Below are positions 1 through 64,000 of a stretch of DNA of 64,000 nt, in pieces. Origin of the DNA: a virus. Lineage: Duplodnaviria > Caudoviricetes. The stretch is taken from positions 18,229 to 82,228 of IMG/VR virus record IMGVR_UViG_3300032007_000060. One strand, written 5' to 3'. Positions within the stretch are counted from its first letter, which is position 1; the number at the start of each line of letters is the position of its first letter. Below the pieces are notes generated by a model that was given only the letters and a program-made list of their open reading frames with translations, searched no databases and had not been told where the DNA came from. The position numbers were made by a program, and so were the translations under genes.

Positions 1-17
1 TAAACTTTTCAACAGGA

Positions 18-422
18 CTATTGTTGACTGTTATTGTTATCTGCATATATTTCATCTCGGAATTCTTCTAAAGCTGTTTTTTTAATCCAATTATGTTTGC
101 TTCCACAACCGCATGCTGATAATTCATATTCTTCAGATTTGGTTTCGTATTCTTTGATTTTACCTTCAAGTTTTGCTTTGATGTCAATGTAATTATCAAT
201 TAGCTCTTGTTGTTTTTCAATAGTTTCTTTTTGCCTGTTGTTCCGTTCTTGTAAGTTATTATTTTCAAATTTTAAATCTTTAATATCTTGATGTAATGCC
301 TTAATATGATTATTTAAATAGTTTATTTCACTGATAGCATCGTCTCTTCTTTTTTTAAGTTGGTTTGTTTGTCTTTGATAATATTCAAGTTTTTCTTCAC
401 AATTCATTTCATCTATATTCAT
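18..422 (-). CDS. hypothetical coiled-coil protein
   Basis: 134-aa ORF, heptad-rich, co-oriented with the early operon. Confidence 0.6.
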   Translation of the reverse strand: MNIDEMNCEEKLEYYQRQTNQLKKRRDDAISEINYLNNHIKALHQDIKDLKFENNNLQERNNRQKETIEKQQELIDNYIDIKAKLEGKIKEYETKSEEYELSACGCGSKHNWIKKTALEEFRDEIYADNNNSQQ

Positions 423-578
423 TTAAATAACTCCATTCCATACCTATGATGATTTTTTTATGGATAAACCTTTTTTTCTAAACATTCTTTATATTGACTT
501 ACATTATGAAATCCAAATTGAAAAAAGAGTAAGCACATGTCATTCATACTGACATAATGCTCACAATCTTCATGAACA

Positions 579-962
579 TTATTTTTCCCCATAATATTCC
601 TTCCTCATTCTTTCCATATCATTTAAAATTCTTTGATTTGATGCTTCTGGACTTAAATCTTTTTTAAAATCTGCACAATTTAACTGATAATTCCTTTCAT
701 GTTCCAATGCTTTTCTAAAAAAATCTGGTGAAATATTATCATATTTTTTGTAAGGTATGTTTTTAATAATCCATTCAATAGCCATTTTTGGAGTAATTGT
801 ATTGGCGGTATCAGGTCCTATTTCATCTGCAGCTATAATGCATACTCTTCCATCGAACATATCGTCCGCATGATATTTGACTATGTCTAAAAAATTATTA
901 AATGTAGATTTTGATACGTGTCCTCCGCAGTTAATTTCTAATAATACTTTTTTGAAGCTCAT
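579..962 (-). CDS. hypothetical protein
   Basis: 127-aa ORF; start overlaps the stop of 959..1336. Confidence 0.6.
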   Translation of the reverse strand: MSFKKVLLEINCGGHVSKSTFNNFLDIVKYHADDMFDGRVCIIAADEIGPDTANTITPKMAIEWIIKNIPYKKYDNISPDFFRKALEHERNYQLNCADFKKDLSPEASNQRILNDMERMRKEYYGEK

Positions 963-1336
963 AATAAGTCTCCGTTATATTCACCGAGTTTTTTTAATTT
1001 TTGTTTTAATTCAAAGTTTTCTTTTTCAAAATTATGAATATAGTTACTTGCTTTGTCAGGTGATCTGCATAGTTCAGTGACTTCTTTTTCAATATCAGCA
1101 TAATTTAAATTCATACTTTTCCATGTTAATTCTGTTAATTTCATGGTTAGTACACGATTTTCCATTTTTAAATGTCTGTTCACTGCTTTTAATTCTATGC
1201 TATGGATTAAATCGTTTTGTGTTCTTGTTGCTTCTATTTCCAGCATGTTTAGGATGCCACATATTTCTTCTAATGAGCATGTTTTGTCTGTGAATCTGTT
1301 TTTAATTTCGTTATTTTCAACATAATATTGGTTCAT
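959..1336 (-). CDS. hypothetical protein
   Basis: 125-aa ORF, translationally coupled to its neighbours. Confidence 0.6.
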   Translation of the reverse strand: MNQYYVENNEIKNRFTDKTCSLEEICGILNMLEIEATRTQNDLIHSIELKAVNRHLKMENRVLTMKLTELTWKSMNLNYADIEKEVTELCRSPDKASNYIHNFEKENFELKQKLKKLGEYNGDLL

Positions 1337-1977
1337 TCTAATTCAACTCCCAATTCCTCTGCAATATCCTTAATACTTATTCTTAATACATCATATGCTT
1401 CATATACTATTATATCATCTATATTTTCATTCATTTGTTGTATTGCATAATTGTAATGTTTTTTCAATTGTTCAGCAGTATCTAAACGATACTGAGCATC
1501 TCCATCCATAACTTCTTTGAGTAAATCACTTCTATCATGTAATCTGTTAAATTCATTGCACACTTCCTTTGCCTGAGGATATGTTTCAATCCAAATAGGT
1601 TCCAGGATATTTAGATTATCATGAATATGCTCATCATCAATGTAAAATCTATTTTTAGTTTTATCGGGTTCATCCAAATAGATTATGTGAACTCCATATG
1701 CTTTTGCAATATTATACTCTAATCTACAGCCTCTTGCATTTTCCCAACCGAAACCCATAGCAAGAACATCTGCCATACTCATAAAGAATATTGATTCGCT
1801 GAAACATTCTAATTCAGATTTTTCTTCAGGATTTTCAATAACGGAAGATATTATTTCACAATTATCTTCGTATTTGTCAAATAATAGGTTTACCATTTCT
1901 TTTTCTTCTTTTTCAATTTCTTCTCTTGTTTTTCCTTTCATTGGTCTTGAAAGCATTATTTTTATTTTTTCAGTCAT
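1333..1977 (-). CDS. DUF4406-like (nucleoside deoxyribosyltransferase-like fold) N-terminal domain protein
   Basis: KIMLSRPMKGK...MSMADVLAMGFGWENARGCRLEYNIAKAYGVHII resembles DUF4406; start moved to ATG 1977 (MTEKIK), which overlaps the upstream stop. Confidence 0.5.
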   Translation of the reverse strand: MTEKIKIMLSRPMKGKTREEIEKEEKEMVNLLFDKYEDNCEIISSVIENPEEKSELECFSESIFFMSMADVLAMGFGWENARGCRLEYNIAKAYGVHIIYLDEPDKTKNRFYIDDEHIHDNLNILEPIWIETYPQAKEVCNEFNRLHDRSDLLKEVMDGDAQYRLDTAEQLKKHYNYAIQQMNENIDDIIVYEAYDVLRISIKDIAEELGVELE

Positions 1978-2326
1978 AATCCCAATCCTCCCATATATAT
2001 TCTCTCGCATGTCTTCTTCTTTCATTAGCTCTTACACGATTAATCATCTTAAATACATTATTATTCCTTATAGGATATTTACTCTTTTTACTAACTCTTT
2101 TTTTTACAGATGAGGATGTACTACGTAATTTTACACTATTGATTCTGTTTCGATGGAAATAATCATTAACAACAAAAGACGGATATGTCCGGTATTTCAT
2201 TTTTTGAAATCCATGACTTTTAAAACGACTACAGTCATTTAATAATTTATAGTAACCTCTACTTTGTAAATAATAGATACTATGGGTTTTCCAGTATTCA
2301 TGACTAAATATTTCCAATTCACTCAT
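1970..2326 (-). CDS. hypothetical basic protein
   Basis: 118-aa ORF with overlapping start/stop junctions. Confidence 0.5.
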   Translation of the reverse strand: MSELEIFSHEYWKTHSIYYLQSRGYYKLLNDCSRFKSHGFQKMKYRTYPSFVVNDYFHRNRINSVKLRSTSSSVKKRVSKKSKYPIRNNNVFKMINRVRANERRRHAREYIWEDWDYD

Positions 2327-2691
2327 TCAACTTCACCTTCTAAAACATATTTTTTTATGACCCATTCTACGAAATCATCAATTGGAATAACCATACTCCA
2401 ATCATCATACATTGATGGGTATGAGAATTGGATTTTTTCTTTTTTTAAGAATTCGGTTAATGTATCCCATTCTTTTTCTAATATTTCAAGATAATCTTCC
2501 ATTGAAGTATCATACTGTAATGTTAGGATTAACCAATCATTATTAGCGTCAATACCAATATTAACATAAGCAGGGAGAATATATTTCTCGAATACTGCTA
2601 ATGCTCCACTGAAGTTTCTTTTAAAATTAATGTATTGAACATAACCATTCATCACATCATCTTTAAAAATTAATTTAGTTTTCTCCATCAT
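2323..2691 (-). CDS. hypothetical protein
   Basis: 122-aa ORF in operon. Confidence 0.6.
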   Translation of the reverse strand: MMEKTKLIFKDDVMNGYVQYINFKRNFSGALAVFEKYILPAYVNIGIDANNDWLILTLQYDTSMEDYLEILEKEWDTLTEFLKKEKIQFSYPSMYDDWSMVIPIDDFVEWVIKKYVLEGEVE

Positions 2692-2692
2692 T

Positions 2693-2842
2693 TCACATCA
2701 CCACTTTATCCCATATTATGCTCCAAACAATAGTTATAATACCCGCAGATAATGCTGCACCAACATAAAAATCAGGAATCATTCCATTTTGTGATGCACC
2801 AACTAATATGCAACCTATACATAACATAATATAATTAGTCAT
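2693..2842 (-). CDS. small membrane protein (49 aa, not in ORF track)
   Basis: MTNYIMLCIGCILVGASQNGMIPDFYVGAALSAGIITIVWSIIWDKVVM*; fills the operon gap exactly. Confidence 0.5.
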   Translation of the reverse strand: MTNYIMLCIGCILVGASQNGMIPDFYVGAALSAGIITIVWSIIWDKVVM

Positions 2843-2843
2843 T

Positions 2844-2930
2844 TTACCTAGTCCTTTCACCTATAAGAAAACCCATATATGCTGCCATTGCACCTAATAA
2901 GAAAAATACAACCCATTCTACTTCAATCAT
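2844..2930 (-). CDS. small membrane peptide (28 aa, not in ORF track)
   Basis: MIEVEWVVFFLLGAMAAYMGFLIGERTR*; ATG overlaps the TGA of 2927..3328. Confidence 0.45.
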   Translation of the reverse strand: MIEVEWVVFFLLGAMAAYMGFLIGERTR

Positions 2931-3328
2931 TCTTTTAACTCCTTTTTCAGTTCATTTAATATACTAATTGCAAATTGCCTATTACTCATATCTAAAACTT
3001 TACCTTGTCTCGCATATGGATCATATTCCTGATTTATTTCTGTAATTTTTTTATCAATTAAATTAATAATATTGTCCATTAGTTTACAGGTTTCAACTTC
3101 TACAGCAACGGTTATGTCATCAACTTTTGATTTTAATTGTTTATTTTCTTTTTTAAGGTCAGTTAATTTAGATTTGTATTCTAATTTTTTAGTTAATTCA
3201 TATGTGTGTTGTTTTTTCAAGGTGTCTTTTTCAATTTGTAGCTGCTCATTCTCTTCATATAAACGAATTAGTTCCTCACGAACAAACAAATCTTCAATCA
3301 AATCAATATTTAATCGTTTTTCAGTCAT
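2927..3328 (-). CDS. hypothetical coiled-coil protein
   Basis: 133-aa ORF, MTEKR start. Confidence 0.6.
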   Translation of the reverse strand: MTEKRLNIDLIEDLFVREELIRLYEENEQLQIEKDTLKKQHTYELTKKLEYKSKLTDLKKENKQLKSKVDDITVAVEVETCKLMDNIINLIDKKITEINQEYDPYARQGKVLDMSNRQFAISILNELKKELKE

Positions 3329-3663
3329 TCTTTCACCAACATTCTTATTCTTTTTTTCAAATCACTATTTTGTTTATGTAATTTCCCATTTTCTTTTTTT
3401 AATTTAGGGCAATATTTTTTCCAGTAATCTTTTTGAAATTGAAGTAATGTCTTAAAACTTAAATCATAATGATATTTCTGATGGTAATTATGATGACAAT
3501 TATGACACATTACTATGAGATTTTCAATACTGTTATGCAACTCATCATATTTTGTAGTGTGGAGTATATGATGAGGTTCAAGATTTTTCTTGCTTTCGCA
3601 GATACAACATTTATCTTCCTTTTTTAGAATTTCTTCACCAACAGTAAATCGTTTTTCAGTCAT
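3325..3663 (-). CDS. HNH endonuclease
   Basis: CxxC...LEPHHI...N..NLIVMCHNCH: Zn-binding HNH signature. Confidence 0.75.
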   Translation of the reverse strand: MTEKRFTVGEEILKKEDKCCICESKKNLEPHHILHTTKYDELHNSIENLIVMCHNCHHNYHQKYHYDLSFKTLLQFQKDYWKKYCPKLKKENGKLHKQNSDLKKRIRMLVKE

Positions 3664-3678
3664 TACACATCACCATCA

Positions 3679-3840
3679 TTATACCACTTCAACATCATCT
3701 AATATATTATCAAAAATTTGCTTTAAAACTGTTTTGTCTTCTTTTATTAATTCGTACAATTCTGATGAAATTAATATAATAATACCATCGACACAATTGT
3801 TTTCTTGAACATTTAGTTTAACATCTACTTTTTCAGTCAT
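3679..3840 (-). CDS. hypothetical protein
   Basis: MTEKVDV start at ATG 3840 with RBS, overlapping the upstream stop. Confidence 0.5.
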   Translation of the reverse strand: MTEKVDVKLNVQENNCVDGIIILISSELYELIKEDKTVLKQIFDNILDDVEVV

Positions 3841-4058
3841 TCTCTCACCTCTTCCAAAGGGCAAAATTTGAATAAATGTTCTTTTGGATGGGGTAGGTAG
3901 GTTTTATTTGCTTCAACGCAAATTTTTAATTTGTTGCATTTGTAGAATTCTGCTCCTATAATCAGAGGGTTGTTTTTAGATGTTTCTGTTATTCTTATTT
4001 CTTCGAAGTAAGGGCAGTATTCACATTCTTCGATTGTGCATAATTTTTTTGCAGTCAT
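3837..4058 (-). CDS. small Cys-rich protein
   Basis: 73 aa, CEYCPYF and further Cys residues. Confidence 0.55.
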   Translation of the reverse strand: MTAKKLCTIEECEYCPYFEEIRITETSKNNPLIIGAEFYKCNKLKICVEANKTYLPHPKEHLFKFCPLEEVRE

Positions 4059-4432
4059 TCTATTCTCCTTAAATTTTGTAAATATTCAAATTCGCTACCA
4101 TTAAATTCGCACTGAGGACAAGTATAATATTTTTCAAGTGTCTGAAGTTTAAAATCATTTTCACGGTGTTCTTCTGATTGCTTCTTTAACTCTCTTGATA
4201 ACTCAGATATTCTTGAATGTAGTTTGCTAATTTGTTCAATAGCATCATCAAGATTAGAGTTTAAACTTTCATTCTCTTTTATCATTTGATTTACATAATC
4301 AATAAATCCCTGCATGTATTTTTTATTATCACCAGAAGTGCTAAATCTTCCATAATAAATATAAGGGTTATCTAAATCTTTAATAACAAATTCACATAGG
4401 TTATCTAAACCTATTATATGAAATTCACTCAT
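4055..4432 (-). CDS. hypothetical protein with C-terminal CxxC
   Basis: 125-aa ORF, coiled coil plus CPQC. Confidence 0.55.
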   Translation of the reverse strand: MSEFHIIGLDNLCEFVIKDLDNPYIYYGRFSTSGDNKKYMQGFIDYVNQMIKENESLNSNLDDAIEQISKLHSRISELSRELKKQSEEHRENDFKLQTLEKYYTCPQCEFNGSEFEYLQNLRRIE

Positions 4433-4550
4433 TCCAAATCCTCCCTAAATTCTGTTATTCTCTTAAAACAAGGTATGCATAATGTTTCTTCATCATACAC
4501 TACGAAGTGAGCAGTATGTTCTATTGGCATTCCACAGATTGCACATTCAT

Positions 4551-4757
4551 TCATTCCAAATCCCTCAATGTTATTTCCAACTCTCTTTTACCAAACGGTG
4601 CTATTAATTCAAATACAATACTTCTTTCGGATTCAATACTTAGTTTATTTTCACATAACATTTTAGCAAAATCCTCTCCATTTTCAGTAAGGATTTCACC
4701 TAAATACTTTTTAAAACTAATTCCATTACCCATTGGTTTAATTTCAACATCAGTCAT
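4551..4757 (-). CDS. hypothetical protein
   Basis: 68-aa ORF with GGAG RBS. Confidence 0.5.
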   Translation of the reverse strand: MTDVEIKPMGNGISFKKYLGEILTENGEDFAKMLCENKLSIESERSIVFELIAPFGKRELEITLRDLE

Positions 4758-4974
4758 TCTTCTAACTCCTTTTCATATATACAATTCTTTTTTTTAAATC
4801 CGTCATTAAAAATCAAACAGAAAAATAAATACTTGCACCATCTACAAGTCATTCTTTCAACTCCTTTTCATAAGTACAGAGGTTTCCTTGTCGAAAAGGA
4901 CATTTTGGACAACCAATATTAATACAATACCAATTCATAGTATGAGTCCAAGTTTCAGTCATTCTATCTCCTCT

Positions 4975-5271
4975 TCAATCGTTTAATATGTTCCTACAAT
5001 CAGTAATTTTCTCATGCATTCGCCAAATATTAAGATTTTGTGATTCTACTTCTTCTTTTAACTCCTCTACCTCTTTATTTGCCCAAAACAAATCATGAGA
5101 CAACTTACTATTCTTCAACCTTAACTGTCTATTCTCTTCATACATCCTATTCAATTCTTCACAAATAGTTATTGCATCTTTACGAGTATCCGCAAACGCA
5201 AAATGATGATTCTCCTTTTGAATTTCACCACGATAATTCACAAACAGATCAGTCATCAATAATACCTCCAC
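4975..5271 (-). CDS. hypothetical coiled-coil protein
   Basis: 98-aa ORF (probable start MTDLF). Confidence 0.55.
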   Translation of the reverse strand: MEVLLMTDLFVNYRGEIQKENHHFAFADTRKDAITICEELNRMYEENRQLRLKNSKLSHDLFWANKEVEELKEEVESQNLNIWRMHEKITDCRNILND

Positions 5272-5320
5272 ATTACTATAAGAATATTAATGAGGAATAA
5301 TGCTAATATTATCCTCATTA

Positions 5321-5647
5321 TCATTCTTTTAACTCCATATTCATATTTTGTAACATGTCTTTAGAAACATGAATTAACTGAATCACTTCATCAAAATTAT
5401 CCAACTTTGAAAGTCCAATATCTTTATGAAGAAAACCTATAAGTTCATTTAAAACATTCATAAAATCAGTTAAAACATTCTCAGCATTTATTTTACCAAT
5501 ATTCAAATCATTTAAAACTTTTAACAATTTATCCGCTGACTCTACATTAACTATGAATAGAAATTCACCATCTGGTTTAAAAATATTCACATAATGATAA
5601 TCATCTGTTGATTGTCCGTAAAACATAGCCTCCGCATTATCAGTCAT
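5321..5647 (-). CDS. hypothetical protein
   Basis: 108-aa ORF, coupled start. Confidence 0.55.
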   Translation of the reverse strand: MTDNAEAMFYGQSTDDYHYVNIFKPDGEFLFIVNVESADKLLKVLNDLNIGKINAENVLTDFMNVLNELIGFLHKDIGLSKLDNFDEVIQLIHVSKDMLQNMNMELKE

Positions 5648-6204
5648 GAACTCAACTCCTTCTTCAATTCAACTATCTTCTGAATAGCATCCTGCACATC
5701 AGAATTATCCTTATACTCATCCCGAACAGTTTCAATTGCATTCTCAAGATTATTCAAATCCTCCAGATACCCACCACCAATTAAAACATCACAGGTATAC
5801 TCTTCAATATCATCCAAACTCATATCATTCCAATCAAAATCCCTACAACCAACAACTTCAATTTTACCCTCATCAGTTAAATGAAAACTTACTATCCCAT
5901 TCTTAAATCTTCGTTCATACACTTCACCAGTATTGTACCAGTTCTTGTCCCCAAACATTTCCAAACTTTCTTCAGATAATATATCATCTAAAGTTAAACC
6001 AAAGAATGGGTCAAATGGTTCTATCTGAACAAAAGCATAACTGTAGCTTGGCATTTCAAAATCACTTTCACTGGTTTGGAAAACTCCTTTTATTGAATAA
6101 TATTCTTCACCACTACCATCACCTACGCTGATTTCCCATGATTGCGGGAATGTTTTCAATACTTCAATAAAATCTTTAACAGTTAATTTATTCCTTATAT
6201 TCAT
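5644..6204 (-). CDS. hypothetical acidic protein
   Basis: 186-aa ORF. Confidence 0.6.
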   Translation of the reverse strand: MNIRNKLTVKDFIEVLKTFPQSWEISVGDGSGEEYYSIKGVFQTSESDFEMPSYSYAFVQIEPFDPFFGLTLDDILSEESLEMFGDKNWYNTGEVYERRFKNGIVSFHLTDEGKIEVVGCRDFDWNDMSLDDIEEYTCDVLIGGGYLEDLNNLENAIETVRDEYKDNSDVQDAIQKIVELKKELSS

Positions 6205-6354
6205 TCTGAATCACCATCCACAATTCTGAAATATAATTCATTATCGTTACTCATGTCAAATTCAAGGTCATGAGTAGTTACTCCTTTAACTTCATCATAG
6301 CAAGATAATCTTATTTTTAACTTATTATCAAACTCACGGGACAATGTTCTAAAT

Positions 6355-6768
6355 TCACCTAATCTCATTTTCCCTCATCTCCACAATATATGGTTCTTTC
6401 TTTTCCGGACAATTATCAGCTAAACCTTCTTTTATTCCACTATGATGACCATCAACATGACACATATACGGTTCAGGACTATTCATATCTAAAACACAAG
6501 AAGGACAACATTCACAAGGATAAATAATTCTGATTGCGGGTACTTTTCTGAATTTGTCTTTACTTGGAACAATAGCTAAACTGCTACGGTAATTTAAATA
6601 GTCACAATGGATTTGACCGCCATCATCGATATGGTTGACAATTCCGTATGTTCCTGGTGGAACTGGTGTTGGATCATCCATTTTGAGTAATTTTATAATT
6701 GTGCCTTTAGGGTATTTTTTACGAATTTCAGCTACTTCTTCTTTAGTTGGCCAGAATTCACTATTCAT
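6355..6768 (-). CDS. DUF4314-like protein with Cys-rich tail
   Basis: YPKGTIIKLLKMDDPTPVPPGTYGIVNHIDDGGQIHC...SSLAIVP matches the DUF4314 pattern. Confidence 0.65.
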   Translation of the reverse strand: MNSEFWPTKEEVAEIRKKYPKGTIIKLLKMDDPTPVPPGTYGIVNHIDDGGQIHCDYLNYRSSLAIVPSKDKFRKVPAIRIIYPCECCPSCVLDMNSPEPYMCHVDGHHSGIKEGLADNCPEKKEPYIVEMRENEIR

Positions 6769-7259
6769 CAGGAATCCTCCTTTTTCATTATTAAATGAGG
6801 ATTGGTATCATGGATTTTGTCCATGAACTCAACAACCAAATGTTCCTTACCAACATCTTCCAATAACTCCAACAACACATTAATTTTATCCATATAAGTA
6901 TCTCCCATTAGTAAACCCTCTTGTTCGGATTTTAACTTGAGATTTTTATCCAATAAATCTAATATGCTGTCTACATAATCATCCTCAATATCTTGTATGA
7001 GCTCTTCTTTTTTATTCAAGTGGTCTGCTAATTGTTCAGCATCTTCCACAGTTTCAAAGTACCATTCAGGGAATTCATCTAACTTATCAGTCATAAGAAC
7101 ATGTACATCGTTCCCATCTTCCCATTTTACTTGGTATCTTTTGTTTTCATATTTTTCGGCTAGATGATTGTACTCATAAGATTCACAGGTAACTGGGTTA
7201 TCATTGCAACTTATTCCTGCGGTATTATGGAAACAGTATTTGCATTTATTCTCCTTCAT
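6768..7259 (-). CDS. hypothetical protein
   Basis: 163-aa ORF. Confidence 0.6.
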   Translation of the reverse strand: MKENKCKYCFHNTAGISCNDNPVTCESYEYNHLAEKYENKRYQVKWEDGNDVHVLMTDKLDEFPEWYFETVEDAEQLADHLNKKEELIQDIEDDYVDSILDLLDKNLKLKSEQEGLLMGDTYMDKINVLLELLEDVGKEHLVVEFMDKIHDTNPHLIMKKEDS

Positions 7260-7316
7260 TCTAAATCACCGTATTTTCCTTTTTTATGGAATTTATAATG
7301 CATATATCTAAATAAA

Positions 7317-7847
7317 CTAATCGTTAATCCAGTCTTTTTCATAATTTGGCATATAATATCCGAATTTATCGCAGAACTCCATTATTAACTTGGGAGATAT
7401 TGGATGTTCATAATATCCACGTACTTTAACAATATTACGTTCAACATCAAATTCCACCATATCCGCTTCTTTTCCAAAGAATTCTCGTATTTTCTCTTCA
7501 TATCTTTTAATGTCTTTTTCGTATCGTTCCTTACTATTTTGAATCTGATAATACCAGTTCTCCTCCATTGTTGTATCTTCGTTTTCATGGAATACTTGGA
7601 AGTCTTTTAATAATTCATCAATGTCCAAGTTGAACATTTCACTTAATTGTTGTTTTTCTTCTTCTGTGGGTACTTTTCGGATTGTTACTCTTATATCAGA
7701 TTCAAAGAAACCATTACCTATTCCGGCATAATAATAATCGTCAACTTCTCCTCCAATACTTAATCTTCCGAAATAGAGTACCCATAATAAACCTGCAAAG
7801 GCCATTCCATTATTTGTTTCCGATAACTTCATAATGTCCCCATCCAT
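7317..7847 (-). CDS. hypothetical protein
   Basis: 176-aa ORF. Confidence 0.55.
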   Translation of the reverse strand: MDGDIMKLSETNNGMAFAGLLWVLYFGRLSIGGEVDDYYYAGIGNGFFESDIRVTIRKVPTEEEKQQLSEMFNLDIDELLKDFQVFHENEDTTMEENWYYQIQNSKERYEKDIKRYEEKIREFFGKEADMVEFDVERNIVKVRGYYEHPISPKLIMEFCDKFGYYMPNYEKDWIND

Positions 7848-8031
7848 ATTCTGGTCTTTCAGTCATTTTTCTTTCTGAATCATGTATTCTTATTAAATCA
7901 GGAACCCTTTTACATATTTCAAAGATTTCACGATTTCCAATTCTCAAAGCATAGCATATTACTCCATTAAGGATCCGCCCAGCTTCAATTTCATCCTTAA
8001 CAAATTTCCTATTTGTAAGTTTCATGTTCAT
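7810..8031 (-). CDS. hypothetical protein
   Basis: 73-aa ORF. Confidence 0.45.
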   Translation of the reverse strand: MNMKLTNRKFVKDEIEAGRILNGVICYALRIGNREIFEICKRVPDLIRIHDSERKMTERPEYGWGHYEVIGNK

Positions 8032-8172
8032 ATTGCATACCCCATTATTTCCATTGCTTTTTCTGCAATTTTCCGGTCTATTTGTTTGTTGTTGGTGTTG
8101 ATTTCCACAACAACCTTATCAAGTAGTGAATCGTAGATTTCAACACCCGGAGTGAATTTTGAATCAATAATT

Positions 8173-8439
8173 TTATGCCTCGGACTCCTCATCTTCAATC
8201 AACTCGTCATCTTCAAAAGCATCTTCATCATATTTTAAACGGTTGAGAATGCGAATTTTTTTATCAGGTTCAACTAGTTCCATACCTAATGGATATACTG
8301 CATAATTTTCATATTCGCTTGTTTTGATTGATTCTCCTAATTTTTGTGTTATTTCATCAATGTTTTTGTAGATTTTACTTCCTCTTTCGTCAGGTATTCT
8401 TAATATTACTGCGAATAATACATCATAATTATTACTCAT
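8173..8439 (-). CDS. hypothetical protein
   Basis: 88-aa ORF with acidic tail. Confidence 0.55.
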   Translation of the reverse strand: MSNNYDVLFAVILRIPDERGSKIYKNIDEITQKLGESIKTSEYENYAVYPLGMELVEPDKKIRILNRLKYDEDAFEDDELIEDEESEA

Positions 8440-8813
8440 TTTTTAAACTCCTCTAATTCTTTTTCTAACCATTCTTTAAATTCATTAATACAAGATTCAT
8501 CACCTAAACTACTTAACACATGATTACCGGTGTTATCATAGATGCTGTAGTTCATGCCATAATCTGGATTGCCTAACCATCTCTCTGATGTGATTATGAA
8601 TCTGGTTACTGGTTGGATTAATGGTCTTTGATACCCAAACAGGCTTTCATAATATTCCTGCTGTTCTTTTGCTCTTTCCATATCCATACAGATTAGTCCA
8701 TGAACATAACAAATCTTATCAATTATCATGGTTAATGGCATTCTTTTCAATGTATCTAATAATAATACAGCATCGATTACTTTACAGTATTTAATGATAA
8801 ATCTTTGTTTCAT
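8436..8813 (-). CDS. hypothetical protein
   Basis: probable start MKQRF at 8813, coupled to a 59-aa upstream ORF. Confidence 0.5.
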   Translation of the reverse strand: MKQRFIIKYCKVIDAVLLLDTLKRMPLTMIIDKICYVHGLICMDMERAKEQQEYYESLFGYQRPLIQPVTRFIITSERWLGNPDYGMNYSIYDNTGNHVLSSLGDESCINEFKEWLEKELEEFKK

Positions 8814-8985
8814 TTCTTTGCCTCTTTGAATATGCTGCCTATTGGTGCAAAACACTCAACAAAAGCTGGTTCGGTATCCTCCCATAATTCTCCCCAATTG
8901 GTACATTCATATTCCTTATGGTCATACCAGTCACAGTCTTTATGCTGCTTGGTCGGGTGAATATGAAGATCATCTGGGTTGAGTT

Positions 8986-9702
8986 TCATTCTATCACTTT
9001 TTTAGCTGCTTCCATGTCCCCCTCATAAATATGGAGACTGCTTGAATTGTAGTTTATTCCCTCGAATTCAAGAGTAGGATAATTTTCTTTCAATGCTTCA
9101 ACCAGTTTGATTCCGATGTAGCTGATGAAAAGCATATTTGATGGGAATGCACTGTAACAATCATTTGACCGGAATATCACGTGCAAGATTAACTTATTAT
9201 TCCTTATGGTTGCTTGAACCCAATTCAAACAAGGAATGTGTTGTTCTGTTGCATCTAATCCGCAGTTATATAATGTTGCTACAGCTCGATTGCTTCCAGC
9301 ATGTTCAAGTAATCTGTACTCCATGATTTCTAATTGGTTTGCATCTATTTCTTCATCAAATCTGTCAATAGCAGGATAACAGCATAATCTCTGAGGGTAT
9401 GTATAGACGAAATCTCCTCCATCAATCATGTATGGATCATCAAGACTTTCCACATATTCAGCAAGTGCAAGGTCCTTAATTGGATATCCATTTATATTAA
9501 AAACCCCTTTACGAATCATACTGATAAACATTTTACTGTTAATATTTTGACCGCCGAATTGTTTTAATGGACTGTCAATAAAACAATGATTGATTAATGA
9601 TTCTACGAGTACATCACCATCGTCTTTTTCATGTTCTTCTCCAGTTTCAATTATTTTCTTCAAAAATTTTTTCCATGCATCTTCAAGTTTCATTTGTCTC
9701 AT
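8986..9702 (-). CDS. thyA: thymidylate synthase (archaeal ThyA-type)
   Basis: SNRAV, catalytic HIPCL, FRSND, AFPSN (Asn indicates dUMP specificity), SSSLHIY; start refined to ATG 9702. Confidence 0.85.
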   Translation of the reverse strand: MRQMKLEDAWKKFLKKIIETGEEHEKDDGDVLVESLINHCFIDSPLKQFGGQNINSKMFISMIRKGVFNINGYPIKDLALAEYVESLDDPYMIDGGDFVYTYPQRLCCYPAIDRFDEEIDANQLEIMEYRLLEHAGSNRAVATLYNCGLDATEQHIPCLNWVQATIRNNKLILHVIFRSNDCYSAFPSNMLFISYIGIKLVEALKENYPTLEFEGINYNSSSLHIYEGDMEAAKKVIE

Positions 9703-9874
9703 CTCTCTTTTTCTCTTAATTCCTTTCCTGCAAGCAATCCTAAATATAAAAACATAAACCACATTGAAATCATACTAAACATATTCCTATTAACAGTCCA
9801 ATCAACTAAATAAGAACAAATAACAGATATGCCCATACCTATGACACATATCAACATTATTTTAGAAATATCAT

Positions 9875-10240
9875 TCATTTTCCATCACTTCCATAGATAT
9901 GATTATTTCTTTTATTAGGAATCCTCTTAACACCTAATTTTTTACAGATTTCATCAACTTTATTCTGTTTCCAACCGGTGCGAACTAATTCATTCCTTAC
10001 TTTCTGTGCATCTTCTAAAGTAGCATATTTTCCAAAATAATATGTTGAACGCATTCTTTTCTTTTTAATATAGAATCCATTTGATTTTTCTTCAATGTAT
10101 TTACGTTCACTATCTGGATTAATGGTTTCAGGATAATTACTTTTGAATAGGGATTGGAGGTTGGTGCCATGTTTAACAAGACACTCTTCTAATCCCATTC
10201 CATCTCGTAAATCTTCTGTTATTTCAATTGGAATCATCAT
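9875..10240 (-). CDS. AP2-like DNA-binding protein
   Basis: FYIKKK...YFGKYATLEDAQKVRNEL..GW motif. Confidence 0.5.
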   Translation of the reverse strand: MMIPIEITEDLRDGMGLEECLVKHGTNLQSLFKSNYPETINPDSERKYIEEKSNGFYIKKKRMRSTYYFGKYATLEDAQKVRNELVRTGWKQNKVDEICKKLGVKRIPNKRNNHIYGSDGK

Positions 10241-10728
10241 TCTAAATCCCTATCCATCCAATCATCACAGTATCCAGTTAAACTAACAGTATCTTCATAT
10301 ACCCTACAGAATCCTTCAGTTTTATTATCCGAATCATTTTCACAATGCAAACATGTTTCACAGCAAGGCACATTACTTCTTGCAGCTTCTAAATGCAATG
10401 GATATTTTGTCATAGGAATCTGCCCATAACTGCAATCTTTATGATTATCACAGAATATTTGTGCTAATGTTTCATCATCAACAAATGCAACATGTTCCTC
10501 AGTTTCATCTAATTTTCTGGTGATCTCAAAAACTGGTACTTTTTTAGCTTCTTTAATGTTTCTGTTTTCTGCTCTTAATCTTCTGATTATTTTAACATAA
10601 TTGTTCATTTTACGTGTTAAAGTGTTAGCAACGTCTTTTGCAGGACAATAGTATGTTCTATCATTGATACTGTCCACTATGATATAGTGGTGGTTGTTTT
10701 CTAATTCAACCCAGTATTCTCCGCTCAT
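10237..10728 (-). CDS. hypothetical protein with C-terminal Cys cluster
   Basis: 163 aa, CCETCLHC...C...C. Confidence 0.55.
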   Translation of the reverse strand: MSGEYWVELENNHHYIIVDSINDRTYYCPAKDVANTLTRKMNNYVKIIRRLRAENRNIKEAKKVPVFEITRKLDETEEHVAFVDDETLAQIFCDNHKDCSYGQIPMTKYPLHLEAARSNVPCCETCLHCENDSDNKTEGFCRVYEDTVSLTGYCDDWMDRDLE

Positions 10729-11261
10729 TTTATCTCCTCTCCATATTTTGCTAATGTTTTCTCTACTTCTTCTTGTGTTGTTAAACCAAAGTGTTCATTA
10801 TACTTTATTTGTGCATCAATAAAGTTTCTTAACTCCAGTAATCTGATATCGTATAATTCTTTTGGCAATCCATAATGTGCATCAGTCATTAACTTTATTA
10901 AGGTTTGTAGTGTTATTTTAAGAGTAATATTCTGAACTTTGATTTCAGTAGGTTTTATTCCGGAAATATTTTCACCTATAACTAATTTTATTGGTAAAGT
11001 CATTCCCGCAAATCCATGAACATGCAATATATCACTAGCCATTGAATCTGCATCACTCCAATTAAATTTACCTGCTTTAACATATTTTTCATAATTACTT
11101 GCATAACATAAATGTGATACAAATTGGAATGGTTTCAGGATTAGATCATCACAATGATTATTCATACATTGAACAATATCTCCATGCTTTAAACATTTCA
11201 TATCACATTTATTCTTGTCTATAATTTCAGAATAAACACAATCATTACAACGATAAGTCAT
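10725..11261 (-). CDS. hypothetical protein with N-terminal Cys cluster
   Basis: 178 aa, CNDC...C..C. Confidence 0.55.
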   Translation of the reverse strand: MTYRCNDCVYSEIIDKNKCDMKCLKHGDIVQCMNNHCDDLILKPFQFVSHLCYASNYEKYVKAGKFNWSDADSMASDILHVHGFAGMTLPIKLVIGENISGIKPTEIKVQNITLKITLQTLIKLMTDAHYGLPKELYDIRLLELRNFIDAQIKYNEHFGLTTQEEVEKTLAKYGEEIK

Positions 11262-11589
11262 TCAACTCACTTCCTGCACATCCCTTTAAATTAAGCAAAA
11301 TTGGATAAACCTTTTTACCCATATCAGTTAATTTATATAATCTACCTTTACGTGCTTCCTCATTAATACAAACAACAAGTTCTTTCTCTTTTAATTCACC
11401 TAAAACTTTACTAACATGATTCTGTCTAAATCCAGCATGATATGCAATGAATTTAGGAGTCATTGCATTATTCTTAAACAATAATGCAAGTGTTCTTTCA
11501 CGATAACTTGAAATTAAAACATATGCTGCTAAACTCATTAACTCATCACTTGAATTATAATTCTGATTCAAAAATTCTGTTTTATTCAT
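11245..11589 (-). CDS. winged-helix transcription regulator (ArsR/MarR-like)
   Basis: MTPKFIA...QNHVSKVLGELKEKELV...RKGRLYKLTDMG. Confidence 0.75.
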   Translation of the reverse strand: MNKTEFLNQNYNSSDELMSLAAYVLISSYRERTLALLFKNNAMTPKFIAYHAGFRQNHVSKVLGELKEKELVVCINEEARKGRLYKLTDMGKKVYPILLNLKGCAGSELNDLSL

Positions 11590-11966
11590 GCTTCCATCTC
11601 TACTATTAAATCATAATCCCAATTACAAGCTAAACAGATATCTCTTTCATGTTGTGCATCTTTGAGTTTATCAAATGAACCGAAGTATTGTTGTTTACCA
11701 TCAATCTCTTTAATAACAAGGAATTTCCCTCCTTGTCTGCGGATATATTCTGTTGCTCTGAAACTTGGATTTGCATTCCAATTTTTACCCATGTAGTATG
11801 CTCTCCACATTCGTGCTTCTTCAAGTGTGATGAAACTACCCCAATATTGGAGCATTCCACCGATTCTTTTTCTTATTTCAAATCTCCTGTTCTTGTTATT
11901 TTGATAAATGTATGATGGGAGTTTTGTGAAAACTCCATCATAGTAAATGTATTTCACCATTCCCAT
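11586..11966 (-). CDS. protein with two tandem AP2-like repeats
   Basis: FEIRKRIGGMLQYWGSFITLEEA...W and FLVIKEIDGKQQYFGSFDKLKDA...W. Confidence 0.55.
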   Translation of the reverse strand: MGMVKYIYYDGVFTKLPSYIYQNNKNRRFEIRKRIGGMLQYWGSFITLEEARMWRAYYMGKNWNANPSFRATEYIRRQGGKFLVIKEIDGKQQYFGSFDKLKDAQHERDICLACNWDYDLIVEMEA

Positions 11967-12107
11967 AACCCCACTGTTATTGTGACTATTGGCAATATTT
12001 CACCATCATTTACAATATATTTGGATTTGTGTTTTGGACGAGGCAAATTAGAATTCATTAATTCTTTCATATTAACGTAGTAATCCTCATTTATCTCATC
12101 AGTAATG

Positions 12108-12410
12108 TTATTGTTCTTTAAAATGGAATTTCCAATATTCCTTAGATTCTTCATTTGGAATAATGACTTCCTTATGAAAGATACGAATACATTTGATACC
12201 AAATTCATTTTCAAAATCTCCTAAATATTTCTCAAATTCTTTTGTAGTTGAAATAATAACTAAATCTAATGTTATACTGTCACTTAATTCAACTGGTTGT
12301 AATAAACGGAGATTATGTTTATCAAACCATTCAGTTACTGCTGTTTTGAATTTTAATTCTTTACTGAATACTTCAGTTTTACTATTTAAGTAGTCATGAT
12401 ATAAACTCAT
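12108..12410 (-). CDS. hypothetical protein
   Basis: 100-aa ORF with GGAG RBS. Confidence 0.55.
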   Translation of the reverse strand: MSLYHDYLNSKTEVFSKELKFKTAVTEWFDKHNLRLLQPVELSDSITLDLVIISTTKEFEKYLGDFENEFGIKCIRIFHKEVIIPNEESKEYWKFHFKEQ

Positions 12411-12433
12411 AAAATAACATTCCTCCTTTCCTT

Positions 12434-13060
12434 TTATCGTCTGTGTTTTTTAAATTTAATCACATCATCAATTGCAAGTAATTCCATTAACCCTTTTTCA
12501 CGATCACCAATTGCAGCTTCACTTAATTTCTGATGAACCTCCCGTGTAATTCTTACATGTGAATTGTTCGGACTGCAATCTTTCAAAGCATTATAAAATT
12601 TAACAGTACAAGGTAATGTATCTGTGAAACAATGCTCTCTGATAGTTACATCTAACCAGATAGTGTTCATTTTACCTGTACTTGTAAATTCAACAACTTT
12701 CATATCATCATATTCCAAATTACGGTAATCTTTCCATCCAGCAGGTTTGTAAATATAAATCCATTTTTCATTAAACCCATCACCATAATTATTCTCAGTT
12801 TTAACACTTCTTTTTTGAATGCAATCTAATACTCCATTAAATTTTTTACAGAACTTGTCATGCCATTCACGTGTCCAGCTATTTTCTCCAGGAATTTCAA
12901 CTTCCAAATAGAAATTATAACCATGATACGCTGCTCTTGCTTGAATTGTTATGGAAATACAAGTTGGTTCAGCATCAATTGCATTCCAAAATTCATGTTC
13001 AAAACTTTGAACTTCATCATGCAATTTCCTGATTAGATCATTAAGATTAGTGAGAGTCAT
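12434..13060 (-). CDS. hypothetical protein
   Basis: 208-aa ORF. Confidence 0.6.
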   Translation of the reverse strand: MTLTNLNDLIRKLHDEVQSFEHEFWNAIDAEPTCISITIQARAAYHGYNFYLEVEIPGENSWTREWHDKFCKKFNGVLDCIQKRSVKTENNYGDGFNEKWIYIYKPAGWKDYRNLEYDDMKVVEFTSTGKMNTIWLDVTIREHCFTDTLPCTVKFYNALKDCSPNNSHVRITREVHQKLSEAAIGDREKGLMELLAIDDVIKFKKHRR

Positions 13061-13172
13061 TTCTTTTCTCCATTATCATACATGCCACAGTTATCAAGAG
13101 GTTCTACTAATTCATCCATTAATATACAATATTTCGGATTTTGATAGTGTCCACAAGTTTCGCAACATTCAA

Positions 13173-13775
13173 TCATTCTTTCACTTCCTTAAGAATGGTT
13201 TTAGTATGAATTAACTGTTTCAAAAAAGATATTCTTCGTTTAATATAATCAATACTCCATTCTAATTTTTTAAGTTCAAGAGATTCATCTGCCAAAGAAT
13301 CTTTAACATATTTCTTACGGGTTTTATCATTGTTGCCACCGTATTTTTCTTTAATGACATCATAGTCAGTTTCAGCTTTTTCCTTTGCTGCATCTTCCAA
13401 TAATTTTTCAGAAGATGTATTATAAGCTTCTTTTTTATTGTACAATTCAATTTCTTTACGGGATAATTCTGTGACAAGTCTGCTCCATTCATTTAAGTTT
13501 TCCATGATTGGAGCATATTCATCACTTAATCCATCAAAGAGTATTGTTACATGTTTTACCATGTTGCCGTTATTGTCTTCGATATAATCTACTTTAACGC
13601 TGCTTGCTTCGTCTTGATAGTATGGGTTTTGAACCCATACCATTACATCATCGCATTTACTGTCAAGTAATGCGTCTTTTAAAACTTCAAAACTCATAGT
13701 TTTATACTCCTTTTTCCTCTTCTTTTTTAGGTTCAGATTCAAATAGATTGATTCTGCGACCAAAGTATTTTCCAT
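13173..13775 (-). CDS. hypothetical protein
   Basis: ORF; true start probably the downstream MSFEV. Confidence 0.55.
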   Translation of the reverse strand: MENTLVAESIYLNLNLKKKRKKEYKTMSFEVLKDALLDSKCDDVMVWVQNPYYQDEASSVKVDYIEDNNGNMVKHVTILFDGLSDEYAPIMENLNEWSRLVTELSRKEIELYNKKEAYNTSSEKLLEDAAKEKAETDYDVIKEKYGGNNDKTRKKYVKDSLADESLELKKLEWSIDYIKRRISFLKQLIHTKTILKEVKE

Positions 13776-14073
13776 TATCTAATTCAAACCAAGGGTCTGA
13801 TGGTTTGGCCATGATTGGTTTGATGAAATTCGGCCTTTCATTTCCTTTAAATTTAACCTGCACATATTCTGTTTCAAGTATATTAAACCCAGGCACATCT
13901 AATAATTCTAACAATCTTGGAATTTTCACTGGATTCATATCAACAACGGCAACTCCGCCAGTAGCTAATTTTAATTCCATTCTTACAATGAAATTAGGCA
14001 TATCTGCAGCAATTGTGAAAAATCCAAGTAAACAACTTTCTATTCTTGCATTACAAATTGTTTCATTTTCCAT
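13702..14073 (-). CDS. hypothetical protein
   Basis: 123-aa ORF with RBS. Confidence 0.55.
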   Translation of the reverse strand: MENETICNARIESCLLGFFTIAADMPNFIVRMELKLATGGVAVVDMNPVKIPRLLELLDVPGFNILETEYVQVKFKGNERPNFIKPIMAKPSDPWFELDNGKYFGRRINLFESEPKKEEEKGV

Positions 14074-14377
14074 TAGTTAACATCCTCCTTTTTACTTCAG
14101 TATCTGCTAATAATGTGCCGATTGTTTCCCTTTCAAAAATATCCTCAGGATACACGTAGATATCAAGGAATAATTTTTGCAATGCTTTTGCAATTTTTTC
14201 ATCAGCAGCATTATTGATATGAACAAGAATTGTTCTTTTAATATCTACTTCGTTAATTTTCCTTTCAAAGTTTAATTTCTGTTTTAAATAGGAAATTTCA
14301 TCTTTTTGACTCATAGTAATCCCCCAATATGTAAAATATTCAAAATACAGATAATTATTAACATAGCAGTAACGCAC
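14063..14377 (-). CDS. hypothetical protein
   Basis: probable start MSQKD. Confidence 0.5.
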   Translation of the reverse strand: MRYCYVNNYLYFEYFTYWGITMSQKDEISYLKQKLNFERKINEVDIKRTILVHINNAADEKIAKALQKLFLDIYVYPEDIFERETIGTLLADTEVKRRMLTNGK

Positions 14378-14847
14378 AAAAAGATAGTGGCAAATATATC
14401 CGCATACCTATTGAAAAATGAATTTTCATGTTTCATTTCCATTCTTTCAATACATAACTCCACTTTTTCTTTTAAGGTACGTTCATCATCTTTTGTGATT
14501 ATTTCACGAAACTCTTTTGGTGTTTCATCTCCTAAAATGACTAATAATTCTCTTGGAGCATTTTCCATGTATTTTTTAGCATCACGTGCAAATACTATGA
14601 AACTTCTGCAACCTAAACCATCAAATAAATCAAAATTATTGTCTTTATCAGGTGAAACTAATACTACTTCTTCAAGGTCGTTTGTTGGGTTATAGCTGAT
14701 GATTCCGTAGTATCCTGTTGTGAATTTTACCATTTTGAATGTTAGTTCAGGGTCCATGTTTTGTGTTTCAACAACTTCATAATCTGTCGGATCATATTCA
14801 ATATTCTCAATTTGATTCATAGTCATATGGATCAACTCCTTTAACAT
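14311..14847 (-). CDS. C-terminally membrane-anchored protein
   Basis: hydrophobic tail IFATIFLCVTAMLIIICILNIL. Confidence 0.55.
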   Translation of the reverse strand: MLKELIHMTMNQIENIEYDPTDYEVVETQNMDPELTFKMVKFTTGYYGIISYNPTNDLEEVVLVSPDKDNNFDLFDGLGCRSFIVFARDAKKYMENAPRELLVILGDETPKEFREIITKDDERTLKEKVELCIERMEMKHENSFFNRYADIFATIFLCVTAMLIIICILNILHIGGLL

Positions 14848-15133
14848 GATACTTCGGAACTTCTTTTAATTCAAAAAAGTCATAATCCTTGATTAAAACT
14901 TCTTTAATAGCTTTGAGTAAATCATCATCGATTGCATATTCCCATATGCTTTTAACTCCATCAACAGTATCCATAACTTCATGGTTTTGGCTTGTTGACC
15001 TGATTAAGTCACGTCTTATTCTATAACATAGCTCATCAAATTCGTCTTCTGTGATTTTTGTTTTGTGTCCGAGCAGGTGTCTTCTGTTTTCATAGAAATC
15101 ACCACTCCACAAACAATAAATGAACATTTTCAA
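14807..15133 (-). CDS. hypothetical protein
   Basis: 108-aa ORF. Confidence 0.55.
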   Translation of the reverse strand: MKMFIYCLWSGDFYENRRHLLGHKTKITEDEFDELCYRIRRDLIRSTSQNHEVMDTVDGVKSIWEYAIDDDLLKAIKEVLIKDYDFFELKEVPKYHVKGVDPYDYESN

Positions 15134-15153
15134 TCACCTCAAAAAGCAGAAGA

Positions 15154-15882
15154 TTATTTAGCTTCCTCCAATAATTCTTCAAAAATGTTTTCCCTGGGTT
15201 TAACTGGTTGCCAGTTTAATCTTTCGTGGAGAATTCTGATTTCATTATTTTTCTTTTCAATGGTTTCATCCATTAGAGATACTCTTTTATGTAACGCTTT
15301 GTTATCTCGTTTAAGCTCACGATTTTCTTTTTCGAGTTCCCTATTTTCAACTACAATCTCTTCTTTTTTAATATTAAGTTGTTTATTTTTTGAAATGTTT
15401 AATTTAGCAATTTCCTCTTGAAGTTTTGATTGCTCATTATGATGTTTTAATTGCAATACTGAAATCTCATGGTCTTTATCTTTAATCACTTTATTTAATG
15501 ACTTAATTTGACCATTCTTCTTGTTGATAGTATTGTTCATTTTTTGGATTGTTTTGTCTTGTCGGTTTACTGTAAATTTCAATGAAGAAATTTCATTTTC
15601 TAAAGGAGATATGTCTTGTTTAGGATTAAACTCTGCAGAATTCATATATTCAAAGCATTTATCAATTTCCTTGTTAATACCTTGTAATGTAAGTTTTGCA
15701 GTGACATAACTAGCAGTAGCTTCCTTTTTCCTTTGTTCTAACTCTTTTAATCGGTCATCAAAATACCCTTGTTGCATCATATTATTCCTCTTGATATTCT
15801 TTTGATTCAGAAAATTTGTCATAAGCTTTATGTAACCTTTCGAAATATTTTTCAGTATATGAATAATCCACATTATTTTCAA
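15154..15882 (-). CDS. long coiled-coil protein
   Basis: heptad-rich; true start probably MMQQG. Confidence 0.55.
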   Translation of the reverse strand: MKIMWIIHILKNISKGYIKLMTNFLNQKNIKRNNMMQQGYFDDRLKELEQRKKEATASYVTAKLTLQGINKEIDKCFEYMNSAEFNPKQDISPLENEISSLKFTVNRQDKTIQKMNNTINKKNGQIKSLNKVIKDKDHEISVLQLKHHNEQSKLQEEIAKLNISKNKQLNIKKEEIVVENRELEKENRELKRDNKALHKRVSLMDETIEKKNNEIRILHERLNWQPVKPRENIFEELLEEAK

Positions 15883-16150
15883 TTAAAACAATTACTTGAG
15901 ATGCAATCTCACAACACTCTTCAATATCCCTTGCATCAATTTCTAATTGTATCACAGAACTTTTCCAAAAGATACACCTAACATAAGGATAACCATGGTT
16001 ACATTCCTCCACAGTAATATCATAATCCCATTCAGGATGTTTTTGTTGAAATTTTTCTTCAATCATTTTTAAAATCCTCCTTTTTAAAAAAAATAATGAA
16101 GAAATTTTATAATTTCTCCAATTCATCAACAAAATAATCCACAAAATCAA
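15782..16150 (-). CDS. hypothetical protein
   Basis: probable start MIEEK. Confidence 0.5.
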   Translation of the reverse strand: MILWIILLMNWRNYKISSLFFLKRRILKMIEEKFQQKHPEWDYDITVEECNHGYPYVRCIFWKSSVIQLEIDARDIEECCEIASQVIVLIENNVDYSYTEKYFERLHKAYDKFSESKEYQEE

Positions 16151-16727
16151 ATAACTCCTTTTTTAAATCTTCAATAGACTTGTTATCCAATTTTGGAATT
16201 TCACAAATTTCATGAGGCAATCTTATTTTAGGTTTACGAGTTAAACTTAATCTCACATAATTACCCCATTTATCATATGCCCTGATAGTATTCCTTGCCA
16301 CTTTCATTGCAGATTCAACATCAATAAAAGTTCTACCTAAATCTGCAATCACTCCATTATCATTAATAGGAACATAAATCCCTTTTTCAGATTTAATACA
16401 TCTAACTTCTGCAGTAACTTTTCCATCTTTAGAAGTAAATTTCATTTCAGTGTCCACTTCATTAGATTCATTTATTTTAAAATATTTTTCTGCATCTGCA
16501 ATATTTAAAATAAAATACTCATTTTCAAAAGCTTTTTCAAATTCTTCTTGAGTATCATACTGCCCTTTGAAAAAAGATTTTTTATATCCTTTGTGAGATA
16601 TTTCAATTCTAAATTTTCCGTTTTTTTCTTCTAAACCATATAATCTGAATCCATTAATATATTCAGTAATGGTTTTTCTTTTACTGTCAGTCCTTACAGA
16701 TTTATAATTAAATTCCATTTTTTTCAC
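16107..16727 (-). CDS. hypothetical protein
   Basis: 206-aa ORF with GAGGTG RBS. Confidence 0.6.
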   Translation of the reverse strand: MKKMEFNYKSVRTDSKRKTITEYINGFRLYGLEEKNGKFRIEISHKGYKKSFFKGQYDTQEEFEKAFENEYFILNIADAEKYFKINESNEVDTEMKFTSKDGKVTAEVRCIKSEKGIYVPINDNGVIADLGRTFIDVESAMKVARNTIRAYDKWGNYVRLSLTRKPKIRLPHEICEIPKLDNKSIEDLKKELFDFVDYFVDELEKL

Positions 16728-16764
16728 CTCAATTTGTATAATGTTTAGACTTCTCTAAACTAAA

Positions 16765-17163
16765 TTAAAATCCTCCTTTTTTTGTTTTTAACTCATGTAA
16801 ATCCCTATAAGATTTACTAATACTCTTCTTAATCACCGCTCTTCTAACCCTATTCTCCTTAGGATTAAAACCAACATAAAACTCCGAATAATCCTTATCT
16901 GGAAACTCCTTCTTTAACTCCATTGCATCATCATAAATCCTTTCCAACTTATTCACATAATCACGCTCCCACCTGATTTTACCTTTCAAATATTGGAAAT
17001 CTTCATTTAACACACAATGATCCGGATGTGTGCAGAGGTCATGACCACTTCCAGGACAATAATAACAAGTGAACTCATCAACATGTTTATTGTGAATCCT
17101 ATCCCATTTGCTCTGGGAAATTTCCTTGTTAATTTTTTTGTAGTCAATCATGCTGCATACCAT
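16765..17163 (-). CDS. hypothetical protein with Cys/His cluster
   Basis: CYYCPGSGHDLCTHPDHC. Confidence 0.55.
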   Translation of the reverse strand: MVCSMIDYKKINKEISQSKWDRIHNKHVDEFTCYYCPGSGHDLCTHPDHCVLNEDFQYLKGKIRWERDYVNKLERIYDDAMELKKEFPDKDYSEFYVGFNPKENRVRRAVIKKSISKSYRDLHELKTKKGGF

Positions 17164-17179
17164 CCTAAAAAAAATTTCA

Positions 17180-17656
17180 TTGCCAGTTCATTGCCAAAAA
17201 AATTTGGCAATAAGAATCTCTCTTTAAATTGTTTAGTTTTGCAAAATAAGCCCAATGAAACCTTGTTTAAAAATTGGTAATTTTTCATTGCCAAAATGAA
17301 TTTTTCATTGCCAAAATAAAACCAAGACTTCACAAGACATTACAAGCCAAACCAAACATTCACAAAGCTTATTCAAATTTTGATTGCCACATTGCCAAAA
17401 ACATGTACATGAAATAAAAGAAGTTAATTCAAATTCATTAGCTTCCAAAATTCAATGACATTTTGGCAATGAAAAAAATATCAAAAATTGAATAAACTCA
17501 TATCACTCCCCTTTCACAAAATAAACCATTTTCCATGCTTTTCTTTATTGCCATTTTTAATTGGCAATGAAAAACAGGTTTTGGCAATTTGGCAATGAAA
17601 CAAAAAAACCATGAAAACAATACTAAAATTCATCATAAACCCCTCGTTTATTGCCA
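17180..17656. repeat. iteron-like repeat cluster, putative replication origin
   Basis: 13 copies of TTGCCA/TGGCAA (consensus TTCATTGCCAAAA) in both orientations within ~480 bp, immediately downstream of the helicase gene. Confidence 0.7.
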
Positions 17657-17665
17657 CTACCAAAA

Positions 17666-19414
17666 CTACTCCTTATCATAATCCAACCAAAAAGGTTTAA
17701 GAACATCATCACTCTGATTTAAAATACTACACTCCTCATCAACAATAACATCATTTAAAACAATATAATCCACAATATCAGATGGATATTCATACTCTAA
17801 ACGACGCTTACCAGCATCAGATAAAACCAGCATCTCATTCTGATGAACCTCATCAACATGTTCCACCAGAGCATACATGTTACTCTTACCATGTTTACCA
17901 ACAACTTTCAAAAAACCTTCCTGATTTAACTCAGTGAAATAACGATACAATGATCTCTTGGCAATATTGACATTACCCTCTTCAATATAATCATTAATAG
18001 TAAATCCAAAATCTTCACCAGAATCAAACTTATAACTTGAATCTGCTTGATAAATCCATTCATGACTATTTTCAACAATATCATCAAGTAATTCAGCTGC
18101 TTTCTTAGATAAATTCCTTGTAATACTAGCCATATACGGCCTAAGTAATGTAACAAAGTACTGTAAATCTTCAGGACTAGTGAAAATAACTTTTTCACCA
18201 TTAATCTCATGAACTTCACGATTAGTACTATTAAAAGCAGTAATAACTTTCAATATCCCATTATACTTATCATAATCCCTTTTATAATATTCAGATGCGC
18301 CAATCAAATTCAATATAGCATCAGAATAAGGATTAACAATATTAATATCACTAAATTTATATCTTAAACCAAGAACCATTTTTTGAATATCTGTTTTAAA
18401 ACTAAGCATAGATTGATATATTTGTTCTGTTTTACCCCCTTTTAACTCCAAATAAGATTTACGAGCATTAAACACTGCTCTATTATCAGTTCTAGGTGTG
18501 AAAATAAAACTACGAGATAACTCCTGACTATCAAAGTTATAATTTGGAACAGTAGTGTAAGTTAAACAAGGAAAACCTTTCAATATTAGATCAACAACTT
18601 GGAATTCCCCATCCACTTTTATTGTAATAGGCCTTGCCAAGTAACCGTCAGTCTGTAACTCTTTCAGAAGATTTTTTGTATCTTCAACCTCATCCTGGTC
18701 ACTATTACCTCCAAGGTCCCCATATACTACAATTTTACCATCATAATATCTTTGATTTTCTTCAGCACGACGGAACATAGAAGCCATAGTAGGTTTCTTC
18801 TCATATCTAATGAAATCTTCAGGAATCATAGATAAAGCTACATTCTCAATATGAGTTTTCCCACTACTACCATCACCTAAACCAATAACACTAATCGGAT
18901 TTTTTAGGATAACTTGACTACAATAACATAAGAAAGTAATCATGATATTAGTTCTTTCACCAGCAGTATACCAGTCAACTAATGACGCTGTATAAATCAA
19001 AGGCCTATATTGCTTATTGAAGATTTCTAAACCTTCCTCATAAGCTTGTTTGTTCTGAGCTAACTCTTCTTGTTCATTCTGTTTTTGAGTTTCAATTTCA
19101 ACTTCAACATATTCATCAACAAAACTGTTCATTGCAACTTTCAGATCATCAAACAATTTGGTGACACCCAATTTGTTTAATGTTCCATCAGGGTTTAAGT
19201 GTTTCTTGATTTCAACTCCAACAGTTGACCTTTCAGTTATGCTTAATGGTGTTTCACCTTTTAATTCATTGATTAACTTCTTATCCTCATTAAAAAAGTC
19301 ATATATACATCCTTTCTTAAAAGGAACTGGTTTAACTGTAAAACCATCAGCTAATTTAATCCCATAGTCAAGACTCCATAATGATTCAACTTCAGGTGCA
19401 GCTCCTAATCCCAT
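17666..19414 (-). CDS. replicative AAA+ helicase / initiator (MCM-like P-loop, C-terminal wHTH)
   Basis: Walker A GDGSSGKT, Walker B-like IVVYGD, ELSRSF arginine-finger-like motif, C-terminal KRSLYRYFTELNQEGFL helix. Confidence 0.65.
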   Translation of the reverse strand: MGLGAAPEVESLWSLDYGIKLADGFTVKPVPFKKGCIYDFFNEDKKLINELKGETPLSITERSTVGVEIKKHLNPDGTLNKLGVTKLFDDLKVAMNSFVDEYVEVEIETQKQNEQEELAQNKQAYEEGLEIFNKQYRPLIYTASLVDWYTAGERTNIMITFLCYCSQVILKNPISVIGLGDGSSGKTHIENVALSMIPEDFIRYEKKPTMASMFRRAEENQRYYDGKIVVYGDLGGNSDQDEVEDTKNLLKELQTDGYLARPITIKVDGEFQVVDLILKGFPCLTYTTVPNYNFDSQELSRSFIFTPRTDNRAVFNARKSYLELKGGKTEQIYQSMLSFKTDIQKMVLGLRYKFSDINIVNPYSDAILNLIGASEYYKRDYDKYNGILKVITAFNSTNREVHEINGEKVIFTSPEDLQYFVTLLRPYMASITRNLSKKAAELLDDIVENSHEWIYQADSSYKFDSGEDFGFTINDYIEEGNVNIAKRSLYRYFTELNQEGFLKVVGKHGKSNMYALVEHVDEVHQNEMLVLSDAGKRRLEYEYPSDIVDYIVLNDVIVDEECSILNQSDDVLKPFWLDYDKE

Positions 19415-19463
19415 AGTTTTTCACCCCCTGGTCCAGTTGATAAAAAATGTTAATCACCAACAT

Positions 19464-20024
19464 TTATTGAATGCTGGTGATTTTGAAAGTAGGATACTCA
19501 CTATCAGGAACCTCAACCTGTTCAACACTAACCCTTTTACCTTCAATGAATTCTGCAACATTTTTCAAGTTAATTTTCTTAATAATGTTAATTTCATTAC
19601 CAGTTTTAGGGTCGATGAGACTTTTAGGGTCAACAATCATCATAATGCCGGTTACAAAATTCCAGCAGTTACGGTGGAAGTCAAATCTTTCATTTGGTTT
19701 TTGAATACGTGTGCAAATACCATTGTCTGAAAATTTAGGACAGTTTAAGTAAATGTCTAAGAATTCTCCAACTTCCACTTCATCATCAACCATTTTTGGT
19801 TCAACATGTTCATCAATTAAACGTACTCTGATTTGACTGTATTTTTTGACTACCTCTTTTCCATTGTTGTCTGTTTTAGTGACTACTGGGAAAAATTCAA
19901 TATCTGCTTCACCGCTGAATGATTGTCCTTCTACCATATCAGAGAGGTAGTATCTTTTGTAGTCTTCTAAGTCATTTTCTTCTGTTCCTGTTTCCATTCC
20001 AAACATTTTGTTTAAGTCTGTCAT
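19464..20024 (-). CDS. putative single-stranded DNA-binding protein
   Basis: beta-rich, aromatic residues, lies between annealing-like and helicase genes; inferred from context. Confidence 0.35.
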   Translation of the reverse strand: MTDLNKMFGMETGTEENDLEDYKRYYLSDMVEGQSFSGEADIEFFPVVTKTDNNGKEVVKKYSQIRVRLIDEHVEPKMVDDEVEVGEFLDIYLNCPKFSDNGICTRIQKPNERFDFHRNCWNFVTGIMMIVDPKSLIDPKTGNEINIIKKINLKNVAEFIEGKRVSVEQVEVPDSEYPTFKITSIQ

Positions 20025-20057
20025 TTTAAATCATCTCATTTTTTATTTAATTTTTTT

Positions 20058-20816
20058 TTAATTTGTCATACTTTCAGGCATTTCTTCATAAGGAGTACTG
20101 GAATAGCCTGCTAATTCCATAATCCATGCTAATGATAATCTGAAGGCTTTACCAGTTGCTCTGGTAATTGCCATACTGTATACAGCATGTTCTTCTTTCT
20201 GTCTACCGGCTGAAGTTGCAATAGCTTCACCTTCACCAACTTTATTTCCACGTCCATCAACTAATTCAACTTTGGCTTTGTAACCGTAACGTGATTTAGT
20301 TGGGAATGGTTCCACGCTAATGATATCTACTCTGATACCAATCATTGTACCAAGTGTACTCCAACCTGATACAGTAACGTAATTATTGTCACCAATGCGT
20401 TGAATCAAATGTTGTGATTCAAGTACTGATTTTAATGCATCTGCTACACGTGTAGCAATAACTACACGGTCTGCAACACTAATCATAGGATTTAAAACAT
20501 CCGCATCAATCAGTTGATTTTTCCTTTCTGGGACTTGGATCAACTCACCCTGTTCATCAAGGTTGTTTTTAACATGTTCTTCAATACTGTCATCAAGAAC
20601 AGCATCAAATATTTCCTCATCAGACGGGTCATGTTCTGTGATTACTTCAACTTTTGCCCCACCAGTCTCACTAAAATCAATTGTGTCTTTATGCAATTGT
20701 TTTTCCTCTTTAACTTCTTCGACAATGATTTCATTGTCAGATTTTTCATCTACAGTAAAATCACCCATTTCTTCAAGGGTGTTTTGTACAGTTGTTGGTT
20801 CTTCTCCCATACCCAT
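20058..20816 (-). CDS. putative single-strand annealing/recombination protein
   Basis: NYVTVSGW...YKAKVELVD...GEGEA...SMAITRATGKAFR resembles phage SSAP-type domains; acidic N-terminus. Confidence 0.45.
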   Translation of the reverse strand: MGMGEEPTTVQNTLEEMGDFTVDEKSDNEIIVEEVKEEKQLHKDTIDFSETGGAKVEVITEHDPSDEEIFDAVLDDSIEEHVKNNLDEQGELIQVPERKNQLIDADVLNPMISVADRVVIATRVADALKSVLESQHLIQRIGDNNYVTVSGWSTLGTMIGIRVDIISVEPFPTKSRYGYKAKVELVDGRGNKVGEGEAIATSAGRQKEEHAVYSMAITRATGKAFRLSLAWIMELAGYSSTPYEEMPESMTN

Positions 20817-20819
20817 GAT

Positions 20820-21185
20820 TTATTCCTCCATTAAAATTTCTTCCTCTTCACGAATCAAAGGAGTTTCAGACTCCAAAATTTGATAACAATAAAATTCTAA
20901 TACGATTCCTTGCGGTAACTCTTCCACATCATCTGCTAATCTCATTTTACCTTTGAGATGAGCTACAAGCAATACATCATTTGGTCTTAAACTAATATGC
21001 TCAGGATTATAATCAACTCCAAGAATCTTTGCAAGATTCTCTTGATTGATGCAGGAATGAGCGTCATAACATAAGAATTTAAATTCTTCTTCAGTTAATT
21101 GATGACAACGCATATCCCAATCCTTAATTGATACCATATTAGGAGACCATGAAGTTCCTATAAATTTCATAAAAAAATTCACCAT
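20820..21185 (-). CDS. DUF1874 (STIV B116 / AcrIII-1 ring-nuclease-like) protein, active site divergent
   Basis: SWSPNMV...LTEEEF...SCINQENLAKILG..YNPEHISLRPNDVLLVAHLKGKMRL follows the family's FSLNM...S.IGH..TA..L...NR..I.L..GD..LV....RL pattern. Confidence 0.55.
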   Translation of the reverse strand: MVNFFMKFIGTSWSPNMVSIKDWDMRCHQLTEEEFKFLCYDAHSCINQENLAKILGVDYNPEHISLRPNDVLLVAHLKGKMRLADDVEELPQGIVLEFYCYQILESETPLIREEEEILMEE

Positions 21186-21379
21186 CCTATAACTTGATCC
21201 ATAACAAGTTTCTCTTCACCTTTGAGATTAGCAGTTTTTGCTGCTAATCTTTCATCAAAGGTTAACCCATCTACTGGGTTTCCGTTTTCATCGAGTTCCT
21301 GGTTACTGTCCCAGCAACTGATAATCAGTTCAGTCATGTCATCGCATGCCTTTTTAAATTTGTCACTCATATTAATCAC
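21179..21379 (-). CDS. hypothetical protein
   Basis: 66-aa ORF. Confidence 0.5.
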   Translation of the reverse strand: MINMSDKFKKACDDMTELIISCWDSNQELDENGNPVDGLTFDERLAAKTANLKGEEKLVMDQVIGW

Positions 21380-21389
21380 TCAATTAAAA

Positions 21390-21659
21390 TCATATTATCT
21401 TGTCCATATGATTATAGACAAGACCACTGTCCACAGCTGAAGGGCCAATGCTGACTATGGCCACTACAAGTACAATAATGAATAATCCTAAAAAGAATAA
21501 TCCTAAAAAAATGTAGGAATATTTCTTTAAAGTACAATTCAGTTTCTTAAGATGATCTTCACGTGTTGGTTTTTTCCTGAGGTCATGAACTGGTTGTACA
21601 GTTCTTGCACCTACAAGTAACACAATTAACATTTGGATAAATTGGAATATTGGGTTCAT
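21390..21659 (-). CDS. membrane protein
   Basis: two hydrophobic segments. Confidence 0.55.
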   Translation of the reverse strand: MNPIFQFIQMLIVLLVGARTVQPVHDLRKKPTREDHLKKLNCTLKKYSYIFLGLFFLGLFIIVLVVAIVSIGPSAVDSGLVYNHMDKII

Positions 21660-21841
21660 ACTTCCACCTCTTTACAGTAATCCATCATTACAAGATGACC
21701 GGATACAGATTTGCATAATGCAAAATCCCCATTACCTGCATTGTTGCAGAAATTATTCTGTTTTTTTGCAGCTTCAATTCCTCTGTCTGTTTTCACACAG
21801 ACAAAGGATTTTTCTGTTCTGACAATTGGTAACCATTTCAT
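21656..21841 (-). CDS. hypothetical protein
   Basis: 61-aa ORF, coupled. Confidence 0.5.
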   Translation of the reverse strand: MKWLPIVRTEKSFVCVKTDRGIEAAKKQNNFCNNAGNGDFALCKSVSGHLVMMDYCKEVEV

Positions 21842-21842
21842 A

Positions 21843-22349
21843 TTACCACCATACCTGTGGATTTGACCTTATAATTTCAAGGTTTTCCTCAAAATTAGTC
21901 ATGTCATCTAAGAGACTAGGACATAAAAGTACGGATTCTGTTAAAGATGTTGTTGATACGCTGTATCTTTGTAAGAATTCAATTTGATTCTTATCATTAC
22001 CCATTCCACGTAAAAATTCGTATACTTTAACTTTGGCTTCATGTCTTGGTAGTTCTCCATCACGGATTGCTTCAAGTCTGTCGACTTCCCATGTGAGTTT
22101 GCTGATTTTTTCTTCCAATCGGAAGAATTCATCTTTAATGTCAGCAATTCGTGGGTCATCGAAGTTGACTTGATCCATTATCCATCTTGGGTAACTGCTG
22201 ATTGTATCTTGGACTCTGTATCCTATTTCTGCAGCTAAGTTATCTCTTTTGAGATTTAATGCTTTGAGAGTGGAACGTTTTTGTTCTAACTCTGAAACTT
22301 TACGGATACTTGCGGTTTCCATTTCAAAAATAGTGTTGAGGGATGACAT
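21843..22349 (-). CDS. hypothetical protein
   Basis: 168-aa ORF. Confidence 0.6.
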   Translation of the reverse strand: MSSLNTIFEMETASIRKVSELEQKRSTLKALNLKRDNLAAEIGYRVQDTISSYPRWIMDQVNFDDPRIADIKDEFFRLEEKISKLTWEVDRLEAIRDGELPRHEAKVKVYEFLRGMGNDKNQIEFLQRYSVSTTSLTESVLLCPSLLDDMTNFEENLEIIRSNPQVWW

Positions 22350-22351
22350 TT

Positions 22352-22762
22352 TTAGTCATCCTCCAGGTAACTGCCCATTGCATTTACAAGTTCGTTTTCA
22401 TATTTTTCACTTGCTGATTCTGCTGCTAAGAATTCACGTAGTTCCTTGTCGATTGGTTCCATGGTGTAGCCAAGGAAATGTACATTGTCGTCAAAGAGTT
22501 TTGTGACTTTCATGCCTGCGAGTTCTGCTAACATTGCCATGAAGTTTTCAGTATCGGCTTCAGCATCGTCAGGTTTTTCCGCTACGCATAATCTGGAGAA
22601 ACCAGCATATGAATCTTCAATGTCGATTGGTGCATTGCTTACTTTTCTTGCTTCTTTGATTGCGTCTGGTATTTCGTATGCTGCACCGATGGTTTGATCT
22701 TGTTCATCAACAACATGGAATTTGCTATCGTTTTGGAATTTTAAAAAGAGTTTGGAGGACAT
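22352..22762 (-). CDS. hypothetical acidic protein
   Basis: 136-aa ORF. Confidence 0.6.
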   Translation of the reverse strand: MSSKLFLKFQNDSKFHVVDEQDQTIGAAYEIPDAIKEARKVSNAPIDIEDSYAGFSRLCVAEKPDDAEADTENFMAMLAELAGMKVTKLFDDNVHFLGYTMEPIDKELREFLAAESASEKYENELVNAMGSYLEDD

Positions 22763-23095
22763 TTATTGTTCCTCCTTAAAGTAAGTGGTTCTGCCAAGTG
22801 TTGTTACAGGTTGAATTCCTGGGATAATTGTTAATCCCATTTGTTCTGCTAAATGACACATTCCATTAAGACAGGTGTCCCAGTCAATTTCAATAGTTCC
22901 AGTTACAACATTGTCTTCACCAACAATAAATCCGATTTGTTTGTTAAATTTGAACATATTGGTTGGTTTGAATTTGTTGCAAACTCTGTATACTATGAAG
23001 TCTGCTCCTTTAATGTTAACATCAAAGGAACGAATAGTGCCGTCTTCGTTAAAATTAGTACCTGTTACTTGGTAGTCTTCAGGGTGGTAATTCAT
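22763..23095 (-). CDS. hypothetical protein
   Basis: 110-aa ORF. Confidence 0.55.
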   Translation of the reverse strand: MNYHPEDYQVTGTNFNEDGTIRSFDVNIKGADFIVYRVCNKFKPTNMFKFNKQIGFIVGEDNVVTGTIEIDWDTCLNGMCHLAEQMGLTIIPGIQPVTTLGRTTYFKEEQ

Positions 23096-23097
23096 GT

Positions 23098-23388
23098 TTA
23101 AGCACCACCTAATAAAGATTTAGCTAATGCATGTCCTGCTTCTTCTTGAGCTTCAGGAGATAAGTCCCAAAGTGTTACGTTTTGTAACTTTTTAGTTAAA
23201 GCAAGGTTTTTAGCTTTGAATCTACGGTTTTCTTCTTTTAGTTCTTCAAAAATAGATTTACATTCATCATATTTGATTGCTTTATCAAATAGGTGGAGTA
23301 ATCTTTCTTCGTCTCCGATGGCTTTGCCATCTATATATAATTTCTGATTTTTTATTTCTAACAATTTTATCACCTTGTGAATATTCAA
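23098..23388 (-). CDS. hypothetical protein
   Basis: 96-aa ORF. Confidence 0.5.
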   Translation of the reverse strand: MNIHKVIKLLEIKNQKLYIDGKAIGDEERLLHLFDKAIKYDECKSIFEELKEENRRFKAKNLALTKKLQNVTLWDLSPEAQEEAGHALAKSLLGGA

Positions 23389-23408
23389 GGCGAGTAAAAA
23401 CGGTTTTT

Positions 23409-23717
23409 TTATTGAGATAATTTTTCTTTTAATTCAGCAATTTCCTTTTTAAGTTTAATGTTTTCTTCAACAATTGAATCAAAAGAAGTAATATCTCTGT
23501 TCAGATTGTGTCTAAATCTACTTTCCCTATGGAATCTATTAGCATTAACCTCAGATTGAAGTTGTCTGTTCTTTCCAGATAATCTATAAATAGAATGTTG
23601 TAAATCTTCAATATGTTGATTTAAAAGAGACACTTCATGTTTTAATGCTGCATTATCGTCGCATAGTTTAATGAAAGATTCTGTATCAATTTGAACATAT
23701 TTAGTATCTTTGACCAT
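23409..23717 (-). CDS. coiled-coil protein, first gene of the leftward early operon
   Basis: 102-aa ORF with RBS. Confidence 0.6.
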   Translation of the reverse strand: MVKDTKYVQIDTESFIKLCDDNAALKHEVSLLNQHIEDLQHSIYRLSGKNRQLQSEVNANRFHRESRFRHNLNRDITSFDSIVEENIKLKKEIAELKEKLSQ

Positions 23718-23800
23718 TTTATACTTCCTTGTAGGTTTTCAAGAATTTCAATCGTACTGGGAATACGAATGCAATTCTAATAATAGATTAGATTTAATAG

Positions 23801-23846
23801 TATATAAATGTAACTACTGTAACTATCATAACTATTATAACTATGA
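23801..23846. promoter_or_regulatory. TATA box followed by four 9-bp-period TAACTA repeats (operator candidate)
   Basis: TATATAAA at 23801; TAACTACTG TAACTATCA TAACTATTA TAACTATGA at 23811, 23820, 23829, 23838, between divergent genes. Confidence 0.55.
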
Positions 23847-23864
23847 AAGAACAAATAGTATACT

Positions 23865-24038
23865 ATGAAATATACTAGTAAAGTTAATTATGCCAACAAG
23901 AATAACACTACTCTTAAAGCAGTCATTCCCGCCGAGATTGCAGAAACATTAGGGTTATCTGCAAATGATACTATAAAATGGATTGTAAAAAAAAATGAAG
24001 AAAATCCAATAGTAATTATTGAAAAATTAATATTGTAA
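23865..24038 (+). CDS. AbrB/MazE/SpoVT-family DNA-binding protein (57 aa, not in ORF track)
   Basis: MKYTSKVNYANKNNTTLKAVIPAEIAETLGLSANDTIKWIV: swapped-hairpin signature (IP..I...LGL...D.I.W). Confidence 0.75.
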   Translation: MKYTSKVNYANKNNTTLKAVIPAEIAETLGLSANDTIKWIVKKNEENPIVIIEKLIL

Positions 24039-24682
24039 TATGATTATTCTAACACCTTTTTTAATTAATCCTTTTTGAAAAAACAAGTTAATTTAGTTCA
24101 GATAGCTATCGCTAACATTGTAAAACTTCGCATTCTGTCTGCGACTATTTTAAATTTTCTTATATATCTTTTGAAAGATAAACAAATATTTAAATAGTAT
24201 TTGAAACATAAATATCTATTGGTTATAAGAATCATTTTATCCTTGTAGGTTAACTTGTTTTTTAATAACCAGTGAAATAAGATATTGAGGTGCTGGGAAC
24301 GCCTATGAAATATCTTTGTTTCACGAATTATGTATTTATTAAATTTATTTTTTCCAACATTTATAATTTTGTTTTACAATATATTTTCATGAAATTCTAT
24401 TGTAAAATTTCACCACTGGTGAATGGTGATCTATATTCTGTGAGATGATTTCATTAGTGGTTAATAATAGATTAGTCAAATGAATATATAAACCTTTTTA
24501 TTTAATTAAAATAAACAATATTTAATAAAATTTATTATAAAATAGTTAATTGTCTACTGAAAATCGAAAAAACACATGGCTTATAGATACAAAAAATCCA
24601 TGAAAAAATAGTAAAATGTATAAAAAAAAATTTACAAAAAAAATAGTGAAAAAATAAAGAAAAGATGAAAATAAGAAACTAA

Positions 24683-25780
24683 TCATTCCATCTTTAAATA
24701 TTCATTTACAACACTTAAAATACGTTCTTTATGATTATAAATTTCAGAAACATTTTCAATATCTACCTTCTCACCTTTCTTACCGCCGTTAGATGTAAGA
24801 GTAATTTCATCGTAGAATTCAACACGTAGATGATCTTCATTATTGAAATAAAATCTCACAATTGGATATCTTTGATTGTTGTCGTATAAGATATTGCAGT
24901 AATGTTTCCTGTCACGAATTGCTACTTTATCCGGATCAACAATTTCAGAAGCAATAGACCTGACAATGAAATAACCTTCCTTCTCAATATCAGTAGTGAT
25001 AATTCCATCTTCAGAAATAATTTCTTCTTCAGCTTCGATATTATTATTGTCTTCCTGCTCTTCCTCATTACTTGCCACAGCATTTGCTAATGTTTTGTTG
25101 ACTCTTTCGTTAATGATTTCATTAATTGCAATGCTAATGATATTTCCGAATTTTTCTTTTATTCCAGGAGTTAGCTTTCCATCGTAAACTTGGCGCCCTA
25201 TTGCTTTTATGAAATCATCGGTTGGATTTTCAAATTCTGACAATAAAGTTTTTTTAATTGAGTTACGATATTTAAGGTTGTCTGCTCTGGAAACAACTTC
25301 ATCAATGTCAAAGTTAACTTTTTTGAATTTTTCAAGTTCTTTCATATCTTTTTTGGTTAGGTTTAACAGATCAATGTCGAGGAATGGTTTTTCATCCATT
25401 CTGTTGTTGTCTTCTCCGGTTGTGAAGAATTTGTATTCTACTCCATTTGTGAGGATTCCTATTTGGATGTCTGTTATGCTGAAGTATCTGTATAGTTGTG
25501 AGATGTTGTCTGTGGTTAGTTCATTGGATGCTGATTTGCATTCGATGAATACTAATGGTTCTCCGTCTTGGAGGATTGCAAAGTCTACTTTTTCTCCTTG
25601 TTTTGTTCCAACGTCTGCGGTGTATTCGGCTTTTACTTCTGCAGGATTTGTTGTATCATAACCCATTAATCGTAAGAATGGAGTTATTAATGCGATTTTA
25701 CTTGTTTCTTCACTGTCTATGTGTTCCAGTTTGTTTGGAATTGTTTTTGAGAATTCTTTTATTTCATCTTCAAAAGTCAT
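24683..25780 (-). CDS. type I restriction HsdR N-terminal (HSDR_N) domain protein
   Basis: SEETSKIALITPFLRLMGYD...AEYTAD..KQGEKVDFAI...FIECK...QLYRYF...ILTNGVEYKFF (PD-(D/E)xK nuclease). Confidence 0.8.
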   Translation of the reverse strand: MTFEDEIKEFSKTIPNKLEHIDSEETSKIALITPFLRLMGYDTTNPAEVKAEYTADVGTKQGEKVDFAILQDGEPLVFIECKSASNELTTDNISQLYRYFSITDIQIGILTNGVEYKFFTTGEDNNRMDEKPFLDIDLLNLTKKDMKELEKFKKVNFDIDEVVSRADNLKYRNSIKKTLLSEFENPTDDFIKAIGRQVYDGKLTPGIKEKFGNIISIAINEIINERVNKTLANAVASNEEEQEDNNNIEAEEEIISEDGIITTDIEKEGYFIVRSIASEIVDPDKVAIRDRKHYCNILYDNNQRYPIVRFYFNNEDHLRVEFYDEITLTSNGGKKGEKVDIENVSEIYNHKERILSVVNEYLKME

Positions 25781-25968
25781 AGTTTCACTCCATGAATTTT
25801 TTTTATTGTATCAGTATGTATTATGTTTATTGTTTGTGAGTATAAATAGTTAATAGAATTTTCTATTGGATGTGATGCTGCATTGTTGTTGAATAGAATA
25901 ATATTAATTATAGTATAAAAAGTATTACTCTATTTTTGAAAAAAAATAATTAGAAGAAAAAAATAACA

Positions 25969-26784
25969 CTATTTCTTCTTAACAACAATCTTAGATGACT
26001 TCTTAATCAAATACTTACTATCAGCACTACTAATCTTAACTTTATGAGTACCAACTTTCAAGGATTTTGTACTTAACTTCGCAACACCTTTTTTGTTAGT
26101 AGTTAACCTATATGTCTTAACCTTTTTACCAGTCCAAACCTTAACATTCAACTTCAAACCTTTCACCAATTTATTACCATTTTTCACAGTAACCTTGAAA
26201 AACTTCTTGGCCTTAAATTTCACCTTAACAACAGGTGCTTTCACAATAGGTTTGATAACTTTTGAGGTCCCACTACCTGAAGTGGATGGAATATTTTTTT
26301 CCTGAACAGTAATTTGAGTATACTTACTAGTTACACTATCACCATACACATCAATTTCAACACCATGAACACCAACAGGAATAACAGGATTATTAATCTT
26401 AACAACACCCATACCATTACTGTCAGTTGTACCATAATATGAACCAATAAAATCTTCACCAGCTTGATAACCAATAATTACCTGAAAACTAGCGCCACTA
26501 ACAGGTTGATTGTTATTGTGAACCTTGAAAGTATACTCATATTCCTGAGTAGTATACTCCTTAGTAACCGGATCAACCACAATAGTATTCTCATCATCAC
26601 CAATTATTTCAGATTCACTTTCACTTATTACACTATTATCCTCTGCAGAGAGTATGTTCTCATTAACTTCTTGATTAGTTACCACATCATCAGCGATATT
26701 TTCACTTGCAGCAACTTGACAAACTCCTAATGTTAAAATAAACAACGATAAAATTAATAATAATATCTTCTTATCATGTTTCAT
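25969..26784 (-). CDS. secreted adhesin-like protein (Methanobrevibacter type)
   Basis: signal peptide, Ig-like middle region, Lys-rich C-terminal FKVTVK...GLKLNVKVWTGKKVKTY.LTTNKKGVAKL..KSLKVGTHKV domain. Confidence 0.7.
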   Translation of the reverse strand: MKHDKKILLLILSLFILTLGVCQVAASENIADDVVTNQEVNENILSAEDNSVISESESEIIGDDENTIVVDPVTKEYTTQEYEYTFKVHNNNQPVSGASFQVIIGYQAGEDFIGSYYGTTDSNGMGVVKINNPVIPVGVHGVEIDVYGDSVTSKYTQITVQEKNIPSTSGSGTSKVIKPIVKAPVVKVKFKAKKFFKVTVKNGNKLVKGLKLNVKVWTGKKVKTYRLTTNKKGVAKLSTKSLKVGTHKVKISSADSKYLIKKSSKIVVKKK

Positions 26785-27172
26785 TTTTAATCACCACTAA
26801 TATACTATTCTGATGAAGATATTATATTAAATTTATTCATAAAAAAACGTTAAAAAAAAGGGGTAGTTTAACCAGGAAAATAGGGCATTAAAATAATTTT
26901 TTATTCTTTTATTTTTAAATTAAATGGAGAGAATATTCTATTTTTTTCTGTATATTTATTCATGTGATTTTTGAGTGAAACTATAATAAAAAACACAGAT
27001 TTACAGTTCTCTCTGAGTATAAAGAAGAGCTTTATTAAGAAAAAAAAATATTTTATTTCCTCCATTTAGATAAAAAAATAAAGAATTTTATTATTTTTTT
27101 TCATAACATCTTCTTTTCCTGGTTAAACATTAATTTTATTATTTCTTTTACTGTATTGTAACAAATGAAATT

Positions 27173-28363
27173 TTATTTTTCACTTATCCTTTCAAGAATA
27201 CTTTCACGAGTAACTGGTTTGTCATCTATCTCATCCAATCTTTTTTCAATAACATTCATACGAGATTCCATTTCCTTAACTTCAGACTCTTTCTCATGAT
27301 ACTTAACTTCCAACTCTTGATATTCTGGACTCTTAATATCAATATTATTAACATTTTTCTCAATAAGCAAACATGGGAAATGCTCAACATATTTTTTCAA
27401 AAGTACAGTTGGATCATCTAAAAAATAAGCTGCTCTTGTAGTTGACTTGGTTCTGCCTTGCAGCGCATCAATATCAGATTCACTCATACCAGATTTCCTG
27501 AGATGATTTGAATGAAATTTACGCATCATGTGACTGCGGAAACGATTAAAACCATCACTTGCTTGACCAAAGTTAAACTGGTCATTGTACCGGTAATATG
27601 CAACTGGAATGTAGTTTTCTTCTTTGTCAAACAATTTATCATCGTCTGATAAATTAATAAGTTTCAAGGTTCCGTCTTCAAGTGTTTCTACACGGTCTGT
27701 TAAAAGATATTCAACAATTTTATCAACTGCTTCTGGAGTGCAGAAAGTGTAATAATATTTATTGGTTTTTTCTCTTTTCAGTTTAAAAGTAGGAATAACA
27801 TTGTCTAAATCTTTTAAGATTAGTAATGCTTCGATTATATCGTTTTTTCTATGGAATGGGTAGGTTGCTTTTTTGAATTGACCTATAGTCATTTCGATTG
27901 TTTCTTTTCTTGCGCATCCGGTTGATATTTGGAATATTAATACTGCTTGGAACCATAGTGGTGCAACGTGTAATACTTGGCTTATTTCTTTGTGTGTTAA
28001 TAGTTCGTCGAAAGTTACTTCCCCGGGGATGTGGAATCCCCGTGGGTTAACTTTTGTTAAGTCTCCTATTTCGATTTCAAAGTATTTGTATACTGCAATT
28101 ACTTGTGTGAAATATGTTGATACTGTATTTTTTTTGTAGTTTTGTATTAGGTAGTTTCTGAATTGCAGTAGTCTTTTTTTTAGTGTTCTACGTTTCCATC
28201 TTACTCCTTTTTCTTCTTCTGTTTCTGCTTCGTCTATTAATTCTTCCATTGTTAAACCATGGAATTTTGAGTATTTGTTTATTGCTCTGGTGTAGATTTC
28301 ACGTGTTTTTGGATCATGGTTTTTTACTAGGAAGAATTCTTCGAGCAATTCTTCGTTTCTCAT
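27173..28363 (-). CDS. tyrosine recombinase/integrase A
   Basis: STGCARKE, KREKT, RSHMMRKFH, LQGR, terminal AAY catalytic Tyr. Confidence 0.9.
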   Translation of the reverse strand: MRNEELLEEFFLVKNHDPKTREIYTRAINKYSKFHGLTMEELIDEAETEEEKGVRWKRRTLKKRLLQFRNYLIQNYKKNTVSTYFTQVIAVYKYFEIEIGDLTKVNPRGFHIPGEVTFDELLTHKEISQVLHVAPLWFQAVLIFQISTGCARKETIEMTIGQFKKATYPFHRKNDIIEALLILKDLDNVIPTFKLKREKTNKYYYTFCTPEAVDKIVEYLLTDRVETLEDGTLKLINLSDDDKLFDKEENYIPVAYYRYNDQFNFGQASDGFNRFRSHMMRKFHSNHLRKSGMSESDIDALQGRTKSTTRAAYFLDDPTVLLKKYVEHFPCLLIEKNVNNIDIKSPEYQELEVKYHEKESEVKEMESRMNVIEKRLDEIDDKPVTRESILERISEK

Positions 28364-28984
28364 GTTTTATCTCTCTATGTGTTATATTTATATAAAGTAT
28401 TAGAGAGAGCATTTGATAAGTAATGTTTATCATATTTTTGGACATATGGTATATATATTATTGGGAATATGATAAACTATTGTATGTGCTTTTTTTGTTT
28501 ATCATATTCGTGGTAGTATAGTATAAATATTGTTCGAAATATGATTAACTTTGCTTCTCTCTAACGGTTGTATTTTTTGTGTTTTGAGAGATAAATAGGT
28601 AATTATACAGTGATGTACTTTTTTGTACATCATTGTTTATCATTAACAATTGTTATACTACGCATTAGAAATATATAACACATGATATAAAAACATTATG
28701 ATTTCAAAATCAACATCTTACCCGAAAGATCAACTTCCAACTTATCAACAATAACATGAGAAATACCATCCTTATCATGATACTCCACACTAAAATCATC
28801 AGGCAACTTATCAACAAAATCCTTTAAATCTCCAATAGTCAAAACTGTCATGTATTATATATTATAAAAATAATCCTAATAAACATGTTGAAAAACCATC
28901 ATGAGGATTAAAAAAAAAGTAAAGTTTAAGACCTAAATATACCTCATGATGAAAATTCAACTTTAAACCATCACCAAATAGAAT

Positions 28985-29009
28985 TCAACCTACGTACCAG
29001 GTAGGTTGA
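28985..29009. repeat. perfect 9-7-9 inverted repeat, att/recombinase core-site candidate
   Basis: TCAACCTAC GTACCAG GTAGGTTGA between the two recombinase genes. Confidence 0.45.
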
Positions 29010-29094
29010 CAATTAATACTATCCTCCTTAACCTATATAAATAAAGTGAGAGAGAGCATTTGAAAAGTATTCATAAACAATAAATAATAATATT

Positions 29095-30132
29095 ATGTAT
29101 CACAGTAAACTATTCACAAAATTTTGTAAAGACCGAAACGTTAAAAAAAGCACCAAAAAAGGTTATGAATCCGCATTAAAAAATTATACCCGATACCATA
29201 ACCAAACAATTGAAGAACTAATACAAGAAGCCCAAACTGATGAAAAAAACAAAATAATCCTAAAAGATAGAAAAATCAAAAAAAGATTACTCAAATACAG
29301 GACCTATTTATTCAGCAGCAACAAATCACCAAACACAATTAAAACATACTTCACTAGGGTAAAAACATTCTATGCTCATTTTGAAATTGAAATCCCAAAG
29401 TTACCTGATGCAAAATATGATAAAATCTATGAAACCAACTACATGGACCTACCTACAAAAGAAGATATCCGCAAAGTATTAGATTTGGTAACAGTAGACC
29501 TCCGCAGCATAATATTATTCATGTCATCTTCAGGAACTGCCAAGGCAGAAACATTAAGCATTACCATAGAACAATTCATCAATGGAACACGTGACTACCA
29601 CAATGGTGGAACCATCCAACAAATACTAGAAACATTATCAAAAAAGAATAATATAATTCCAACATTCTATTTGAAAAGAATCAAGACAGATAAATACTAT
29701 TACACTTTCTGTTCCCCTGAAGCTGCATCCGAAATCGTCAAATATCTTCAAGTCAGAAGTGACTTGAAACTTGATGATCCACTTTTCAACTTCACACCAG
29801 GAACATTATTAACTCGATTCCAAGAAATAAATGACCAACTCGGATGGGGATTTAAAGGCAGTTATAGGTTCTTTAGAAGTCATACCTTACGGAAATTTCA
29901 TGCAAGTAATATAGGATTATCTGCTGAATATATTGACAGTTTACAGGGCCGTAGTAAAAATGAGATACATGAAACATATATTAAAACCAATCCTGAAAAG
30001 TTAAAGGAAATCTACCAATCCGCAATGCATAATGTAATGATATATAACAAACCACGTGAAGAACATGTTACTCAAGAATTCACAATAGTGATTAATGTAT
30101 TCTTATCAGGTAAAGAGTATAATATAATTTAA
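29095..30132 (+). CDS. tyrosine recombinase B (candidate invertase)
   Basis: SSGTAKAE, KRIKT, RSHTLRKFH, LQGR, ETY; paralog of recombinase A; 1.7 kb from the shufflon. Confidence 0.85.
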   Translation: MYHSKLFTKFCKDRNVKKSTKKGYESALKNYTRYHNQTIEELIQEAQTDEKNKIILKDRKIKKRLLKYRTYLFSSNKSPNTIKTYFTRVKTFYAHFEIEIPKLPDAKYDKIYETNYMDLPTKEDIRKVLDLVTVDLRSIILFMSSSGTAKAETLSITIEQFINGTRDYHNGGTIQQILETLSKKNNIIPTFYLKRIKTDKYYYTFCSPEAASEIVKYLQVRSDLKLDDPLFNFTPGTLLTRFQEINDQLGWGFKGSYRFFRSHTLRKFHASNIGLSAEYIDSLQGRSKNEIHETYIKTNPEKLKEIYQSAMHNVMIYNKPREEHVTQEFTIVINVFLSGKEYNII

Positions 30133-30140
30133 AAAAAAAT

Positions 30141-30180
30141 AAGGGCCAACCATACGAACTTAATCGTACAGTTGACCCCT
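30141..30180 (+). terminator. stem-loop downstream of recombinase B
   Basis: AGGG.CAAC..TACGA-loop-TCGTA..GTTG.CCCT, next to an A-tract, between convergent genes. Confidence 0.4.
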
Positions 30181-30633
30181 AATTTATATAAATTCTTCAA
30201 AAAAAAAGAAATTGGATAGTTAAGAGATTACTCTCATTTTTTTTATGGAATAATAATATTATCGTTCTTTTTTAAATAAACTAGGTAATTTCATAGTTTC
30301 AAAAAAATATTTAGTTTTACATCTCGTATTCTTTTCGTATTCTCTACTACTTATAATACAGATGAATCCAAAAAGTTTCTTTTTTTTGTTGAATTTACAT
30401 TTATAATATTAGAAATTCATTTTATCTTATTGTAACTTTTTTAAATCGGCTTCTAGTAATGCAATTTCCTCTTCAATCTCAGCATGTTCCTTATCAGAAG
30501 TACATACAATTAATCTATGATTCAAAGCTTTGATTTGAGCACGAATTATATTTCGTTGAGAGGTTTTATTCAGTACTTTGGTTTCCATATCACTCAACAT
30601 AATATTTAATCTCCTTTCCTCTAAAACAATATT

Positions 30634-30822
30634 TTATTGAACATAGTTTTTATATACTCTTTCGGTTCTATCTGAAATATCATGCTTATGTCTTTCTATA
30701 TTTAATGCGACTTGAGCATCTAATACTTCATCAGTTAAACCTTCCTTTTCGTATTGTTTATTAATTTTTCTTTGTCTATTTCTAAATTGAACTCTTTTCA
30801 CAAATTTTGATAACTTGTTCAT
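30634..30822 (-). CDS. hypothetical protein in lysis region
   Basis: 62-aa ORF with GGAG RBS directly after the endolysin. Confidence 0.55.
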   Translation of the reverse strand: MNKLSKFVKRVQFRNRQRKINKQYEKEGLTDEVLDAQVALNIERHKHDISDRTERVYKNYVQ

Positions 30823-30847
30823 TTATTTTCCCTCCATAGAAAACTAA

Positions 30848-31732
30848 TTAACCATTATACAGATATGCTACACTTTTCTGACTAATACCATTAATATATC
30901 TTTTCTGTGTACTTTTTGTTCTGGTTTCAATATAACCACAATATGTGCCTGAGCCGCAGCTGTCTCCCAGACTGTTTAAGATTTTTAAATCATCACTAAC
31001 AGTTTTAATGACTTCATAATGACCCCATTGGTCACGATAGAGCAAATGGAAAAATACTGCTCCTTTACTTATCATGGTTTTGATTTTATCCCATGATAAT
31101 TCAGAGAAGTTGTACCAACTGATCTTAACATTTTTACTGTATTTTTTGTTGAACATTGCAACTGCAGTATTAATACCTTGATGTCCGGTGCCGTCACTGG
31201 TAGTTGAGGCCCATCCTGCGATTGTTTTTTCGGATACTTTTATTCCAGTTAGGCGATAGAATGCTTGTTGTAGACTGTTACATGCACAGTAGTATCCAGT
31301 GCATTGGCCCATTCCTGAACAACCATGTTCTGTTAAATATTCATGTAATTTAGGTATTTTTTCATATGAAACTTTTATTTTACTTGGATTTTTTCCATGT
31401 TGTTTTCTGTAAGAAGTTAATGTTTTTGCAATGTTTCGGTATGATGCTCTGTTGTATTTGTTAACTCCGCTTGAACCCATGACATAACCAGGTAAATTTT
31501 CTTTAGCAGTTTTGCTAATAACATCTTCCATGAAACGGCTGATATATTCATCATGACCGTAATCTGTACCGTTCTTTTTGATTAATGCTATAATGTCTTT
31601 GTAACTTTTTTTCTTTCCGTTAATGGTTATACTATCTGAATGTTTGAATGATTTGCCGGATTTAATTAATTTGTAGGCTACTCTGCATAATACATTCTTA
31701 CAACCTTTGTAGCTTAGTTCTTTTGTTGCCAT
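30848..31732 (-). CDS. endolysin: pseudomurein-binding repeat plus C39-like peptidase (PeiR-like)
   Basis: PMBR-like YRNIAKTLTSYRKQHGKNPSKIKV; catalytic YYCACNSLQQ, WGHYEVI, ILNSLG. Confidence 0.75.
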   Translation of the reverse strand: MATKELSYKGCKNVLCRVAYKLIKSGKSFKHSDSITINGKKKSYKDIIALIKKNGTDYGHDEYISRFMEDVISKTAKENLPGYVMGSSGVNKYNRASYRNIAKTLTSYRKQHGKNPSKIKVSYEKIPKLHEYLTEHGCSGMGQCTGYYCACNSLQQAFYRLTGIKVSEKTIAGWASTTSDGTGHQGINTAVAMFNKKYSKNVKISWYNFSELSWDKIKTMISKGAVFFHLLYRDQWGHYEVIKTVSDDLKILNSLGDSCGSGTYCGYIETRTKSTQKRYINGISQKSVAYLYNG

Positions 31733-31822
31733 AGTTTATCACATCCTTTTTTTAAATTTTTAAATATTATTTCTTCCAAAAAAAATGAATTTTCTATTTT
31801 TTATGTTTTATTCATGGAATCA

Positions 31823-32167
31823 TCAGCAAATACCTCCTCAATACAGATTAAAGTTAAAGGAAAAAAACTTGTTGAACAATTAAACAATAATAAAATAAAA
31901 GTATATGTTATAGATGGAACTCATGTTTGTATTGGAATATATGGTGATTCATTTACTTTAACTGGTCAAAATACCACGATTGGTACGGTAAGTAATCTAT
32001 ACAAACCATTAGCAAGACAAGTAGTACTTGCACATAACTCCATTAATTCAGATAAGTTGTTCTTTTATGAAACAGGTGAGATCATATATGTGAGACTTAC
32101 TGGAAGTGCTACAACTGGTACTGTGAATAGTGGATTTTATTGTCCTTTGTTAAATCCATTGTATTAA
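31823..32167 (+). other. silent tail-fibre tip cassette 1 (114 aa)
   Basis: starts in frame at TCAGCAA (SANTSSIQIKVKG); YKP motif; homologous to the C-terminus of 33536..34423. Confidence 0.85.
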
Positions 32168-32176
32168 CGTACATAT

Positions 32177-32512
32177 TCAGCAAGTACTCAGAATACACAG
32201 GTTAATGTTACTGGATGGAAAAGAGTAGTGTATTACAGTAACAATAATAATAATTTTGAAATTTGGACTGACGGAAGATTAGCCACATATATTGTGAATA
32301 CAAATAATTTCTCTGTATCTGCTAACGTTTCTCAAACATTAACTTCCTTTGATAATAAATATGCTCCAATATATGTAGTTGGAATAAAAACAATTAATAA
32401 TCATCAAAAAACTGCAGTAATAGTTGATAATCAAGTGTATATACAATCTACAGATACTGATGGTAATATGTGGGGTACTGCAACAGTACTATTAAAAAAG
32501 TCACTATATTAA
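32177..32512 (+). other. silent tail-fibre tip cassette 2 (111 aa)
   Basis: SASTQNTQVNVTGWK...KYAP...; in frame from TCAGCAA, no start codon at the site. Confidence 0.85.
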
Positions 32513-32521
32513 CAATATTAT

Positions 32522-32842
32522 TCAGCAAATAATTCATCTATCCAAGTAAAAGTAGGAGGATGGCAATCCCGAGGAACCATTGCAACTGGTGTCAAATTAT
32601 ATGTAAATGGAGAAACAAGAACTGCAATGGTAACGGGAGTTAATATATCTCTTTCTGCAGGTGCTGAGGAACAGACTATTGCTGAAATTCCATCTGCATA
32701 TGCTCCTATTGAAAGTACAGTTACAGGAACTGCATTTAATTATGAAAGAGTAATGGTTAGAACTAATAATCGAGCGGTTAATGTTTATAATTTTAATAAG
32801 AGTATTACAGGATTATCATTTACTATTCTATATCCTTATTAA
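32522..32842 (+). other. silent tail-fibre tip cassette 3 (106 aa)
   Basis: SANNSSIQVKVGGWQ...IPSAYAP...LYPY*. Confidence 0.85.
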
Positions 32843-32856
32843 AATAAAGAATCTCT

Positions 32857-33183
32857 TCAGCAAATACTGCATCCATTCAAATTAAAGCGGATGGATGGAG
32901 AACCATCTCTACTGCTAAAGGAACATTAGAAGTTAATGAAGCATTACAATTAGCTCATTTTACATGCAGTGAAAATGTTAGCTTCCCTACCACTTCATGG
33001 CAGTTTATTGAAAAAAATAATATCCCTTCACAATATAAACCATCAAGATACATAAATGATGTTAATTTTATAGGTAGTGGCAATCAGGTATATGCTGCGC
33101 AAATCACTAAACAAGGTCATGTAATGGGATACTCCAATTATGGGAACGCTCTTATTACAATGGATGTAACTTGGAAATATTAA
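32857..33183 (+). other. silent tail-fibre tip cassette 4 (108 aa, absent from ORF track)
   Basis: translated by hand: SANTASIQIKADGWR...IPSQYKP...MDVTWKY*. Confidence 0.85.
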
Positions 33184-33212
33184 AACTAAACTTCTATATT
33201 CTATTGAATTAT

Positions 33213-33539
33213 TCAGCAAATACCCACAACACAATACAAATCCTTGTAACTGGATTTAAACAAGTACAATCACTTGAAAATGATAAAATTAAAGTATACT
33301 TCAACGGAAGAACAGTATATATTGATATATGGGGAACATTCAACATGACAAGTGGAAGTGTGGGTACAATAACCACAATATCTAAAGAATATGCTCCAAA
33401 AGGTAAAGGAGGTGTTTATTCAAGTCCTTATCCTGCAGGTTCTGAAAAAGTATTTATCAATTCAGATGGTCAGATACAATATTATCCTGGTGGATCAAAC
33501 AAAAGCATTTATGCAACATTACAATATACAATAAGTTAA
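33213..33539 (+). other. silent tail-fibre tip cassette 5 (108 aa)
   Basis: SANTHNTIQILVTGFK...KEYAP...IYATLQYTIS*; stop overlaps the stop of the expressed gene. Confidence 0.85.
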
Positions 33540-34423
33540 TATTTCCATTGTAACGTAGCATAAACCCCCACATTAGTTATTGCAGATCCAGTATAACTAT
33601 ATCTAGATACTTTCCCATTCTCGTTGACTTGAACAATTGCTCTATTCCCTACAAATATATGACTAACAACGGGGGTAGCTGGTCGGTATCCTGCAGGCAC
33701 TACAAATCCTCCGAACTCTTCGGGGTTTGCAGTAATAATTGTTGATGCAATATGAATTCGGAGTTCACATAATTCATGATTATATGAGAAAGTATAATCA
33801 GAATTGTTTGTTGGTGTTTTCCAACCTTTAACATTAATTTGAGTTTGAGAATTATTTGCTGAAAACGTGGTTAATCCCCAAGTGTCTGCAGTATAACTCA
33901 ATTGAAAAGTACCATTAACACCAGTTGTTCCAGACTTCCAAGTCGAGTTATTCTTCAAGACAGGAACAGTCACACCAGTCACTGGTCGACCTGTGGCCCT
34001 GTTAGTAACTTTCACTGTAATATTAACACTACTGTCAATATTCACATTATATGCTGAAGCTGTGATTTGATAATCATATAAATTAATAATCTGACTTACC
34101 GGATGAGTGTGACTTGCTGGAGCATAAGCGGATAACTGTGAGACTTTTGCAAAATCAGAAGATACGAAACCGGATAGTTTAGTTGCATTAATTTCTTTAG
34201 ATTCATTAATATTCTCAAGTATTTCCTCTAATCTTTCCTCTGTGAAATATGTTTCATCAATTACTGCTAATTGTGCCTGCATTTCTGCTAATGTTTCAGC
34301 ATTTGCTACACTAATACTTCCGAGATTATCTCCGCTTGTTGAGATAACAGTTACTTCTGCTCCGATGATTCTTCCATCATCTTCGCTATATGTTCTTACA
34401 TTAAAATCAACCATTGTTACCAC
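33536..34423 (-). CDS. tail fibre / receptor-binding protein, expressed allele (187-aa constant part plus 108-aa variable tip)
   Basis: ASHTHP fibre motif, Ig-like segment, crossover at TTF-SANNSQTQINVKGWK, tip with PAGYRP. Confidence 0.85.
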   Translation of the reverse strand: MVTMVDFNVRTYSEDDGRIIGAEVTVISTSGDNLGSISVANAETLAEMQAQLAVIDETYFTEERLEEILENINESKEINATKLSGFVSSDFAKVSQLSAYAPASHTHPVSQIINLYDYQITASAYNVNIDSSVNITVKVTNRATGRPVTGVTVPVLKNNSTWKSGTTGVNGTFQLSYTADTWGLTTFSANNSQTQINVKGWKTPTNNSDYTFSYNHELCELRIHIASTIITANPEEFGGFVVPAGYRPATPVVSHIFVGNRAIVQVNENGKVSRYSYTGSAITNVGVYATLQWKY

Positions 34424-34425
34424 CT

Positions 34426-36852
34426 TTATACTTTGTATTCTATCCAGTTTTGTTTAATTCTTACTTGTTTATCCGTATTCTCTCCTCTTGTTGCAGTATA
34501 ACCAATAGCAATACCTACATCTTCAAGGTTTGGAGTATAGATTACTTCCAAAGTATCATTTGGGTTTAGTATTGTACTGTAATCATTATCATTGATTATG
34601 TCAAAGATTATTATTCCTTTTGTATAATCTACTGTGAAATCAGTATCCTCTACAAGTTCTATTTCATTATCAGTATCCTTATTCAGGATGACGCTACGGA
34701 TAGGGTCGACTGGTGAAACACGTAACGGTACTTGACGAGTTTCAAGTATTGAGTCACCAACTATGAAATCCTGTTTGAAATAATCAATAACTAATGGATT
34801 GTTAATATACTTACCAGTACTGCTATTGTATACTTGACCTATTTCTGATTGTACAAGGTCTTGTATGAATACTGGATTATAACTGAATGTTATACTTCCT
34901 ACTGGTAATTTAGCGATTACTGCTTCATCTAATACTATAGTGTCATTGGTATAATCTACATTATAATCGTACCATTCACCAAGGTTCCATGAGCCCTCGT
35001 CTCCTCTTGGTTGGAGTGAACATTCAAGGATTGGATATGCTGGACTATTCTTAAGATGGAATGGAGTGTATACTTTATTATCTTCTTCATCTAATGTCCA
35101 GAAGCTCATACCATGCTCTTCCTCAAGGTCATCTTCCCATGGTAATACATATACTCTTTGTTCCCTTAGTAATTCAATAGCGGAAGGATTATCAATGAGA
35201 TACTGGTAACGTACATCCAAATCATCATCAGTAATCTTATCCTCATCTAAACCAGTAATCCAAGTATACTCATCTAATTCCTCTGCAGTGATTACTATGA
35301 AATGGTCAATTACTTGTTTTTCCTGGATGACTTCAATCTTACAATCAGTACTTGGATCAATGTTGACTGGTGCGAAAATACGGCCCCAATGTGACGCTCC
35401 TAACATGGCACCAGTTTTTGGGTAATAGTATTTAGTACGCACATACATTTGTTTTGGTAATCCACTGGTGAAGCTTGCTGTAATCTCTTGTATTGCAGGG
35501 GATTTAGTGTTATTAGTAGTCCACATTTTCACTCGGATAAATAATGTTCTTGGGTAGTTTCCTTCACTATCTGGACTGAATGCTTTCTTATGATTAGTTA
35601 ATGTACTCCATGTTCGACCGTCTACAGATACTTCATATTGTAGTTTTCCAGGATAACTTGAAGAATCCCCACTATCAGTACAGCTCAATGTGACTTCACT
35701 AAATGGATTGGTGTGTATTGGTTTCAAGTATAACCAATGGTCTCCAGTTACATATGTTGATGAGTCTTGTCTGATATTTAATTGGAATGCAAAATCAGAT
35801 GGTGTTAAACGGCCGAGATAATAATCTACTTTTAAGTCATTACGTCCGTATCTTTCCCATGTTCTTCCATTATTGTTACTGAGGAATGCATCTCCACCCA
35901 TATACTTTGAGTTTTCACAGTTACGACCCCATCCACCAACACGAGGACATTTACTCCAATTACTTAATGGGGACATAAAGACAAGGGCATATGATTCTCC
36001 AGCTTCAACTCTTGGAGGTTGAGGGAACGCAATGCTTACGAAACCTGGTTCAACAATACTTGGGTCAAATGCAGTTTCAGCAATACAATTATAAGGGTCA
36101 CCATCAGGCCAAGCAATAGTTTCAGTTTCACCAGCAACAGGAGTATTAGTTTGAGTTTTAGGGTCCCAAGTCATTTTAGGAACAGTAATTTCTTTTGTTT
36201 TCCATAACTGAACAATCAATGGACTTCCCCAATTACCATTATTACTACCATTATTAGCAATATGTAACGCTACCGCTTCTAATTTACCTCCTTTCCCTGA
36301 AGGCACAGTGAATGTTTGAGCACGGCAAACACTTGGGATTCCTTCAAGTTTATTATCCATAATCCAATCACTACGAAGAGTATAGGTTTCATTTTTATCA
36401 AAACCCACATACCAATGAGTGTTGATTTGACCTTCCGCCCAATTCTTAACTGACTGGTCTAATGTACCTGGAGTATTCGGCAATACAACCTGATCCACTA
36501 TGGTACCGGTAGTGTCATCAACATAATGGTCAATAACTGCAGTGGATTTATCACGGTCAACTACAGTATCATCATCAAAAGTAATAGTCCTTGATTTATT
36601 GGTATCAGTATCAAAGATGATTTCATTCTCAGTTGTTTGCATAAATCCATAACTGACTGTAGCATCTATTGGTATTGGATTAAATCGTTTACGTACTGCT
36701 GGTGGAGTGAGATATTCCACTTCATCTAATTTTTGTTTTAAGTATTCATCGTTTTGACAAATCTGCCTGAATAATTCTACTGTAGGATACATTTGCTCGC
36801 TGAAGGATTGTATCCTATTCAAATTCCTATATCGTGGTTCACAATTAACCAT
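34426..36852 (-). CDS. virion tail/baseplate structural protein
   Basis: 808-aa beta-rich ORF within the tail operon. Confidence 0.55.
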   Translation of the reverse strand: MVNCEPRYRNLNRIQSFSEQMYPTVELFRQICQNDEYLKQKLDEVEYLTPPAVRKRFNPIPIDATVSYGFMQTTENEIIFDTDTNKSRTITFDDDTVVDRDKSTAVIDHYVDDTTGTIVDQVVLPNTPGTLDQSVKNWAEGQINTHWYVGFDKNETYTLRSDWIMDNKLEGIPSVCRAQTFTVPSGKGGKLEAVALHIANNGSNNGNWGSPLIVQLWKTKEITVPKMTWDPKTQTNTPVAGETETIAWPDGDPYNCIAETAFDPSIVEPGFVSIAFPQPPRVEAGESYALVFMSPLSNWSKCPRVGGWGRNCENSKYMGGDAFLSNNNGRTWERYGRNDLKVDYYLGRLTPSDFAFQLNIRQDSSTYVTGDHWLYLKPIHTNPFSEVTLSCTDSGDSSSYPGKLQYEVSVDGRTWSTLTNHKKAFSPDSEGNYPRTLFIRVKMWTTNNTKSPAIQEITASFTSGLPKQMYVRTKYYYPKTGAMLGASHWGRIFAPVNIDPSTDCKIEVIQEKQVIDHFIVITAEELDEYTWITGLDEDKITDDDLDVRYQYLIDNPSAIELLREQRVYVLPWEDDLEEEHGMSFWTLDEEDNKVYTPFHLKNSPAYPILECSLQPRGDEGSWNLGEWYDYNVDYTNDTIVLDEAVIAKLPVGSITFSYNPVFIQDLVQSEIGQVYNSSTGKYINNPLVIDYFKQDFIVGDSILETRQVPLRVSPVDPIRSVILNKDTDNEIELVEDTDFTVDYTKGIIIFDIINDNDYSTILNPNDTLEVIYTPNLEDVGIAIGYTATRGENTDKQVRIKQNWIEYKV

Positions 36853-36879
36853 AATTATACACCATTATATTATTTTTTT

Positions 36880-37542
36880 TTATTTTGTTTCTATGATAAT
36901 ATTCTCCAAATTCGGATTACTATTACGTGTAGTATGAATATATAAGTTTTTAGTTTGAATTGAATAATAATAAGAACCGACTGTTGATTCAACATCTTCA
37001 ATACTGGACACAACTCTCAAACCACTGTTAGTATCCTTCTCCGTGACACCTACAACCAGTGCAGGTTCCGCTATCCAGTATGTATAATTCTTATCTGCTA
37101 CTTTGTTGAAATCTTTCCTGATGCTGCCTGTTGTTATTTCAAAAGTATAAGTCACATCTACTTCACCTATACTATCTTCCAGGAATGAGCTTGTCATTTT
37201 CTCATAAATATCATGACTGATTAATACATCATCATTAGCAACACCAATTTCACAGGTACCTAATACTTCACCGGCCTCGAATGTGGCCTCAAGTATGATC
37301 CGTTTATTGTTCAAATCAACACTTGATGTAACTTGTTTTTTGACAGTTAAATTACCAAGATTTACATCTGATTTTTTCGGCCTCGCATTGGATGAACCTA
37401 ACATTATATATTTAATTGGTTCAAAATGTTGATTCACTGCTCGATTCATAAAAAAAGACTCACCTAATAGAGTAATAAGATTATTACCTTCAAGGATTAT
37501 CTTATCTTTTTGTTTAAAAATATAACTTCCTTTTATTTTCAT
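36880..37542 (-). CDS. baseplate/tail-collar-associated protein
   Basis: GNNLITLLGE...IKYIMLGSS...EIGV pattern typical of tail-fibre-proximal proteins. Confidence 0.5.
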   Translation of the reverse strand: MKIKGSYIFKQKDKIILEGNNLITLLGESFFMNRAVNQHFEPIKYIMLGSSNARPKKSDVNLGNLTVKKQVTSSVDLNNKRIILEATFEAGEVLGTCEIGVANDDVLISHDIYEKMTSSFLEDSIGEVDVTYTFEITTGSIRKDFNKVADKNYTYWIAEPALVVGVTEKDTNSGLRVVSSIEDVESTVGSYYYSIQTKNLYIHTTRNSNPNLENIIIETK

Positions 37543-37814
37543 AATAGTTTCACATCCTTACCTTTTATCTTTAAACAGGTATGAATTTCCAAATCATTCT
37601 TCTCAGACATTTCCTCTGTAGCTAAATTCACATGAATACGAGTTGATAAAGGCATTAATTTCTGTAATCTTTTCTGCAAACTATCTGCCGTTTCGGTTTG
37701 TATATTCGACGGAATATCAGAGGGGTTAAAACTGATTTCGTAATTGTTTGGTGTCCAATCTGGTTCATGTCTTATTATTTTACAATTAGGATTTCGTGGC
37801 AAAAATATCACCAA
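37539..37814 (-). CDS. hypothetical baseplate-region protein
   Basis: 91-aa ORF coupled to the downstream gene. Confidence 0.5.
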   Translation of the reverse strand: MVIFLPRNPNCKIIRHEPDWTPNNYEISFNPSDIPSNIQTETADSLQKRLQKLMPLSTRIHVNLATEEMSEKNDLEIHTCLKIKGKDVKLL

Positions 37815-37838
37815 TTATTTTTTTATTATTTTTTCTTG

Positions 37839-37949
37839 TTATTCTTCTTCTAATGCACATTTGTTTTTCACTAGGTAGCAGCATTTTTCTAAGTCATGGT
37901 CGCAGGTTCGTCTGTAACAGCAGCCGTCACAGAATTCTTCTTTTTTCAT
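37839..37949 (-). CDS. small Cys-rich peptide (36 aa, not in ORF track)
   Basis: GGAG RBS then MKKEEFCDGCCYRRTCDHDLEKCCYLVKNKCALEEE*. Confidence 0.5.
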   Translation of the reverse strand: MKKEEFCDGCCYRRTCDHDLEKCCYLVKNKCALEEE

Positions 37950-38056
37950 TTTAATCAACTCCATTGAGAATTTTTTTGATGAATTATTATAAGTATGAAT
38001 ATTTCTTGGGAAATGGTGTTGGTGATTTAAATATAAAAGCTGAATGTAACTTAGTA

Positions 38057-38515
38057 ACAGAAATATTCGCTCTTCAAGATTGTTGGGATTACGATACCAC
38101 TACCCGTAACCTTGCACCAAACAGTAGTCTAAGCCAAATTGACAGTTTCGCATTCACTAATACTGGTGATTGGGAAGTGGAATGGATAATGAGATTACCA
38201 TCTGGTAAAAGTAGGGTAGTATTATACAATCCAAGCAATGCCAATGTCTTTTTAGGAGTGGGAGCAAGTGAAAACAATAACCGTGTTATTTACTGGTATG
38301 GTCATGAAGATGGAGAAACTCCTTATTCATACAATACCGATTACACTATAAAAATCCAAAAAGATGGCAGTAACTTTAAAATATACTCACAAGGGTCATT
38401 ATTAAAGACTATGACTTATAGTGATTTACTGAATACTTCTACCATCAATTTAGGTTTAAGGAATTGGGGTAGTGGAACTGGAACAATCCGTAATGTAAAG
38501 ATTAAACCATTATAA
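38057..38515 (+). other. silent alternative C-terminal domain (152 aa) of the adhesin
   Basis: TEIFALQDC...GTIRNVKIKPL* parallels the adhesin's TEIFALQDC...SKIKNVKFKSL*; tail-to-tail stops at 38510-38515. Confidence 0.85.
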
Positions 38516-39022
38516 TGATTTGAATTTTACATTCTTGATTTTTGAAGTTCCACTTGCACCCCATCTCATCATAGACATACAGTAATCAGTATAATTATCA
38601 ATCCAAGACAATATGAATGAGCCTATTAAATTATCATCAACATAAACACTTATGCTTGTTTCATCTTTAACAAATTTGACAGTATGATAAGTTCCTGATG
38701 TGGCAGTAACCGATGGGAAACCTACACTTTGACTGCTATTGTTCTCCCTTTTACCGAAAGCCATTTGATTATTTCTTAACATATCCAAGTAAATCGCATA
38801 TTGTGGTTGTGTTGTACCACTACTGTATTGTGTCTTTGGCATAATGAAGAAACGATGTTCCCCAGTACTAGTGTTATCAGACCATATATCAAAACTTATT
38901 TCACATTTGCTTGGTAATGATTGGCTTAAACTGTTATCATAGATTGTTGAACCATTGGTGGAACTTCGAGTAACTTCGGCAGTATTATAGTAACTGCAAT
39001 CTTGAAGAGCGAATATTTCTGT
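38057..39022. repeat. perfect 26-bp inverted repeat bounding an invertible segment
   Basis: ACAGAAATATTCGCTCTTCAAGATTG at 38057-38082 (+) and 38997-39022 (-). Confidence 0.9.
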
Positions 39023-41698
39023 GAATATTATTCCGCAATTTGCTTTTATATATAAATCTCCTGTACCTTTTCCCAAGTAAGATACGCTTGCCTCTCCAGA
39101 ACTATCAGTAACATCAGAACCAAGACTTTCACCATTCACAACTTCAAAACTTACAGTTTCACCAACACAAGGATTACCATTAGAATCCAATACTTTCGCA
39201 GTAATAGTGGCAGTTTCACCTTTCATCATAATTGGCTTGTCAGATGAAACTGTGATGCTTGCAGGTGCCGGACGGTCACTTACAACAACATTAACAATAC
39301 TTGATTCAACATTATTATAAGTGGCATCTCCTTCATATACTACTTTATAACTGAATGTTCCTGCGACAGATGAAGTGATTGATTTGCTGAATGTTCCATC
39401 ATTACCAGTGGTTAATTGAGGGTCTATGAGTGTATTACCATCATATAATTTGATATTTACACTTCCTAATCCTGAACCGTTATATAATAATGCACCAGAT
39501 AAAGTGTAGGAGTCACCAGTGGTGACACTTGCACTGCTGGTGACTAAGCTGATTGTTGGTGTGCGTTTTACAATAGTTACATTTACATCAGAAGAGGTTG
39601 CACTATCATAAGTGCCGTCTCCTTCGTATACGGCCTTGTATGTTTTACTGGATACAATGGAAGCGGTTAATGTTTTACTGAATGTTCCATTGTCTGTTGT
39701 TACTGTGTGGAGTAATGTTTCACCGTCATAGATTTTTACATCAACATCATCCATTCCTGTTGTACCAGTTTTTAATGTTCCTGATAATGTGATTGTTTCT
39801 CCAAGGTCATAACTGGATTTATCTGCATTGAATGTTATTGTTGTTGGTTTCTTATTCACAGTTATGTTTTCAGTTGCATTATTACTGTAATAATCTTCAT
39901 CACCTTCAAATACTGCTTTAATGCTAACTGCTCCACTAATATTTGCAGTTATATCTTTACTGAAGTTTCCTGCATTGCCTTGTGTTGTCACAGTATCCAC
40001 CAACGTGTTATTCACATAAATTTTTATACTTTTACCTGTTAAAGCTGTGAGTTCATCATCAGTTAATGATCCTCTTATCTCGATTGTTTCCCCGATAGTG
40101 TAGGTTGATTTATCTGTAGATAATGTGAGTATTGTACTTGTTTTACCTGCTCCTTCACTAATCACTACATATAATGGATTAGTATTCTTATTATTGTTAA
40201 TCCAGTTACTGTTACTTACTAATGTGCTGCTGGTGTCATGTGTTAATGTTATATCTTGCAGGTTCAATGATTGGTTTTGATATACTCTGAAGAATTTTAA
40301 TCCTACACTATTATTGATTGTAGGGTTTCCGCAGCCGAGTATTGTGCAAGTGTAGGGTACGTTATAGATATGGTCTGTTGAATGTGTACCTGAAGTTAAT
40401 ACGATGAGGTTTTCTTCACCATTCACCATTGACAGGGCCTTATCTAATGTAGCGAATGGGTCATCAATTTTACCAGTATTATTATCATTTCCTGAAGTGG
40501 AAACATACCAGTTACCCGTATTACATCCACGGACAGTGACTTCAAGAGTTTCCGTTTCAAAAATAGTAGGTCCTTCATAGGCCTCGAATTTAAAAACATT
40601 AGGAGCATCATCACTGATTAAATCACTGGTTACTGTATATTGTTCTCCAGTATAATTTTCGACGAGGACTGTATCTTCTTCATCACCCAATAATGTGATT
40701 GTTACACTGTAATCCCCAGTTAATTTCTCAGCAAGACTATTCAAGAATTGGAAATTAAATATTACATTCTGATTCTTAACAGGTATTAAAGTATTAGCTG
40801 ATACAAAGAAGAATCTTCCATTATCCGATGTTAATTCGCATAATTTGTCTTTATGTTCCCATGGCATTGGTGTCCAGTCACCGACAAGGCCTGTTTCTTC
40901 ATCGTATGGGTGCATATGTTCATCGAACATCTTTAAGAGGTATTCTTCTCTGTTTATCATGTCGCTGAAGATGCCGTATTCTTTCCATATTTCTAATACG
41001 GGTAATGCTGTGTTATGTATTCTGAGATTGTATTCTATGATACGGTTCATGTAATGATAATCATCTTCACTTAACCTGTTGTTGTATGGTGGTTCGGTAT
41101 GTTCATAATCTTCAGTACTTTTATATGTTTTTCTTTGTATGCCGTTTAATGCTCCGATTTCATCTAAACTGTAATCATGGTCGAATTCATTTCCCAATTC
41201 CTCATCGTTTTCAGGGAATCCTTTTTCAATAATGATTTCATCATATGCTTCGGCTATAATCTTAAAAGTATCATCAGGAATTATAGGAATTTCAATCTCA
41301 CTATCCTCTACTTCATTTTCTTCCTCATTATCTTCAACATTCTCATCAACAATTGTATTTTCCTCACTACTATCATAAGAATAAATGAAAGAATTAACAT
41401 TATCCTCTTCTAAGTATTCTTCCATATAGAGCAGAGTATCATTTTTATAACATTTCACACTTTTCAACTGAGGATAATTCACAACAAAATTAATAACATA
41501 ATCATAAGGCACACTTTGCTCCTTCCAAATACAACAACGCTTCCTTAACCTCAAACTATCAGAAACATCACTAATACTTTGAAAAATACCCTTCAAAAGA
41601 TTATTAGTAACACTCTGAGATTTAAAGAAATTACTTGTCTCCGACTTATCAAAAAAATGAGGAAACATCTTAATTAAACTTTGCATACTCCTTTTCAT
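38510..41698 (-). CDS. baseplate-anchored adhesin/tail fibre with Ig-like repeats and ConA/LamG-like tip
   Basis: WYVSTSGNDNNTG..DDPFAT motif; 3-4 Ig-like repeats (TITLSGTL...VKIYDG...T..NGTFS...Y.GD..Y); C-terminal beta-sandwich. Confidence 0.8.
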   Translation of the reverse strand: MKRSMQSLIKMFPHFFDKSETSNFFKSQSVTNNLLKGIFQSISDVSDSLRLRKRCCIWKEQSVPYDYVINFVVNYPQLKSVKCYKNDTLLYMEEYLEEDNVNSFIYSYDSSEENTIVDENVEDNEEENEVEDSEIEIPIIPDDTFKIIAEAYDEIIIEKGFPENDEELGNEFDHDYSLDEIGALNGIQRKTYKSTEDYEHTEPPYNNRLSEDDYHYMNRIIEYNLRIHNTALPVLEIWKEYGIFSDMINREEYLLKMFDEHMHPYDEETGLVGDWTPMPWEHKDKLCELTSDNGRFFFVSANTLIPVKNQNVIFNFQFLNSLAEKLTGDYSVTITLLGDEEDTVLVENYTGEQYTVTSDLISDDAPNVFKFEAYEGPTIFETETLEVTVRGCNTGNWYVSTSGNDNNTGKIDDPFATLDKALSMVNGEENLIVLTSGTHSTDHIYNVPYTCTILGCGNPTINNSVGLKFFRVYQNQSLNLQDITLTHDTSSTLVSNSNWINNNKNTNPLYVVISEGAGKTSTILTLSTDKSTYTIGETIEIRGSLTDDELTALTGKSIKIYVNNTLVDTVTTQGNAGNFSKDITANISGAVSIKAVFEGDEDYYSNNATENITVNKKPTTITFNADKSSYDLGETITLSGTLKTGTTGMDDVDVKIYDGETLLHTVTTDNGTFSKTLTASIVSSKTYKAVYEGDGTYDSATSSDVNVTIVKRTPTISLVTSSASVTTGDSYTLSGALLYNGSGLGSVNIKLYDGNTLIDPQLTTGNDGTFSKSITSSVAGTFSYKVVYEGDATYNNVESSIVNVVVSDRPAPASITVSSDKPIMMKGETATITAKVLDSNGNPCVGETVSFEVVNGESLGSDVTDSSGEASVSYLGKGTGDLYIKANCGIIFTEIFALQDCSYYNTAEVTRSSTNGSTIYDNSLSQSLPSKCEISFDIWSDNTSTGEHRFFIMPKTQYSSGTTQPQYAIYLDMLRNNQMAFGKRENNSSQSVGFPSVTATSGTYHTVKFVKDETSISVYVDDNLIGSFILSWIDNYTDYCMSMMRWGASGTSKIKNVKFKSL

Positions 41699-41699
41699 A

Positions 41700-42851
41700 T
41701 TAAATCATCTCAATTGTAATATCATTACTAACCCCAATTTCCTCATCAAGAATAGGAACATAATCCAAAGGATAATTAAAATTAATATTCTTTAACTCAG
41801 GAATCTCATCATCCAAAAACACAGCCAATTTATGCGGAATAAAATCCTCACCCAATAACAATCCCGGATAATAAGTATCATCAGTAGTGTATCCACCATC
41901 AATGAAAACTTTAATACTAGATATGATTCTTGCTTTGATTTTCTCTTTCTCAACATCACTATAAGGATTCAGTTGATCTATATCAACATTAACCACCGCA
42001 TAAATATCAATAGGTTTACTGACCGGTGCGAACATTGTAATATCTTCTTTTGCCTGAGTAACTTTACTCTGCAAATCCGCGTAAGCACGATTCAATTGTT
42101 CCGGTGTGCCTGGATCAAGTATGACTTTTATTGTACCAGTGCCATTCCAGAATGGAACAATCTTATAACTGTCTATACCGTCGAAGTTGGCGAAATATTC
42201 CTCGTAAGCTTCCAATGAACCTTTCAAGTTAACTTCCTTCCAATGCATCAACAAATAACGATATTCATCATCAGTATATTCCTCAGTACCACCAGTACTG
42301 GCCTTATCATTATTACATGAAAAATTAATTTCCAATTCAGTTTCAATATTAACCAAAGTATTTTCAACAATCTTACTAGCCACACCCGGCTCAACAGCCA
42401 TACATGAAACAGTAGTGCTGGTTTCACCTGCAGGAATAAAAATATTCTCCAACGTACGATATTCAATACCAGTATCAGTTGACAAGACCACTTCTTGACT
42501 AATATTCACATCTTCTTCAAGAACAACATCCAAAGTAAAAGTAACATCAACATAAGCATAAGTAGCTTCAGGTCTAGGAATACCTACCACATCACCAATA
42601 TTCTCATCCAAATCATCATTCTCCGCATACTCAACTTTTGCAGATTCATAAACTGGAGTTATTGCTTCCTGATAAATTCGTTCACCAAATAATGCAAGAA
42701 CAGACTTATCCATCACATAATAATTACTGATATCTTCCTGATTCTCAATATAAGAAGGAAACTCTTCAGCATGACTTATCAATCCTTTTTCAAGACTGTC
42801 CTGCAACACTTCTTCAAAAAGCTCAGCATAATCTTTTTCCGTATAATTCAT
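41700..42851 (-). CDS. baseplate J-like protein
   Basis: LDENIGDVVGIPR.EAT.A...V.C.A.EPG...N...STGGTEEYTDDEYR pattern. Confidence 0.85.
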   Translation of the reverse strand: MNYTEKDYAELFEEVLQDSLEKGLISHAEEFPSYIENQEDISNYYVMDKSVLALFGERIYQEAITPVYESAKVEYAENDDLDENIGDVVGIPRPEATYAYVDVTFTLDVVLEEDVNISQEVVLSTDTGIEYRTLENIFIPAGETSTTVSCMAVEPGVASKIVENTLVNIETELEINFSCNNDKASTGGTEEYTDDEYRYLLMHWKEVNLKGSLEAYEEYFANFDGIDSYKIVPFWNGTGTIKVILDPGTPEQLNRAYADLQSKVTQAKEDITMFAPVSKPIDIYAVVNVDIDQLNPYSDVEKEKIKARIISSIKVFIDGGYTTDDTYYPGLLLGEDFIPHKLAVFLDDEIPELKNINFNYPLDYVPILDEEIGVSNDITIEMI

Positions 42852-43282
42852 AAAACAACACTACCTTTAACTATTTCATCATTAATGCTTGTAATATCAA
42901 ATTCAACTTTAAACTTATAAACATCAGTTTGAAGGATATTCACCGAATTAACAGTTTTAACCCTCCTCATATTGTTTAAAGTATCAGTAATATAAGTTTC
43001 AAGTTTAAAAAAGAACATTTTATTCTGATTATCTTTTATTAACTCATGAACATGACAACCAAAACCTTGATAAGTAGGATTTTTATTTAATTCATCATAT
43101 CTTGTCATGATTGCAATTATACATGCGTTCAACAATGATTTATGACCTGTAACATTAACATAATCCCCATTTTCCATATGTATATCAAAGGCCCCATATT
43201 CATCACTAATTAATTCAACATCTTCATTCAAAGTTTTATTAAATTTATAATCAATGCTGGATGTGTCTACGGGTAGTGTCAT
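42848..43282 (-). CDS. baseplate wedge protein (gpW/gp25-like)
   Basis: size, position and NPTYQGFG motif upstream of baseplate J. Confidence 0.6.
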   Translation of the reverse strand: MTLPVDTSSIDYKFNKTLNEDVELISDEYGAFDIHMENGDYVNVTGHKSLLNACIIAIMTRYDELNKNPTYQGFGCHVHELIKDNQNKMFFFKLETYITDTLNNMRRVKTVNSVNILQTDVYKFKVEFDITSINDEIVKGSVVL

Positions 43283-43284
43283 TT

Positions 43285-43953
43285 TTATTCATCTCCTAAA
43301 GCTTCAGCTATCTTTTGTGCTATTAATTCATCAACTTCTTCTTTCGTATACACTTCATCTTTAGTATACACGTTCGTGGAGTCAGCATAATCCACTTCTT
43401 CCATGTTCTTATCCATATCCCCCACATTTAGTGTAGCTGCTTTGGGTAATCTTAAATCCAATCCATCTGCACCAAATTTTATCCAGAACTGATTTGTTCC
43501 ACCAATACTTATAATTTTGAAATTGCCTGGGCTTGCAGGATTCAATCCTACAAACTCTTCATTCTGATAATACCCTAACAACAAATATTCTTCACTGTCA
43601 CTATCATGAATGTTTATAATAAGACAGTTCAAATCACCTCTTGGAATTATGCATGGTTCATGTAGATCATCACAATAATCAATTGTATCTGCACTTGGTG
43701 TGTATAAGTCTATTAATGCTCCACCGAAACGATGGAGTATTTTGCATAATACTGTTTCATCAGTGTTGTCTAATTCAACTAATGCTTTATCAAGATAATG
43801 GTAGAATTTAACAACTCTTCCGGTTCTGATTTTTTCTTCATCAACAGTGGTTTCAATTTGACGATTGATTTGTGGTAATGCTCTGTTAGTTACTGCATTG
43901 TCTAATGCTTCTTTTAACCGACCACGTGTAGGTGTGATGTCATTAGTGTTCAT
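43285..43953 (-). CDS. baseplate spike/hub protein
   Basis: position and OB-like N-terminal IRTGRVVKF. Confidence 0.45.
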   Translation of the reverse strand: MNTNDITPTRGRLKEALDNAVTNRALPQINRQIETTVDEEKIRTGRVVKFYHYLDKALVELDNTDETVLCKILHRFGGALIDLYTPSADTIDYCDDLHEPCIIPRGDLNCLIINIHDSDSEEYLLLGYYQNEEFVGLNPASPGNFKIISIGGTNQFWIKFGADGLDLRLPKAATLNVGDMDKNMEEVDYADSTNVYTKDEVYTKEEVDELIAQKIAEALGDE

Positions 43954-45113
43954 TTGTTACCACTACTCTTTGATTTAGTTTTAGATTTAGATTTGGATTT
44001 GCTGGATGATTTATCACTATTACTTGAACTATTATCTGCTCCAAAACTTGGAGGATAATCAACCAAAGTCAAACTAGCAGTCCAAGGACCATTCGCATCC
44101 TCATCATGAGAACATTTGCTAATATACATATAATCATCAATAAAATAAGAAGGTAAAAATACTCTAACCCAAACACCTTCTCTCCATTTTGTATCTCCTA
44201 CCAGTTTACATTCAACACTTCGACCATCATTACGCCTAATCTTATTGAATTCTCGTTGTAAAAAAGCTTCCGCTTCTTTTAAAGATTTGATACTTGAGGG
44301 ACAGGCGATTTTCTTTTTGATTTTACCAAATCTTTTTATTAGCAGATCATCTTTTAATGTTAAATCATAATTTTTATAGGTGCAGGTTAGATGATTAATT
44401 GTTCCGGGATTAATATCTGTAACATTAATATTATCATATAATGCATTGTCATTTTCATTTATGACAAGTTTAGTGGTTGTTGGGTCTTTAATCTTATTAA
44501 CATGTACTGTATCTCCAATTAATCGGATTTCCACATCTCCATCCCATTTACTAGTAGCTTTTTTCAAAGCTTCTTTAATAGTTGAACCACTTGAACTTGC
44601 AGAATTGGATTTTGATGAAGATGACGATGTACTAGTGTCTCCACCCATGGCTTTGATTAACTCATCAGCCATTTCTTTACCGTTTCGACCAAAAACAACC
44701 CAACATTTCTTTTTCACTATCTTATTTATCTCAGGGAAACTTTTACCTTGAATTTTAGCACAGATTCCTTTACAATCAGGGTCCGCACCTATCGGTCTTG
44801 TTTCAAAATCTTTACGAGTCTTCATCCTTGGACGGCCAAGGTCTCCTCTTATAATAAAATAAGCATATTTAAAACCGCCACTATTACTATAACGGTCAGC
44901 GATAGAGTATATTCCATCTGCAATAATATATACTCCTATCTTACCACGAGGATTTCTCCCACGTTCACCCCAATCATAGGTAGCAAACTCATTCGAATCC
45001 ACAGGCAGTTTTTCAACTTTATGACCTGCTTTCTCTAATGCTTTGCAGACAGTATTCTGGACTTTATGGTCATTACCATTATTTAAATCACAACCAACTA
45101 CAACAGTAGACAA
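43950..45113 (-). CDS. tail hub/baseplate protein (gpD-like C-terminus)
   Basis: WREGVWVRV...MYISKCSHD...WTASLTL typical of late-control-D/hub proteins. Confidence 0.55.
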   Translation of the reverse strand: MSTVVVGCDLNNGNDHKVQNTVCKALEKAGHKVEKLPVDSNEFATYDWGERGRNPRGKIGVYIIADGIYSIADRYSNSGGFKYAYFIIRGDLGRPRMKTRKDFETRPIGADPDCKGICAKIQGKSFPEINKIVKKKCWVVFGRNGKEMADELIKAMGGDTSTSSSSSKSNSASSSGSTIKEALKKATSKWDGDVEIRLIGDTVHVNKIKDPTTTKLVINENDNALYDNINVTDINPGTINHLTCTYKNYDLTLKDDLLIKRFGKIKKKIACPSSIKSLKEAEAFLQREFNKIRRNDGRSVECKLVGDTKWREGVWVRVFLPSYFIDDYMYISKCSHDEDANGPWTASLTLVDYPPSFGADNSSSNSDKSSSKSKSKSKTKSKSSGNK

Positions 45114-45130
45114 TCAAATAACCTCCTTTT

Positions 45131-46153
45131 TTAACAATCTGGTTTTTTACCATTTTTAACATCCCAGTTCCCACCACGGGAATTACATGCTCTGCGGTCT
45201 CCTTCAGCATACCATATTGTATTCCAATCTGAACCAGACCCTGTTTGGTCACTCGCATAGATTTTACCATCAATTTCAATAAGAGTCCAGAAATGGCCGT
45301 TAGCATGAGACCTATGTACAACATAACATTTCAATCCTGCAGATGCCATCATTGCACGGGTTAATCTTGCAGTATCAGCACAATTAATAGCATGTTTGTG
45401 TTTTAAACATTCCTCAGCAGAATGATATCTTGAACATGGATATCCTTCGTATCTGACATTCGCTTTTAACCATTCGTGAACGAGTTTTGCTTTCTCTAAC
45501 TCATTGGTTTCACTACCCACAATATTAGCAACGAGCTCATCAATTGTTTTACCTTCCCCTCCAGCAAGGCCACTATTACTGCCTGTTTTTTTATTACTGC
45601 TTCCACTACTGGAAATATTGCTAAAGTCACATACATCATCAACAAGACCAGTTACATCAACTTTAGCTTTTAAACCACTTGCTTTAATAATTTCTTTAAT
45701 GATTTTAGAGCGTTTGGTTTTTTTAAAACTGAATTTCTTTTCCACATCAAGCAAGACATTCATTCCACTAATTTTAATATCTGCTTTGTCACGGTTCCAA
45801 GTTACTTCAGAAACAAAACCAGTAACAACAGTACTCATATCATCCCATTTATTAACAGTTTTTGAGTTGTTTCCTCCTTTTTTGAATGATACTCTTTGAC
45901 CTTTGTAGAGTGAATTTAAATATTTGATTGGAACTGATATTGATGCATTGCTGCTAATATCACTGTAATCTCCTTCAAAACTATCACTGTATAATTCACC
46001 AATATAATTTATGTTGGTTATATCTCCAGTTTGTAAAGTGAATTTACCAGTATCATCACTACCACCGGCGGATTTGTTTGAAATTGGTTTTTTAACTGCT
46101 TCAGTAGTGTAAATTTCTAAACCCGCTCGGGATATAGAATAAGTAACTGCCAT
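45131..46153 (-). CDS. tail-associated transglutaminase-like protease (PeiW/PeiP-like pseudomurein endoisopeptidase domain)
   Basis: NCADTARL (Cys), NGHFW (His), ASDQTG (Asp) triad in the C-terminal domain; adjacent to tape measure and hub genes. Confidence 0.7.
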   Translation of the reverse strand: MAVTYSISRAGLEIYTTEAVKKPISNKSAGGSDDTGKFTLQTGDITNINYIGELYSDSFEGDYSDISSNASISVPIKYLNSLYKGQRVSFKKGGNNSKTVNKWDDMSTVVTGFVSEVTWNRDKADIKISGMNVLLDVEKKFSFKKTKRSKIIKEIIKASGLKAKVDVTGLVDDVCDFSNISSSGSSNKKTGSNSGLAGGEGKTIDELVANIVGSETNELEKAKLVHEWLKANVRYEGYPCSRYHSAEECLKHKHAINCADTARLTRAMMASAGLKCYVVHRSHANGHFWTLIEIDGKIYASDQTGSGSDWNTIWYAEGDRRACNSRGGNWDVKNGKKPDC

Positions 46154-46181
46154 TTTTAAGTCACATCCTCATCTCTTTTTT

Positions 46182-46742
46182 TTATTTATTCTTTTTCTTT
46201 TTAGTTTTACTCTTCTTAGATGTGGTTTTCTTTTTAGTTTTAGTTTTAGTTTTCTTAGAATTAGTTTTAGAATTAGTTTTTGAGTTTTTCTTAGTTGTTT
46301 TCTTTTTAGTGATTTTTCTAGCAGCAGGAACAACAAATTTTTCTCCAGGAATAAGACTTTTAGAATCTGGAACTTCTTTTATACTAATATCTAACTTTAA
46401 AGAATTGAATGTTTCATGAACTGGTTTAATGACAACAATTGCATTAAATGAACCTCCTATTTCAGGTGAGGTTACAGTTACCGGTTTGCTCATCATTTCT
46501 TGGAAAATCTGTTTATGCATATCAGGCCTATTTGGATCAATAGGAATATGAGTAGTGATACTAAAATCTAATCCTACATATTGTCCGGGTGTAACGATTT
46601 GTGTTCCACCAACAACACTATTAAAATTATATTCCCTACGTCTGTATGCTTCACTTGGCGAAACATCTTCAGCATAAAAAGGATATCCCATAATTTCAAT
46701 ATTACATCCATCAGTAGGTATATTATATAAGTTTTTAGCCAT
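46182..46742 (-). CDS. distal tail/tube-initiator-like protein with Lys-rich tail
   Basis: position after tape measure; C-terminal K/T/S repeats. Confidence 0.45.
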   Translation of the reverse strand: MAKNLYNIPTDGCNIEIMGYPFYAEDVSPSEAYRRREYNFNSVVGGTQIVTPGQYVGLDFSITTHIPIDPNRPDMHKQIFQEMMSKPVTVTSPEIGGSFNAIVVIKPVHETFNSLKLDISIKEVPDSKSLIPGEKFVVPAARKITKKKTTKKNSKTNSKTNSKKTKTKTKKKTTSKKSKTKKKKNK

Positions 46743-46746
46743 TTAT

Positions 46747-49140
46747 TCACACTCCGGTTGGGTCATCACTTAATGTTTCTAATGCAGTTATCACTACACT
46801 TGTTGCTTCTTTTGCAGTTAAATTATGAGCATTTAAAGGCATTGCATTTTCATGAACATGTACAATTGTTGTATTACCGTTACTTATAGTGTTAGGTGTG
46901 TAGTTAGCATTTTCACGGATACTATTGACCGTTGGTAAGTTCATTTGAGGAGCATTAAATCCACGTAATATGTTTCCCGCATAATCTCTTGCAGCACTAT
47001 ATACAAACCTGTTTGATTCTCCGATACGGCCCGGAATATCTGCAAATTCAATAGCAATTTTCCTTTGAATAATACCAGGACTTGCAATATGTAACGCATT
47101 CAATACTGCATCTTTAATTCCACTACCAAAGTTAGCAGCTGCACTTACCGCATCAGATACAGCATTGTTAATTCTTCCTGGAATATTCATGAATTCATTA
47201 TAAACAGTATCTGCAATACCCATGATACCATTACGTACTGCGTTCACAACACCACTAGCAAGACTGACAGCCGCTCCTACTGCTGAACCGGCAGCACTTG
47301 CAATACGACTTGGAACTTGCATCATGAAAGCACCTACTCTTCCAGGTATTTGACGGACACGATTAACAATACCAGATAATACACGTGCTCCTGCTTGAAT
47401 TGCAATACTAATTACACGGGCACGGAACTGCATAAACCTGCTTATGGATTGAACTAACCAATTCCATATTCTACCCGGTAACGGCCGTATAGCATTAACA
47501 ATATTAGTTAATATTGCTCTACCAATTTGTAATGCAATTTGACCTATTCGCATATAGAATGTGCCAAAACCAGTTATTATAGTTCTTATTGCAGACATTA
47601 TCGCATCTTGCCATGACACACTTCCATTCATTAAACCTGAGAAGACACCTACAAGACCAGATAACATATCCCATAAAGGAGTTAAAACATAAGAGACTGC
47701 TTGGAATCCCTGTTGCAATATTCCAAATACTTGACTTGCAATAGAACCTAATTGACCAAAGAAATTAATAATCTGACCAACAACATCAGGACCACCACTT
47801 CCTGCACCATCACTATGGAAAAGGTTGTTCCATGCTGCACCAATCCAATCGAATATTGGTTTTACAAAATTCCATAATTGTGATATTGCATTCTGTACTG
47901 CTGCAATTGCTCCTTGAACTTGAGGACTGTTGATGAATGCACTCCATAATCTTTCAACACCTGCTCTGATTGCATCTAACATTGTGCTGAAGTCAGTCCA
48001 CCATCCGAGACTTTCCCCTATTTGTTCAACAACCACAACAAATGCAGCAACAGCTGCTGCAATAGCAAGTATTGGCCATAATGCTGCTAATTCTGCTGCA
48101 GCCATAGCCCAAAATCCACCACTTGCACCTGCTGCGGCTGCACCTTCACCAGCTAATGCTGCCATATTTCCACTATGTGCGGCTGCAGCCATTACTTCCT
48201 CAGCAGTTAAACCAGCTTGACTCGCTGCTAACGCAATTTGTTCCGCAGATAATGCAGCAGTTTCACCACCAACTGCACCGAGCAATCCTCCAATTGTTGG
48301 TAATGTAAAACCTAATGTTTCCATCAAACCAATAACTGACATTAAAGGCCCTGCAATAATACCGATTCCTGCACCTAATGCTATTGCTGCGAAACCTACA
48401 GTTTTAACAGGACCCGGCAAACCATTAATTGCATTTAAAAATCCTTGAACAACAGGTATTAATGGAGTTATCGCATCCATTATTGCTGCACCAAAATCTG
48501 TTTTCAATCCGGCCAGTACATTATTTAACCTTTGGAATTTAGCAGTACTTGAATCAGCATATTTATCTGCTGCACCACCAGTACGGCTAAGAACATCATT
48601 TAATAATTTTTGCCTATCCACTGCACCGGTTGTTTCATCTTTATAATTTTTAATATCAAGACCAAGAGATTTCAATGCTTTACCATTTCCCATGAATGCT
48701 TTCTGTAATTGTCCTGCAGCTTGCTCTTGACTTAATCCCATTTGTGCAGCATAATTACTGGTGGCTTTCATTGCATCTTGAGAGTCTTTGAAAGACATTC
48801 CCATGCTCATATAGGTTGTCATTGCAGACCTTGTATCTGCTACACTCCTACCCATTTCATTGGAATAATCTCTAACCCATTTTTTGATTTCATCAGATTG
48901 TTTATCCCAATTACCACCGTTTTTATCAACTGCATTACTGAATTTATTCCATTCTTGCTCTGCAGTCATAGCTGAATCAACAGCGGATTTCGCATAACCT
49001 AACATTGAAGCAGACATTGCTGTTACTGCTCCACCAACTGCAGTTTTCAAAGCACCTACTCTTTGTTGTGCGCTTCCAAAAGCTCCACCAGTATTATCTT
49101 GTCCACGAATACGGAGTAATACATCTTCATATGAAACCAT
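46747..49140 (-). CDS. tape measure protein
   Basis: 797 aa, Ala/Gly-rich helical repeats, follows the chaperone genes. Confidence 0.9.
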   Translation of the reverse strand: MVSYEDVLLRIRGQDNTGGAFGSAQQRVGALKTAVGGAVTAMSASMLGYAKSAVDSAMTAEQEWNKFSNAVDKNGGNWDKQSDEIKKWVRDYSNEMGRSVADTRSAMTTYMSMGMSFKDSQDAMKATSNYAAQMGLSQEQAAGQLQKAFMGNGKALKSLGLDIKNYKDETTGAVDRQKLLNDVLSRTGGAADKYADSSTAKFQRLNNVLAGLKTDFGAAIMDAITPLIPVVQGFLNAINGLPGPVKTVGFAAIALGAGIGIIAGPLMSVIGLMETLGFTLPTIGGLLGAVGGETAALSAEQIALAASQAGLTAEEVMAAAAHSGNMAALAGEGAAAAGASGGFWAMAAAELAALWPILAIAAAVAAFVVVVEQIGESLGWWTDFSTMLDAIRAGVERLWSAFINSPQVQGAIAAVQNAISQLWNFVKPIFDWIGAAWNNLFHSDGAGSGGPDVVGQIINFFGQLGSIASQVFGILQQGFQAVSYVLTPLWDMLSGLVGVFSGLMNGSVSWQDAIMSAIRTIITGFGTFYMRIGQIALQIGRAILTNIVNAIRPLPGRIWNWLVQSISRFMQFRARVISIAIQAGARVLSGIVNRVRQIPGRVGAFMMQVPSRIASAAGSAVGAAVSLASGVVNAVRNGIMGIADTVYNEFMNIPGRINNAVSDAVSAAANFGSGIKDAVLNALHIASPGIIQRKIAIEFADIPGRIGESNRFVYSAARDYAGNILRGFNAPQMNLPTVNSIRENANYTPNTISNGNTTIVHVHENAMPLNAHNLTAKEATSVVITALETLSDDPTGV

Positions 49141-49162
49141 TTTTCATCACTTCTTCTTTTTT

Positions 49163-49348
49163 TTAGGACTCGTTTAATTTTTCTTTTAACTCTTTATCTT
49201 GTTTGATTTCATTTCTTATTTCATTACTATACTTGAAAATTAGGAACTTGATATTAGGATCATGTTTCTTTTTAATTACATCGAAAGGTAACATGCCTAA
49301 GTGTTTACTTACTCTGAAGTAAACTTCTCCGAAAAAACTGTTAGCCAT
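49163..49348 (-). CDS. tail assembly chaperone, second ORF
   Basis: 61-aa ORF overlapping the chaperone end, before tape measure. Confidence 0.55.
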   Translation of the reverse strand: MANSFFGEVYFRVSKHLGMLPFDVIKKKHDPNIKFLIFKYSNEIRNEIKQDKELKEKLNES

Positions 49349-50075
49349 CTGGAAATAATTTTTCGTTAGCGGTTTCTGTTAATCCAAGTCTTTCTTCTAC
49401 TTTACCTGTAACGGCCCATTTTTCCATGAATGGGAATTTTTTCCAGAAGAATAATCTGTCATTATAATCTTGACTTGATTCTGGTAACCTTAATTGACTT
49501 GCCAAGAATCCATCTATTAGTTTTGCTTTTTCTTCACCTGCTATAGCGGTTATTTCTTTTGTCATTTTTTCAACCATTGCTTGTTCTTCAGGTGTTATTT
49601 CTTCTCCATCTTGTGCTTTTTTGAAAATGTCTTGTTCTTCTTGACTGTAATCTCTGAACAGGTCAATGTTCATTTCCATATAATCTGAGATTCTTGAACT
49701 ATCAACCGGCAGTATCTCGAAATTAAATTCGTAAACTTGACCTTGATATGTTAAATGAACTCTTAGCATTTTGTTACTTTCATCATTAAGTATGTCTAAG
49801 AATTCCTTTTCTGTGTTAATTATCCTTACAGTATTTTCCATTGCTTCAATTGTTTCGGTTGGTCTATATTTAGTAATGTATTTACGGTATTTCTGTAAGG
49901 TTTTCTTTAATAATGTGAATTCATCATCAGTTAATTCAACATAATCCATACACTTAAAAACCACAATCCTTTCCTCCTGAGTCAATGCTTCCAGAGGCAA
50001 TTCTTCACATTCTAGTGGGTATTGTGTTTTAAGTAAATGTTTTTCCATTTTTGCTGCTTTTTCATCAGGATTCAT
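49341..50075 (-). CDS. tail assembly chaperone
   Basis: position between tube and tape measure. Confidence 0.55.
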   Translation of the reverse strand: MNPDEKAAKMEKHLLKTQYPLECEELPLEALTQEERIVVFKCMDYVELTDDEFTLLKKTLQKYRKYITKYRPTETIEAMENTVRIINTEKEFLDILNDESNKMLRVHLTYQGQVYEFNFEILPVDSSRISDYMEMNIDLFRDYSQEEQDIFKKAQDGEEITPEEQAMVEKMTKEITAIAGEEKAKLIDGFLASQLRLPESSQDYNDRLFFWKKFPFMEKWAVTGKVEERLGLTETANEKLFPDG

Positions 50076-50178
50076 ATGCTACACTCCAAATTAATTTAAT
50101 TTTAATTTTAAAAAAAAAGAATAACCTAAAAAAAAATAGATAAAAAAAAAATAAAGAAACAAAAAAAAGAGAAAAAAC

Positions 50179-50571
50179 TTATTTTTGTTTCTTATGATTC
50201 CTTGCTTTGATTTTAATACTGAAAGGCTCATTACCATTCTCTTTACTGAGTTCAGTAATACGAGCACCATACAATACGTCATCCTCAATAAGATTACCAG
50301 TATCCTCATCATAATCATATGATGCAAGAGTACCTTTAACCTTCTTATCATACAATGCTTTAATAGGTTTCCTTAAAGCAGGGTCAATATCAGATGCTTC
50401 AGCTTCAACAGTTTCTTTCCCATCTTGACTATCATAAGCATTACTACTATTAGTAGCAGTTAAATCAGTAGATTCACTTTTGAAACTAGTTTTGAAACCA
50501 CCACATACAATTTCAAGATCATCAAACATTAAAATAGCTTGACTATATCTTACAGTATCAGCCATTGTCAA
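50179..50571 (-). CDS. tail tube protein
   Basis: 130 aa, directly after sheath. Confidence 0.65.
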   Translation of the reverse strand: MTMADTVRYSQAILMFDDLEIVCGGFKTSFKSESTDLTATNSSNAYDSQDGKETVEAEASDIDPALRKPIKALYDKKVKGTLASYDYDEDTGNLIEDDVLYGARITELSKENGNEPFSIKIKARNHKKQK

Positions 50572-50597
50572 TCATCTCCATATTCTTTTTACATTAT

Positions 50598-51749
50598 TTA
50601 ATTAGTACTTTTAACAATCGGATTTCTGATTTTAGCTTTAACATTAATCGCATGAGTAGAGTTAACACAAAGAATATCTCCAATTAACTCCATATCATAA
50701 GGTTGCTGATTAGATTCAACTAATGTCAATTTAGTACCTTCACCAGTATCACTATTATAACCAATAATTCTTTCAGCTTCAACTTCCGCATCAATAATAG
50801 CATCAACACGAGTTTGACTTTTAACAATCTGAGAAGTTACCTCATTATTTTTCACTTGAGGATAAACCGCTTTGAAAATTTCACGAAGCAAATGGTCCGC
50901 ATTAAATCTGCAATGACCAAGAGCATCAGCAGGTTTCTTTGTAGCTGCATAAGCAGTTGAAGTAGATAAATTGATTCTGCAATAAACATCAGTATCAACA
51001 ACTTCATCACAATTAATAACAACACCTGCAGCTTGTAACGCTTCAATTTCTGCATTAGTTCTTTCCTTGAAAGTTCCAGGAGTTACAGTACGATAAGGTA
51101 AGAATCCTGGTTCAACCCAATAAGGAGTAGTACAAAATCTAGCAACAGTTTTACCAAATTCTAATGGTTCACAAAGGAAACATCTGCTATCTAATATTCC
51201 ACCACTTGAAGGATTTAATGCTATTAATTGTTCATCAGTAGCATTTTCTTTGGTGAAAAATGCAGTACGTAAGTTTAAATTAGTAGTTTCAGTAGCAATA
51301 CTTGCCATTGCACCACTAATGAATGCGGATAAAGTGTAATCAGTAATATTATCTGCACCAATATAAACTTCAGCAGTAGCCTTGTTTAATTTTTTAGCAT
51401 TTGTTAAAGCAGTTAACCAACTCTGTTTTGTAGTTCCATCTCCAACGTCAATAACATAAACAAAAGGAACACCTAAATCTTCAGTTGTTCTTGGTTCCGC
51501 TTCCTCAAAAAACTTTTCCAAGAAAGCTAACACTTTATTAGTACTGGTGTCTGTTCCAATACCACCATTAGCAATACTTTTATTAGCATCATCAAAGTTT
51601 CTGAAAGTTTGAATATTAGTACCATCAACAGGATAAGTTTGTGTACCTGTATTTCCGGTTGCACCGATAACTACAGGGATTTTGGCACCAATTCCAACTA
51701 ACTCTAATTCAGTTGTTTCATCAAAATAAACACCGGGTCTTCTAACCAT
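50598..51749 (-). CDS. tail sheath protein (contractile tail)
   Basis: RRPGVYFDE N-terminus, IEALQAAGV...; precedes tube. Confidence 0.8.
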   Translation of the reverse strand: MVRRPGVYFDETTELELVGIGAKIPVVIGATGNTGTQTYPVDGTNIQTFRNFDDANKSIANGGIGTDTSTNKVLAFLEKFFEEAEPRTTEDLGVPFVYVIDVGDGTTKQSWLTALTNAKKLNKATAEVYIGADNITDYTLSAFISGAMASIATETTNLNLRTAFFTKENATDEQLIALNPSSGGILDSRCFLCEPLEFGKTVARFCTTPYWVEPGFLPYRTVTPGTFKERTNAEIEALQAAGVVINCDEVVDTDVYCRINLSTSTAYAATKKPADALGHCRFNADHLLREIFKAVYPQVKNNEVTSQIVKSQTRVDAIIDAEVEAERIIGYNSDTGEGTKLTLVESNQQPYDMELIGDILCVNSTHAINVKAKIRNPIVKSTN

Positions 51750-51752
51750 AAT

Positions 51753-51962
51753 TTAACCCTCCACGATTTTATTAAATTCAGCTAATGTTAAAGAAGGAGT
51801 AATATCCTCTTTTTCATAAACTTCTAATTCTTCTTTATATTGTTCTAATAAACCGGCACGATGCAAATCCATAATTATTGATGGGTAATGCACATCACTG
51901 TTTTTCACTAACTCCACCAAAGTGAATTTTTCATCGGAGGTTTCTTTTTTCTTTTTACTCAT
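51753..51962 (-). CDS. hypothetical protein
   Basis: 69-aa ORF in neck/tail operon. Confidence 0.55.
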   Translation of the reverse strand: MSKKKKETSDEKFTLVELVKNSDVHYPSIIMDLHRAGLLEQYKEELEVYEKEDITPSLTLAEFNKIVEG

Positions 51963-52639
51963 AATAATTCCTCATCAACACTTAAATCTTGACTAATAGC
52001 CCCACCGATAATATGATAATCATAATAACTGAAAGAAACACGAATAATACTTCTTAAAACTTGTGGGTTCACAGTTGCATCATCCAAATCATAAGCAGGT
52101 TCCACATCAAAACTAGCACGAATAATGTCATAAGCAGTGAAAATATTCTCATAATGAAAATCTGCAGGACTAGGACATTGATGTTTAGCAGTACGTCCAT
52201 TCTGTACAGTTAAAGCCCTGCATTCAGAATCAAGAAAACTACAATCTCCATTATTGTATTGTTTGCAGAAACTGTAATGATCCGATTGTACCTTGTCAAA
52301 AATAGTTGAGATTTGATTTATGATCTCCTCTCTTTCATCTTGAGAATTACACCAGATATTCAGATTCAAACTGATGCTGCGTTCTTCACGTCTCATCTGT
52401 TGTGAAATCATCCTGTCCGGATGTTCACTATCATATTGCGGATGGTCTTCAGGAATAACACTATCTTTATTGATAATGTTTTTCTGAATAATACTAGTTC
52501 CACCACTATTGTCAATAGTTAAACATGGAGTGTGGTCATAAGGATAATCTCTTTTAACTATTTTCACAACAGTTCCATCTTCAAGCAGGATATTATTATA
52601 GAGCACTTTCAGTAACATCCTTATTGGTTTAGTTAACAT
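51959..52639 (-). CDS. tail completion/terminator-like protein
   Basis: YPYDHTPCLTI...LNIWC pattern and position. Confidence 0.5.
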   Translation of the reverse strand: MLTKPIRMLLKVLYNNILLEDGTVVKIVKRDYPYDHTPCLTIDNSGGTSIIQKNIINKDSVIPEDHPQYDSEHPDRMISQQMRREERSISLNLNIWCNSQDEREEIINQISTIFDKVQSDHYSFCKQYNNGDCSFLDSECRALTVQNGRTAKHQCPSPADFHYENIFTAYDIIRASFDVEPAYDLDDATVNPQVLRSIIRVSFSYYDYHIIGGAISQDLSVDEELL

Positions 52640-52641
52640 AG

Positions 52642-52995
52642 TTATTCAAGCACTCCCATATTTTTTAATTGTGTTTTAAAAGTCCTGCTCATGTAGTTCT
52701 CACTACTTAAGCCATTAGCCACTTTTTGAGGATAATTACGTGCCTTCATTTTACTGGTTCCAAAAACAACAAAAACCCAATAATGCTGCCCATTTTTCAC
52801 AAATCCCTCTTCATCGGAAATGTCACTTGAATGACCTCTCATCAAAGCACCAGTATCATAAGGACAAGTTTTTTTACAACGAGATTCCGCCTCAAGAGTA
52901 GTATTCCTGATAGTGACCGCTTCACATTTTTTAATAATGGATTTATCCAGTTTCTTATAGAAACTCGGATTGATTTTAACCTCAATATCAATCAT
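52642..52995 (-). CDS. HK97 gp10-like neck protein
   Basis: CPYDTGALMRG...YWVFVVFGTSKMKARNY. Confidence 0.75.
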   Translation of the reverse strand: MIDIEVKINPSFYKKLDKSIIKKCEAVTIRNTTLEAESRCKKTCPYDTGALMRGHSSDISDEEGFVKNGQHYWVFVVFGTSKMKARNYPQKVANGLSSENYMSRTFKTQLKNMGVLE

Positions 52996-53351
52996 ACCAT
53001 CACCTTTGTAGGTTTGCGTTGTTTTTTCAAAATGAGTTTTATGTGTCGTGTAGGAGTAAAATGAGTGTTAACCATAGGAGTTCCAACAATCTCATAAGTA
53101 TCCGGCTTTCCTTTAACTTTAACCAGCATTGACGGTTCAACAGTTACATTATAATCAATAATTACTTTGTAAGTGTCAGTTAAAATCTCACCAAACTGCT
53201 TTAAAGAATCACTAGGACTCATTGGTTGAAAATTACATGGCACAGTATCCATTAAAGAATATTCTTTCAATGGTTCGTAGTAAGAGTTAAATTCAGTTGC
53301 GGATTCTGTGTATTGGTATAATTCTAATTCTGCATTTGGGAAAAATACCAT
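52992..53351 (-). CDS. head closure protein
   Basis: 119 aa, canonical position, TYEIVG motif. Confidence 0.6.
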   Translation of the reverse strand: MVFFPNAELELYQYTESATEFNSYYEPLKEYSLMDTVPCNFQPMSPSDSLKQFGEILTDTYKVIIDYNVTVEPSMLVKVKGKPDTYEIVGTPMVNTHFTPTRHIKLILKKQRKPTKVMV

Positions 53352-53357
53352 AACACA

Positions 53358-53942
53358 TCACAACCATTTAACTTTTGAGGAACAAGCACCATAATTTTTT
53401 AAAGATTCTAAACGAGCATATATACGATTACCAAGGCTATTACTTGTATCATAATTAATTGTAGTATCCATCTCATGTATACTGGAAATATTACCTTTAC
53501 TATTCTCACCAGTAGTGTCATTGAAAGTGTAAAGCAACATATCAACAATCAATGGATCAATTTTAGATGTGACAAATTCTTGAGAAACACAATGCACATA
53601 TTCAATAACCAACATACCAGTGTGGCCATGATTAAGATAAAAAATACCAGCATTTTCATCAAGAACATAATCATCACTTGTTAATTCAACATTGTTGATT
53701 TTAAAAGAATTAACACTAGTTACAGGGTAAATATTTGTTTCAAACAGATCACCTTTGAAACGTCTGAGTATTTCTTTTCGAGTCACCGGTTTAATTGCCA
53801 AACCAGTCAACTCAATAATCTCATCAACTTTCAAATCAATCCAATCTTGCAAAACAGAATCATCACTTAATAATGATTCATCCACACCTTGCAACTTTAA
53901 TTTGTTTTTAAGGTTAGTAGGAGTAATTAAATCCAAAGTCAA
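53358..53942 (-). CDS. head-tail adaptor protein
   Basis: LITPTNLK...DYVLDENAGIF...IEY pattern, position after capsid. Confidence 0.6.
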   Translation of the reverse strand: MTLDLITPTNLKNKLKLQGVDESLLSDDSVLQDWIDLKVDEIIELTGLAIKPVTRKEILRRFKGDLFETNIYPVTSVNSFKINNVELTSDDYVLDENAGIFYLNHGHTGMLVIEYVHCVSQEFVTSKIDPLIVDMLLYTFNDTTGENSKGNISSIHEMDTTINYDTSNSLGNRIYARLESLKNYGACSSKVKWL

Positions 53943-54069
53943 ATATAATTCCTCCTTTTTTATAATAATAAATAAAAAAATTTAAAAATGTAGAAAAGAA
54001 AAAAAATATTTTTCAATCTATCTACATCTTATTTTTTTTTAACTTTCTGAATCCTGTTGGGAAATTATT

Positions 54070-54273
54070 TTATTGAGCATCTTCCAATGCTTTGATACGT
54101 GCAAGGATAGTACCTGCAGTTTCTTCATCACCAACAGCAGTTTCTAATGCTTCAACTTTAGTTGCAATAGTGGAATCACCAGCAACAGCAGCAGCAATTT
54201 CATCAGAAAGAATATCAAATCTAGCTTTTTTATCAGTTTTTTCACTATCAGTTAAATCATTAAATTTAACCAT
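54070..54273 (-). CDS. small capsid-associated protein
   Basis: 67 aa, TILARIKALE fibre-like motif directly after the capsid gene. Confidence 0.45.
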   Translation of the reverse strand: MVKFNDLTDSEKTDKKARFDILSDEIAAAVAGDSTIATKVEALETAVGDEETAGTILARIKALEDAQ

Positions 54274-54320
54274 ACGACTTCACTTCCTTTAAAAAAAAAT
54301 AATTAAGAATGCAAAAATCT

Positions 54321-55403
54321 TTATGAGTTAGATTTTGCATTTTTAGTGTAAGGTACAACAATAGTGTCTTGGTCGTAGTGGATTTTAGCATCCGCTTTAG
54401 CAAGACCAACAACTTTGTAACCAATTTCATCAATATCAAATTGGTTTAAGACATCCATGTCTCTCATCATACCAAATACAAGGTTGGAAGGTTCACCGAT
54501 GAAAGCGTATCTTAATTTGTCCACAGCAGTACCGTTACCTTTTGGTAAACCGGTAGTGGAATCAAATTTCATGGTATCCCATCCGTGACGGGTGTTACGG
54601 AGGACATTGTCCTGTTTAACTTCCATACCCATAATCATAGGGATTTTACCATCTTTAAGTAAGGTGTCACCAAAGTCAGATTCTCTGGTAGCGATGTCAC
54701 GTACAACTTTACTGTACATTGCAGGAGGAACAATGATGTTAGCATTTTTCATGTTACCATCTTGTTCGATGTACATTTCAGCTGCATTAAGTAAACCTTC
54801 TAAAGCATTGTTGGAGTAGGTTAATGGAGCGAAACCAGCAGCTTCGTTAGTGTTGTCTCCAGCAATAGCTTTTGCTTGTGCAAGAATACCGTTGGTCATG
54901 GTGAAACCAGTTCCTTCACCGGTTTGAGTAGATACACTGGAATCAGCGTAAATACCGTATCTTTCCATAGCTGGACCCATTTCATTACCAAGTAAACCAA
55001 TCCATTTGGATAAGAAGTCTTCACCTTCAATGTTTTCATCGATGAAGTTTAATGGAATAATGGTTTTAGCTTGTAAAGGTTGAGCTAATAATTGTTTTCT
55101 TTTCATGATTGGAGCAGTTTCACGACTGGTTAATCCTGTACTTGCACCGGTTGAAGCGTTTCTTTGAGCATCGAAATCTAATTCAATACCAAGGTCATCA
55201 ATATCATGTTGTAATGATCTCATTTGAATTACACGAGATTGTTCTAAGAGTACTGGTTCATCAGTTACTCTGGTGAAGAAATCTTCAAAGGTTGGTTCTG
55301 CCCAACCAGGACTTAAAGCACCTGATGCAGAGAAAGCTGCATCTGCAAATTTCATATTAAAACTATCTTGACTTAAAATTTTTTCTTGAATAGTAGTTGA
55401 CAT
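54321..55403 (-). CDS. major capsid protein (HK97 fold)
   Basis: 360 aa after the protease gene; host-like optimised codon usage; MGMEVKQD and FGMMRDM C-terminal motifs. Confidence 0.8.
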   Translation of the reverse strand: MSTTIQEKILSQDSFNMKFADAAFSASGALSPGWAEPTFEDFFTRVTDEPVLLEQSRVIQMRSLQHDIDDLGIELDFDAQRNASTGASTGLTSRETAPIMKRKQLLAQPLQAKTIIPLNFIDENIEGEDFLSKWIGLLGNEMGPAMERYGIYADSSVSTQTGEGTGFTMTNGILAQAKAIAGDNTNEAAGFAPLTYSNNALEGLLNAAEMYIEQDGNMKNANIIVPPAMYSKVVRDIATRESDFGDTLLKDGKIPMIMGMEVKQDNVLRNTRHGWDTMKFDSTTGLPKGNGTAVDKLRYAFIGEPSNLVFGMMRDMDVLNQFDIDEIGYKVVGLAKADAKIHYDQDTIVVPYTKNAKSNS

Positions 55404-55567
55404 AGAATATCACCTATCAATTTTTTTAATTTAATTTAAAAATAATCTAAAAACTCTTAAAATTAACTATAAAACAATTAAAACATTTCAATTAATAAAA
55501 AGAGTATTTAAAATATATTATTTAATCTAAAAAAGAATTTAATTTAGTTAAAAAAAAATTTAAAAAT

Positions 55568-56773
55568 TTAAACATATTTCAAATTCCTACCATAAACATC
55601 ACGCTTAGGTTTAACAGCAGGAGATTTTTTCTTATGAGTTTCATCTTGGAATTTCTTAAATTTAGACGGAACAGACTTAGAATTCAATTGTTTAACAATC
55701 TCATCATGAATCTTCTGATCCAAAGACTTTTCCTCAATCTCATCCACATCCTCATCCTCAGACTTTTTATCCTCAGGACAATCTTCTTTTTCCTCAATAT
55801 CCTCATCAGTTTCAACATCACCAGTTGTAGGCTCTGCCTTACCAGCTTCAGATTTAACCTCTTCCTCTTCAACAGGTTCAGTAGCAGGTTCAGTTTCATC
55901 TTCCACTGATTCCTCTTCTTCATTAGTTAAATCCTTTTCTTCAACAGCATCTTCTGAATCTTGAACTTCTCGAGTAGCTTTAATCTCAGCCATAATCTTT
56001 TCAGCCATAGCCTCAGCAGCTTTAGTTGCAGAAGCATCAGCAATACTCTCAAGTTTAGATTCAAGGTTTTCAAGAATACGAGGTTCAAATTCAGCTGTAT
56101 ACTCATTCATCATATTTTTAAACAACTCAGTGATTTGAGCTAACTGTTCATCAGAAAAACCAGCAATAGCTTTCTCATCTTTTACTGGGTCTTCTGGAAC
56201 TTCTTCAATTTTATTTTCTTTTTCTTCCATATTCTCACCATCATGTATCGCATGATAACATGCACCAGTCAAACAATTGCTGGCTACTAAATTCAGAGAT
56301 TTATATTCAACAGTTCCATAAGTATCCCAATTCATCGGAATATAAGTAAGAGTGATCTCTTTCAAATCATAATCCGTAATTAGGATACCATCAGGAGTTC
56401 GTTGTTTGCGTGGGAATCCGGATATACTGAAACCAAAGTTCATTCCTATATCTAGGCGTTCTTTAATTCCACTTGCATACTCTTTAAGTACACGAGCTTT
56501 TATCCAAAGCTCATTGTCCTGTACCCATGCCTCAACAATAGCTCCAATTCCACCTTCATAATGCCGATTATGGTCTCTGAATAAGTTAAGACCTGGAGCT
56601 TGTTTTGCTAATGATTCAAGTACTTCTTGTGACACTATCTCATTAGCATAATCTTTGTTGGTGGTTGAAGCAACTCCAATTATTGTTAAAGTACCATCAT
56701 CATTCGGTTCGTAGGATTTAGCATCTAATGGTAATCCATAGACCCTGTATGATGTGGCTGTTGCAGTTGACAT
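55568..56773 (-). CDS. prohead protease with acidic scaffold domain
   Basis: GVAST...D...E...LFRDHN...IG...GFSISG...LKEITL (HK97-type protease) plus acidic C-terminus. Confidence 0.85.
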   Translation of the reverse strand: MSTATATSYRVYGLPLDAKSYEPNDDGTLTIIGVASTTNKDYANEIVSQEVLESLAKQAPGLNLFRDHNRHYEGGIGAIVEAWVQDNELWIKARVLKEYASGIKERLDIGMNFGFSISGFPRKQRTPDGILITDYDLKEITLTYIPMNWDTYGTVEYKSLNLVASNCLTGACYHAIHDGENMEEKENKIEEVPEDPVKDEKAIAGFSDEQLAQITELFKNMMNEYTAEFEPRILENLESKLESIADASATKAAEAMAEKIMAEIKATREVQDSEDAVEEKDLTNEEEESVEDETEPATEPVEEEEVKSEAGKAEPTTGDVETDEDIEEKEDCPEDKKSEDEDVDEIEEKSLDQKIHDEIVKQLNSKSVPSKFKKFQDETHKKKSPAVKPKRDVYGRNLKYV

Positions 56774-58151
56774 AACGCATCACAAAAAAAATTTTTTCTA
56801 AAAAGGTTGTTCTTCTCACTACTTTGAAAGTGATTATATTTTTTAAAAGAACATGCTGACTAACAAAAATAAATAAAATAATATATAGGGGCTTAAAATC
56901 GTCTTGTCTCTTTTTATATGGGAAAAAATATTTTTCCCCATATAACATGATTTAAAAGAGACAAATTTTTTTTCCGTGTTTTCTTTTTAATTTTCAAATT
57001 TACGAAAGGAGGCATATTTTTTTTTTAATTTGAAAAAGATACATTATCTGCACAAAAAAACACAAAAGCAAAGTTTGTAGAATAGCTGTCGAAGTAAAAA
57101 AAAGAAAAGAATAAAATAGAAAAATATAAAATTTTGAAAAATAGCTTTTTTTTGGAGGAGTAAAAAAAAATACAGAAAAAAACCAGAGCAGAAAAAAGGG
57201 GTGAAAATTTAATTTAATATGAGGTGAATAAAATGAAAATAAAAAAATTCGATGTAGATTGAAAAAGCACAGACGCAAAAAAAAATGTTTTTTATCCCTG
57301 TTTTATTCTTTTTCCCCAATTTTATCTTTTACCAGCTTCTTTTTTTATTGCATATCTTTCATATTTTTTGTTTTCATCTTCTTTTCTTTTCTTTTCTTTT
57401 TAGAGGTTGCATACTTCATAGACTGACGAACATGTCATAAAATTAGACTAGTTTAGCCACTTGGTCTAGGTGGAGTCTTAAATAGTAGCGAAATGACCAT
57501 GAAAAAAGAATATAATTTTTTTTATCAGGAAAAAAATGAGGATGGAAAACGAATATAATTCTTTTCCCTCTTTTTTTATTTTTTCCTGATAATAACGTCA
57601 AATATTTATATTGGAGATTTAAATATGGTATTATTTAAATTTTAAACATGATCTATATTTTTTTGAAAAAAAGAAAGAGAAGAAAAAAGGAGATATAAAA
57701 ATTTTCAAAGTAATATTTTACTTTTTTTTCCTTCTCTTATTCTTTTTCCCTTTAAACTAAAACAGAAGAATACTTTTTCTTCACACCATATTTTTTTTCA
57801 AATAAAACCCCTACCTGAAAAAAATATGAGTGAGGTTTTTTCCTTTCACATAGATTATGTAGAAAAGAGGTAATCATAGGAAGCTTAAACCTATCAGATT
57901 ACCATTTATGACTAACAATAATTTTATTTTTAAGTATAATGGAGGAAAAAAGAATGATAAAAAAAAATATTATAAAAATTTTTCTTTTATGAAATTCTTT
58001 TTCCTATAATTTTTTCCCTTTATTTTTTTTTAGGAGGTCACAAAAAAAATTCGAGGCTAAAAAAAAACTTTTTTTTAATGGATTTGAATTTTTAGTAGTA
58101 AGAAAAACTACAAGTAAAAATATATCAAAAGTTTTATGGTATTGTAACATG

Positions 58152-59009
58152 TTACGCTTCCATTGGTGCAGTAGTCATTCTAGTTAAATCAACCACCACA
58201 GGATTATCCTCAGGGAACCATAAAGGTTTATCAACAACAGGACCATAACTGCAACGACAATTTGGATGAACCGGAAGAAGATTCATTGCTTCCTCTAATG
58301 TGTAAGGATTATTCTCTTCCAAATCAATACACTCATCACAAACATTACTATCACCAACAGTAATGATTTCAACCTGCTCAACACCATAATTACTATAAGC
58401 CTGTAATGTACCAGTATTAACCGCTCTTGCATGCTCAGTACGTGCAATCATACGAGCACGGGCACGAGAACTAATCAACCGGACAACCTCACCCTCTTTA
58501 TTTTTAATAGGTAAAGGTTTAATTCCTAAAGCAAGAATATCACGAGTAGTTTCATCCGCACCCTGACCTGCAGCAACCGCATTAAATAATGTCTCCTGAA
58601 TACCCTCAAATAAAGTAGTATTCAAATCACGAACCAATTCAAAATTATACTGAGTCACATGATACAAAGCTTCACGATCAGCAATAGTATAAACAACTTT
58701 TTTATGAAGATCACCATAACCAAGATGACTACCAACCTGATAAAACTTCTTAATCAAATCTTCACTATTATCAACATTAGAATTAATAATGGTTTGTAAT
58801 TCTTCTCTAATACCACTATTCTTAAAAAACTCATCAATATCAGCTTGACGAGTTCTGAAAAACCTTTTAGCTTCATCAGTACCTAACCATTCACTAACAC
58901 TTAACATCTGATTATCTAAACCATTCAAAAGTTCACGGAGATATTGCTGCTCACCCCGAGTTAACTTCTTCATATTCGGAATATATAATTCACTTATATT
59001 AGGTATCAT
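58152..59009 (-). CDS. head morphogenesis protein (SPP1 gp7 / Mu F-like)
   Basis: RARMIARTE...VCDEC...PVHPNCRCS. Confidence 0.9.
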   Translation of the reverse strand: MIPNISELYIPNMKKLTRGEQQYLRELLNGLDNQMLSVSEWLGTDEAKRFFRTRQADIDEFFKNSGIREELQTIINSNVDNSEDLIKKFYQVGSHLGYGDLHKKVVYTIADREALYHVTQYNFELVRDLNTTLFEGIQETLFNAVAAGQGADETTRDILALGIKPLPIKNKEGEVVRLISSRARARMIARTEHARAVNTGTLQAYSNYGVEQVEIITVGDSNVCDECIDLEENNPYTLEEAMNLLPVHPNCRCSYGPVVDKPLWFPEDNPVVVDLTRMTTAPMEA

Positions 59010-59011
59010 AG

Positions 59012-60343
59012 TTAGAACATCCAGTTTTCAAGTAATCCAGATTTATACAAATTATTTTTATACCTGCGACCATTCTCTAAACTTTTCATTCCAAGGTCTT
59101 CAGTTAAAACATCCAAGTTATTATTATTGATTGGGTAATCTCCCCAGTCTACTGGGTCCCATCCATAATCTTTACGCACTTCATTAACTGTACGTATACC
59201 ATCACGGACTTGCATACCTTCAATGTTAGCACGTTTCAATTCATCTTCAATATCAATCTCATTAAAACTAAACACTTCATTAAAACCATTACGACCCAAT
59301 ACTTTATTGAATGCTGCTTCATAAAATTTGGCTTTGGCATTCATCACATTTTTGAATTGTTCCTTTTGAGCTTCACCATTACCAGACCCCAGATTTGCAG
59401 TTTCAATAATCCCCACAATACTTGGAGGCACACGGAATAATGATATTATCATGTCTCTGCACATATTCATCATATTAACATAATCCATGTCTTTATTATT
59501 CATATTGGCAGATTGATATGTTGCTCCTTTAGCAATTAACATACCACCATGTTTCCGGACTTGTGCCTGAATCATAGCCTGCAATCTACTAATTTCCATT
59601 GCAAACATATCATCGTCCATGTCTTGAGGATATGTTAATAATGCAGTTGGATCAATACCCTCATTCTCCATAAGTTTCTGATTATAATCCAAACCAAGAA
59701 ACATCATAAGTAATGGTTTCTGTATTTTCTCCAATTTAGAAACACCAAATTTACTTTCATTAAACTCAGTGGATGGTTCATAAATATGAATCAGTTCATC
59801 CGGTTCATAACGTATATTAGGTTTATTCCTGAATCCGTACTGTTCAGTATCATCAAACCAACGAAGTAAACTGGCCGGTACATATTGTAAACCATTCATA
59901 ATCTGATAATTGGAATTATCATAATCAAATTCTTCATAATTAACTTCAATAAAAGTATCTCCAACAAGTTCCTGACTATTAACTATCTGCTTAATGAAAA
60001 CTGGGAAAGTTAATGATGAGTCATTACTCTCAGGATGATTAAACAAATTAGTCAAGTATCTGACGTTATTAATATTTGTCTGGAATTCATCAGGATTATT
60101 TATCCGGAAACCATTAATCAAGAAAGTGTCACTAATCGCATTAACACATGCGTAAACATACGGATTGTCTTGAGCTTCTCTGAAGAAACTATAATGTCCC
60201 GCAGTTTTATTAACACTATTGAAAATGAAATGATAATCTTTAACGTATTGTTGGAATAAACTATTCATGTAAGGTTTTCGGATTACTGGCATTACCAGGT
60301 TCCGGAACCTTGATTTTAAGTTCATTGTAAAATTGTTTAACAT
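59012..60343 (-). CDS. portal protein
   Basis: NPYVYACVNAIS, FRVPPSIVG, TVNEVRKDYGW; start refined to ATG 60343, which has an AAGGAG RBS. Confidence 0.9.
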   Translation of the reverse strand: MLNNFTMNLKSRFRNLVMPVIRKPYMNSLFQQYVKDYHFIFNSVNKTAGHYSFFREAQDNPYVYACVNAISDTFLINGFRINNPDEFQTNINNVRYLTNLFNHPESNDSSLTFPVFIKQIVNSQELVGDTFIEVNYEEFDYDNSNYQIMNGLQYVPASLLRWFDDTEQYGFRNKPNIRYEPDELIHIYEPSTEFNESKFGVSKLEKIQKPLLMMFLGLDYNQKLMENEGIDPTALLTYPQDMDDDMFAMEISRLQAMIQAQVRKHGGMLIAKGATYQSANMNNKDMDYVNMMNMCRDMIISLFRVPPSIVGIIETANLGSGNGEAQKEQFKNVMNAKAKFYEAAFNKVLGRNGFNEVFSFNEIDIEDELKRANIEGMQVRDGIRTVNEVRKDYGWDPVDWGDYPINNNNLDVLTEDLGMKSLENGRRYKNNLYKSGLLENWMF

Positions 60344-60357
60344 TAATAATTTCTCCT

Positions 60358-61695
60358 TTAGAAGTAAATTACACCTAATGGTGTTGCAGGTACAGTTTTT
60401 TCTCTTGGTCCGTATAGTCCGCCTCTCCACATGTCGGGGCAGTGGTCGTTTATTTTTAATGGTTTGTCTTCGCCTTTTTGTTGGGCTTTTTTATCCCAGC
60501 TGTAAGTTTGAGCTTGACTTATGCTGTTGGTGCAGTCTTGGTGTATGAAGAATCTGTTGTTGTTGAATAAGTCTTGAGTTTTTTTGATGTCTTCATATGT
60601 GTCTGGTGCGTAGGTTTTGACTTTGAGTTTTAATCGTGAGTCTTTTTGACAAGCGGTTTTAAGACTTGCTGCATCGTGAGGTAGGAATAATGTACTGTTC
60701 TCATTTAACTCGTACTTATCCTGTAATCCGATAATATCATCAACTCTTTCACTATCTGATTGTGTGACTCCAATATCTTCAGCATCATAGTAGGTTTCCT
60801 CAAGAAGATAATAGTTATTTCCCTGATTGATGTCTCTATGAATACCCATCACACCAAAAGTAGTGACTGTACTTACACCGTAGTCGCAGCAGATGTTAAT
60901 TTCATGAATTTGTTGATCTGCCGGAAATTCATTGTTAAGATAATTCCATGTGAAAACATTTTGAGTTGTGTCAAAACTATCATAGATTGCTCCTTCAGCA
61001 ATAACCCACTCACCCAATATATTCCTTTTATAGAATACCTCAGATTTCTGATTAACACGTTTCAATTCTTCCACATATTCCAATGGAAGATTAGGATTAT
61101 CATCTAAAAGGAACTTCCAAGTTTTAACAGTTCCTGCTTTTAATAAATCATGGTTGTTAATGTAATTAGTGAACAAATAATGATAAGGACTATCAGGGTT
61201 AGTGTTCCAGAACATTTTAGCTCCAACATCACTGCAACGACTGATGGCCATGTCTACCGCAGATTTTGGACATCTTGCTATCTCATCTGCTAACCATCCA
61301 CCAACACTCATACCTGCAATAACATCAACAGCTTTTTCATCATTGAAACCCATACAGTAACAGGTTTTACCATCAATAATTAATTCACCATCATGAGCAC
61401 GAAAATCATAAGGAATATCTTCAGTATTCATCATTGCCATTAAAGGTTTCAAAACATTACGCTTCAATGACTGTGAAGTTTTACCAGATATTAAAAATTC
61501 ATCAGAATTAGATTCAGCAAGAAAAGTCAACCACCTTGCATTACAGGTAATTGTCTTACCTGACCTTACTGATCCATAAGCAATATTAATCCAAGCATCA
61601 CTATTACGAAAGAAATCCACTGCAGTACGACCAAACTCACCATATTCAAAATAAGTTTTAGTCTCCTTCATCTTCTCGCCTATGCTTATCTTCAC
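60358..61695 (-). CDS. terminase large subunit
   Basis: YGSVRSGKT Walker A, WLADE Walker B, NTNPDSP, CCDYG and NDHCPD nuclease motifs. Confidence 0.95.
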   Translation of the reverse strand: MKISIGEKMKETKTYFEYGEFGRTAVDFFRNSDAWINIAYGSVRSGKTITCNARWLTFLAESNSDEFLISGKTSQSLKRNVLKPLMAMMNTEDIPYDFRAHDGELIIDGKTCYCMGFNDEKAVDVIAGMSVGGWLADEIARCPKSAVDMAISRCSDVGAKMFWNTNPDSPYHYLFTNYINNHDLLKAGTVKTWKFLLDDNPNLPLEYVEELKRVNQKSEVFYKRNILGEWVIAEGAIYDSFDTTQNVFTWNYLNNEFPADQQIHEINICCDYGVSTVTTFGVMGIHRDINQGNNYYLLEETYYDAEDIGVTQSDSERVDDIIGLQDKYELNENSTLFLPHDAASLKTACQKDSRLKLKVKTYAPDTYEDIKKTQDLFNNNRFFIHQDCTNSISQAQTYSWDKKAQQKGEDKPLKINDHCPDMWRGGLYGPREKTVPATPLGVIYF

Positions 61696-62071
61696 TTGAT
61701 TTTATAGCATCAGCAAGACCAGATAAACCTTTATGAGTAACATCAGCTTCAATTTTTTCACGTTTACCATACATGTTCGGATGTCTTCTTTCCAACATCC
61801 ATGCTGCAGCTTGCCAATGTTCCATACTTGCTGAAACAATGACCTGTTCAAAGTTATGTAACGCTTTATTTTTCGCTGTTTCAACACAATCTTTGAACCT
61901 CACATATTTCGTTCTAGTCTTTGCTTCTTTTGCTCTATTAATCCAGTTATAATAAGTTTTTTCATCAATTCCAACATAACCACAAGCCCCAAGAATACTA
62001 CTTCCATTTTCTATAGCTTCACAAAACTTAGCTTGCAATTCTGGGGTCAATTTCTGATTATATCTTGCCAT
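61658..62071 (-). CDS. terminase small subunit
   Basis: HTH (SILGACGYVGIDEKTYYNW), WQAAAWMLERRHP, directly upstream of TerL. Confidence 0.8.
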   Translation of the reverse strand: MARYNQKLTPELQAKFCEAIENGSSILGACGYVGIDEKTYYNWINRAKEAKTRTKYVRFKDCVETAKNKALHNFEQVIVSASMEHWQAAAWMLERRHPNMYGKREKIEADVTHKGLSGLADAIKSSEDKHRREDEGD

Positions 62072-62125
62072 ACTGGAACCTCCTTTTTTTATTTACTGGA
62101 AACACTGGATACAATAAAAAAAATA

Positions 62126-63139
62126 TTACGAAATTTTATCAAGAATATTATACCTGATATGCTCTGCAATAGCTTTCATCAGGTTGGGTGGTACACTATT
62201 TCCAATTCTTTCTTTGATTTGATTATCCGAACCTATCCACTTGAAAGTGTTAGGAGGATAAGTGAAAGATTGAAGTATACTGAGTTCCTGCACATCAAGT
62301 TCTCTGTTTTCTTTGTAATGGACCAATTGTGGTTTTCGTGTGATTGTTGGACATGGTTTATTGGGTCTTACCCTAAGACATTTGTAATGGAGAATGTCTC
62401 TGGGATGATTAAAGGTAATATGAAAATTATCTTCAAAGACATATTAACCCAATTAAAAGCATCAGGTTATGATGTTCGTGCAAAATTAATGAATGCACAA
62501 TATTATAATTGTCCTACAAGTAGGCAAAGGATGATTTTTATTGGAGTTAGGAAGGATTTAGGCATACCAGCAAGTCATCCTAAACCAACAAGTAAACCAA
62601 TCACAGTTCGTGAAGCAATTGGACATTTGGAAAATAAGATTAAACCTAATAATTCAAGTATTACAAGATATGCACATTACTTAAGACCAGGTCAAAAATC
62701 CGGTGACTTACCATATTTTCCAACAAAGACTCGGGATATTTATAGGGTATAACCCTCTGAGTAATCTAATATACTCATGATATAATTGATTTTTTGTATC
62801 GCAGAAATCTCGGGCTCCTGCGGTACTGAACCCTTGACATGGTGGTGAACCATCAAACAGATCAAGTTCTCCAGGTATTAGTCCTGTGGTTTCCAGTACT
62901 TTTTCAACACTTAACTTATGAATGTCACCATAATATACTGGTGTTTGTGGGAAGTTTCTTTGATATGTTGCTACTGCATGTGTGTCCATTTCTACAGCTA
63001 ATAATACTTTGTATCCTGCTAAATAGTAACCGTAACTTGAACCTCCGCATCCGCTGAATGTTGAAATTACTGTTGGTGGTTTATGAGTAGTCCTCTTTTG
63101 GGAGTTCATATCCACACCTTGGACAAGTAATGGTTTCAA
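62126..63139 (-). CDS. dcm: C5 cytosine DNA methyltransferase with an inverted central segment (OFF configuration)
   Basis: motifs I-IV (FSGCGG, EMD, GSPPCQGFS) on - at 62744-63139; motifs VI/VIII (FVMENV, TSRQRMIFIG) on + at 62375-62749; PCPTIT and motif X (RIGNSVPP) on - at 62126-62368. Confidence 0.9.
62365..62752. repeat. inversion junctions with a 7-bp inverted core
   Basis: TACCCTA at 62369-62375 (+) and 62743-62749 (-); hairpins GTCTTA-CCC-TAAGAC (62365-62379) and TTATA-GGG-TATAA (62740-62752). Confidence 0.85.
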
Positions 63140-63716
63140 TACTATCTGCTATGGATTCATCGTATTCTGGTTCGTCTTCTGGGATTATCATTGATGAGTC
63201 TAATGTTACTTCTTCATCGTTTTCTGCAAGTGTGTCATTGTTTAACTTGTTGTTTAATCCTGTGAAGCCAGTTATTTCAGAGTTGTCGAATCCGGTTAAA
63301 CCCATTTGGTTAAATCCTGATTCTTGTAAGTCGTTGAAGACTTGGTGTAATTTTTCTTCGTTCCAGTCTCCGCTTACACGATTCAATACTAGGTTTAATG
63401 CTTTTTCCATATCTTCAGATTCTAGGTTTTTGTCATTGTCTGGGAATACCCATCCGTAACTTTCGTTTAATCTGAGTAGGTTTACTTCAGCATATATGTT
63501 GTTATCTAATAAGTGTTGGTCGAATAGGACGTCGAATCTTTGATGTCCTCCGATTATACGATTATTAGATAGGTTGATTAGTATTGGTTCTACTATTCCA
63601 AAGTTATTGATACTGTTTTCTAGTTTCTTTTTTTCTTCTTTTGAGATTTGTCTAGGGTTGTAATTTGCTGGTACTAGGTCAGTTAGTTTTATTTTTTCAA
63701 TTTTCATCTTTTTCAT
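63081..63716 (-). CDS. ParB/Srx-like N-terminal domain protein
   Basis: IKLTDLVPANYNPRQIS...LENSINNFGIVEPILIN...IIGGHQR; C-terminal CPRC. Confidence 0.85.
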   Translation of the reverse strand: MKKMKIEKIKLTDLVPANYNPRQISKEEKKKLENSINNFGIVEPILINLSNNRIIGGHQRFDVLFDQHLLDNNIYAEVNLLRLNESYGWVFPDNDKNLESEDMEKALNLVLNRVSGDWNEEKLHQVFNDLQESGFNQMGLTGFDNSEITGFTGLNNKLNNDTLAENDEEVTLDSSMIIPEDEPEYDESIADSIETITCPRCGYELPKEDYS

Positions 63717-63821
63717 CTTCCTAACTTTTTTTTATACCAAACCCTATTTTCATTAAAAATTTGATTATTTAATGAGCATGAATAAAAAATAAATAAATAT
63801 TGGGGATGAGTTTCTTTTTTT

Positions 63822-64000
63822 TCATAATCCCCAGAATTTTAATATTACAGTCACAGCTAATGTGACAATAGGTGTTCCTACACCAAAAATAGTTAACATA
63901 GTATTACGAAAACTATTAATACCACTTTTAAAATCAGTGAAACCTAATTTTAATGCACTTATTTCATCTTTTAAAGCTTTAATTTCATTATCATTATCTT
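63822..64000 (-). CDS. partial ORF: coiled coil plus C-terminal transmembrane helix (XhlA/holin-like)
   Basis: ...EIKALKDEISALK...TMLTIFGVGTPIVTLAVTVILKFWGL*; truncated by the window edge. Confidence 0.35.
   Translation of the reverse strand, partial: DNDNEIKALKDEISALKLGFTDFKSGINSFRNTMLTIFGVGTPIVTLAVTVILKFWGL

Follow-up and report, generated by a model that had tools for sequence, protein, structure and literature searches.

A tailed virus of rumen Methanobrevibacter very probably carries three independent site-specific inversion switches in coding sequences, namely two shufflons, in a tail-fibre gene and an adhesin gene, and an ON/OFF switch in a DNA methyltransferase gene. The two attachment-protein loci are shufflon-like systems of kinds already known, whereas the ON/OFF intragenic inversion of a viral methylase is a new variant; according to the literature searched, it is to our knowledge the first case of a DNA methyltransferase that is encoded by a virus and switched by intragenic inversion.

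The window, that is, the whole stretch of DNA analysed here, comprises 64,000 nt (positions 18,229-82,228 of IMG/VR record IMGVR_UViG_3300032007_000060; Duplodnaviria; Caudoviricetes) and represents most of the ~82-kb viral genome. The closest relatives of the large terminase sit in Methanobrevibacter assemblies, and the sequencing runs containing the virus sequence are from bovine gut. A megablast search of the phage collection with positions 30000-50000 gave zero matches. The paper on MSTV1 (PMC11375127) describes no inversion system.

The initial annotation had described three invertible coding loci in this genome. All three lie where it placed them and stand above chance expectation, and each occurs in alternative states, with breakpoints at the cores, in near-identical natural genomes from public rumen data. 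The loci therefore vary in populations, and the view of them as inversion-based switches is borne out. The annotation had also assigned a different crossover sequence to each locus. The three cores are indeed unrelated; however, the fibre core is 10 bp rather than 7 bp long, and the adhesin has two crossover points rather than one. Short "skip" joints (31808/37815 and similar) were rejected as rearrangements, being AT-rich intergenic repeats.

Tail-fibre locus

The expressed fibre (receptor-binding protein) gene is located at 33536-34423 on the minus strand and encodes 295 aa, with the expression-site core at 33853-33862 and the current tip, A, at 33536-33862. A silent array on the plus strand (31823-33539) holds five further tip cassettes, c1 (31823-32167), c2 (32177-32512), c3 (32522-32842), c4 (32857-33183) and c5 (33213-33539), each of which begins at the core TCAGCAA(A/G)TA. 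The exact core TCAGCAAATA occurs five times in the window, all within 31823-33862, against an expectation of 0.35, and the sixth site, at 32177, is TCAGCAAATA with one mismatch. One of the six sites is on the minus strand and five are on the plus strand; two relatives, L100 and L101, have seven sites each. All six tips of the window are open in frame from the core, are 106-114 aa long and share pairwise identities of 25-39%. Each genome employs a single core variant: TCAGCAAATA in the window, L100 and L101, TCAACAAATA at all five sites of L002, and the synonymous TCAGCGAATA at all four sites of L003.

Identity among the window, L100 and L101 is 93-97%, and the cassette blocks of these two relatives are inverted or reordered with ends at the cores. 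In addition, a contig from run X3, which comes from another sample and another study, contains an exact inversion junction: positions 32536 and 33849 are joined on opposite strands, with 15 letters in common. At the protein level, tips resembling c3 and c5 occur in P0009 and P0018 on the same fibre N-part (identity of 91% or more by BLASTP over the N-terminal two-thirds). In the source run X1, one contig covers the complete array, arranged as in the reference, and the joints listed for this run include none between opposite strands.

In the structural model of the fibre, the C-terminal ~103 residues match the receptor-binding-protein head domains of lactococcal phages p2 and TP901-1 (rmsd 3.3 Å). 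On this modest evidence the swapped module looks like a receptor-binding head, in line with the earlier suggestion that receptor use is diversified. As in a shufflon, the locus has at least three sites with one core in both orientations, its tips, like those of the adhesin, are in-frame alternative C-termini of one gene, and near-identical genomes show rearranged orders with breakpoints at the cores. Recombination between opposed 10-bp cores would join one of six ~110-aa head modules to the constant N-part and would reshuffle the silent cassettes as well.

Adhesin locus

The expressed adhesin (38510-41698, minus strand) is a protein of 1062 aa with Big_3_5 and Big_1 repeats, and a silent alternative leader and tip lie at 38005-38515 on the plus strand. 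The window has just two copies of the outer core, CTTGGGAAA, at 38005-38013 (plus) and 39069-39077 (minus). The inner core is a perfect 26-bp inverted repeat (38057-38082 and 38997-39022) within an imperfect repeat of ~100 bp. Both tips open from the core. CTTGGGAAA stands at the head of every leader-plus-tip cassette in the window, L100, L121, L101 and L001, and there are three to four outer-core sites in L001, L100 and L121.

Alternative states of this locus were observed in sister genomes rather than for the window's own pair. L121 and L100 differ by a clean 999-bp inversion in the homologous adhesin locus (99.8% identical), with the crossover at the inner repeat; L122 and L101 differ by a clean inversion of ~1.1 kb (99.8% identical; the alignment reaches the contig end), with the crossover at CTTGGGAAA. 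Meanwhile, a search for longer proteins with the silent tip gave as its sole match a 77%-identical relative that forms the expressed C-terminus of P0121, a protein of another virus. The predicted inverted junction of the window's adhesin is missing from IMG/VR, and so is its 26-bp core; IMG/VR therefore contains no near-identical strain, and the junction search is uninformative. Runs X4 and X8 have nearly zero cover across 38015-39016. A joint in run X3 between 38005 and 39128 starts at the outer core, but it is ambiguous because its far end is ~50 nt outside the expected place. The adhesin would be a smaller shufflon, in which the 9-bp outer core and the 26-bp inner repeat place one of two C-terminal tips on the 1062-aa Ig-repeat protein.

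C5-methyltransferase switch

The third locus is a C5-methyltransferase gene belonging to a ParB-methylase-terminase gene row. Its N-part, with motifs I-IV, lies at 62750-63139 on the minus strand (PF00145 positions 2-103, E 2.4e-23), and its C-part, with motifs IX-X, at 62126-62368 on the same strand. The invertible middle segment, with motifs VI-VIII and the target-recognition region, occupies 62369-62749 on the plus strand (PF00145 positions 103-204). The 7-bp cores, TACCCTA at 62369-62375 and TAGGGTA at 62743-62749, lie within a 13-bp repeat, GGGTNNTACCCTA, found twice in the window (62363, plus; 62743, minus) where 0.01 occurrences are expected. The window is in the OFF state because the 381-bp middle segment is inverted between the TACCCTA cores, and the N-part meets a stop 11 codons beyond the junction (ORF 62708-63139). 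When 62369-62749 is inverted in silico, a single 337-aa frame results with all motifs in order. The ON protein P0144 differs from this re-inverted gene at three of 337 residues and matches PF00145 from end to end (profile positions 2-322 of 324, 199.7 bits).

The ON orientation, in which the middle segment is reversed relative to the window, was found in ten contigs from nine or more samples; at least six of these have flanks 98-99.5% identical to those of the window, an intact gene and breakpoints inside the 13-bp repeat. The OFF state was found in the window, L005, L123 and L124. The flanks of L005 and of L006, which has the ON orientation, are 99.9% identical; in L006 one extra base beside the core leads to a stop. 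A protein cluster at 90% identity brings together full-length forms (327-337 aa) and truncated OFF forms, and P0137, P0143, P0146 and P0149 are truncated products sharing the OFF tail. Relatives without the repeat are all ON. As in an intragenic inverton, one gene contains both repeat arms, and comparison between samples shows that the two orientations exist in nature. A 381-bp flip between the 7-bp cores would break or restore the frame of this orphan C5-DNA methyltransferase. Homologues of ParB, the methylase and the small terminase were undetected in the fetched 3-kb flanks of L114-L119, Methanobrevibacter contigs with related terminases, and these contigs are therefore uninformative on the switch.

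Recombinases

The two tyrosine recombinases of the initial annotation are present in the window at 27173-28363 (minus strand) and 29095-30132 (plus strand), and the 82-kb genome has a third outside it. The first, int1 (396 aa), matches the phrog_1 integrase family (E 1.8e-17) and stays under the family cut-off of PF00589. Its catalytic positions in alignment A1 are Arg, Lys, His, Arg and Tyr, with "LQGR" replacing "LGH". Relatives differ in this gene, which is a candidate for an integrase or an invertase. The second, int2 (345 aa), is a protein with the tyrosine-recombinase fold. Searches of the PDB by sequence yielded nothing useful for either protein and were uninformative, so that a fold search was needed: the AlphaFold model of int2 (pLDDT 82) matches XerA, Cre, IntI and XerH in Foldseek (E 2e-6 to 1e-3), with a two-domain Xer/Cre-like fold. 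In an alignment of eight sequences, the His, Arg, Lys and Tyr catalytic columns of int2 are invariant, and Arg replaces His III ("LQGR"). Lys occupies the box-I Arg position in the window, L001, L002 and L003, the four int2 sequences aligned; this substitution cripples many tyrosine recombinases (Cre, Flp, lambda Int). Orthologues 67-86% identical are found in L001-L003, G004 and G005, and in all the relatives examined int2 is the neighbour of the fibre cassettes.

The genome has no match to PF00239 at E<=1, the family of serine (resolvase-family) recombinases. Similarly, no match to PF00078 at E<=1 exists in the 82 kb, in agreement with the earlier statement that there is no reverse transcriptase and that this is not a diversity-generating retroelement. 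The virus-encoded tyrosine recombinases probably catalyse the inversions, and int2, alone or with a partner, would be the best candidate enzyme for the fibre locus.

Comparison with known systems

The closest parallels to the fibre locus are of three kinds. It resembles the shufflon of R64 and other IncI1 plasmids (Rci, sfx sites, PilV tips) in its multiple short-core sites in both orientations, in the in-frame alternative C-termini for one adhesive protein, in that any opposed pair inverts and reshuffles silent cassettes, and in the tyrosine recombinase gene adjoining the array. In contrast to R64, where a pilus adhesin is varied, the element here is an archaeal virus and the varied part a tail-fibre head; furthermore, the cores are unrelated, the recombinase has Lys for the box-I Arg, and no sequence relationship of the neighbouring recombinase to R64 Rci was detected. 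In Mu (Gin), P1 (Cin) and p15B (Min), phage-encoded inversion likewise swaps the C-terminus of a receptor-binding fibre and changes host range, and Min acts on six crossover sites, the number found in the fibre locus here; however, these enzymes are serine invertases, a resolvase family absent from this genome. The archaeal tailed viruses phiCh1 and phiH1 (PMC6210493) also switch tail-fibre variants by a tyrosine recombinase, Int1, but in them the recombinase gene stands between two complete fibre genes and crossover in repeat clusters gives two states, whereas the present locus is an array of six to seven tip-only cassettes with a single 10-bp core and a recombinase outside the invertible DNA.

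The methylase switch is similar to premature-stop intragenic invertons (Chanin et al., bioRxiv 10.1101/2023.03.11.532203), in which both arms are in one gene and one orientation truncates it. That study deals with cellular genomes and reports just one archaeal intragenic inverton, and the word "methyltransferase" is absent from its main text; the gene here is the virus's own DNA methyltransferase. In phase-variable restriction-modification (Type I hsdS shuffling; Type II programmed inversion, PMC9881135), recombinase-driven inversion also alters the methylation phenotype of a population. However, those inversions swap specificity modules of cellular defence systems, whereas here an orphan C5-methylase of a virus is simply turned ON or OFF, and there is no silent cassette.

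Alternative explanations

All data are metagenome assemblies, and the alternative arrangements might be assembly artefacts or chimeras. This is extremely unlikely, as the same junctions appear in independent JGI, ENA and Logan assemblies from many samples and the breakpoints fall without exception on cores. The methylase inversion might alternatively be a recurrent accident at a short repeat that inactivates a dispensable gene, with no adaptive switch: the perfect core is merely 7 bp, the window, L005, L123 and L124 are all OFF, and the junction of L006 carries a stop. We regard an accident as improbable, since a dN/dS (omega) of 0.13 between two OFF-state lineages indicates strong purifying selection, the three gene pieces are all still open, and both states are frequent in sequences from many samples that share at least 98% identity. 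In addition, the repeat arose by mostly synonymous changes clustered in two 13-bp patches, and its flanks are dyad-symmetric.

A further alternative to site-specific inversion is that the homologous recombination machinery of the host (RadA), or an integrase of relaxed specificity, uses any inverted homology in place of dedicated sites, chiefly in the adhesin. The adhesin repeats are long (26 bp perfect within ~100 bp; 45-72 bp in relatives), crossovers occur at two different repeat positions, and the archaeal integrase pTN3 is a precedent for homology-type inversion (reviewed in PMC8371274). Moreover, the inner repeats differ between cassette pairs, and because they are pair-specific, homology-driven recombination could perform the inner adhesin step. 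As a general explanation it is nevertheless rather unlikely: the 10-bp fibre core and the 7-bp methylase core are too short for homologous recombination, and the 9-bp CTTGGGAAA is kept at every cassette head while its surroundings have diverged. The initial annotation had gone further and proposed an integrated programme that couples host range and epigenetic state; if the loci were co-regulated in this way, a shared recombinase or control would tie receptor choice to methylation state and produce non-random haplotypes. Three loci and tyrosine recombinases do share one genome, an int2 orthologue (85%) is the only recombinase found highly similar in both methylase-switching lineages (the window and G002), and TCAGCAAATA loosely resembles the inner adhesin core (A)CAGAAATAT. 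However, TCAGCAAATA, CTTGGGAAA and GGGTNNTACCCTA are unrelated, and in the complete relatives G004 and G005, where int2 and a homologue of the fibre gene are retained, the methylase repeat is absent and the gene is fixed ON. A coupling of host range to methylation is therefore not supported, and we give it little credence; the 24 phenotypes calculated for it are mere arithmetic, and relatives have seven fibre tips and up to four adhesin leader sites. Equally doubtful is a "viral phasevarion" tied to host-range switching, in which a recombinase set of relaxed specificity, made up of the conserved int2 and a partner, would act on all three loci. Each particle would then carry a non-random combination of tips and methylation, such that its receptor type suits the restriction landscape of the strain bearing that receptor. 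The three switches most probably operate independently of one another.

Biological significance

Few methanogen viruses have been isolated. The virus described here combines two shufflon-like receptor-binding switches with a methylase toggle, both states of which are common in nature. The switches may be a form of bet-hedging, over receptor use as well as over exposure to restriction that is either sensitive to methylation or dependent on it, and the methylase switch makes viral hedging between escape from these two kinds of restriction testable. The three recombination cores, which are short and defined, and the three candidate tyrosine recombinases from this archaeal virus could serve as genetic tools for methanogens. 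Generally, the findings bear on how methanogen viruses cope with the strain-level diversity of rumen and gut Methanobrevibacter.

Fibre locus

The initial annotation had proposed three invertible loci in this viral genome, and their reality is borne out more strongly than could have been known from the window alone, since alternative states are present in relatives and public contigs; its reading of an inversion-based diversification system is likewise supported. The expressed fibre gene (33536-34423, minus strand, 295 aa) lies after the baseplate genes and contains the core TCAGCAAATA at codon ~188. The plus strand carries five silent cassettes (c1-c5; heads at 31823, 32177, 32522, 32857 and 33213), each of which opens with this core and keeps its frame; one of the five copies has a single mismatch. 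Exact TCAGCAAATA occurs five times in the window (0.35 expected), each time at the fibre locus. The six tips are each open for 106-114 codons, and their pairwise identity is only 25-39%. In the predicted model of the fibre protein, pLDDT is >90 over residues 120-295, and the last ~103 residues superpose on the heads of the receptor-binding proteins of lactococcal phages p2 and TP901-1 (rmsd 3.3 Å, target-normalised TM 0.45-0.60, E ~1e-3), by which a receptor-binding role is modestly supported.

The fibre cores are concerted, one variant being found at all sites of a genome: TCAGCAAATA in the window and in the relatives L100 and L101, TCAACAAATA at each of the five in L002, and a synonymous variant, TCAGCGAATA, at each of the four in L003. 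The constraint is one on DNA, not on protein. Identity to the window across the fibre region is 93-97% in L100 and L101, and two inversions separate the array of L100 (in gene orientation, N-3-X-X-A-5'-2'-1', where A is the tip now expressed in the window) from that of the window (N-A-5'-4'-3'-2'-1'). Between L100 and L101 the difference is an inverted 687-bp block with fibre cores at its ends. In addition, the silent c3 and c5 tips of the window are matched by the tips of the public proteins P0009 and P0018, respectively, whose N-parts are at least 91% identical. In sequencing run X3, which comes from a different sample and study and has c1-c2 without mismatches, one contig joins 32536 to 33849 on opposite strands via 15 shared letters, this joint being the left product of an inversion between c3 and the expression site; a second contig spans 31823-32531, with the c1 core at one end and the c3 core at the other. 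On the comparative evidence of the concerted cores, the rearranged relatives, the tip-swapped proteins and the X3 junction, we regard the fibre locus as an active multiple-inversion system.

Adhesin locus

The adhesin (1062 aa, Big_3_5 and Big_1 repeats) ends tail to tail with a start-less tip on the plus strand. Gene and silent tip have in common a perfect 26-bp inverted repeat, in frame and embedded in ~100 bp of 75-80% repeat, and the window has just two copies of the 9-bp outer core CTTGGGAAA. The inverted junction of the window's own adhesin was not found in IMG/VR, where its 26-bp core is absent too. Sister genomes of the same 90% protein cluster were compared at the homologous locus. 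L121 differs from L100 by a clean 999-bp inversion (99.8% identical; flanks 97-99% identical), and L122 from L101 by a clean inversion of ~1.1 kb (99.8% identical; flanks 99.7%), with the alignment reaching the L122 contig end. The tips silent in L100 and L101 are exactly those carried by the proteins P0123 and P0134 (99.4% identity).

The crossovers lie in the inner repeat in one sister pair and in CTTGGGAAA in the other. Because the inner repeats are pair-specific, room is left for homology-driven exchange. Every leader-plus-tip cassette begins with CTTGGGAAA, of which there are two sites in the window and in L101, three in L001, and four in L100 and L121. The sister-genome inversions and the position of CTTGGGAAA at the cassette heads identify the adhesin locus as another shufflon-like array, pared down in the window to two tips.

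In L100, a close relative, the adhesin locus (2000-6800) is enlarged to ~3.9 kb. It has four CTTGGGAAA sites, and its tip ORFs, no fewer than seven, form nested convergent pairs, giving far more states than the two of the window. One inserted C is the main difference between the fibre core TCAGCAAATA (33853-33862) and ACAGAAATAT (38057-38066), with which the inner adhesin core begins, and the inner adhesin repeats of relatives begin with similar TCWGAAAYATA strings; this likeness may be fortuitous, the DNA being AT-rich, or may reflect a common recognition element.

Methyltransferase locus

The C5-methyltransferase gene is present as an N-part (62750-63139, minus strand, PF00145 positions 2-103), a middle segment on the plus strand (62369-62749, PF00145 positions 103-204) and a C-part with motifs IX-X (62126-62368, minus strand). 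The middle segment is bounded by TACCCTA and TAGGGTA within the 13-bp repeat GGGTNNTACCCTA, found twice versus 0.01 expected. A stop lies 11 codons past the junction, and one 337-aa frame is restored by in-silico inversion of the middle segment, indicating that the window's gene is in the broken (OFF) and not in the intact (ON) state. The two OFF-state sites (62363-62379 and 62739-62755) are near-perfect palindromes around CCC (GTCTTA-CCC-TAAGAC and TTATA-CCC-TATAA), the half-sites of which are exchanged in the ON state; such dyad symmetry is as would be expected of a recombinase core site.

Both states were found among relatives. The contigs L005 (OFF) and L006 (ON orientation) are 99.85-99.9% identical across an 8 kb flank, and in L104 the gene is ON and intact with both cores present. 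Fifteen contigs encode one and the same ON protein, P0138; in all ten examined, from at least nine samples, the middle segment is inverted relative to the window and the alignments to the window overlap solely inside the 13-bp repeat, with flanks 98-99.5% identical in six of them. Among the 75 members of the N-part's 90% cluster are full-length forms of 327-337 aa, truncated forms ending in the OFF-specific tail, and an NCBI protein, annotated on a Methanobrevibacter sp. assembly, that is the OFF-state middle ORF. Another public protein, P0144, matches PF00145 end to end and differs from the re-inverted window methyltransferase at three of 337 residues.

More distant relatives (85-88% amino-acid identity) are without the repeat and all ON. 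The changes that made the repeat are concentrated in two 13-bp patches, and all four changes at the N/middle junction relative to L007 are synonymous. Between two lineages, both sampled OFF, dN/dS is 0.13, which argues for a gene that is maintained, not decaying. In L006 (IMG/VR 3300021288_000002), one extra base directly adjoining the TACCCTA core (4372-4383) introduces a stop where the parts join; a scar of recombination, a genuine mutation and an error of assembly are all possible sources of this base.

Recombinases

The 82-kb genome has three tyrosine recombinases and neither a resolvase-family protein nor a reverse transcriptase. Two are in the window, int1 (27173-28363) and int2 (29095-30132); the third, of 552 aa (PF00589, 51 bits), lies outside it at genome positions 8180-9838. 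The predicted int2 model matches XerA, Cre, IntI and XerH. In the relatives examined, the fibre array is accompanied by int2 orthologues (67-86% identity), the partner recombinase varies, and no orthologue of the 552-aa enzyme was found. The box-I Arg position is Lys in all four aligned int2 sequences, and 'LQGR' replaces 'LGH' in both int1 and int2. The initial annotation had further joined the loci into one integrated programme coupling host range to methylation, which is not supported: the cores differ, and there are complete relatives that retain int2 and a homologue of the fibre gene and lack the methylase repeat.

In the 730 bp that separate the divergent recombinase genes there are direct and inverted repeats of 34-55 nt (28389-28550 and 29036-29069), candidates for regulatory sites, for arm-type binding sites or for attP. 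The last ~33 residues of int1 (27173-27270) are nearly identical to the tail of the L002 recombinase at 18184-19548, the two being only ~26% identical outside it, which suggests a mosaic, exchangeable C-terminal module. Just past the recombinase pair, a 365-aa protein (24683-25780, minus strand) with a Type I restriction enzyme R N-terminal domain (HSDR_N, PD-(D/E)XK-like, E 5e-16) is kept in L100 and L101.

Genome and host

The source is a single 82,228-bp viral record, of which the window is the final 64 kb. A 143-nt repeat with a single mismatch is shared by its two ends and suggests that the ~82.1-kb genome is complete and either circularly permuted or terminally redundant. The G+C content is ~30-35%, the minus strand carries nearly all genes, and a tail and head module with baseplate J, tape measure and terminase subunits occupies 34-62 kb. 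The nearest large-terminase relatives (72-84% identity) are in Methanobrevibacter assemblies from goat and cattle, and the runs containing the virus sequence are bovine gut metagenomes of several studies, from which we conclude that the host is a rumen Methanobrevibacter.

Outside the window, at genome 11.2-15.4 kb (~2.7-7 kb ahead of it), a series of minus-strand ORFs have N-termini that by eye resemble those of Cas6, Cas5 and Cas7, and a PP-loop 'SGGKDS' protein adjoins them. An AT-rich intergenic motif is repeated ahead of late genes (31751-31815, 36865-36890 and 37815-37835). Logan contigs link its copies to each other at very high depth (306-514); therefore, the motif, probably a promoter or terminator, is common to many elements in the rumen samples.

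Comparison with known systems

In their working, the fibre and adhesin arrays resemble the R64 shufflon, and also the tail-fibre switches of Mu, P1 and p15B, although the candidate enzymes here are of the tyrosine type and those of the latter of the serine type. An archaeal precedent is given by phiCh1 and phiH1, in which Int1 flips two whole fibre genes (PMC6210493); in the literature searched, we found neither an archaeal virus with a described shufflon nor any account of inversions in viruses of methanogens. The methylase switch belongs to the premature-stop type of intragenic inverton described by Chanin et al. (bioRxiv 10.1101/2023.03.11.532203). Cellular restriction-modification genes are known to undergo methylation phase variation via inversion (PMC9881135), and the parts consulted of a 2026 review of prokaryotic methyltransferases mention no virus-encoded example. 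Among the three loci, the methyltransferase switch is the most original element.

Follow-up and report, generated by a model that had tools for sequence, protein, structure and literature searches.

The pilV shufflon of the IncI1 plasmid R64 is rearranged by multiple inversions at short sites with one conserved arm, which are catalyzed by Rci, a tyrosine recombinase encoded adjacent to the array. The tail-fibre locus described here resembles it in joining a constant N-terminus to alternative adhesin C-termini and in its association with a tyrosine recombinase, whereas the product is a pilus adhesin of a plasmid in R64 and a virus fibre here. In the Gin (Mu G), Cin (P1 C) and Min (p15B) systems too, fibre C-termini are exchanged by site-specific inversion, with Min being a multi-way switch with several crossover sites. 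However, these systems use serine invertases, whereas a search for serine recombinases (PF00239) recovered no resolvase/invertase domain from the 82-kb virus record that contains our locus (estimated to be 79% complete), while 12 of 14 control genomes gave matches. The locus is thus distinct from serine-invertase switches of the Gin, Cin, Min and Hin type. A sequence-only reading of this DNA had assigned it the same logic as the R64, Mu, P1 and p15B switches; the logic holds, but not the enzyme class of the last three. Because the enzyme is a tyrosine recombinase, the nearest analogues are the R64 Rci system and above all Rin, rather than Gin, Cin or Min.

Among known systems, the Rin shufflon of the dnaJ2-integrated prophages of Bifidobacterium (Mavrich et al. 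2018, PMC6109161) comes closest. In both systems a virus-encoded tyrosine recombinase lies beside the array, and a constant N-terminal segment of the receptor-binding protein (RBP) is accompanied by several start-less variable C-terminal segments, each headed by a short repeat, which in Rin is asymmetric and 11 bp long. The tips are very dissimilar in both (6-30% in Rin versus 20-35% in the methanogen virus), and inversions at the sites became apparent when prophage was compared with virion or different assemblies with one another. The two differ in that the host here is archaeal and in their unrelated sites, TTCCCTAACCC in Rin versus TTCAGCAAATA here. Furthermore, the recombinase of our locus groups, in profile and phage-database searches, with Methanobacteriales virus integrases and archaeal XerA. 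A published network analysis found archaeal tyrosine recombinases to be without direct relationship to Rci (PMC8371274). Another shufflon, from BV01-like phages of Phocaeicola vulgatus, has directional 10-bp motifs, six isoforms and several configurations in reads (preprint, PMC13596623); as in our locus, the array overlaps the 3' end of the tail-fibre gene and is flanked by a recombinase. It differs in its bacterial host and in having three cassettes whose inversion shifts the stop position, as against five complete head cassettes of uniform size here.

Among archaeal viruses, the haloarchaeal myoviruses phiCh1, phiH1 and ChaoS9 possess an Int1 module, likewise with a tyrosine recombinase, in which inversion alters the expressed fibre and adhesion specificity. 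There, two full-length opposed fibre genes flank the recombinase gene, whereas our locus comprises one full-length gene and an array of five tip-only cassettes, with the recombinase lying outside the array. The paper on MSTV1 was considered as a further archaeal precedent for inversion and rejected, as it describes no inversion system. The sequence-only reading had regarded a multi-cassette system of this kind as possibly new for an archaeal virus; consistent with this, our literature search, which lay outside the compendium of Medvedeva et al. 2023, found no report of one, fibre inversion being known in the three viruses named above. Here we present evidence that, in a tailed virus assigned to rumen Methanobrevibacter, this locus is very probably an active multiple-inversion switch, or shufflon, that exchanges the receptor-binding head of the fibre.

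Anatomy of the fibre locus

The window (the whole 64-kb stretch of DNA analysed) contains the following elements, where L004, L005 and L006 are related genomes, L023 is a near-identical contig, L029 is the ENA assembly ERZ27252073, X3 is a sequencing run, and TCAGCAARTA is the core motif of the sites:

34426..36852, - strand: 808-aa protein associated with the tail or baseplate, immediately upstream of the fibre gene; homologues in MAGs
33536..34423, - strand: tail-fibre/receptor-binding protein gene; from the ORF list, with orthologues in L004, L005 and L006
33863..34414, - strand: constant part of the fibre, 184 aa, common stem for every tip; from conservation and the L023 flank
33536..33862, - strand: expressed tip T0, 108 codons and stop; predicted head fold, silent in L023
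31823..32167, + strand: silent cassette C1 (distal), 114 codons and stop; ORF
32177..32512, + strand: silent cassette C2, 111 codons and stop; ORF with an L004 counterpart
32522..32842, + strand: silent cassette C3, 106 codons and stop; ORF, the expressed tip in L023 and L029
32857..33183, + strand: silent cassette C4, 108 codons and stop; ORF, inverted in L023
33213..33539, + strand: silent cassette C5, 108 codons and stop; ORF, with a C5-like tip fused at the L029 end
33853..33863, - strand: internal crossover site s0 (TTCAGCAAATA; motif 33862-33853), Ser-Ala-Asn codons 185-187; breakpoint seen in L023 and L029 and at the X3 joint
31822..31832, + strand: site s1 (ATCAGCAAATA; motif from 31823); motif copy
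32176..32186, + strand: site s2 (TTCAGCAAGTA; motif from 32177); motif copy
32521..32531, + strand: site s3 (TTCAGCAAATA; motif from 32522); breakpoint of both L023 inversions and the X3 joint
32856..32866, + strand: site s4 (TTCAGCAAATA; motif from 32857); motif copy
33212..33222, + strand: site s5 (TTCAGCAAATA; motif from 33213); breakpoint of the second L023 inversion

The fibre gene, which lies directly downstream of the gene for the 808-aa tail protein, encodes 295 aa if read from a GTG at 34423 or 292 aa from an ATG at 34414. The latter (MVDFN) appears the more likely start: it is preceded by AGGTGG, as in the relatives L004 and L005, and the orthologues in L004, L005 and L006 all begin with MVDFN. 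The internal site, earlier placed at codon 188, is indeed present, but falls at codon 185 when counted from the ATG and at 188 only with the GTG start. The constant part is 57-73% identical to those of L004, L005 and L006, whereas the tips share 20-35% identity.

TCAGCAARTA occurs seven times in the window, as against 0.40 copies expected from shuffled sequences (the largest shuffle having three), and six of these copies, five on the + strand and one on the - strand, are in this locus. As in a shufflon, short conserved crossover sites (at least three) are thus present in both orientations. The + strand sites all read TCA GCA A(A/G)T, encoding SAN or SAS, and s0 falls in a low-confidence linker of the fibre model (residues 179-186), just before the head domain. 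The sites are uniform within a genome and differ between genomes, the window and L004 having TCAGCAA.., L005 TCAACAAA and L006 TCAGCGAATAAT.

All six tips share S1, A2, Q8, G13 and a Y..P motif (YKP, YAP or YRP). Gaps of 8-28 nt separate each cassette stop from the next site, and the stop of C5 abuts that of T0, tail to tail. These observations bear out the sequence-only reading, which had described five + strand cassettes of 106-114 codons, all starting with one and the same site in a common reading frame and each ending in its own stop, with an S-A start, conserved Q and G positions and a Y(A/K/R)P motif, tightly packed and lacking ribosome-binding sites. The layout, one constant 5' part with start-less in-frame 3' segments, is that of a shufflon, with the qualification that C1 and C5 have in-frame starts.

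These starts invite the reading that each cassette is translated alone as a small protein, such as a separate adhesin or decoy. An in-frame ATG, found among the cassettes of the window at C1 only, lies three codons upstream of it, in both L004 and L005 the distal cassette has one four codons upstream, and C5 is preceded by two in-frame TTG codons. However, C2-C4 have no start codon and an in-frame stop three codons upstream, and no Shine-Dalgarno-like motif occurs within 30 nt upstream of any of the five cassettes, whereas the fibre gene has its AGGTGG. Moreover, the cassettes are without a stem for attachment to the virion, and their fusion to the constant part is observed in natural DNA (see below). 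Separate translation, which the sequence-only reading had named as an outcome that would refute it, is hence highly improbable.

All 17 silent cassettes in four genomes, despite AT-rich DNA, are open frames of 96-116 codons. C2 is 75% identical to a silent cassette at 11582 of L004, with a dN/dS of 0.20; values for silent cassettes are 0.14-0.20, just as low as those of the constant part (0.18-0.29). As judged by these ratios, the silent cassettes are under purifying selection. Both the open frames with their low dN/dS and the homogenisation of sites within each genome argue against the array being a relic of tandem tip duplications, rarely rearranged by chance at a short repeat with no programmed switch behind it.

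Rearranged arrays in natural DNA

The contig L023 is 99.4-100% identical to positions 26836-34918 of the window, but differs from it by two nested inversions, both with their breakpoints within the sites. The array reads s1 C1> s2 C2> s3 C5> <T0 s5 <C4 s4 <C3 s0 constant, which is the product of an inversion between s3 and s0, followed by one between s3 and s5. The inversions were reciprocal, because each of the six tips was kept once and the left flanks were swapped exactly at TCAGCAAATA. The last bases of the constant part (..ACGTTT) remain joined to the site despite the change of tip. In the expressed gene of L023, which encodes 290 aa, the constant part continues in frame into C3, while T0 now lies silent in the array, preceded by the left flank of s5. 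An identical 290-aa fusion of the constant part to C3 is found in L029, and at the end of the same contig a constant-part flank is fused to a C5-like tip. In L005, one cassette points the same way as the expressed gene, as would result from an inversion through the second cassette.

In run X3, which is independent and comes from another sample and study than X1, the likely source run, a contig contains an opposite-strand joint between 32536 and 33849 with 15 shared letters, thereby connecting s3 to s0. The depth at this joint is 13.9 versus about 28 in its flanks, i.e. about half. Contigs of X3 and of run X4 end at the sites (31823, 32176, 32531, 33222 and 33863), even though the repeat is far shorter than the assembly word. 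X1 has one unbroken contig over 31701-33936, which is no evidence against switching because contigs drop minor variants. Short loose ends (19 letters) in run X8 hint at an unrelated tip after s4 and at a cassette-type flank before T0, but they are too short to serve as evidence.

Alternative natural arrangements with breakpoints in the sites, as typify shufflons, are therefore present in L023, L029, X3 and the flipped cassette of L005. They substantiate the earlier proposal that inversion fuses the constant part in frame to a new tip. Two of the checks suggested alongside it returned positive results: a search for alternative junctions, at the level of contigs, yielded the X3 joint between s3 and s0, and comparison of cassette order in related genomes yielded the re-ordered L023 and the flipped L005 cassette. 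The runs were examined at the contig level, where rare junctions and rates stay hidden, so that the rate of switching can only be inferred, and the variants could be co-existing lineages separated by rare past inversions.

Two alternatives need to be weighed against these arrangements. The silent start-less donors resemble in layout those of pilin and tprK variation, where tips would be exchanged by non-reciprocal gene conversion. However, in L023 each tip is present exactly once, the tip that was replaced returns among the cassettes with its flanks exchanged, and the DNA between the sites is physically inverted; likewise, the X3 joint connects opposite strands. Of all the readings considered, gene conversion is consequently the least credible. 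The relic reading draws on the evidence being from assembled contigs only, and hence giving no rate, and on the existence of relatives without cassettes. Set against these, in addition to the coding evidence given above, are two exact inversions between genomes that are 99.4-100% identical and a junction at about half the flank depth in X3, and we consider a mere relic quite improbable. A programmed shufflon remains by far the preferred explanation.

Candidate recombinases and relatives of the array

Beyond the array, the window encodes two paralogous tyrosine recombinases and a lysin-like protein:

27173..28363, - strand: 396-aa paralogous tyrosine recombinase (39% identity); from homology, retained in L020
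29095..30132, + strand: 345-aa tyrosine recombinase, candidate shufflon invertase; from PHROG 1, the XerA profile and linkage
30848..31732, - strand: lysin-like gene between the recombinase and the array; from tblastn

The 345-aa protein matches the PHROG 1 integrase family (E 1.2e-14), and a profile of eight paralogues matches XerA (5hxy, E 1.6e-10), with the HxxR motif (H-T-L-R) and the E-T-Y tyrosine aligned; it thus has the catalytic domain, HxxR motif and tyrosine of the tyrosine recombinase superfamily. Among NCBIfam models (E up to 1) the sole match was archaeal XerA, at 42 bits and below the cut-off of 220, and Pfam gave only sub-threshold matches (a SAM-like N-domain). The nearest proteins in the phage database are integrases of Methanobacteriales viruses, with 42-44% identity to the annotated integrases of vir080 and MSTV1. 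The conserved box I arginine is replaced in the 345-aa protein, with SSGTAKAE in all four orthologues, while the longer paralogues have GCARKE (TGCARKET in the 396-aa protein of the window; also the 400-aa protein of L006) or G(M/L)R (L004 and L005). This lysine could, to go by the motif, lower the activity of the 345-aa enzyme.

As in shufflons, a dedicated recombinase is encoded beside the array: orthologues of the 345-aa protein (67-86% identity) adjoin it in all four genomes, at a distance of 1.7 kb in the window and abutting it in L006. In the relatives L015 and L020, both of which are without usable cassettes, this gene is deleted but for its last 33-38 codons, while L020 has kept the longer paralogue despite its collapsed array. 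Since the record encodes three tyrosine recombinases in total, we infer from this linkage and co-loss which of them acts, namely the 345-aa protein, and the 396-aa paralogue is probably the integrase, or alternatively the invertase. A second inverted-repeat system is present at 38052-39027. It is possible that the shufflon is real and another enzyme performs the inversions, be it the 396-aa paralogue, the third tyrosine recombinase or the host XerA, with the 345-aa protein being an integrase or serving the second invertible segment. The number of recombinases in the record, the similarity of the 345-aa protein to annotated integrases, its lysine in box I and the need of the second system for an enzyme too would all fit such an arrangement. 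However, the constant proximity of the 345-aa gene to the array and its deletion in both relatives with lost or collapsed arrays speak against it, and we regard it as unlikely, though less so than the other alternatives. The 345-aa protein thus remains our favored invertase.

The relatives L004-L012 were found via the neighboring 808-aa protein. The fibre protein alone retrieved no related locus from viral contigs, and neither megablast with the locus nor tblastn with the fibre matched any of 50,697 phage records. Identical proteins were likewise absent from the record look-ups made for the 808-aa protein and for the 292-aa fibre of the window. L004, L005 and L006 have five, six and four tips, respectively. 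Spare tips are absent in L015, which has no cassettes, in L018/L019, in L020, where the collapsed array shows a deletion junction between two direct sites, and in the published vir080; the existence of such relatives means that the switch is dispensable. In vir080, the closest published relative, four ordinary same-strand genes occupy the place where the array would be; it is reportedly part of the virus compendium of Medvedeva et al. 2023 (Nat Microbiol). The more distant loci L008-L012, from Methanobrevibacter MAGs, share the fibre N-terminus, and a 10-mer screen found no repeated in-frame site in them.

The sequence-only reading had taken this to be an archaeal virus, which its relatives corroborate. 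Across 185,579 species genomes, homologues of the 808-aa protein were confined to five Methanobrevibacter MAGs, and among 50,697 phage records the lysin, the recombinase and the 808-aa protein match only vir080, vir249, vir075, MSTV1, psiM2 and psiM100. With tblastn, the lysin matches Methanobacteriales viruses only, including vir080 (45% along its full length) and MSTV1, where the match covers the part annotated as pseudomurein endo-isopeptidase; Pfam returned nothing for it and NCBIfam nothing useful. Relatives are thus restricted to archaeal hosts, supporting a tailed virus with rumen Methanobrevibacter as its predicted host.

The predicted head and the proposed role of the switch

In lactococcal phages such as p2, TP901-1 and bIL170, the head domain of the RBP carries the receptor-binding site. 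Our model of the fibre begins with an N-terminal beta domain and helices, which are followed by an MG/Ig-like domain (110-183), the linker and finally the head domain (193-292). The expressed tip is modelled confidently as a beta-sandwich (pLDDT >90), and residues 193-292 match residues 62-162 of TP901-1 ORF49, 157-263 of the p2 RBP and the bIL170 head (Z 9.1-9.9, rmsd 2.4-3.9 A over 89-97 residues, identity 8-14%). This one exchangeable tip is hence predicted to adopt the lactococcal-phage-type head fold. The lactococcal RBPs differ in having one fixed head per genome and a shoulder and neck, whereas the stem here contains an MG/Ig-like domain. A model of the fusion of the constant part to C3 has low confidence in the tip (pLDDT 30-70) and is uninformative on the C3 fold either way. 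Pfam gave sub-threshold matches for the fibre (CarboxypepD_reg, bMG3) and none for the cassettes. The tips may thus bind receptors, and different tips different host surface structures. That their exchange would switch host range gains plausibility from the fold predicted for the expressed tip, that of a receptor-binding head.

We propose that one promoter and one start would serve the 184-aa stem, which ends in a linker with the 10-11-bp crossover site T(A/T)T|TCAGCAA(A/G)TA; downstream, on the other strand, lie the five silent head cassettes, each opening with this site in a common frame. A tyrosine recombinase encoded by the virus, most probably the XerA-like 345-aa protein linked to the array, would pair s0 with any inverted copy and invert the DNA between them, fusing a new head in frame and parking the old one as a cassette, with nested inversions re-sorting the array. 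A virus population would in this way carry up to six fibre tips and, presumably, six adsorption specificities. There is, in our estimate, an even chance of a broader interpretation, namely that this is the first documented archaeal multi-cassette shufflon, independent of Rci and Rin and derived from a duplicated Methanobacteriales virus integrase with lysine for the first catalytic arginine, which together with a second invertible segment in a neighboring 1062-aa adhesin gene would form a combinatorial (6 x 2) adsorption apparatus. If true, it would parallel the surface variability of gut Methanobrevibacter.

To our knowledge, hardly any viruses of gut and rumen methanogens have been cultured, and what determines their host range is not known. 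The locus names the probable receptor-binding protein of one lineage of methanogen viruses and the start of its specificity domain, and points to a virus that changes its head domain by programmed DNA inversion, with the variants co-existing in cattle samples. Its six natural heads on one stem may serve as probes for Methanobrevibacter surface receptors, and the compact archaeal-virus recombinase with its site of roughly 13 bp is a candidate genetic tool for methanogens. More generally, these findings would carry the shufflon-type switching of virus receptor-binding proteins beyond bacteria into archaea, where the enzyme was apparently recruited independently.

The fibre gene, its crossover sites and its silent tips

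The IMG/VR record (82 kb, classed as linear, completeness estimate 79%) is AT-rich throughout the window (its bases 18229-82228; G+C 28-37%), where nearly all genes are carried on the minus strand. The fibre gene follows a tail module encoding a tape-measure protein, a baseplate-wedge (PHROG 6) protein and proteins of 1062, 220 and 808 aa. The ORF finder places its start at GTG 34423; judging from its agreement with orthologue starts (MVDFN), the start is most likely ATG 34414, which is preceded by AGGTGG. The sequence-only reading had rightly located a crossover site within this gene, its codon 188 becoming codon 185 when counted from this ATG.

Features of the fibre-cassette locus (window coordinates)
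29095..30132, tyrosine recombinase of 345 aa, 1.7 kb from the array
31822, 32176, 32521, 32856 and 33212, plus strand, five further copies of the TTCAGCAAATA word with at most one change (s1-s5, heading silent cassettes C1-C5)
33536..34423, minus strand, 295-aa ORF (fibre gene), after the tail module genes
33853-33863, minus strand, internal site s0, TTCAGCAAATA, inside the fibre ORF

The window contains seven copies of the word TCAGCAARTA where 0.40 would be expected, and six of them lie in the fibre-cassette locus. The plus-strand sites read TCA GCA A(A/G)T, i.e. Ser-Ala-Asn or Ser-Ala-Ser, and open frames of 114, 111, 106, 108 and 108 codons, each with its own stop, while the currently expressed tip (T0) extends for 108 codons after the internal site. 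All six tips are alignable end to end, with 24-32% identity to the expressed one and S, A, Q, G and Y-x-P as common positions. Cassettes 2-4 lack a start codon, their frame being closed by a stop three codons upstream, and no Shine-Dalgarno-like motif is found within 30 nt upstream of any cassette, whereas the fibre gene has AGGTGG. The frames, stops and upstream scan thus confirm the earlier description of five plus-strand cassettes of 106-114 codons that open with the same site in the same frame and lack a ribosome-binding site.

In three of four genomes, an in-frame ATG stands shortly before the site of the cassette most distant from the fibre gene. These genomes are the window (31814-31822, three codons upstream, MES-SAN) and the related loci L004 (11943-11954, four codons upstream, MSVY-SAN) and L005 (13066-13077, four codons upstream, MIVY-STN). 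None of these three is preceded by a Shine-Dalgarno-like motif, and they could be a chance feature of the array boundary or mark a weakly expressed free head.

Modelled with AlphaFold2 from an alignment of 21 tips, the 292-aa fibre is predicted to have, from its N-terminal side, a beta domain, helices, a disordered stretch and a beta-sandwich (113-174), followed by a low-confidence linker (179-186) that contains the crossover site, and a C-terminal beta-sandwich with pLDDT above 90. Searches with Foldseek and VIA-align match residues 193-292 to the receptor-binding protein (RBP) heads of the lactococcal phages TP901-1, p2 and bIL170 (Z 9.1-9.9, rmsd 2.4-3.9 A over 89-97 residues), the next match being the RBP of Listeria phage PSA (Z 7.9); for residues 110-183 the resemblance is to macroglobulin (MG) domains. 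On this domain layout, the cassettes are predicted to encode the complete distal head, with the crossover placed in the linker before it. Given the predicted head fold and the divergence of the tips, the heads may bind different host structures, and the array would quite probably serve to switch adsorption specificity. A model of the C3 fusion was too uncertain to bear on the fold.

Rearranged arrays in other assemblies

The sequence-only reading had proposed that inversion fuses the constant part, i.e. the fibre stem, in frame to a new tip, and that alternative junctions should be sought at the sites. An exact-protein look-up of the neighbouring recombinase retrieved L023 (contig Ga0256405_10016825, 8083 nt), which is 99.4-100% identical to window 26836-34918 in a different arrangement. 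It is collinear up to site 3, followed by 33208-33863 in the same orientation, 33222-32508 inverted and the constant part last:

Order of sites and tips (arrowheads give orientation)
Window: s1 C1> s2 C2> s3 C3> s4 C4> s5 C5> <T0 s0 <constant
L023: s1 C1> s2 C2> s3 C5> <T0 s5 <C4 s4 <C3 s0 <constant

This arrangement is the exact product of an s3/s0 inversion followed by an s3/s5 inversion. The left flanks are swapped precisely at TCAGCAAATA: C5 now follows the site-3 flank (..aatattat), T0 the site-5 flank (..tgaattat) and C3 the end of the constant part (..ccacgttt). Each tip is present once, and therefore the inversions were reciprocal. The expressed gene of L023 comprises the constant part and C3 (290 aa), which is the fusion that had been envisaged. 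An identical 290-aa protein is encoded on contig L029 of a separate ENA assembly, ERZ27252073. At the end of this contig (3586-3703) the constant-part flank recurs in reverse orientation, fused to a tip 83% identical to the window's C5, most simply because the assembly path runs through two inversion states or two strains.

We also compared the locus with Logan contigs of four bovine-gut or rumen-type runs. In X3, a run from a sample and study other than those of the likely source run X1, a contig joins 32536 to 33849 across opposite strands, the two sides sharing 15 letters; the coordinates are consistent with the constant part running through the site into the C3 tip, and the joint has a depth of 13.9 with flanks at about 28. 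Alternative junctions are found at the sites both in this run and in L023. Contigs in X3 and X4 end at 31823, 32176, 32531, 33222 and 33863; as a repeat of 10-15 bp alone is too short to break such assemblies, genuine branching at the sites is indicated. In X1 a single uninterrupted contig spans the array. Taken together, the array is almost certainly rearranged by site-specific inversion in natural populations.

Other contig ends were seen near the sites. Contig Ga0256405_10011647 (L016) stops 14 bases past the constant part, just beyond the crossover site, and is another assembly break. Short loose ends in run X8 suggest a tip absent from the window after site 4 (at 32866, SANNSNVQV..) and, in another population, a cassette-type left flank before T0 (at 33863).

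Related loci, host and recombinase

With the neighbouring 808-aa protein as query, we retrieved viral contigs of the same synteny that each have one expressed tip, along with four (L004), five (L005) or three (L006) silent ones. The comparison of cassette order suggested earlier shows that tip sets differ between these relatives and that in L005 the cassette adjoining the expressed tip is oriented like the fibre gene, the state expected after inversion through the second cassette. Tip repertoires barely overlap, with identity above 50% in two pairs only; dN/dS of these similar silent-cassette pairs is 0.20 and 0.14, as low as that of the constant part (0.29 and 0.18), and all 17 silent cassettes of the four genomes have open frames (96-116 codons). 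The site is uniform within each genome and different between genomes, reading TCAGCAA(A/G).A in the window and L004, TCAACAAA in L005 (six of six copies, with an Ala to Thr change in the protein) and TCAGCGAATAAT in L006 (four of four); it is preceded by TAT at silent sites and TTT at the expressed one. Concerted change of this kind would be expected of a crossover region whose two partners must match. The window's word differs from GTAAAAGA and GTGAAAGA, the putative site words of candidate arrays in other methanogen viruses.

Among 185,579 species genomes, homologues of the 808-aa protein were found in five ruminant-gut Methanobrevibacter MAGs only, and searches of 50,697 phage records with the lysin, recombinase and 808-aa sequences gave matches in Methanobacteriales viruses only (vir080, vir249, vir075, MSTV1, psiM2 and psiM100). 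The runs holding the locus are all bovine gut or similar metagenomes. These homologues, which bear out the assignment to an archaeal virus, and the provenance of the runs indicate that it very probably infects rumen Methanobrevibacter.

Between the 345-aa recombinase gene and the array lie a lysin-like gene and two small genes. Orthologues of this enzyme (67-86% identical) occupy the same place in L004 and L005, and in L006 the orthologue abuts the last cassette. The family matches PHROG 1, and its profile recovers the catalytic domain of archaeal XerA (5hxy, E 1.6e-10) with the HxxR motif and the tyrosine aligned. Box I (residues ~145-155) reads SSGTAKAE in four of four orthologues, with Lys at the position of the first catalytic Arg of the paralogues and LQGR in place of the usual GH. 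Next to the gene is a 396-aa paralogue (39% identity), and a third tyrosine recombinase is encoded beyond the window; the 82-kb record has no serine recombinase.

Metagenomes also contain contigs with the same fibre stem and no usable spare tips. In L014 and L015 the lysin comes directly after the tip. In L020, whose flanks are 97-98% identical to L005, the array is reduced to a frameshifted stub of one cassette and one junction. There the distal site's left flank (coding MIVY) runs into the start of another cassette, truncated at the seventh codon (STKTHN), which is the outcome that recombination between direct repeats of the site should leave. In L015 (region 1475-3591) and L020 (region 2400-4650) a deletion has spared only the last 33-38 codons of the 345-aa gene, L020 retaining the long paralogue. 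Chiefly because of this co-loss, we regard the 345-aa enzyme as the likely invertase of the array.

A second candidate invertible segment lies at window 38052-39027, with perfect 26-bp arms (38057-38082 and 38997-39022) unrelated in sequence to the shufflon site. One arm is within the 3' end of the gene for the 1062-aa protein (38510..41698, minus strand) and the other in a 183-aa ORF (37964..38515, plus strand) opposed to it tail to tail. L004 has an analogous inverted-repeat pair (3953-3995 and 5037-5079); none was found in L005 and L006 at the same threshold.

Comparison with described inversion systems

The logic of the array is that of a shufflon, of which R64 Rci is the classical tyrosine-recombinase example. 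The likeness drawn earlier to R64 pilV and to the Mu G, P1 C and p15B Min switches holds for this logic but not for the enzyme class of the latter three, as Gin, Cin and Min are serine invertases and do not fit a record devoid of serine recombinases. Of the systems described so far, the Rin shufflon of Bifidobacterium prophages comes nearest, with a tyrosine invertase beside a constant RBP segment and five variable C-terminal segments, each preceded by an asymmetric 11-bp repeat (PMC6109161). According to a recent preprint, BV01-like Phocaeicola phages carry a similar fibre shufflon (PMC13596623). Among archaeal viruses, phiCh1, phiH1 and ChaoS9 invert tail-fibre genes by a tyrosine recombinase situated between two full-length, oppositely oriented fibre genes (PMC6471424; PMC8651126).

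The sequence-only reading left the novelty of a multi-cassette inversion system in an archaeal virus to a literature check; we found no description of one in the full-text literature (Medvedeva et al. 2023 being outside this scope), and no mention in the MSTV1 paper, an archaeal tyrosine recombinase review or a 2025 provirus survey. The closest published relative, the human-gut Methanobacteriales virus vir080 (Medvedeva et al. 2023), lacks the array; four same-strand genes for proteins of 246-278 aa annotated as hypothetical (BK063677.1, 44133-47396) replace the fibre and cassettes. The recombinase has apparently been recruited independently. The shufflon first noticed from the sequence is a real finding, with its interpretation supported: in a domain of life for which we found no described example, there is now a system of a known kind.

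Follow-up and report, generated by a model that had tools for sequence, protein, structure and literature searches.

A programmed, reversible DNA inversion probably swaps the receptor-binding tip of the tail fiber in a virus of rumen Methanobrevibacter; we put the probability of this reading at roughly 0.6. The proposed switch lies in the 64,000-nucleotide stretch analyzed here (the window), which belongs to the 82-kb record IMGVR_UViG_3300032007_000060, and consists of two alternative C-terminal tips of a single fiber gene, arranged tail to tail between the two copies of a short, perfect inverted repeat (Table 1).

A perfect inverted repeat brackets two tips of a tail fiber gene

The 26-bp core of the repeat, ACAGAAATATTCGCTCTTCAAGATTG, delimits a 966-bp segment (38057-39022). 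With up to three mismatches allowed, its two copies are the only ones in the window, and the repeat had 0 matches in 100 dinucleotide shuffles. With the flanks of the core included, the repeat measures 46 nt at 80% identity (38052-38097 and 38982-39027), and upstream of the cores lies a second, degenerate inverted block of 42 nt at 81% identity (repeat I5), which pairs 37999-38040 with the expressed head. Translated in the frame of its own cassette, each core copy gives TEIFALQDC, the preceding residues being YLGKGTGDLYIKANC and FLGNGVGDLNIKAEC. The stop codons of the two tips abut (TTATAA, 38510-38515), and there is no ORF between the tips. The perfect in-frame repeat, the degenerate homology upstream of it, and the tail-to-tail modules of 170 and 152 aa had all been pointed out in the initial annotation, and each was reproduced here. 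The same annotation called the locus two-state; this holds for the 82-kb record, in which only two cassettes were found, but is a property of this particular genome, since relatives carry four or six.

Table 1. Features of the proposed fiber-tip switch and of the genes related to it (coordinates in the window)
Feature	Position	Strand	Remarks
Tail fiber or receptor-binding protein gene (predicted)	38510-41698	-	ORF, 1062 aa; constant part, residues 1-892; expressed tip, residues 893-1062
Right core copy	38997-39022	-	Inside the expressed fiber gene, TEIFALQDC = residues 893-901; proposed crossover site
Left core copy	38057-38082	+	Head of the silent cassette; proposed crossover site
Interior of the invertible segment (proposed)	38083-38996	.	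Both tip bodies, tail to tail
Tip c1	38513-39022	-	170 aa from the core; expressed in the present orientation; predicted ConA-like beta-sandwich
Tip c2	38057-38512	+	152 aa from the core; silent in the present orientation; stop at 38513-38515
Fixed silent head	37979-38056	+	Left of the core, MNYYKYEYFLGNGVGDLNIKAECNLV; copies the last Big_1 hairpin; would stay put on inversion
Matching expressed head	39042-39083	-	YLGKGTGDLYIKA; last two Big_1 strands; degenerate inverted repeat with 37999-38040
Baseplate J-like protein	41700-42851	-	Pfam PF04865, E 9.6e-23; puts the fiber gene in the tail module
rec2, divergent tyrosine recombinase	29095-30132	+	345 aa; phrog_1, E 1.2e-14; candidate invertase
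rec1, divergent tyrosine recombinase	27173-28363	-	396 aa; phrog_1, E 1.8e-17; candidate invertase

As far as sequence comparison goes, the core is more than shared coding and is conserved as DNA. All eight third positions of its codons 1-8 are identical between the two copies, whereas in the head beside the core three codons for identical residues differ at the third position. The same 26 nt, letter for letter, head an otherwise different cassette on the JGI metagenome contig L008, in which the frame opens only three codons upstream of the core; this was the one match to the exact 26-mer among the JGI metagenome contigs, and none was found in IMG/VR. Identity at synonymous sites and in the unrelated L008 cassette, with flanks that have drifted, points to a protein-binding site. 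The strands of the expressed head next to the core are E70-76 and E81-89 in the AlphaFold model mb7917211c6db. In three relatives, L004, L005, and L006, the terminal cassette keeps the pattern KYEYF.G.G.GDLYIKAEC, and a search of IMG/VR with the conserved head pattern returned three known relatives only.

The fiber protein has four matches to Big_3_5 (E 3.9e-24) and one to Big_1 at residues 826-887 (E 1.3e-10). Because its gene directly follows that of the baseplate J-like protein, the product is predicted to be a tail fiber or receptor-binding protein of a virus that infects rumen Methanobrevibacter, a better reading than the adhesin originally proposed. The fibers of relatives are 62-64% identical to it up to the core and then diverge. 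Megablast of positions 37500-42000 against GenBank phages gave no match, and tblastn found distant Methanobacteriales viruses only. Elsewhere in the window, the assignment of 30848-31732 as a pseudomurein endoisopeptidase was left unconfirmed: there was no Pfam match, and in PHROGs only a weak match to an endolysin (4.8e-5).

Both tips are predicted lectin-like domains

Tips c1 and c2 are homologous (32% identity, E 3e-15). Only c1 was folded, its AlphaFold2 model reaching a pLDDT of 80.6 alone and 90.5 together with the last Big_1 domain. Foldseek matched c1 to galectins including galectin-9, CBM66, Emp46p, GH16, and PL7 in the PDB (E 5e-7 to 1e-5; TM-scores of 0.45-0.6, normalized to the query) and to ConA-like and LamG-like tail proteins in BFVD. 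The predicted fold of the tips is the two-sheet ConA-like lectin/glucanase fold, assigned to c2 through its homology to c1. No Pfam or NCBIfam family matched the tips above its cut-off, nor could a ligand site be assigned to particular residues. An identification of the plus-strand ORF as SusE was rejected, the Pfam score of 20.5 bits being below the cut-off of 25.2.

Tips of the c1 type are common to many other Big-repeat proteins. Another Big-repeat fiber, P0001, combines a constant part of 34% identity with a tip that is 84% identical to c2 and is joined at the same junction (...SETYTIEDC); because a fiber carries such a tip, c2 is itself predicted to be a real fiber tip. In the protein collection, P0001 was the only longer protein bearing c2, and no fiber was found that joins the present constant part to c2.

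Two divergent tyrosine recombinases are the candidate enzymes

The 82-kb record, with an estimated completeness of 79%, encodes three tyrosine recombinases, and no match to serine recombinases (PF00239) was detected in it, as against 12 of 14 control genomes that gave matches. The third gene (G000:8267-8779), located outside the window, encodes a canonical integrase and is the only one to pass the PF00589 cut-off. The other two, rec1 and rec2, are paralogs (37% identity) encoded 8-11 kb from the segment, which no recombinase gene adjoins. For rec1, the PF00589 match (19 bits), and for rec2, an XerA-type NCBIfam match (E 8e-11), are below the respective cut-offs; at the same position in box I, rec1 has Arg and rec2 has Lys. 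Syntenic orthologs of rec2 with 85-86% identity are found in G001 and G003, both of which also carry cassette arrays, and a further ortholog (65% identity) is found in G005, which lacks the switch. The acting enzyme is most likely rec1 or rec2, both of which we treat as candidates, and the other one probably serves a neighboring shufflon (see below).

Tip cassettes in related viruses

The cassette design is evidently conserved among relatives, which carry two (L004), four (L006), or six (L005) cassettes in alternating orientation, all ending in ..IK.L, and whose inverted cores correspond pair by pair. In L020, a provirus of a goat Methanobrevibacter, this position is occupied by an inverted repeat of 37 nt. 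Some tip types are seen in certain contigs as short ORFs that start immediately ahead of the core, and in others in fusion with a fiber; such short-ORF and fused pairs include P0096/P0035 (96%), P0103/P0027 (94%), P0104/P0061 (92%), and L006_c2/P0015 (85.5%). Tips also move between fibers: the 90%-identity cluster of the present fiber has 31 members, and in those examined, residues 1-870 are 96-99% identical but are combined with at least seven unrelated tips. Two contigs from different samples, L007 and L004, agree at every position over 8710 nt (100.000% identity) and part exactly after TCAGAAA of the core.

The same comparisons bear on a rather unlikely alternative, namely, that the cassettes are a silent reservoir drawn upon by homologous recombination or gene conversion, without a dedicated site-specific enzyme. 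The conserved head of about 100 bp (YLG..GDL.IK...EI.A..DC) would then serve as a homology patch at which host RadA-type recombination swaps tips, within a genome or between co-infecting relatives, and the inverted orientation would merely guard the array from deletion. In its favor, the heads of the 96-99% identical fibers are mosaic, breakpoints occurring in three places (SV(S/Y)Y, GDL.IK, and the core), and tips are common to fibers whose constant parts are 34-81% identical. Because the L007 tip matches neither cassette of the L004 record, the L007/L004 pair shows exchange at the core, not inversion. The best inverted repeat of L005 (34/35 nt) sits in the head rather than in the core, and the absence of a recombinase gene next to the segment fits a reservoir as well. 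However, 26 bp is short for homologous recombination, which would also leave the identity of the core at synonymous sites and in L008, amid drifted flanks, to be accounted for, as well as the pairwise match of the relatives' inverted cores. Furthermore, two extra divergent tyrosine recombinases are kept beside the tail module despite a canonical integrase elsewhere.

Orientation of the segment and maintenance of the silent tip

None of the assembled contigs represented a flipped form of this virus, and in no public run did the Logan contigs over positions 36500-40500 show a junction at the cores, contigs being prone to drop minority forms. In runs X1 and X2, which likely represent the source sample, the contig that spans the left core is in parental order. 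This orientation appears to be shared by a second assembly, because the exact 1062-aa fiber and the exact 178-aa silent ORF are each present on two contigs. One contig of run X7, from another study, joins 39128 (-) to 38005 (+) with a short side of 49 nt; this join was rejected as proof of inversion, being outside the cores, and was read as a related strain with a P0061-type head. The earlier proposal that flipping exchanges ConA/LamG-like tips draws its support from the in-frame cassette architecture and the predicted fold, but not from an observed flipped copy.

Observation of the parental orientation alone, and of two remaining cassettes as against four to six in relatives, would also be expected of a fossil switch that descended from an active array and became fixed, with c1 always expressed and c2 a decaying remnant. 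We consider this quite unlikely given the state of c2 and of the repeat: the c2 frame is intact across 152 codons, both cores are perfect, and c2-type tips persist at 90-98% identity in six other contigs. Moreover, seven of the eight listed strain differences in c2 are synonymous (the remaining one is A>S), so that c2 is predicted to be maintained as coding sequence. It is highly improbable that the plus-strand ORF is a separate gene for a free lectin-like protein of 178 aa, with the repeat reflecting paralogy only: an in-frame ATG is present at 37979, gene callers predict the 178-aa protein on two contigs, and the signal of purifying selection would suit an expressed gene too, but the start is not conserved (the terminal cassettes of L004 and L005 open directly after a stop, without a start codon; the L008 frame opens just before the core; and the six other contigs yield only a 108-aa call from an internal Met), neither a clear ribosome-binding site before 37979 nor a promoter of its own is visible, and the first residues of the ORF would duplicate part of a Big_1 hairpin, structurally senseless alone.

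Comparison with known inversion systems

As proposed here, the locus is an inversion module of a known type, that of Mu and P1, the Rin and R64 shufflons, and phiCh1, found here in methanogen viruses. The G segment of Mu (Gin) and the C segment of P1 (Cin) are two-state switches that alternate the host range; Gin and Cin are serine invertases that work together with Fis and an enhancer, and a chaperone gene of its own (U/U') accompanies every variable part. As in Mu and P1, the crossover proposed for the present segment falls within the fiber gene, where a constant part meets alternative C-terminal parts, the cores being in frame at fiber residue 893 and at the head of c2; in contrast to the Gin, Cin, Hin, and Pin systems, no serine recombinase is encoded beside the segment and there is no second gene within it.

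The Rci shufflon of plasmid R64 swaps C-terminal cassettes of a surface protein at short inverted sites, keeping the reading frame, by means of a tyrosine recombinase. A tyrosine recombinase reportedly also drives the Rin shufflon of Bifidobacterium prophages described by Mavrich et al. in 2018. The present element likewise encodes tyrosine recombinases and has in-frame C-terminal cassettes at short inverted sites; more than two such cassettes, a feature of Rin and Rci, are found in the shufflon-like arrays of L006 (four) and L005 (six), but not in the present genome (two). In a further difference from Rin and Rci, the recombinase is not adjacent here, and the cores of the relatives vary from pair to pair, with no single shared site.

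Among archaeal viruses, phiCh1 has the Int1 invertible tail fiber module (Rossler et al. 2004, as cited in PMC8371274), and in phiCh1, phiH1, and ChaoS9, the recombinase gene is located between two convergent fiber genes, inside the invertible region (PMC6471424). The present virus resembles phiCh1 in that both are archaeal tailed viruses with a tyrosine recombinase (a candidate here) and a second copy in the opposite orientation; inversion changes the fiber C-terminus that is expressed in phiCh1 and would do so here. Unlike the Int1 arrangement, nothing lies between the tips, the candidate enzymes being encoded at a distance; the host has a pseudomurein wall and is a methanogen rather than a haloarchaeon; and the tips are predicted ConA-like domains on a Big-repeat stalk, the likeness considered here being one of arrangement. 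To our knowledge, programmed fiber inversion in archaeal viruses is known only from haloarchaeal viruses. A search of the literature on shufflons, invertible elements, or DNA inversion in Methanobrevibacter found no description (Medvedeva et al. 2023, doi 10.1038/s41564-023-01485-w, lies outside that scope), and inversion is not mentioned in the MSTV1 paper (PMC11375127).

The closest point of comparison within the same virus is the neighboring shufflon (31822-34423), which would follow the same principle with the same pair of candidate recombinases. It acts on another fiber protein, encoded by a 295-aa gene (33536-34423), and has five silent cassettes, all in one orientation. Its site, TCAGCA(A/G)(A/G)TA, differs from the present core, as had been noted initially, the likeness being confined to TCAGCAAATA versus ACAG-AAATA. 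The suggestion that the two arrays switch independently fits the finding that each keeps its own type of site in two genomes, the window and the relative L009, although flipping itself was not seen.

Proposed mechanism and biological implications

In the programmed inversion that we favor, the tip is the exchangeable part of the fiber; the constant part of 892 residues is made up of an N-terminal domain and the Ig-like Big repeats. A site-specific recombinase, probably rec1 or rec2 (27173-30132; the other would act on the shufflon), would pair the two 26-bp sites and exchange strands, probably within GAAATAT, flipping 38083-38996. In the flipped state, the constant part would be read straight into c2, yielding a fiber of 1044 aa, and c1 would be parked behind the fixed silent head. 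Judging from secondary-structure elements only, the crossover would fall beyond the hairpin that closes the final Big_1 domain, probably in the first strand of the tip, so that any tip would fit. A virus population with two adsorption specificities could thereby hedge against variation in host surface glycans.

It is possible, and we propose this only tentatively, that the virus has several separate inversion switches, those of the two fibers and a methylase inverton, each with its own site and its own paralogous tyrosine recombinase derived from an integrase; the sites would be TCAGCAAATA and ACAGAAATAT, one base apart in spacing. A repeat search of the methylase-inverton region (61800-63500) gave no clear inverted repeat. 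If this broader scheme were true, a single virus population would show independent, combinatorial variation in host range and in DNA modification, and this would be the first multi-switch system described for methanogen viruses.

In both the rumen and the human gut, Methanobrevibacter is the chief producer of methane, and very little is known of host recognition by its viruses. The locus described here marks the fiber tip as the specificity determinant and shows that these viruses share a circulating pool of interchangeable lectin-like tips. With a 26-bp site and two candidate recombinases, it offers a testable mechanism for a host-range switch, which is relevant to virus-host dynamics in the rumen and to any use of such viruses, or of their binding domains, against methanogens.

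Fibre gene and tail-to-tail tip cassettes

The 1062-aa ORF sits immediately behind a Baseplate_J gene and encodes four Big_3_5 repeats plus one Big_1 domain, which identifies its product as a tail fibre or receptor-binding protein rather than a cellular adhesin. The N-terminal part of the fibre gave 16 matches, 15 of them in proviruses of Methanobrevibacter MAGs from the guts of cattle, goat and deer. The closest GenBank records are Methanobacteriales viruses, and the public runs in which the stretch occurs are metagenomes of the bovine gut. A 294-aa protein whose C-terminal half is rich in Cys matched no Pfam model and gave only a weak PHROG endolysin match; it is probably a lysin for the pseudomurein wall.

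The layout described initially was confirmed throughout. The repeat, ACAGAAATATTCGCTCTTCAAGATTG and its reverse complement (hereafter, the core), is perfect and encodes TEIFALQDC in frame at both copies, in the fibre ORF and in a plus-strand ORF. The modules that follow, the expressed tip c1 (170 aa) and the silent tip c2 (152 aa), are 32% identical (E 3e-15), end in equivalent strands (..KNVKFKSL and ..RNVKIKPL) and meet at abutting stop codons (TTATAA). The degenerate homology upstream of the core is a second repeat block (81%) that spans the preceding YLGKGTGDLYIKA and FLGNGVGDLNIKA. No further core was found in the 64-kb window at up to three mismatches, or in 100 shuffles. We interpret the locus as a switch with two states that would exchange the fibre tip by site-specific inversion, with a probability of about 0.6; this part of the original proposal is partly supported, and no flipped copy of the virus was found among the assembled contigs with which the stretch was compared.

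Coordinates of the proposed switch locus, candidate recombinases and related features (window positions unless another record is named)
Feature	Position	Strand	Remark
Core, copy 1	38057-38082	+	26 bp
Core, copy 2	38997-39022	-	reverse complement
Second repeat block	37999-38040 / 39042-39083		
Fibre ORF	38510-41698	-	1062 aa
Plus-strand ORF	ends 38515	+	
Abutting stops	38510-38515		
Fixed head, window	37979-38056		
Fixed head, L004	9805-9879		
Fixed head, L005	11914-11985		
Fixed head, L006	6107-6170		
Cys-rich ORF	37839-37949	-	36 codons
Putative lysin	30848-31732	-	294 aa
Canonical tyrosine recombinase	G000:C1:8189-9178 (also given as G000:8267-8779)		outside window
rec1, divergent tyrosine recombinase	27173-28363	-	phrog_1, E ~1e-17
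rec2, divergent tyrosine recombinase	29095-30132	+	phrog_1, E ~1e-14
Core copy, contig L008	200-225		Ga0256405_10209046
Inverted repeat and backward cassette, provirus L020	13110-14021		JAFQXD010000029.1
Compared stretch, L007 and L004	1-8823 in each		

Predicted fold of the tip

Structure prediction from an alignment of 22 cassettes gave a pLDDT of 80.6 for c1 alone and of 90.5 (pTM 0.84) for c1 with the last Big_1 domain. In Foldseek searches, the c1 model matched galectins, CBM66, the Emp46p lectin domain, and GH16 and PL7 enzymes in the PDB, and ConA-like and LamG-like tail proteins in BFVD, so that the ConA/LamG-like fold suggested earlier is supported at the level of predicted structure. 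In the longer model, the last Big_1 hairpin (YLGKGTGDLYIKANC, strands 70-76 and 81-89) leads to a strand formed by FALQDC (97-102) and then to the start of the beta-sandwich, an order that would place the core at a domain boundary. This first tip strand may pair with the conserved C-terminal ..IKNxKIKPL strand, which would explain the conservation of both ends in every cassette.

The core as a probable DNA site and the silent cassette

Three observations point to the core being a DNA site, beyond shared coding. All third positions of its first eight codons are identical between the two copies, whereas in the adjacent homologous head the third position differs in three same-residue codons. The identical 26 nt recur at the head of a cassette in a different cassette pair in L008, a 1.3-kb JGI metagenome contig with flanks unrelated to the window, where the cassette frame opens only three codons upstream of the core. 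The cassette cores of relatives also match as inverted pairs, those of L005 being TTTTCCGAAATAT, TTCTTCAGAAA and TTCACAAAAACATAC.

The eight best-supported nucleotide differences in c2 (from a minor strain in runs X1 and X2, and from run X7), a sample of the total, comprise seven synonymous changes and one Ala>Ser. Tips of the c2 type, 90-98% identical, are present in six other contigs, where the cassette lacks a usable start and gene callers report only a 108-aa ORF from an internal Met. A Big-repeat fibre, P0001, has a constant part 34% identical to that of the fibre, fused at SETYTIEDC to a c2-type tip with 84% identity; this identifies c2 as a genuine tip of a fibre, with the same junction.

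Cassette arrays in relatives

The same design was identified in three IMG/VR contigs, with two (L004), four (L006) and six (L005) cassettes; the aligned parts of their fibres show 62-64% identity. Successive cassettes face opposite ways, tail to tail and head to head, and all terminate in ..IK.L. The terminal cassette always bears KYEYF.G.G.GDLYIKAEC and, in L004 and L005, has a stop codon immediately before it and no start. This fixed head is kept in four genomes, though it would never be joined to the fibre. Its opposite strand reads GCTTTTATATTTAAATC, resembling an archaeal TATA box, ~80 nt upstream of a small ORF (MKKEEFCDGCCYRRTCDHDLEKCC...) with eight Cys and a GGAG ribosome-binding site, located immediately downstream of the two cassettes; the head may double as a promoter for downstream tail genes.

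The array is missing from the more distant relatives examined, namely L012 and the majority of MAG proviruses. In L020, a provirus of a goat Methanobrevibacter MAG, the fibre is only 32% identical, but a backward 176-aa cassette lies behind its gene and a 37-nt inverted repeat (81%) with CAAGAAACATTCG occupies the equivalent place; the design therefore reaches beyond close relatives.

Exchange of tips and orientation of the locus

The 90%-identity cluster of the fibre has 31 members; the 15 that were read are 96-99% identical to the fibre over residues 1-870, yet between them have at least seven tips unrelated to one another, and similarity ends within the head or the core. L007 and L004 originate from separate metagenomes (3300019375 and 3300021288); they match at 100.000% over 8710 nt and split exactly after TCAGAAA within the core. 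L007's tip matches none of the L004 cassettes, so this pair proves exchange at the core, not inversion. The L007 contig stops 113 nt past the divergence, as would be expected of assembly if the population were mixed there. Four tip types each occur as a silent cassette and, in a second contig, as an expressed tip (P0096/P0035, 96%; P0103/P0027, 94%; P0104/P0061, 92%, with P0061 in the fibre's own cluster; L006_c2/P0015, 85.5%). Tips of the c1 type, 55-93% identical, occur on Big-repeat proteins of 597-1848 aa (P0010, P0019-P0021, P0026-P0028, P0035, P0039, P0041, P0050), some c1-type-tip proteins also having leucine-rich-repeat (PF13306) domains. Different viruses may draw on a common pool of tips, and host adhesin-like proteins perhaps do so too.

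Heads within the fibre's cluster are mosaic and the best repeat of L005 sits in the head; homology-driven exchange of tips, although less probable, therefore remains a serious rival to the inversion switch.

The protein collection contained no protein joining the fibre constant part to c2. Exact copies of the fibre and of the 178-aa plus-strand ORF are each found in two contigs, so the orientation appears to be the same in a second assembly. In the bovine run X7, contigs over both tips (window 38054-38950) have a depth of 39-43, about twofold that of flanking genes (16-25), and one contig connects 39128 with 38005, the two lying on opposite strands; these data could reflect two arrangements, or two viruses with common tips.

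Candidate recombinases and known systems

The 82-kb IMG/VR record of which the window is part encodes three tyrosine recombinases and no serine recombinase. Only the canonical one exceeds the Pfam cut-off for Phage_integrase (PF00589) and is probably a true integrase; two divergent paralogs, rec1 and rec2, would then be free for inversion. These are encoded back to back in the interval that separates the replication genes from the lysis/tail module, are 37% identical and differ in box I (SSGTAKAE, with Lys, in rec2 vs STGCARKE, with Arg, in rec1). Syntenic orthologs of rec2 (85-86% identity) are present in both relatives whose records reach that region, each beside a second diverged recombinase. 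Recombinases of this family are common across Methanobrevibacter genomes and one ortholog belongs to a virus without this switch, so rec1 and rec2 are hypothetical candidates for the enzyme of the fibre-tip switch. The neighbouring shufflon has sites of the type TCAGCA(A/G)(A/G)TA, and the fibre-tip array (A/T)C(A/C)(A/G)AAA(T/C)AT; the types are kept separate per array in the window and in L009, which fits two systems with two enzymes.

The proposed fibre-tip switch shares its working principle with Mu/P1, Rin/Rci and phiCh1, but lacks the defining feature of the serine-invertase family and departs from the layout that defines phiCh1. Our literature search, with incomplete coverage, found no published description of such a switch in viruses of methanogens. 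The locus would represent a known principle, fibre-tip inversion, here in viruses of methanogens.

Follow-up and report, generated by a model that had tools for sequence, protein, structure and literature searches.

In the fim switch of Escherichia coli the tyrosine recombinases FimB and FimE act on the 314-bp fimS, an intergenic promoter element with 9-bp inverted repeats, and in the G/Gin system of Mu, the C/Cin system of P1 and the shufflons (Rci of R64) receptor-binding proteins are varied by C-terminal cassette exchange. Inversions in hsdS, Type II and BREX methylase genes act by cassette exchange with silent partial copies and alter specificity (PMC9881135; Milman et al. 2023). Intragenic invertons have been described in bacteria, with one archaeal case, in a survey of cellular isolates (PMC10028968; Chanin et al. 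2024). Phase-variable methylation is known from cells, and programmed inversions in viruses are known for receptor-binding proteins; we found no report in the literature of a virus-encoded methylase toggled by internal inversion, which is not proof of absence. Here we analyse a viral locus which, in our assessment, is likely to be a natural intragenic invertible element that toggles a Dcm-type C5 methyltransferase by recombination at 7-bp cores, the virus appearing to place its own DNA-modification enzyme under an inversion switch.

A methyltransferase gene in three pieces

The window, by which we mean the whole stretch of DNA analysed, covers the final 64 kb of an IMG/VR virus record of 82,228 bp (linear, ~79% complete), and the methyltransferase locus lies 1-2 kb from the contig end. 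A Dcm-type C5 methyltransferase is present there in three parts, with the N-terminal part on the minus, the middle part on the plus and the C-terminal part on the minus strand, as an orphan gene between ParB-like and terminase genes. The earlier note, made from the sequence alone, had described the gene as broken in three with its middle on the opposite strand, and the profile search of the window agrees: three PF00145 pieces keep the order of the profile with the middle one reversed, and all three exceed the curated cut-off of 22 bits. The features of the locus are as follows.

63081-63716, minus strand: ParB-like gene, neighbour
62744..63139, minus strand: N-terminal piece, PF00145 profile positions 2-100 (E 2.7e-23; 83 bits), with motif I (FSGCGG) and motif IV (PPCQGFS) in its translation
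62708..62743, minus strand: out-of-frame tail INIPSLCWKIW and stop, which terminates the truncated N product in the inverted state (ORF 62708..63139)
62375..62749, plus strand: inverted middle piece of 125 codons, PF00145 profile positions 104-204 (E 4.4e-17; 63 bits), with motif VI (ENV), motif VIII (SRQRMIF) and the first part of the target-recognition domain in its translation
62126..62368, minus strand: C-terminal piece of 80 codons and stop, PF00145 profile positions 269-322 (E 3.5e-9; 37 bits), with the remainder of the recognition domain and motif X (GNSVPP) in its translation
61658-62071, minus strand: small terminase, neighbour
60358-61695, minus strand: large terminase, neighbour

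The likelier start of the N-terminal piece is ATG 63109, with TTG 63139 as an alternative. When 62369-62749 is re-inverted in silico, a single stop-free frame results, which has 337 codons from TTG 63139 and from ATG 63109 gives 327 aa, matching the natural intact protein P0002 (see below). At the two joins of the restored frame LRGLYP runs into KTFVMENV and RDIYRV into RPNKPCPTIT, and motifs I (FxGxG), IV (PCQ, with the catalytic Cys), VI (ENV), VIII (QxRxR) and X (GNSVP) stand in order both here and in P0002. This reproduces the in-frame joins, the 337-codon ORF and the ordered motifs that had been claimed for the restored gene, and the TACCCTA cores on which the claim was built were indeed found at 62369-62375 and 62743-62749. 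P0002 scores 172 bits on TIGR00675, for which the cut-off is 100.65, and the nearest solved chains are the bacterial C5 methylases M.HaeIII and M.HhaI. In the window copy as it is present, the motifs are divided between two strands and it therefore cannot make the enzyme.

Architecture and conservation of the inversion sites

The invertible segment comprises 381 bp (62369-62749), both of its ends lie inside the methylase frame, and in the inverted state seen in the window its two junctions are perfect palindromes.

62740..62752, no strand: junction J1, TTATA-GGG-TATAA, with the core TAGGGTA at 62743-62749
62365..62379, no strand: junction J2, GTCTTA-CCC-TAAGAC, with the core TACCCTA at 62369-62375

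In each site a CCC/GGG centre is flanked by half-sites, of which there are two types, A (TTATA) and B (GTCTTA), each found once outside and once inside the segment; the forward sites are A/B hybrids and the inverted junctions A/A and B/B. The palindromes of the present state are the same fact as the identical arms with an inverted centre that the earlier note had noticed in the restored state, and those restored junctions, TTATACCCTAAGAC and TTATAGGGTAAGAC, are found verbatim in natural intact alleles. In the non-inverting flanks the perfect 7-bp core extends to 11/13 (GGGTnnTACCCTA). By itself an inverted repeat of 7 bp could be due to chance, since 3 kb contain 233 inverted pairs of at least 7 nt; the signal rests on in-frame restoration, on 7 extra matching arm bases, on recurrence across contigs and on conservation of the sites. 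No additional copies of the site motif, and no cores with similar arms, were found in the window.

J1 and J2 are identical across all inverted contigs, save for one J1 base in L105. There (L105:570-584) a T-to-G change in the J1 core (GACCCTA) breaks the 7-bp repeat and would replace Tyr by Asp; possibly this variant is locked. The sister clade (L004-L011; protein identity 86-88%) has TTATATCCAAAGAC or a similar sequence at the first site, and at the second site several bases differ, LL being encoded where the inverton clade has VR. Within the inverton clade 44% of third codon positions are variable, against 0/9 inside the two 14-mers (P 0.005), and variable synonymous positions bound the first 14-mer on both sides. 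The sites are derived, and within the inverton clade they are conserved; had they been a harmful hot spot, decay would be expected, and they are preserved instead.

Both orientations occur in nature

The same junctions were found in both states, on about 26 forward and about 30 inverted contigs by a rough tally, originating from several assemblers and data sources (JGI, ENA with several assemblers and k values, Logan and NCBI MAG). When the plus-strand frame peculiar to the inverted state was used as the query, the matches were of two kinds, the chimeric frame itself (P0001) and the full-length methylase P0002, which has 327 aa, only 2 of them different from the restored protein of the window. 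P0002 is encoded on 15 rumen metagenome contigs, with the same ParB-methylase-terminase synteny, flanks 98-99.5% identical to those of the window and junctions that are exactly TTATACCCTAAGAC and TTATAGGGTAAGAC, and other forward alleles (P0124, P0127, P0129 and P0134) are carried by about 10 more contigs. Inverted contigs (L003, L086, L097-L112 and L126) likewise come from JGI, ENA, Logan and NCBI MAG, and the inverted alleles represent no fewer than four lineages, whose segments diverge by up to ~14% and whose junctions are the same. Truncated N products with the tell-tale tail occur on many more contigs than the ~11 of the chimeric-frame cluster, and the same INIPSLCWKIW tail is present in the database proteins P0121, P0128 and P0131-P0133.

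Overall, the inverted state is as common as the forward one. For 3/4 lineages, however, the matches listed (15 of the 75 members of protein cluster 1) include no intact forward copy. The only forward copy seen in those three lineages, L002, is frameshifted by a 1-base insertion at the junction. The insertion is an extra A within the half-site of the second junction (L002:4755-4775, IMGVR_UViG_3300021288_000002; TTTAATAGGG) and is missing from L003, the inverted twin of L002 at 99.9% identity; faulty recombination, a mutation that locks the element or an error of sequencing could each account for it. Both states from one sample were not found among the contigs of the samples fetched. Of ten short inverted contigs, eight break off 47-167 nt beyond J1, as would fit an assembly-graph branch caused by mixed orientations, and this indirect evidence is only a hint. 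Outside the inverton clade, sister clade included, the inverted orientation is absent in ~70 contigs. The phage GenBank collection gave no match to the locus, junction-specific scans of IMG/VR gave only two contigs, both already known, and one scanned metagenome added one contig.

Orientation, phylogeny and selection

The forward L002 and the inverted L003 are 99.8-99.9% identical over 8.4 kb, and the inverted window is 88.5% identical to both of them. In the window's own lineage, contigs at 98-99.5% identity are forward, and in the inverted lineages L098-L103 and L104-L105 the segment is ~14% different from that of the window. A maximum-likelihood tree of the gene and its flanks (29 rows, with the sites restored to one orientation) requires at least four state changes, which are forced by well-supported branches, and orientation is discordant with phylogeny. 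Mosaic recombination among these viruses blurs the tree. Contigs L087-L096 are 99% identical to the window on the terminase side, whereas towards ParB some have 98-99% and the others 90.7% identity, and this split shows recent mosaic recombination right at the locus.

Several simpler origins of the pattern were considered and rejected. Ordinary homologous recombination is ruled out, as the repeats are too short, and a single ancestral inversion shared by descent is contradicted by the tree and by the selection signal. Nor is the pattern explained by a lone inverted allele passed from virus to virus through recombination, each lineage having its own version of the segment; in two lineages this version occurs in both orientations.

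All of the full-length inverted copies (9/9) re-invert in silico to stop-free genes. Among inverted copies dN/dS is 0.065-0.13 at a dS of 0.19-0.80, among always-forward relatives it is 0.05-0.06, and between L098 and L100, both inverted, it is 0.08 over 48 differences. The inverted copies are under strong purifying selection, which excludes an inversion that inactivated the gene once and left it under relaxed selection. Either much time is spent in the forward state, as in a reversible switch, or there were many independent and very recent knock-outs; the pattern demands one of the two. Inversion regenerates both cores, which makes reversal mechanistically symmetric. We favour the reversible switch.

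An open frame specific to the inverted state

The inverted state creates one long open frame that does not exist in the forward state.

62159..62752, plus strand: chimeric frame of 197 codons, consisting of 72 codons antisense to the C-terminal piece and the middle piece, in frame

If started at TTG 62033 the frame reaches 239 codons, and in the protein collection it forms a cluster of 7 distinct sequences on ~11 contigs. TTA, CTA and TCA are the only codons of the C-terminal piece that would close the antisense frame, and the piece contains 0 of them where ~5.5 are expected (simulated P 1.5e-4). The N-terminal piece has 9-11 such codons, the middle piece 7-8 and the C-terminal piece of the sister clade 4-7, and GC3 does not account for their absence. 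Within the inverton clade dS in the C-terminal piece is about half that of the N-terminal and middle pieces. From codon usage of this kind, the openness of the chimeric frame looks selected.

Candidate recombinases and other inverted repeats

The virus encodes three proteins of the tyrosine recombinase type, two of them candidate invertases.

27173..28363, minus strand: candidate invertase, a 396-aa tyrosine-recombinase-like protein with weak PF00589 and SAM-like domain matches
29095..30132, plus strand: candidate invertase, a 345-aa divergent paralogue with SAM-like N-domain matches
G000:C1 ~8180-9850, minus strand, upstream of the window: 556-aa integrase with an AP2-like insert, seen only in this genome

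The two paralogous recombinase genes, which stand back to back, have conserved counterparts in related complete genomes. The second (29095..30132) shares with the first a 99-nt match that is 71% complementary, and has homologues in G001, G004 and G005 (85% and 71% identical). The pair occurs not only in the inverton clade but also in the sister clade, where the sites are missing, and an enzyme already resident may have been recruited once the sites had emerged. Going by the general features of tyrosine recombinases, 7 bp would be a suitable length for a core that serves as their overlap region. No serine recombinase (PF00239) was found in the genome, and neither a shared site motif nor co-occurrence that would tie any recombinase to the methylase sites was found.

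Other parts of these genomes carry repeats and recombinases of their own. An inverted repeat of 46 nt (80% complementary, 38052-38097 and 38982-39027) brackets ~880 bp with tail-to-tail coding modules, and from its layout 38052-39027 looks like a second, putative invertible locus in an adhesin-like gene; this adhesin-like region is too diverged between genomes for orientation to be compared. The site TCAGCAAATA occurs at 31823 and 32856 and, reversed, at ~33853, together with 38-48-nt imperfect inverted repeats, and 31823-33863 is compatible with a shufflon-like tail-fibre locus. Neither the shufflon-like site nor the adhesin repeat is similar to the methylase sites. G002, the contig of L003, has at ~34.1-37.1 kb three tandem strong tyrosine recombinases (369, 369 and 349 aa; 108-124 bits), which may belong to an inserted mobile element. 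Adjoining an Ig-like secreted protein and the recombinase pair of the window is a gene for a 365-aa protein with an HsdR N-terminal / PD-(D/E)XK nuclease domain (24683-25780, minus strand).

The probable host

One inverted copy, L104 (NCBI JAFUHT010000040.1), comes from a MAG labelled Methanobrevibacter sp. At 16.5-18.6 kb the L104 locus also encodes a set of replication and repair proteins of archaeal style, namely PCNA, a nuclease of the ERCC4/HhH type and a dCTP deaminase. By terminase, the closest relatives in the set of species-representative genomes belong to five Methanobrevibacter assemblies, one of which is that of the isolate M. cuticularis DSM 11139. One relative is classed as a provirus. 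In the Methanobrevibacter proviruses with a related terminase, the methylase studied here does not adjoin it. A search for the host marker pseudomurein endoisopeptidase (PF12386) gave no match and is uninformative, as control genomes were equally silent. The carrier is probably a tailed virus of rumen methanogens, with Methanobrevibacter as the host lead.

Proposed mechanism and alternatives

The locus is a real and recurrent on/off inverton, and very probably a reversible one, for which the support is indirect but strong, no back-flip having been observed directly. We propose that recombination between TACCCTA and TAGGGTA, each core embedded in a 13-15-bp site, would flip the 381-bp segment. 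The forward state would then give the complete 327-aa enzyme, the methylation activity of which is inferred in the absence of methylation data. In the inverted state, that of the window, the N product stops 11 codons past the junction, motifs VI and VIII are on the other strand and no methylase can be made. As inversion regenerates both cores, the reaction is chemically symmetric, and with frequent back-and-forth flipping selection on the forward form would be expected to preserve all three pieces. We infer catalysis by a site-specific recombinase, for which the conserved pair of virus-encoded tyrosine recombinases supplies the likeliest candidates, and the benefit, likewise inferred, would be a mix of 5mC-modified and unmodified genomes, either in virions or as the chromosome of a lysogen. 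The gene would then be a heritable on/off switch, which appears to flip repeatedly at the same two sites and the reversibility of which is probable.

A chimera formed at short inverted repeats during assembly or amplification would be the most trivial explanation. The locus is 1-2 kb from the end of the window's contig and the cores have only 7 bp; however, the identical two-junction inversion is seen in dozens of contigs (JGI, ENA, Logan and NCBI MAG), many of which span both junctions, the same pipelines yield both states, a 7-bp repeat cannot confuse assemblers with k of 21 or more, and the sister clade, which is without the sites, is never inverted. We can give almost no credence to this explanation, and an assembly artefact is effectively refuted. 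It is also conceivable, if in our opinion unlikely, that the sites are a one-way hot spot at which the methylase is repeatedly and irreversibly knocked out, with a selection signal that predates each knock-out; inverted forms would spread where methylation harms, for example in the presence of a methyl-dependent nuclease of the host. Consistent with this, inverted copies predominate in the three lineages without an intact forward copy found, the sole forward copy there (L002) is frameshifted, and a mixed-orientation sample was not seen among those fetched. On the other hand, about six or more independent recent inversions would be needed, including separate ones for L098 and L100, and in no inverted copy does any piece contain a stop or frameshift. 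The perfect cores are regenerated, which makes reversal as easy mechanistically as the forward step, and synonymous changes should erase a harmful hot spot, yet the sites are invariant. The earlier note had itself named an assembly or amplification chimera and a one-off inactivating inversion under relaxed selection as outcomes that would refute it. The former fails in view of both states in dozens of contigs from several pipelines, the latter in view of stop-free inverted copies, a dN/dS of 0.07-0.13 and at least four flips, and the comparison of orientation in related viruses that it had recommended yields both orientations in near-identical viruses. Its central proposal, a precise inversion that switches the methyltransferase off and is a switch and not a one-off event, is supported by the recurrence, the selection and the derived, conserved sites. 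As to its ON/OFF description, 'off' may be incomplete, as the chimeric frame is apparently kept open. The hedging of methylated and unmethylated virions between kinds of restriction, which it had put forward as the benefit, would be an inference only.

What is the role of this frame then? If the inverted state were itself functional, through the chimeric 197-aa protein or through a split enzyme, the pieces could be conserved without ever flipping back, and the stop-free antisense frame over the C-terminal piece, with 0 closing codons against the ~5.5 expected, and the halved dS of that piece relative to the other two would be in line with it. However, radical changes (F/P, W/R, C/R) are found at ~21% of positions in the 72 antisense-encoded residues, and this leader is therefore not behaving like a selected protein. 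The antisense frame has two stops in the L104 lineage, and no ribosome-binding site is evident upstream of the chimeric frame. A three-part enzyme is unlikely as well, as the middle piece is without motifs I, IV and X and the C-terminal piece without a good start codon. Function of the inverted state alone would also leave the sense-frame conservation of the N- and C-terminal pieces unexplained, and we hold it to be quite improbable. A toggle with two outputs, the methylase in the forward and the 197-aa chimera in the inverted state, with the codons of the C-terminal piece shaped accordingly and the sites arisen de novo for a resident invertase, is a doubtful but admissible possibility. The chimera would here be a leader antisense to the C-terminal piece fused to the central, DNA-facing segment of the methylase, and the sites would have evolved within coding sequence via two amino-acid changes and synonymous changes.

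Comparison with known systems

If the methylase is indeed toggled as we propose, a viral population would hold modified and unmodified genomes, or lysogens two epigenetic states. The locus also shows recombination sites arising within a conserved enzyme gene at almost no protein cost, and with dozens of natural alleles in both states already in public metagenomes, the switch is directly testable.

The closest counterparts are the intragenic invertons such as thiC of Bacteroides thetaiotaomicron, as the locus has terminal inverted repeats within one gene and occurs in both orientations with the same junctions. In both cases the inversion lies inside one CDS between short inverted repeats (~11 nt in the cellular examples), one orientation leads to a premature stop and population heterogeneity has been proposed. 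In contrast to them, the present carrier is a virus, probably an archaeal one, the target is a DNA methyltransferase, the core is 7 bp (11/13 when extended) and the evidence is comparative rather than read-level or experimental. The fim switch is alike in its similar size, its very short inverted repeats, its on/off character and the likely class of enzyme, tyrosine recombinases, but the viral element is coding sequence, not an intergenic promoter, and has no recombinase linked to it. With Mu, P1 and R64 the locus shares a programmed inversion that is borne by a virus or plasmid and, here by inference, serves bet-hedging, and the same genome has shufflon-like and adhesin repeats; unlike in those systems, it is a DNA-modification enzyme that is toggled, and no serine invertase is present.

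Phase-variable methyltransferases have in common with this locus a heritable programmed DNA change and what would be epigenetic heterogeneity. Whereas the hsdS, Type II and BREX loci exchange cassettes, here a single internal segment of an orphan, virus-borne C5 methylase gene flips and turns the gene on or off. Phasevarions depend on mod genes switched by simple-sequence repeats, and the viral methylase has neither a repeat tract nor an alternative cassette; it works like a phasevarion without being a member of that family.
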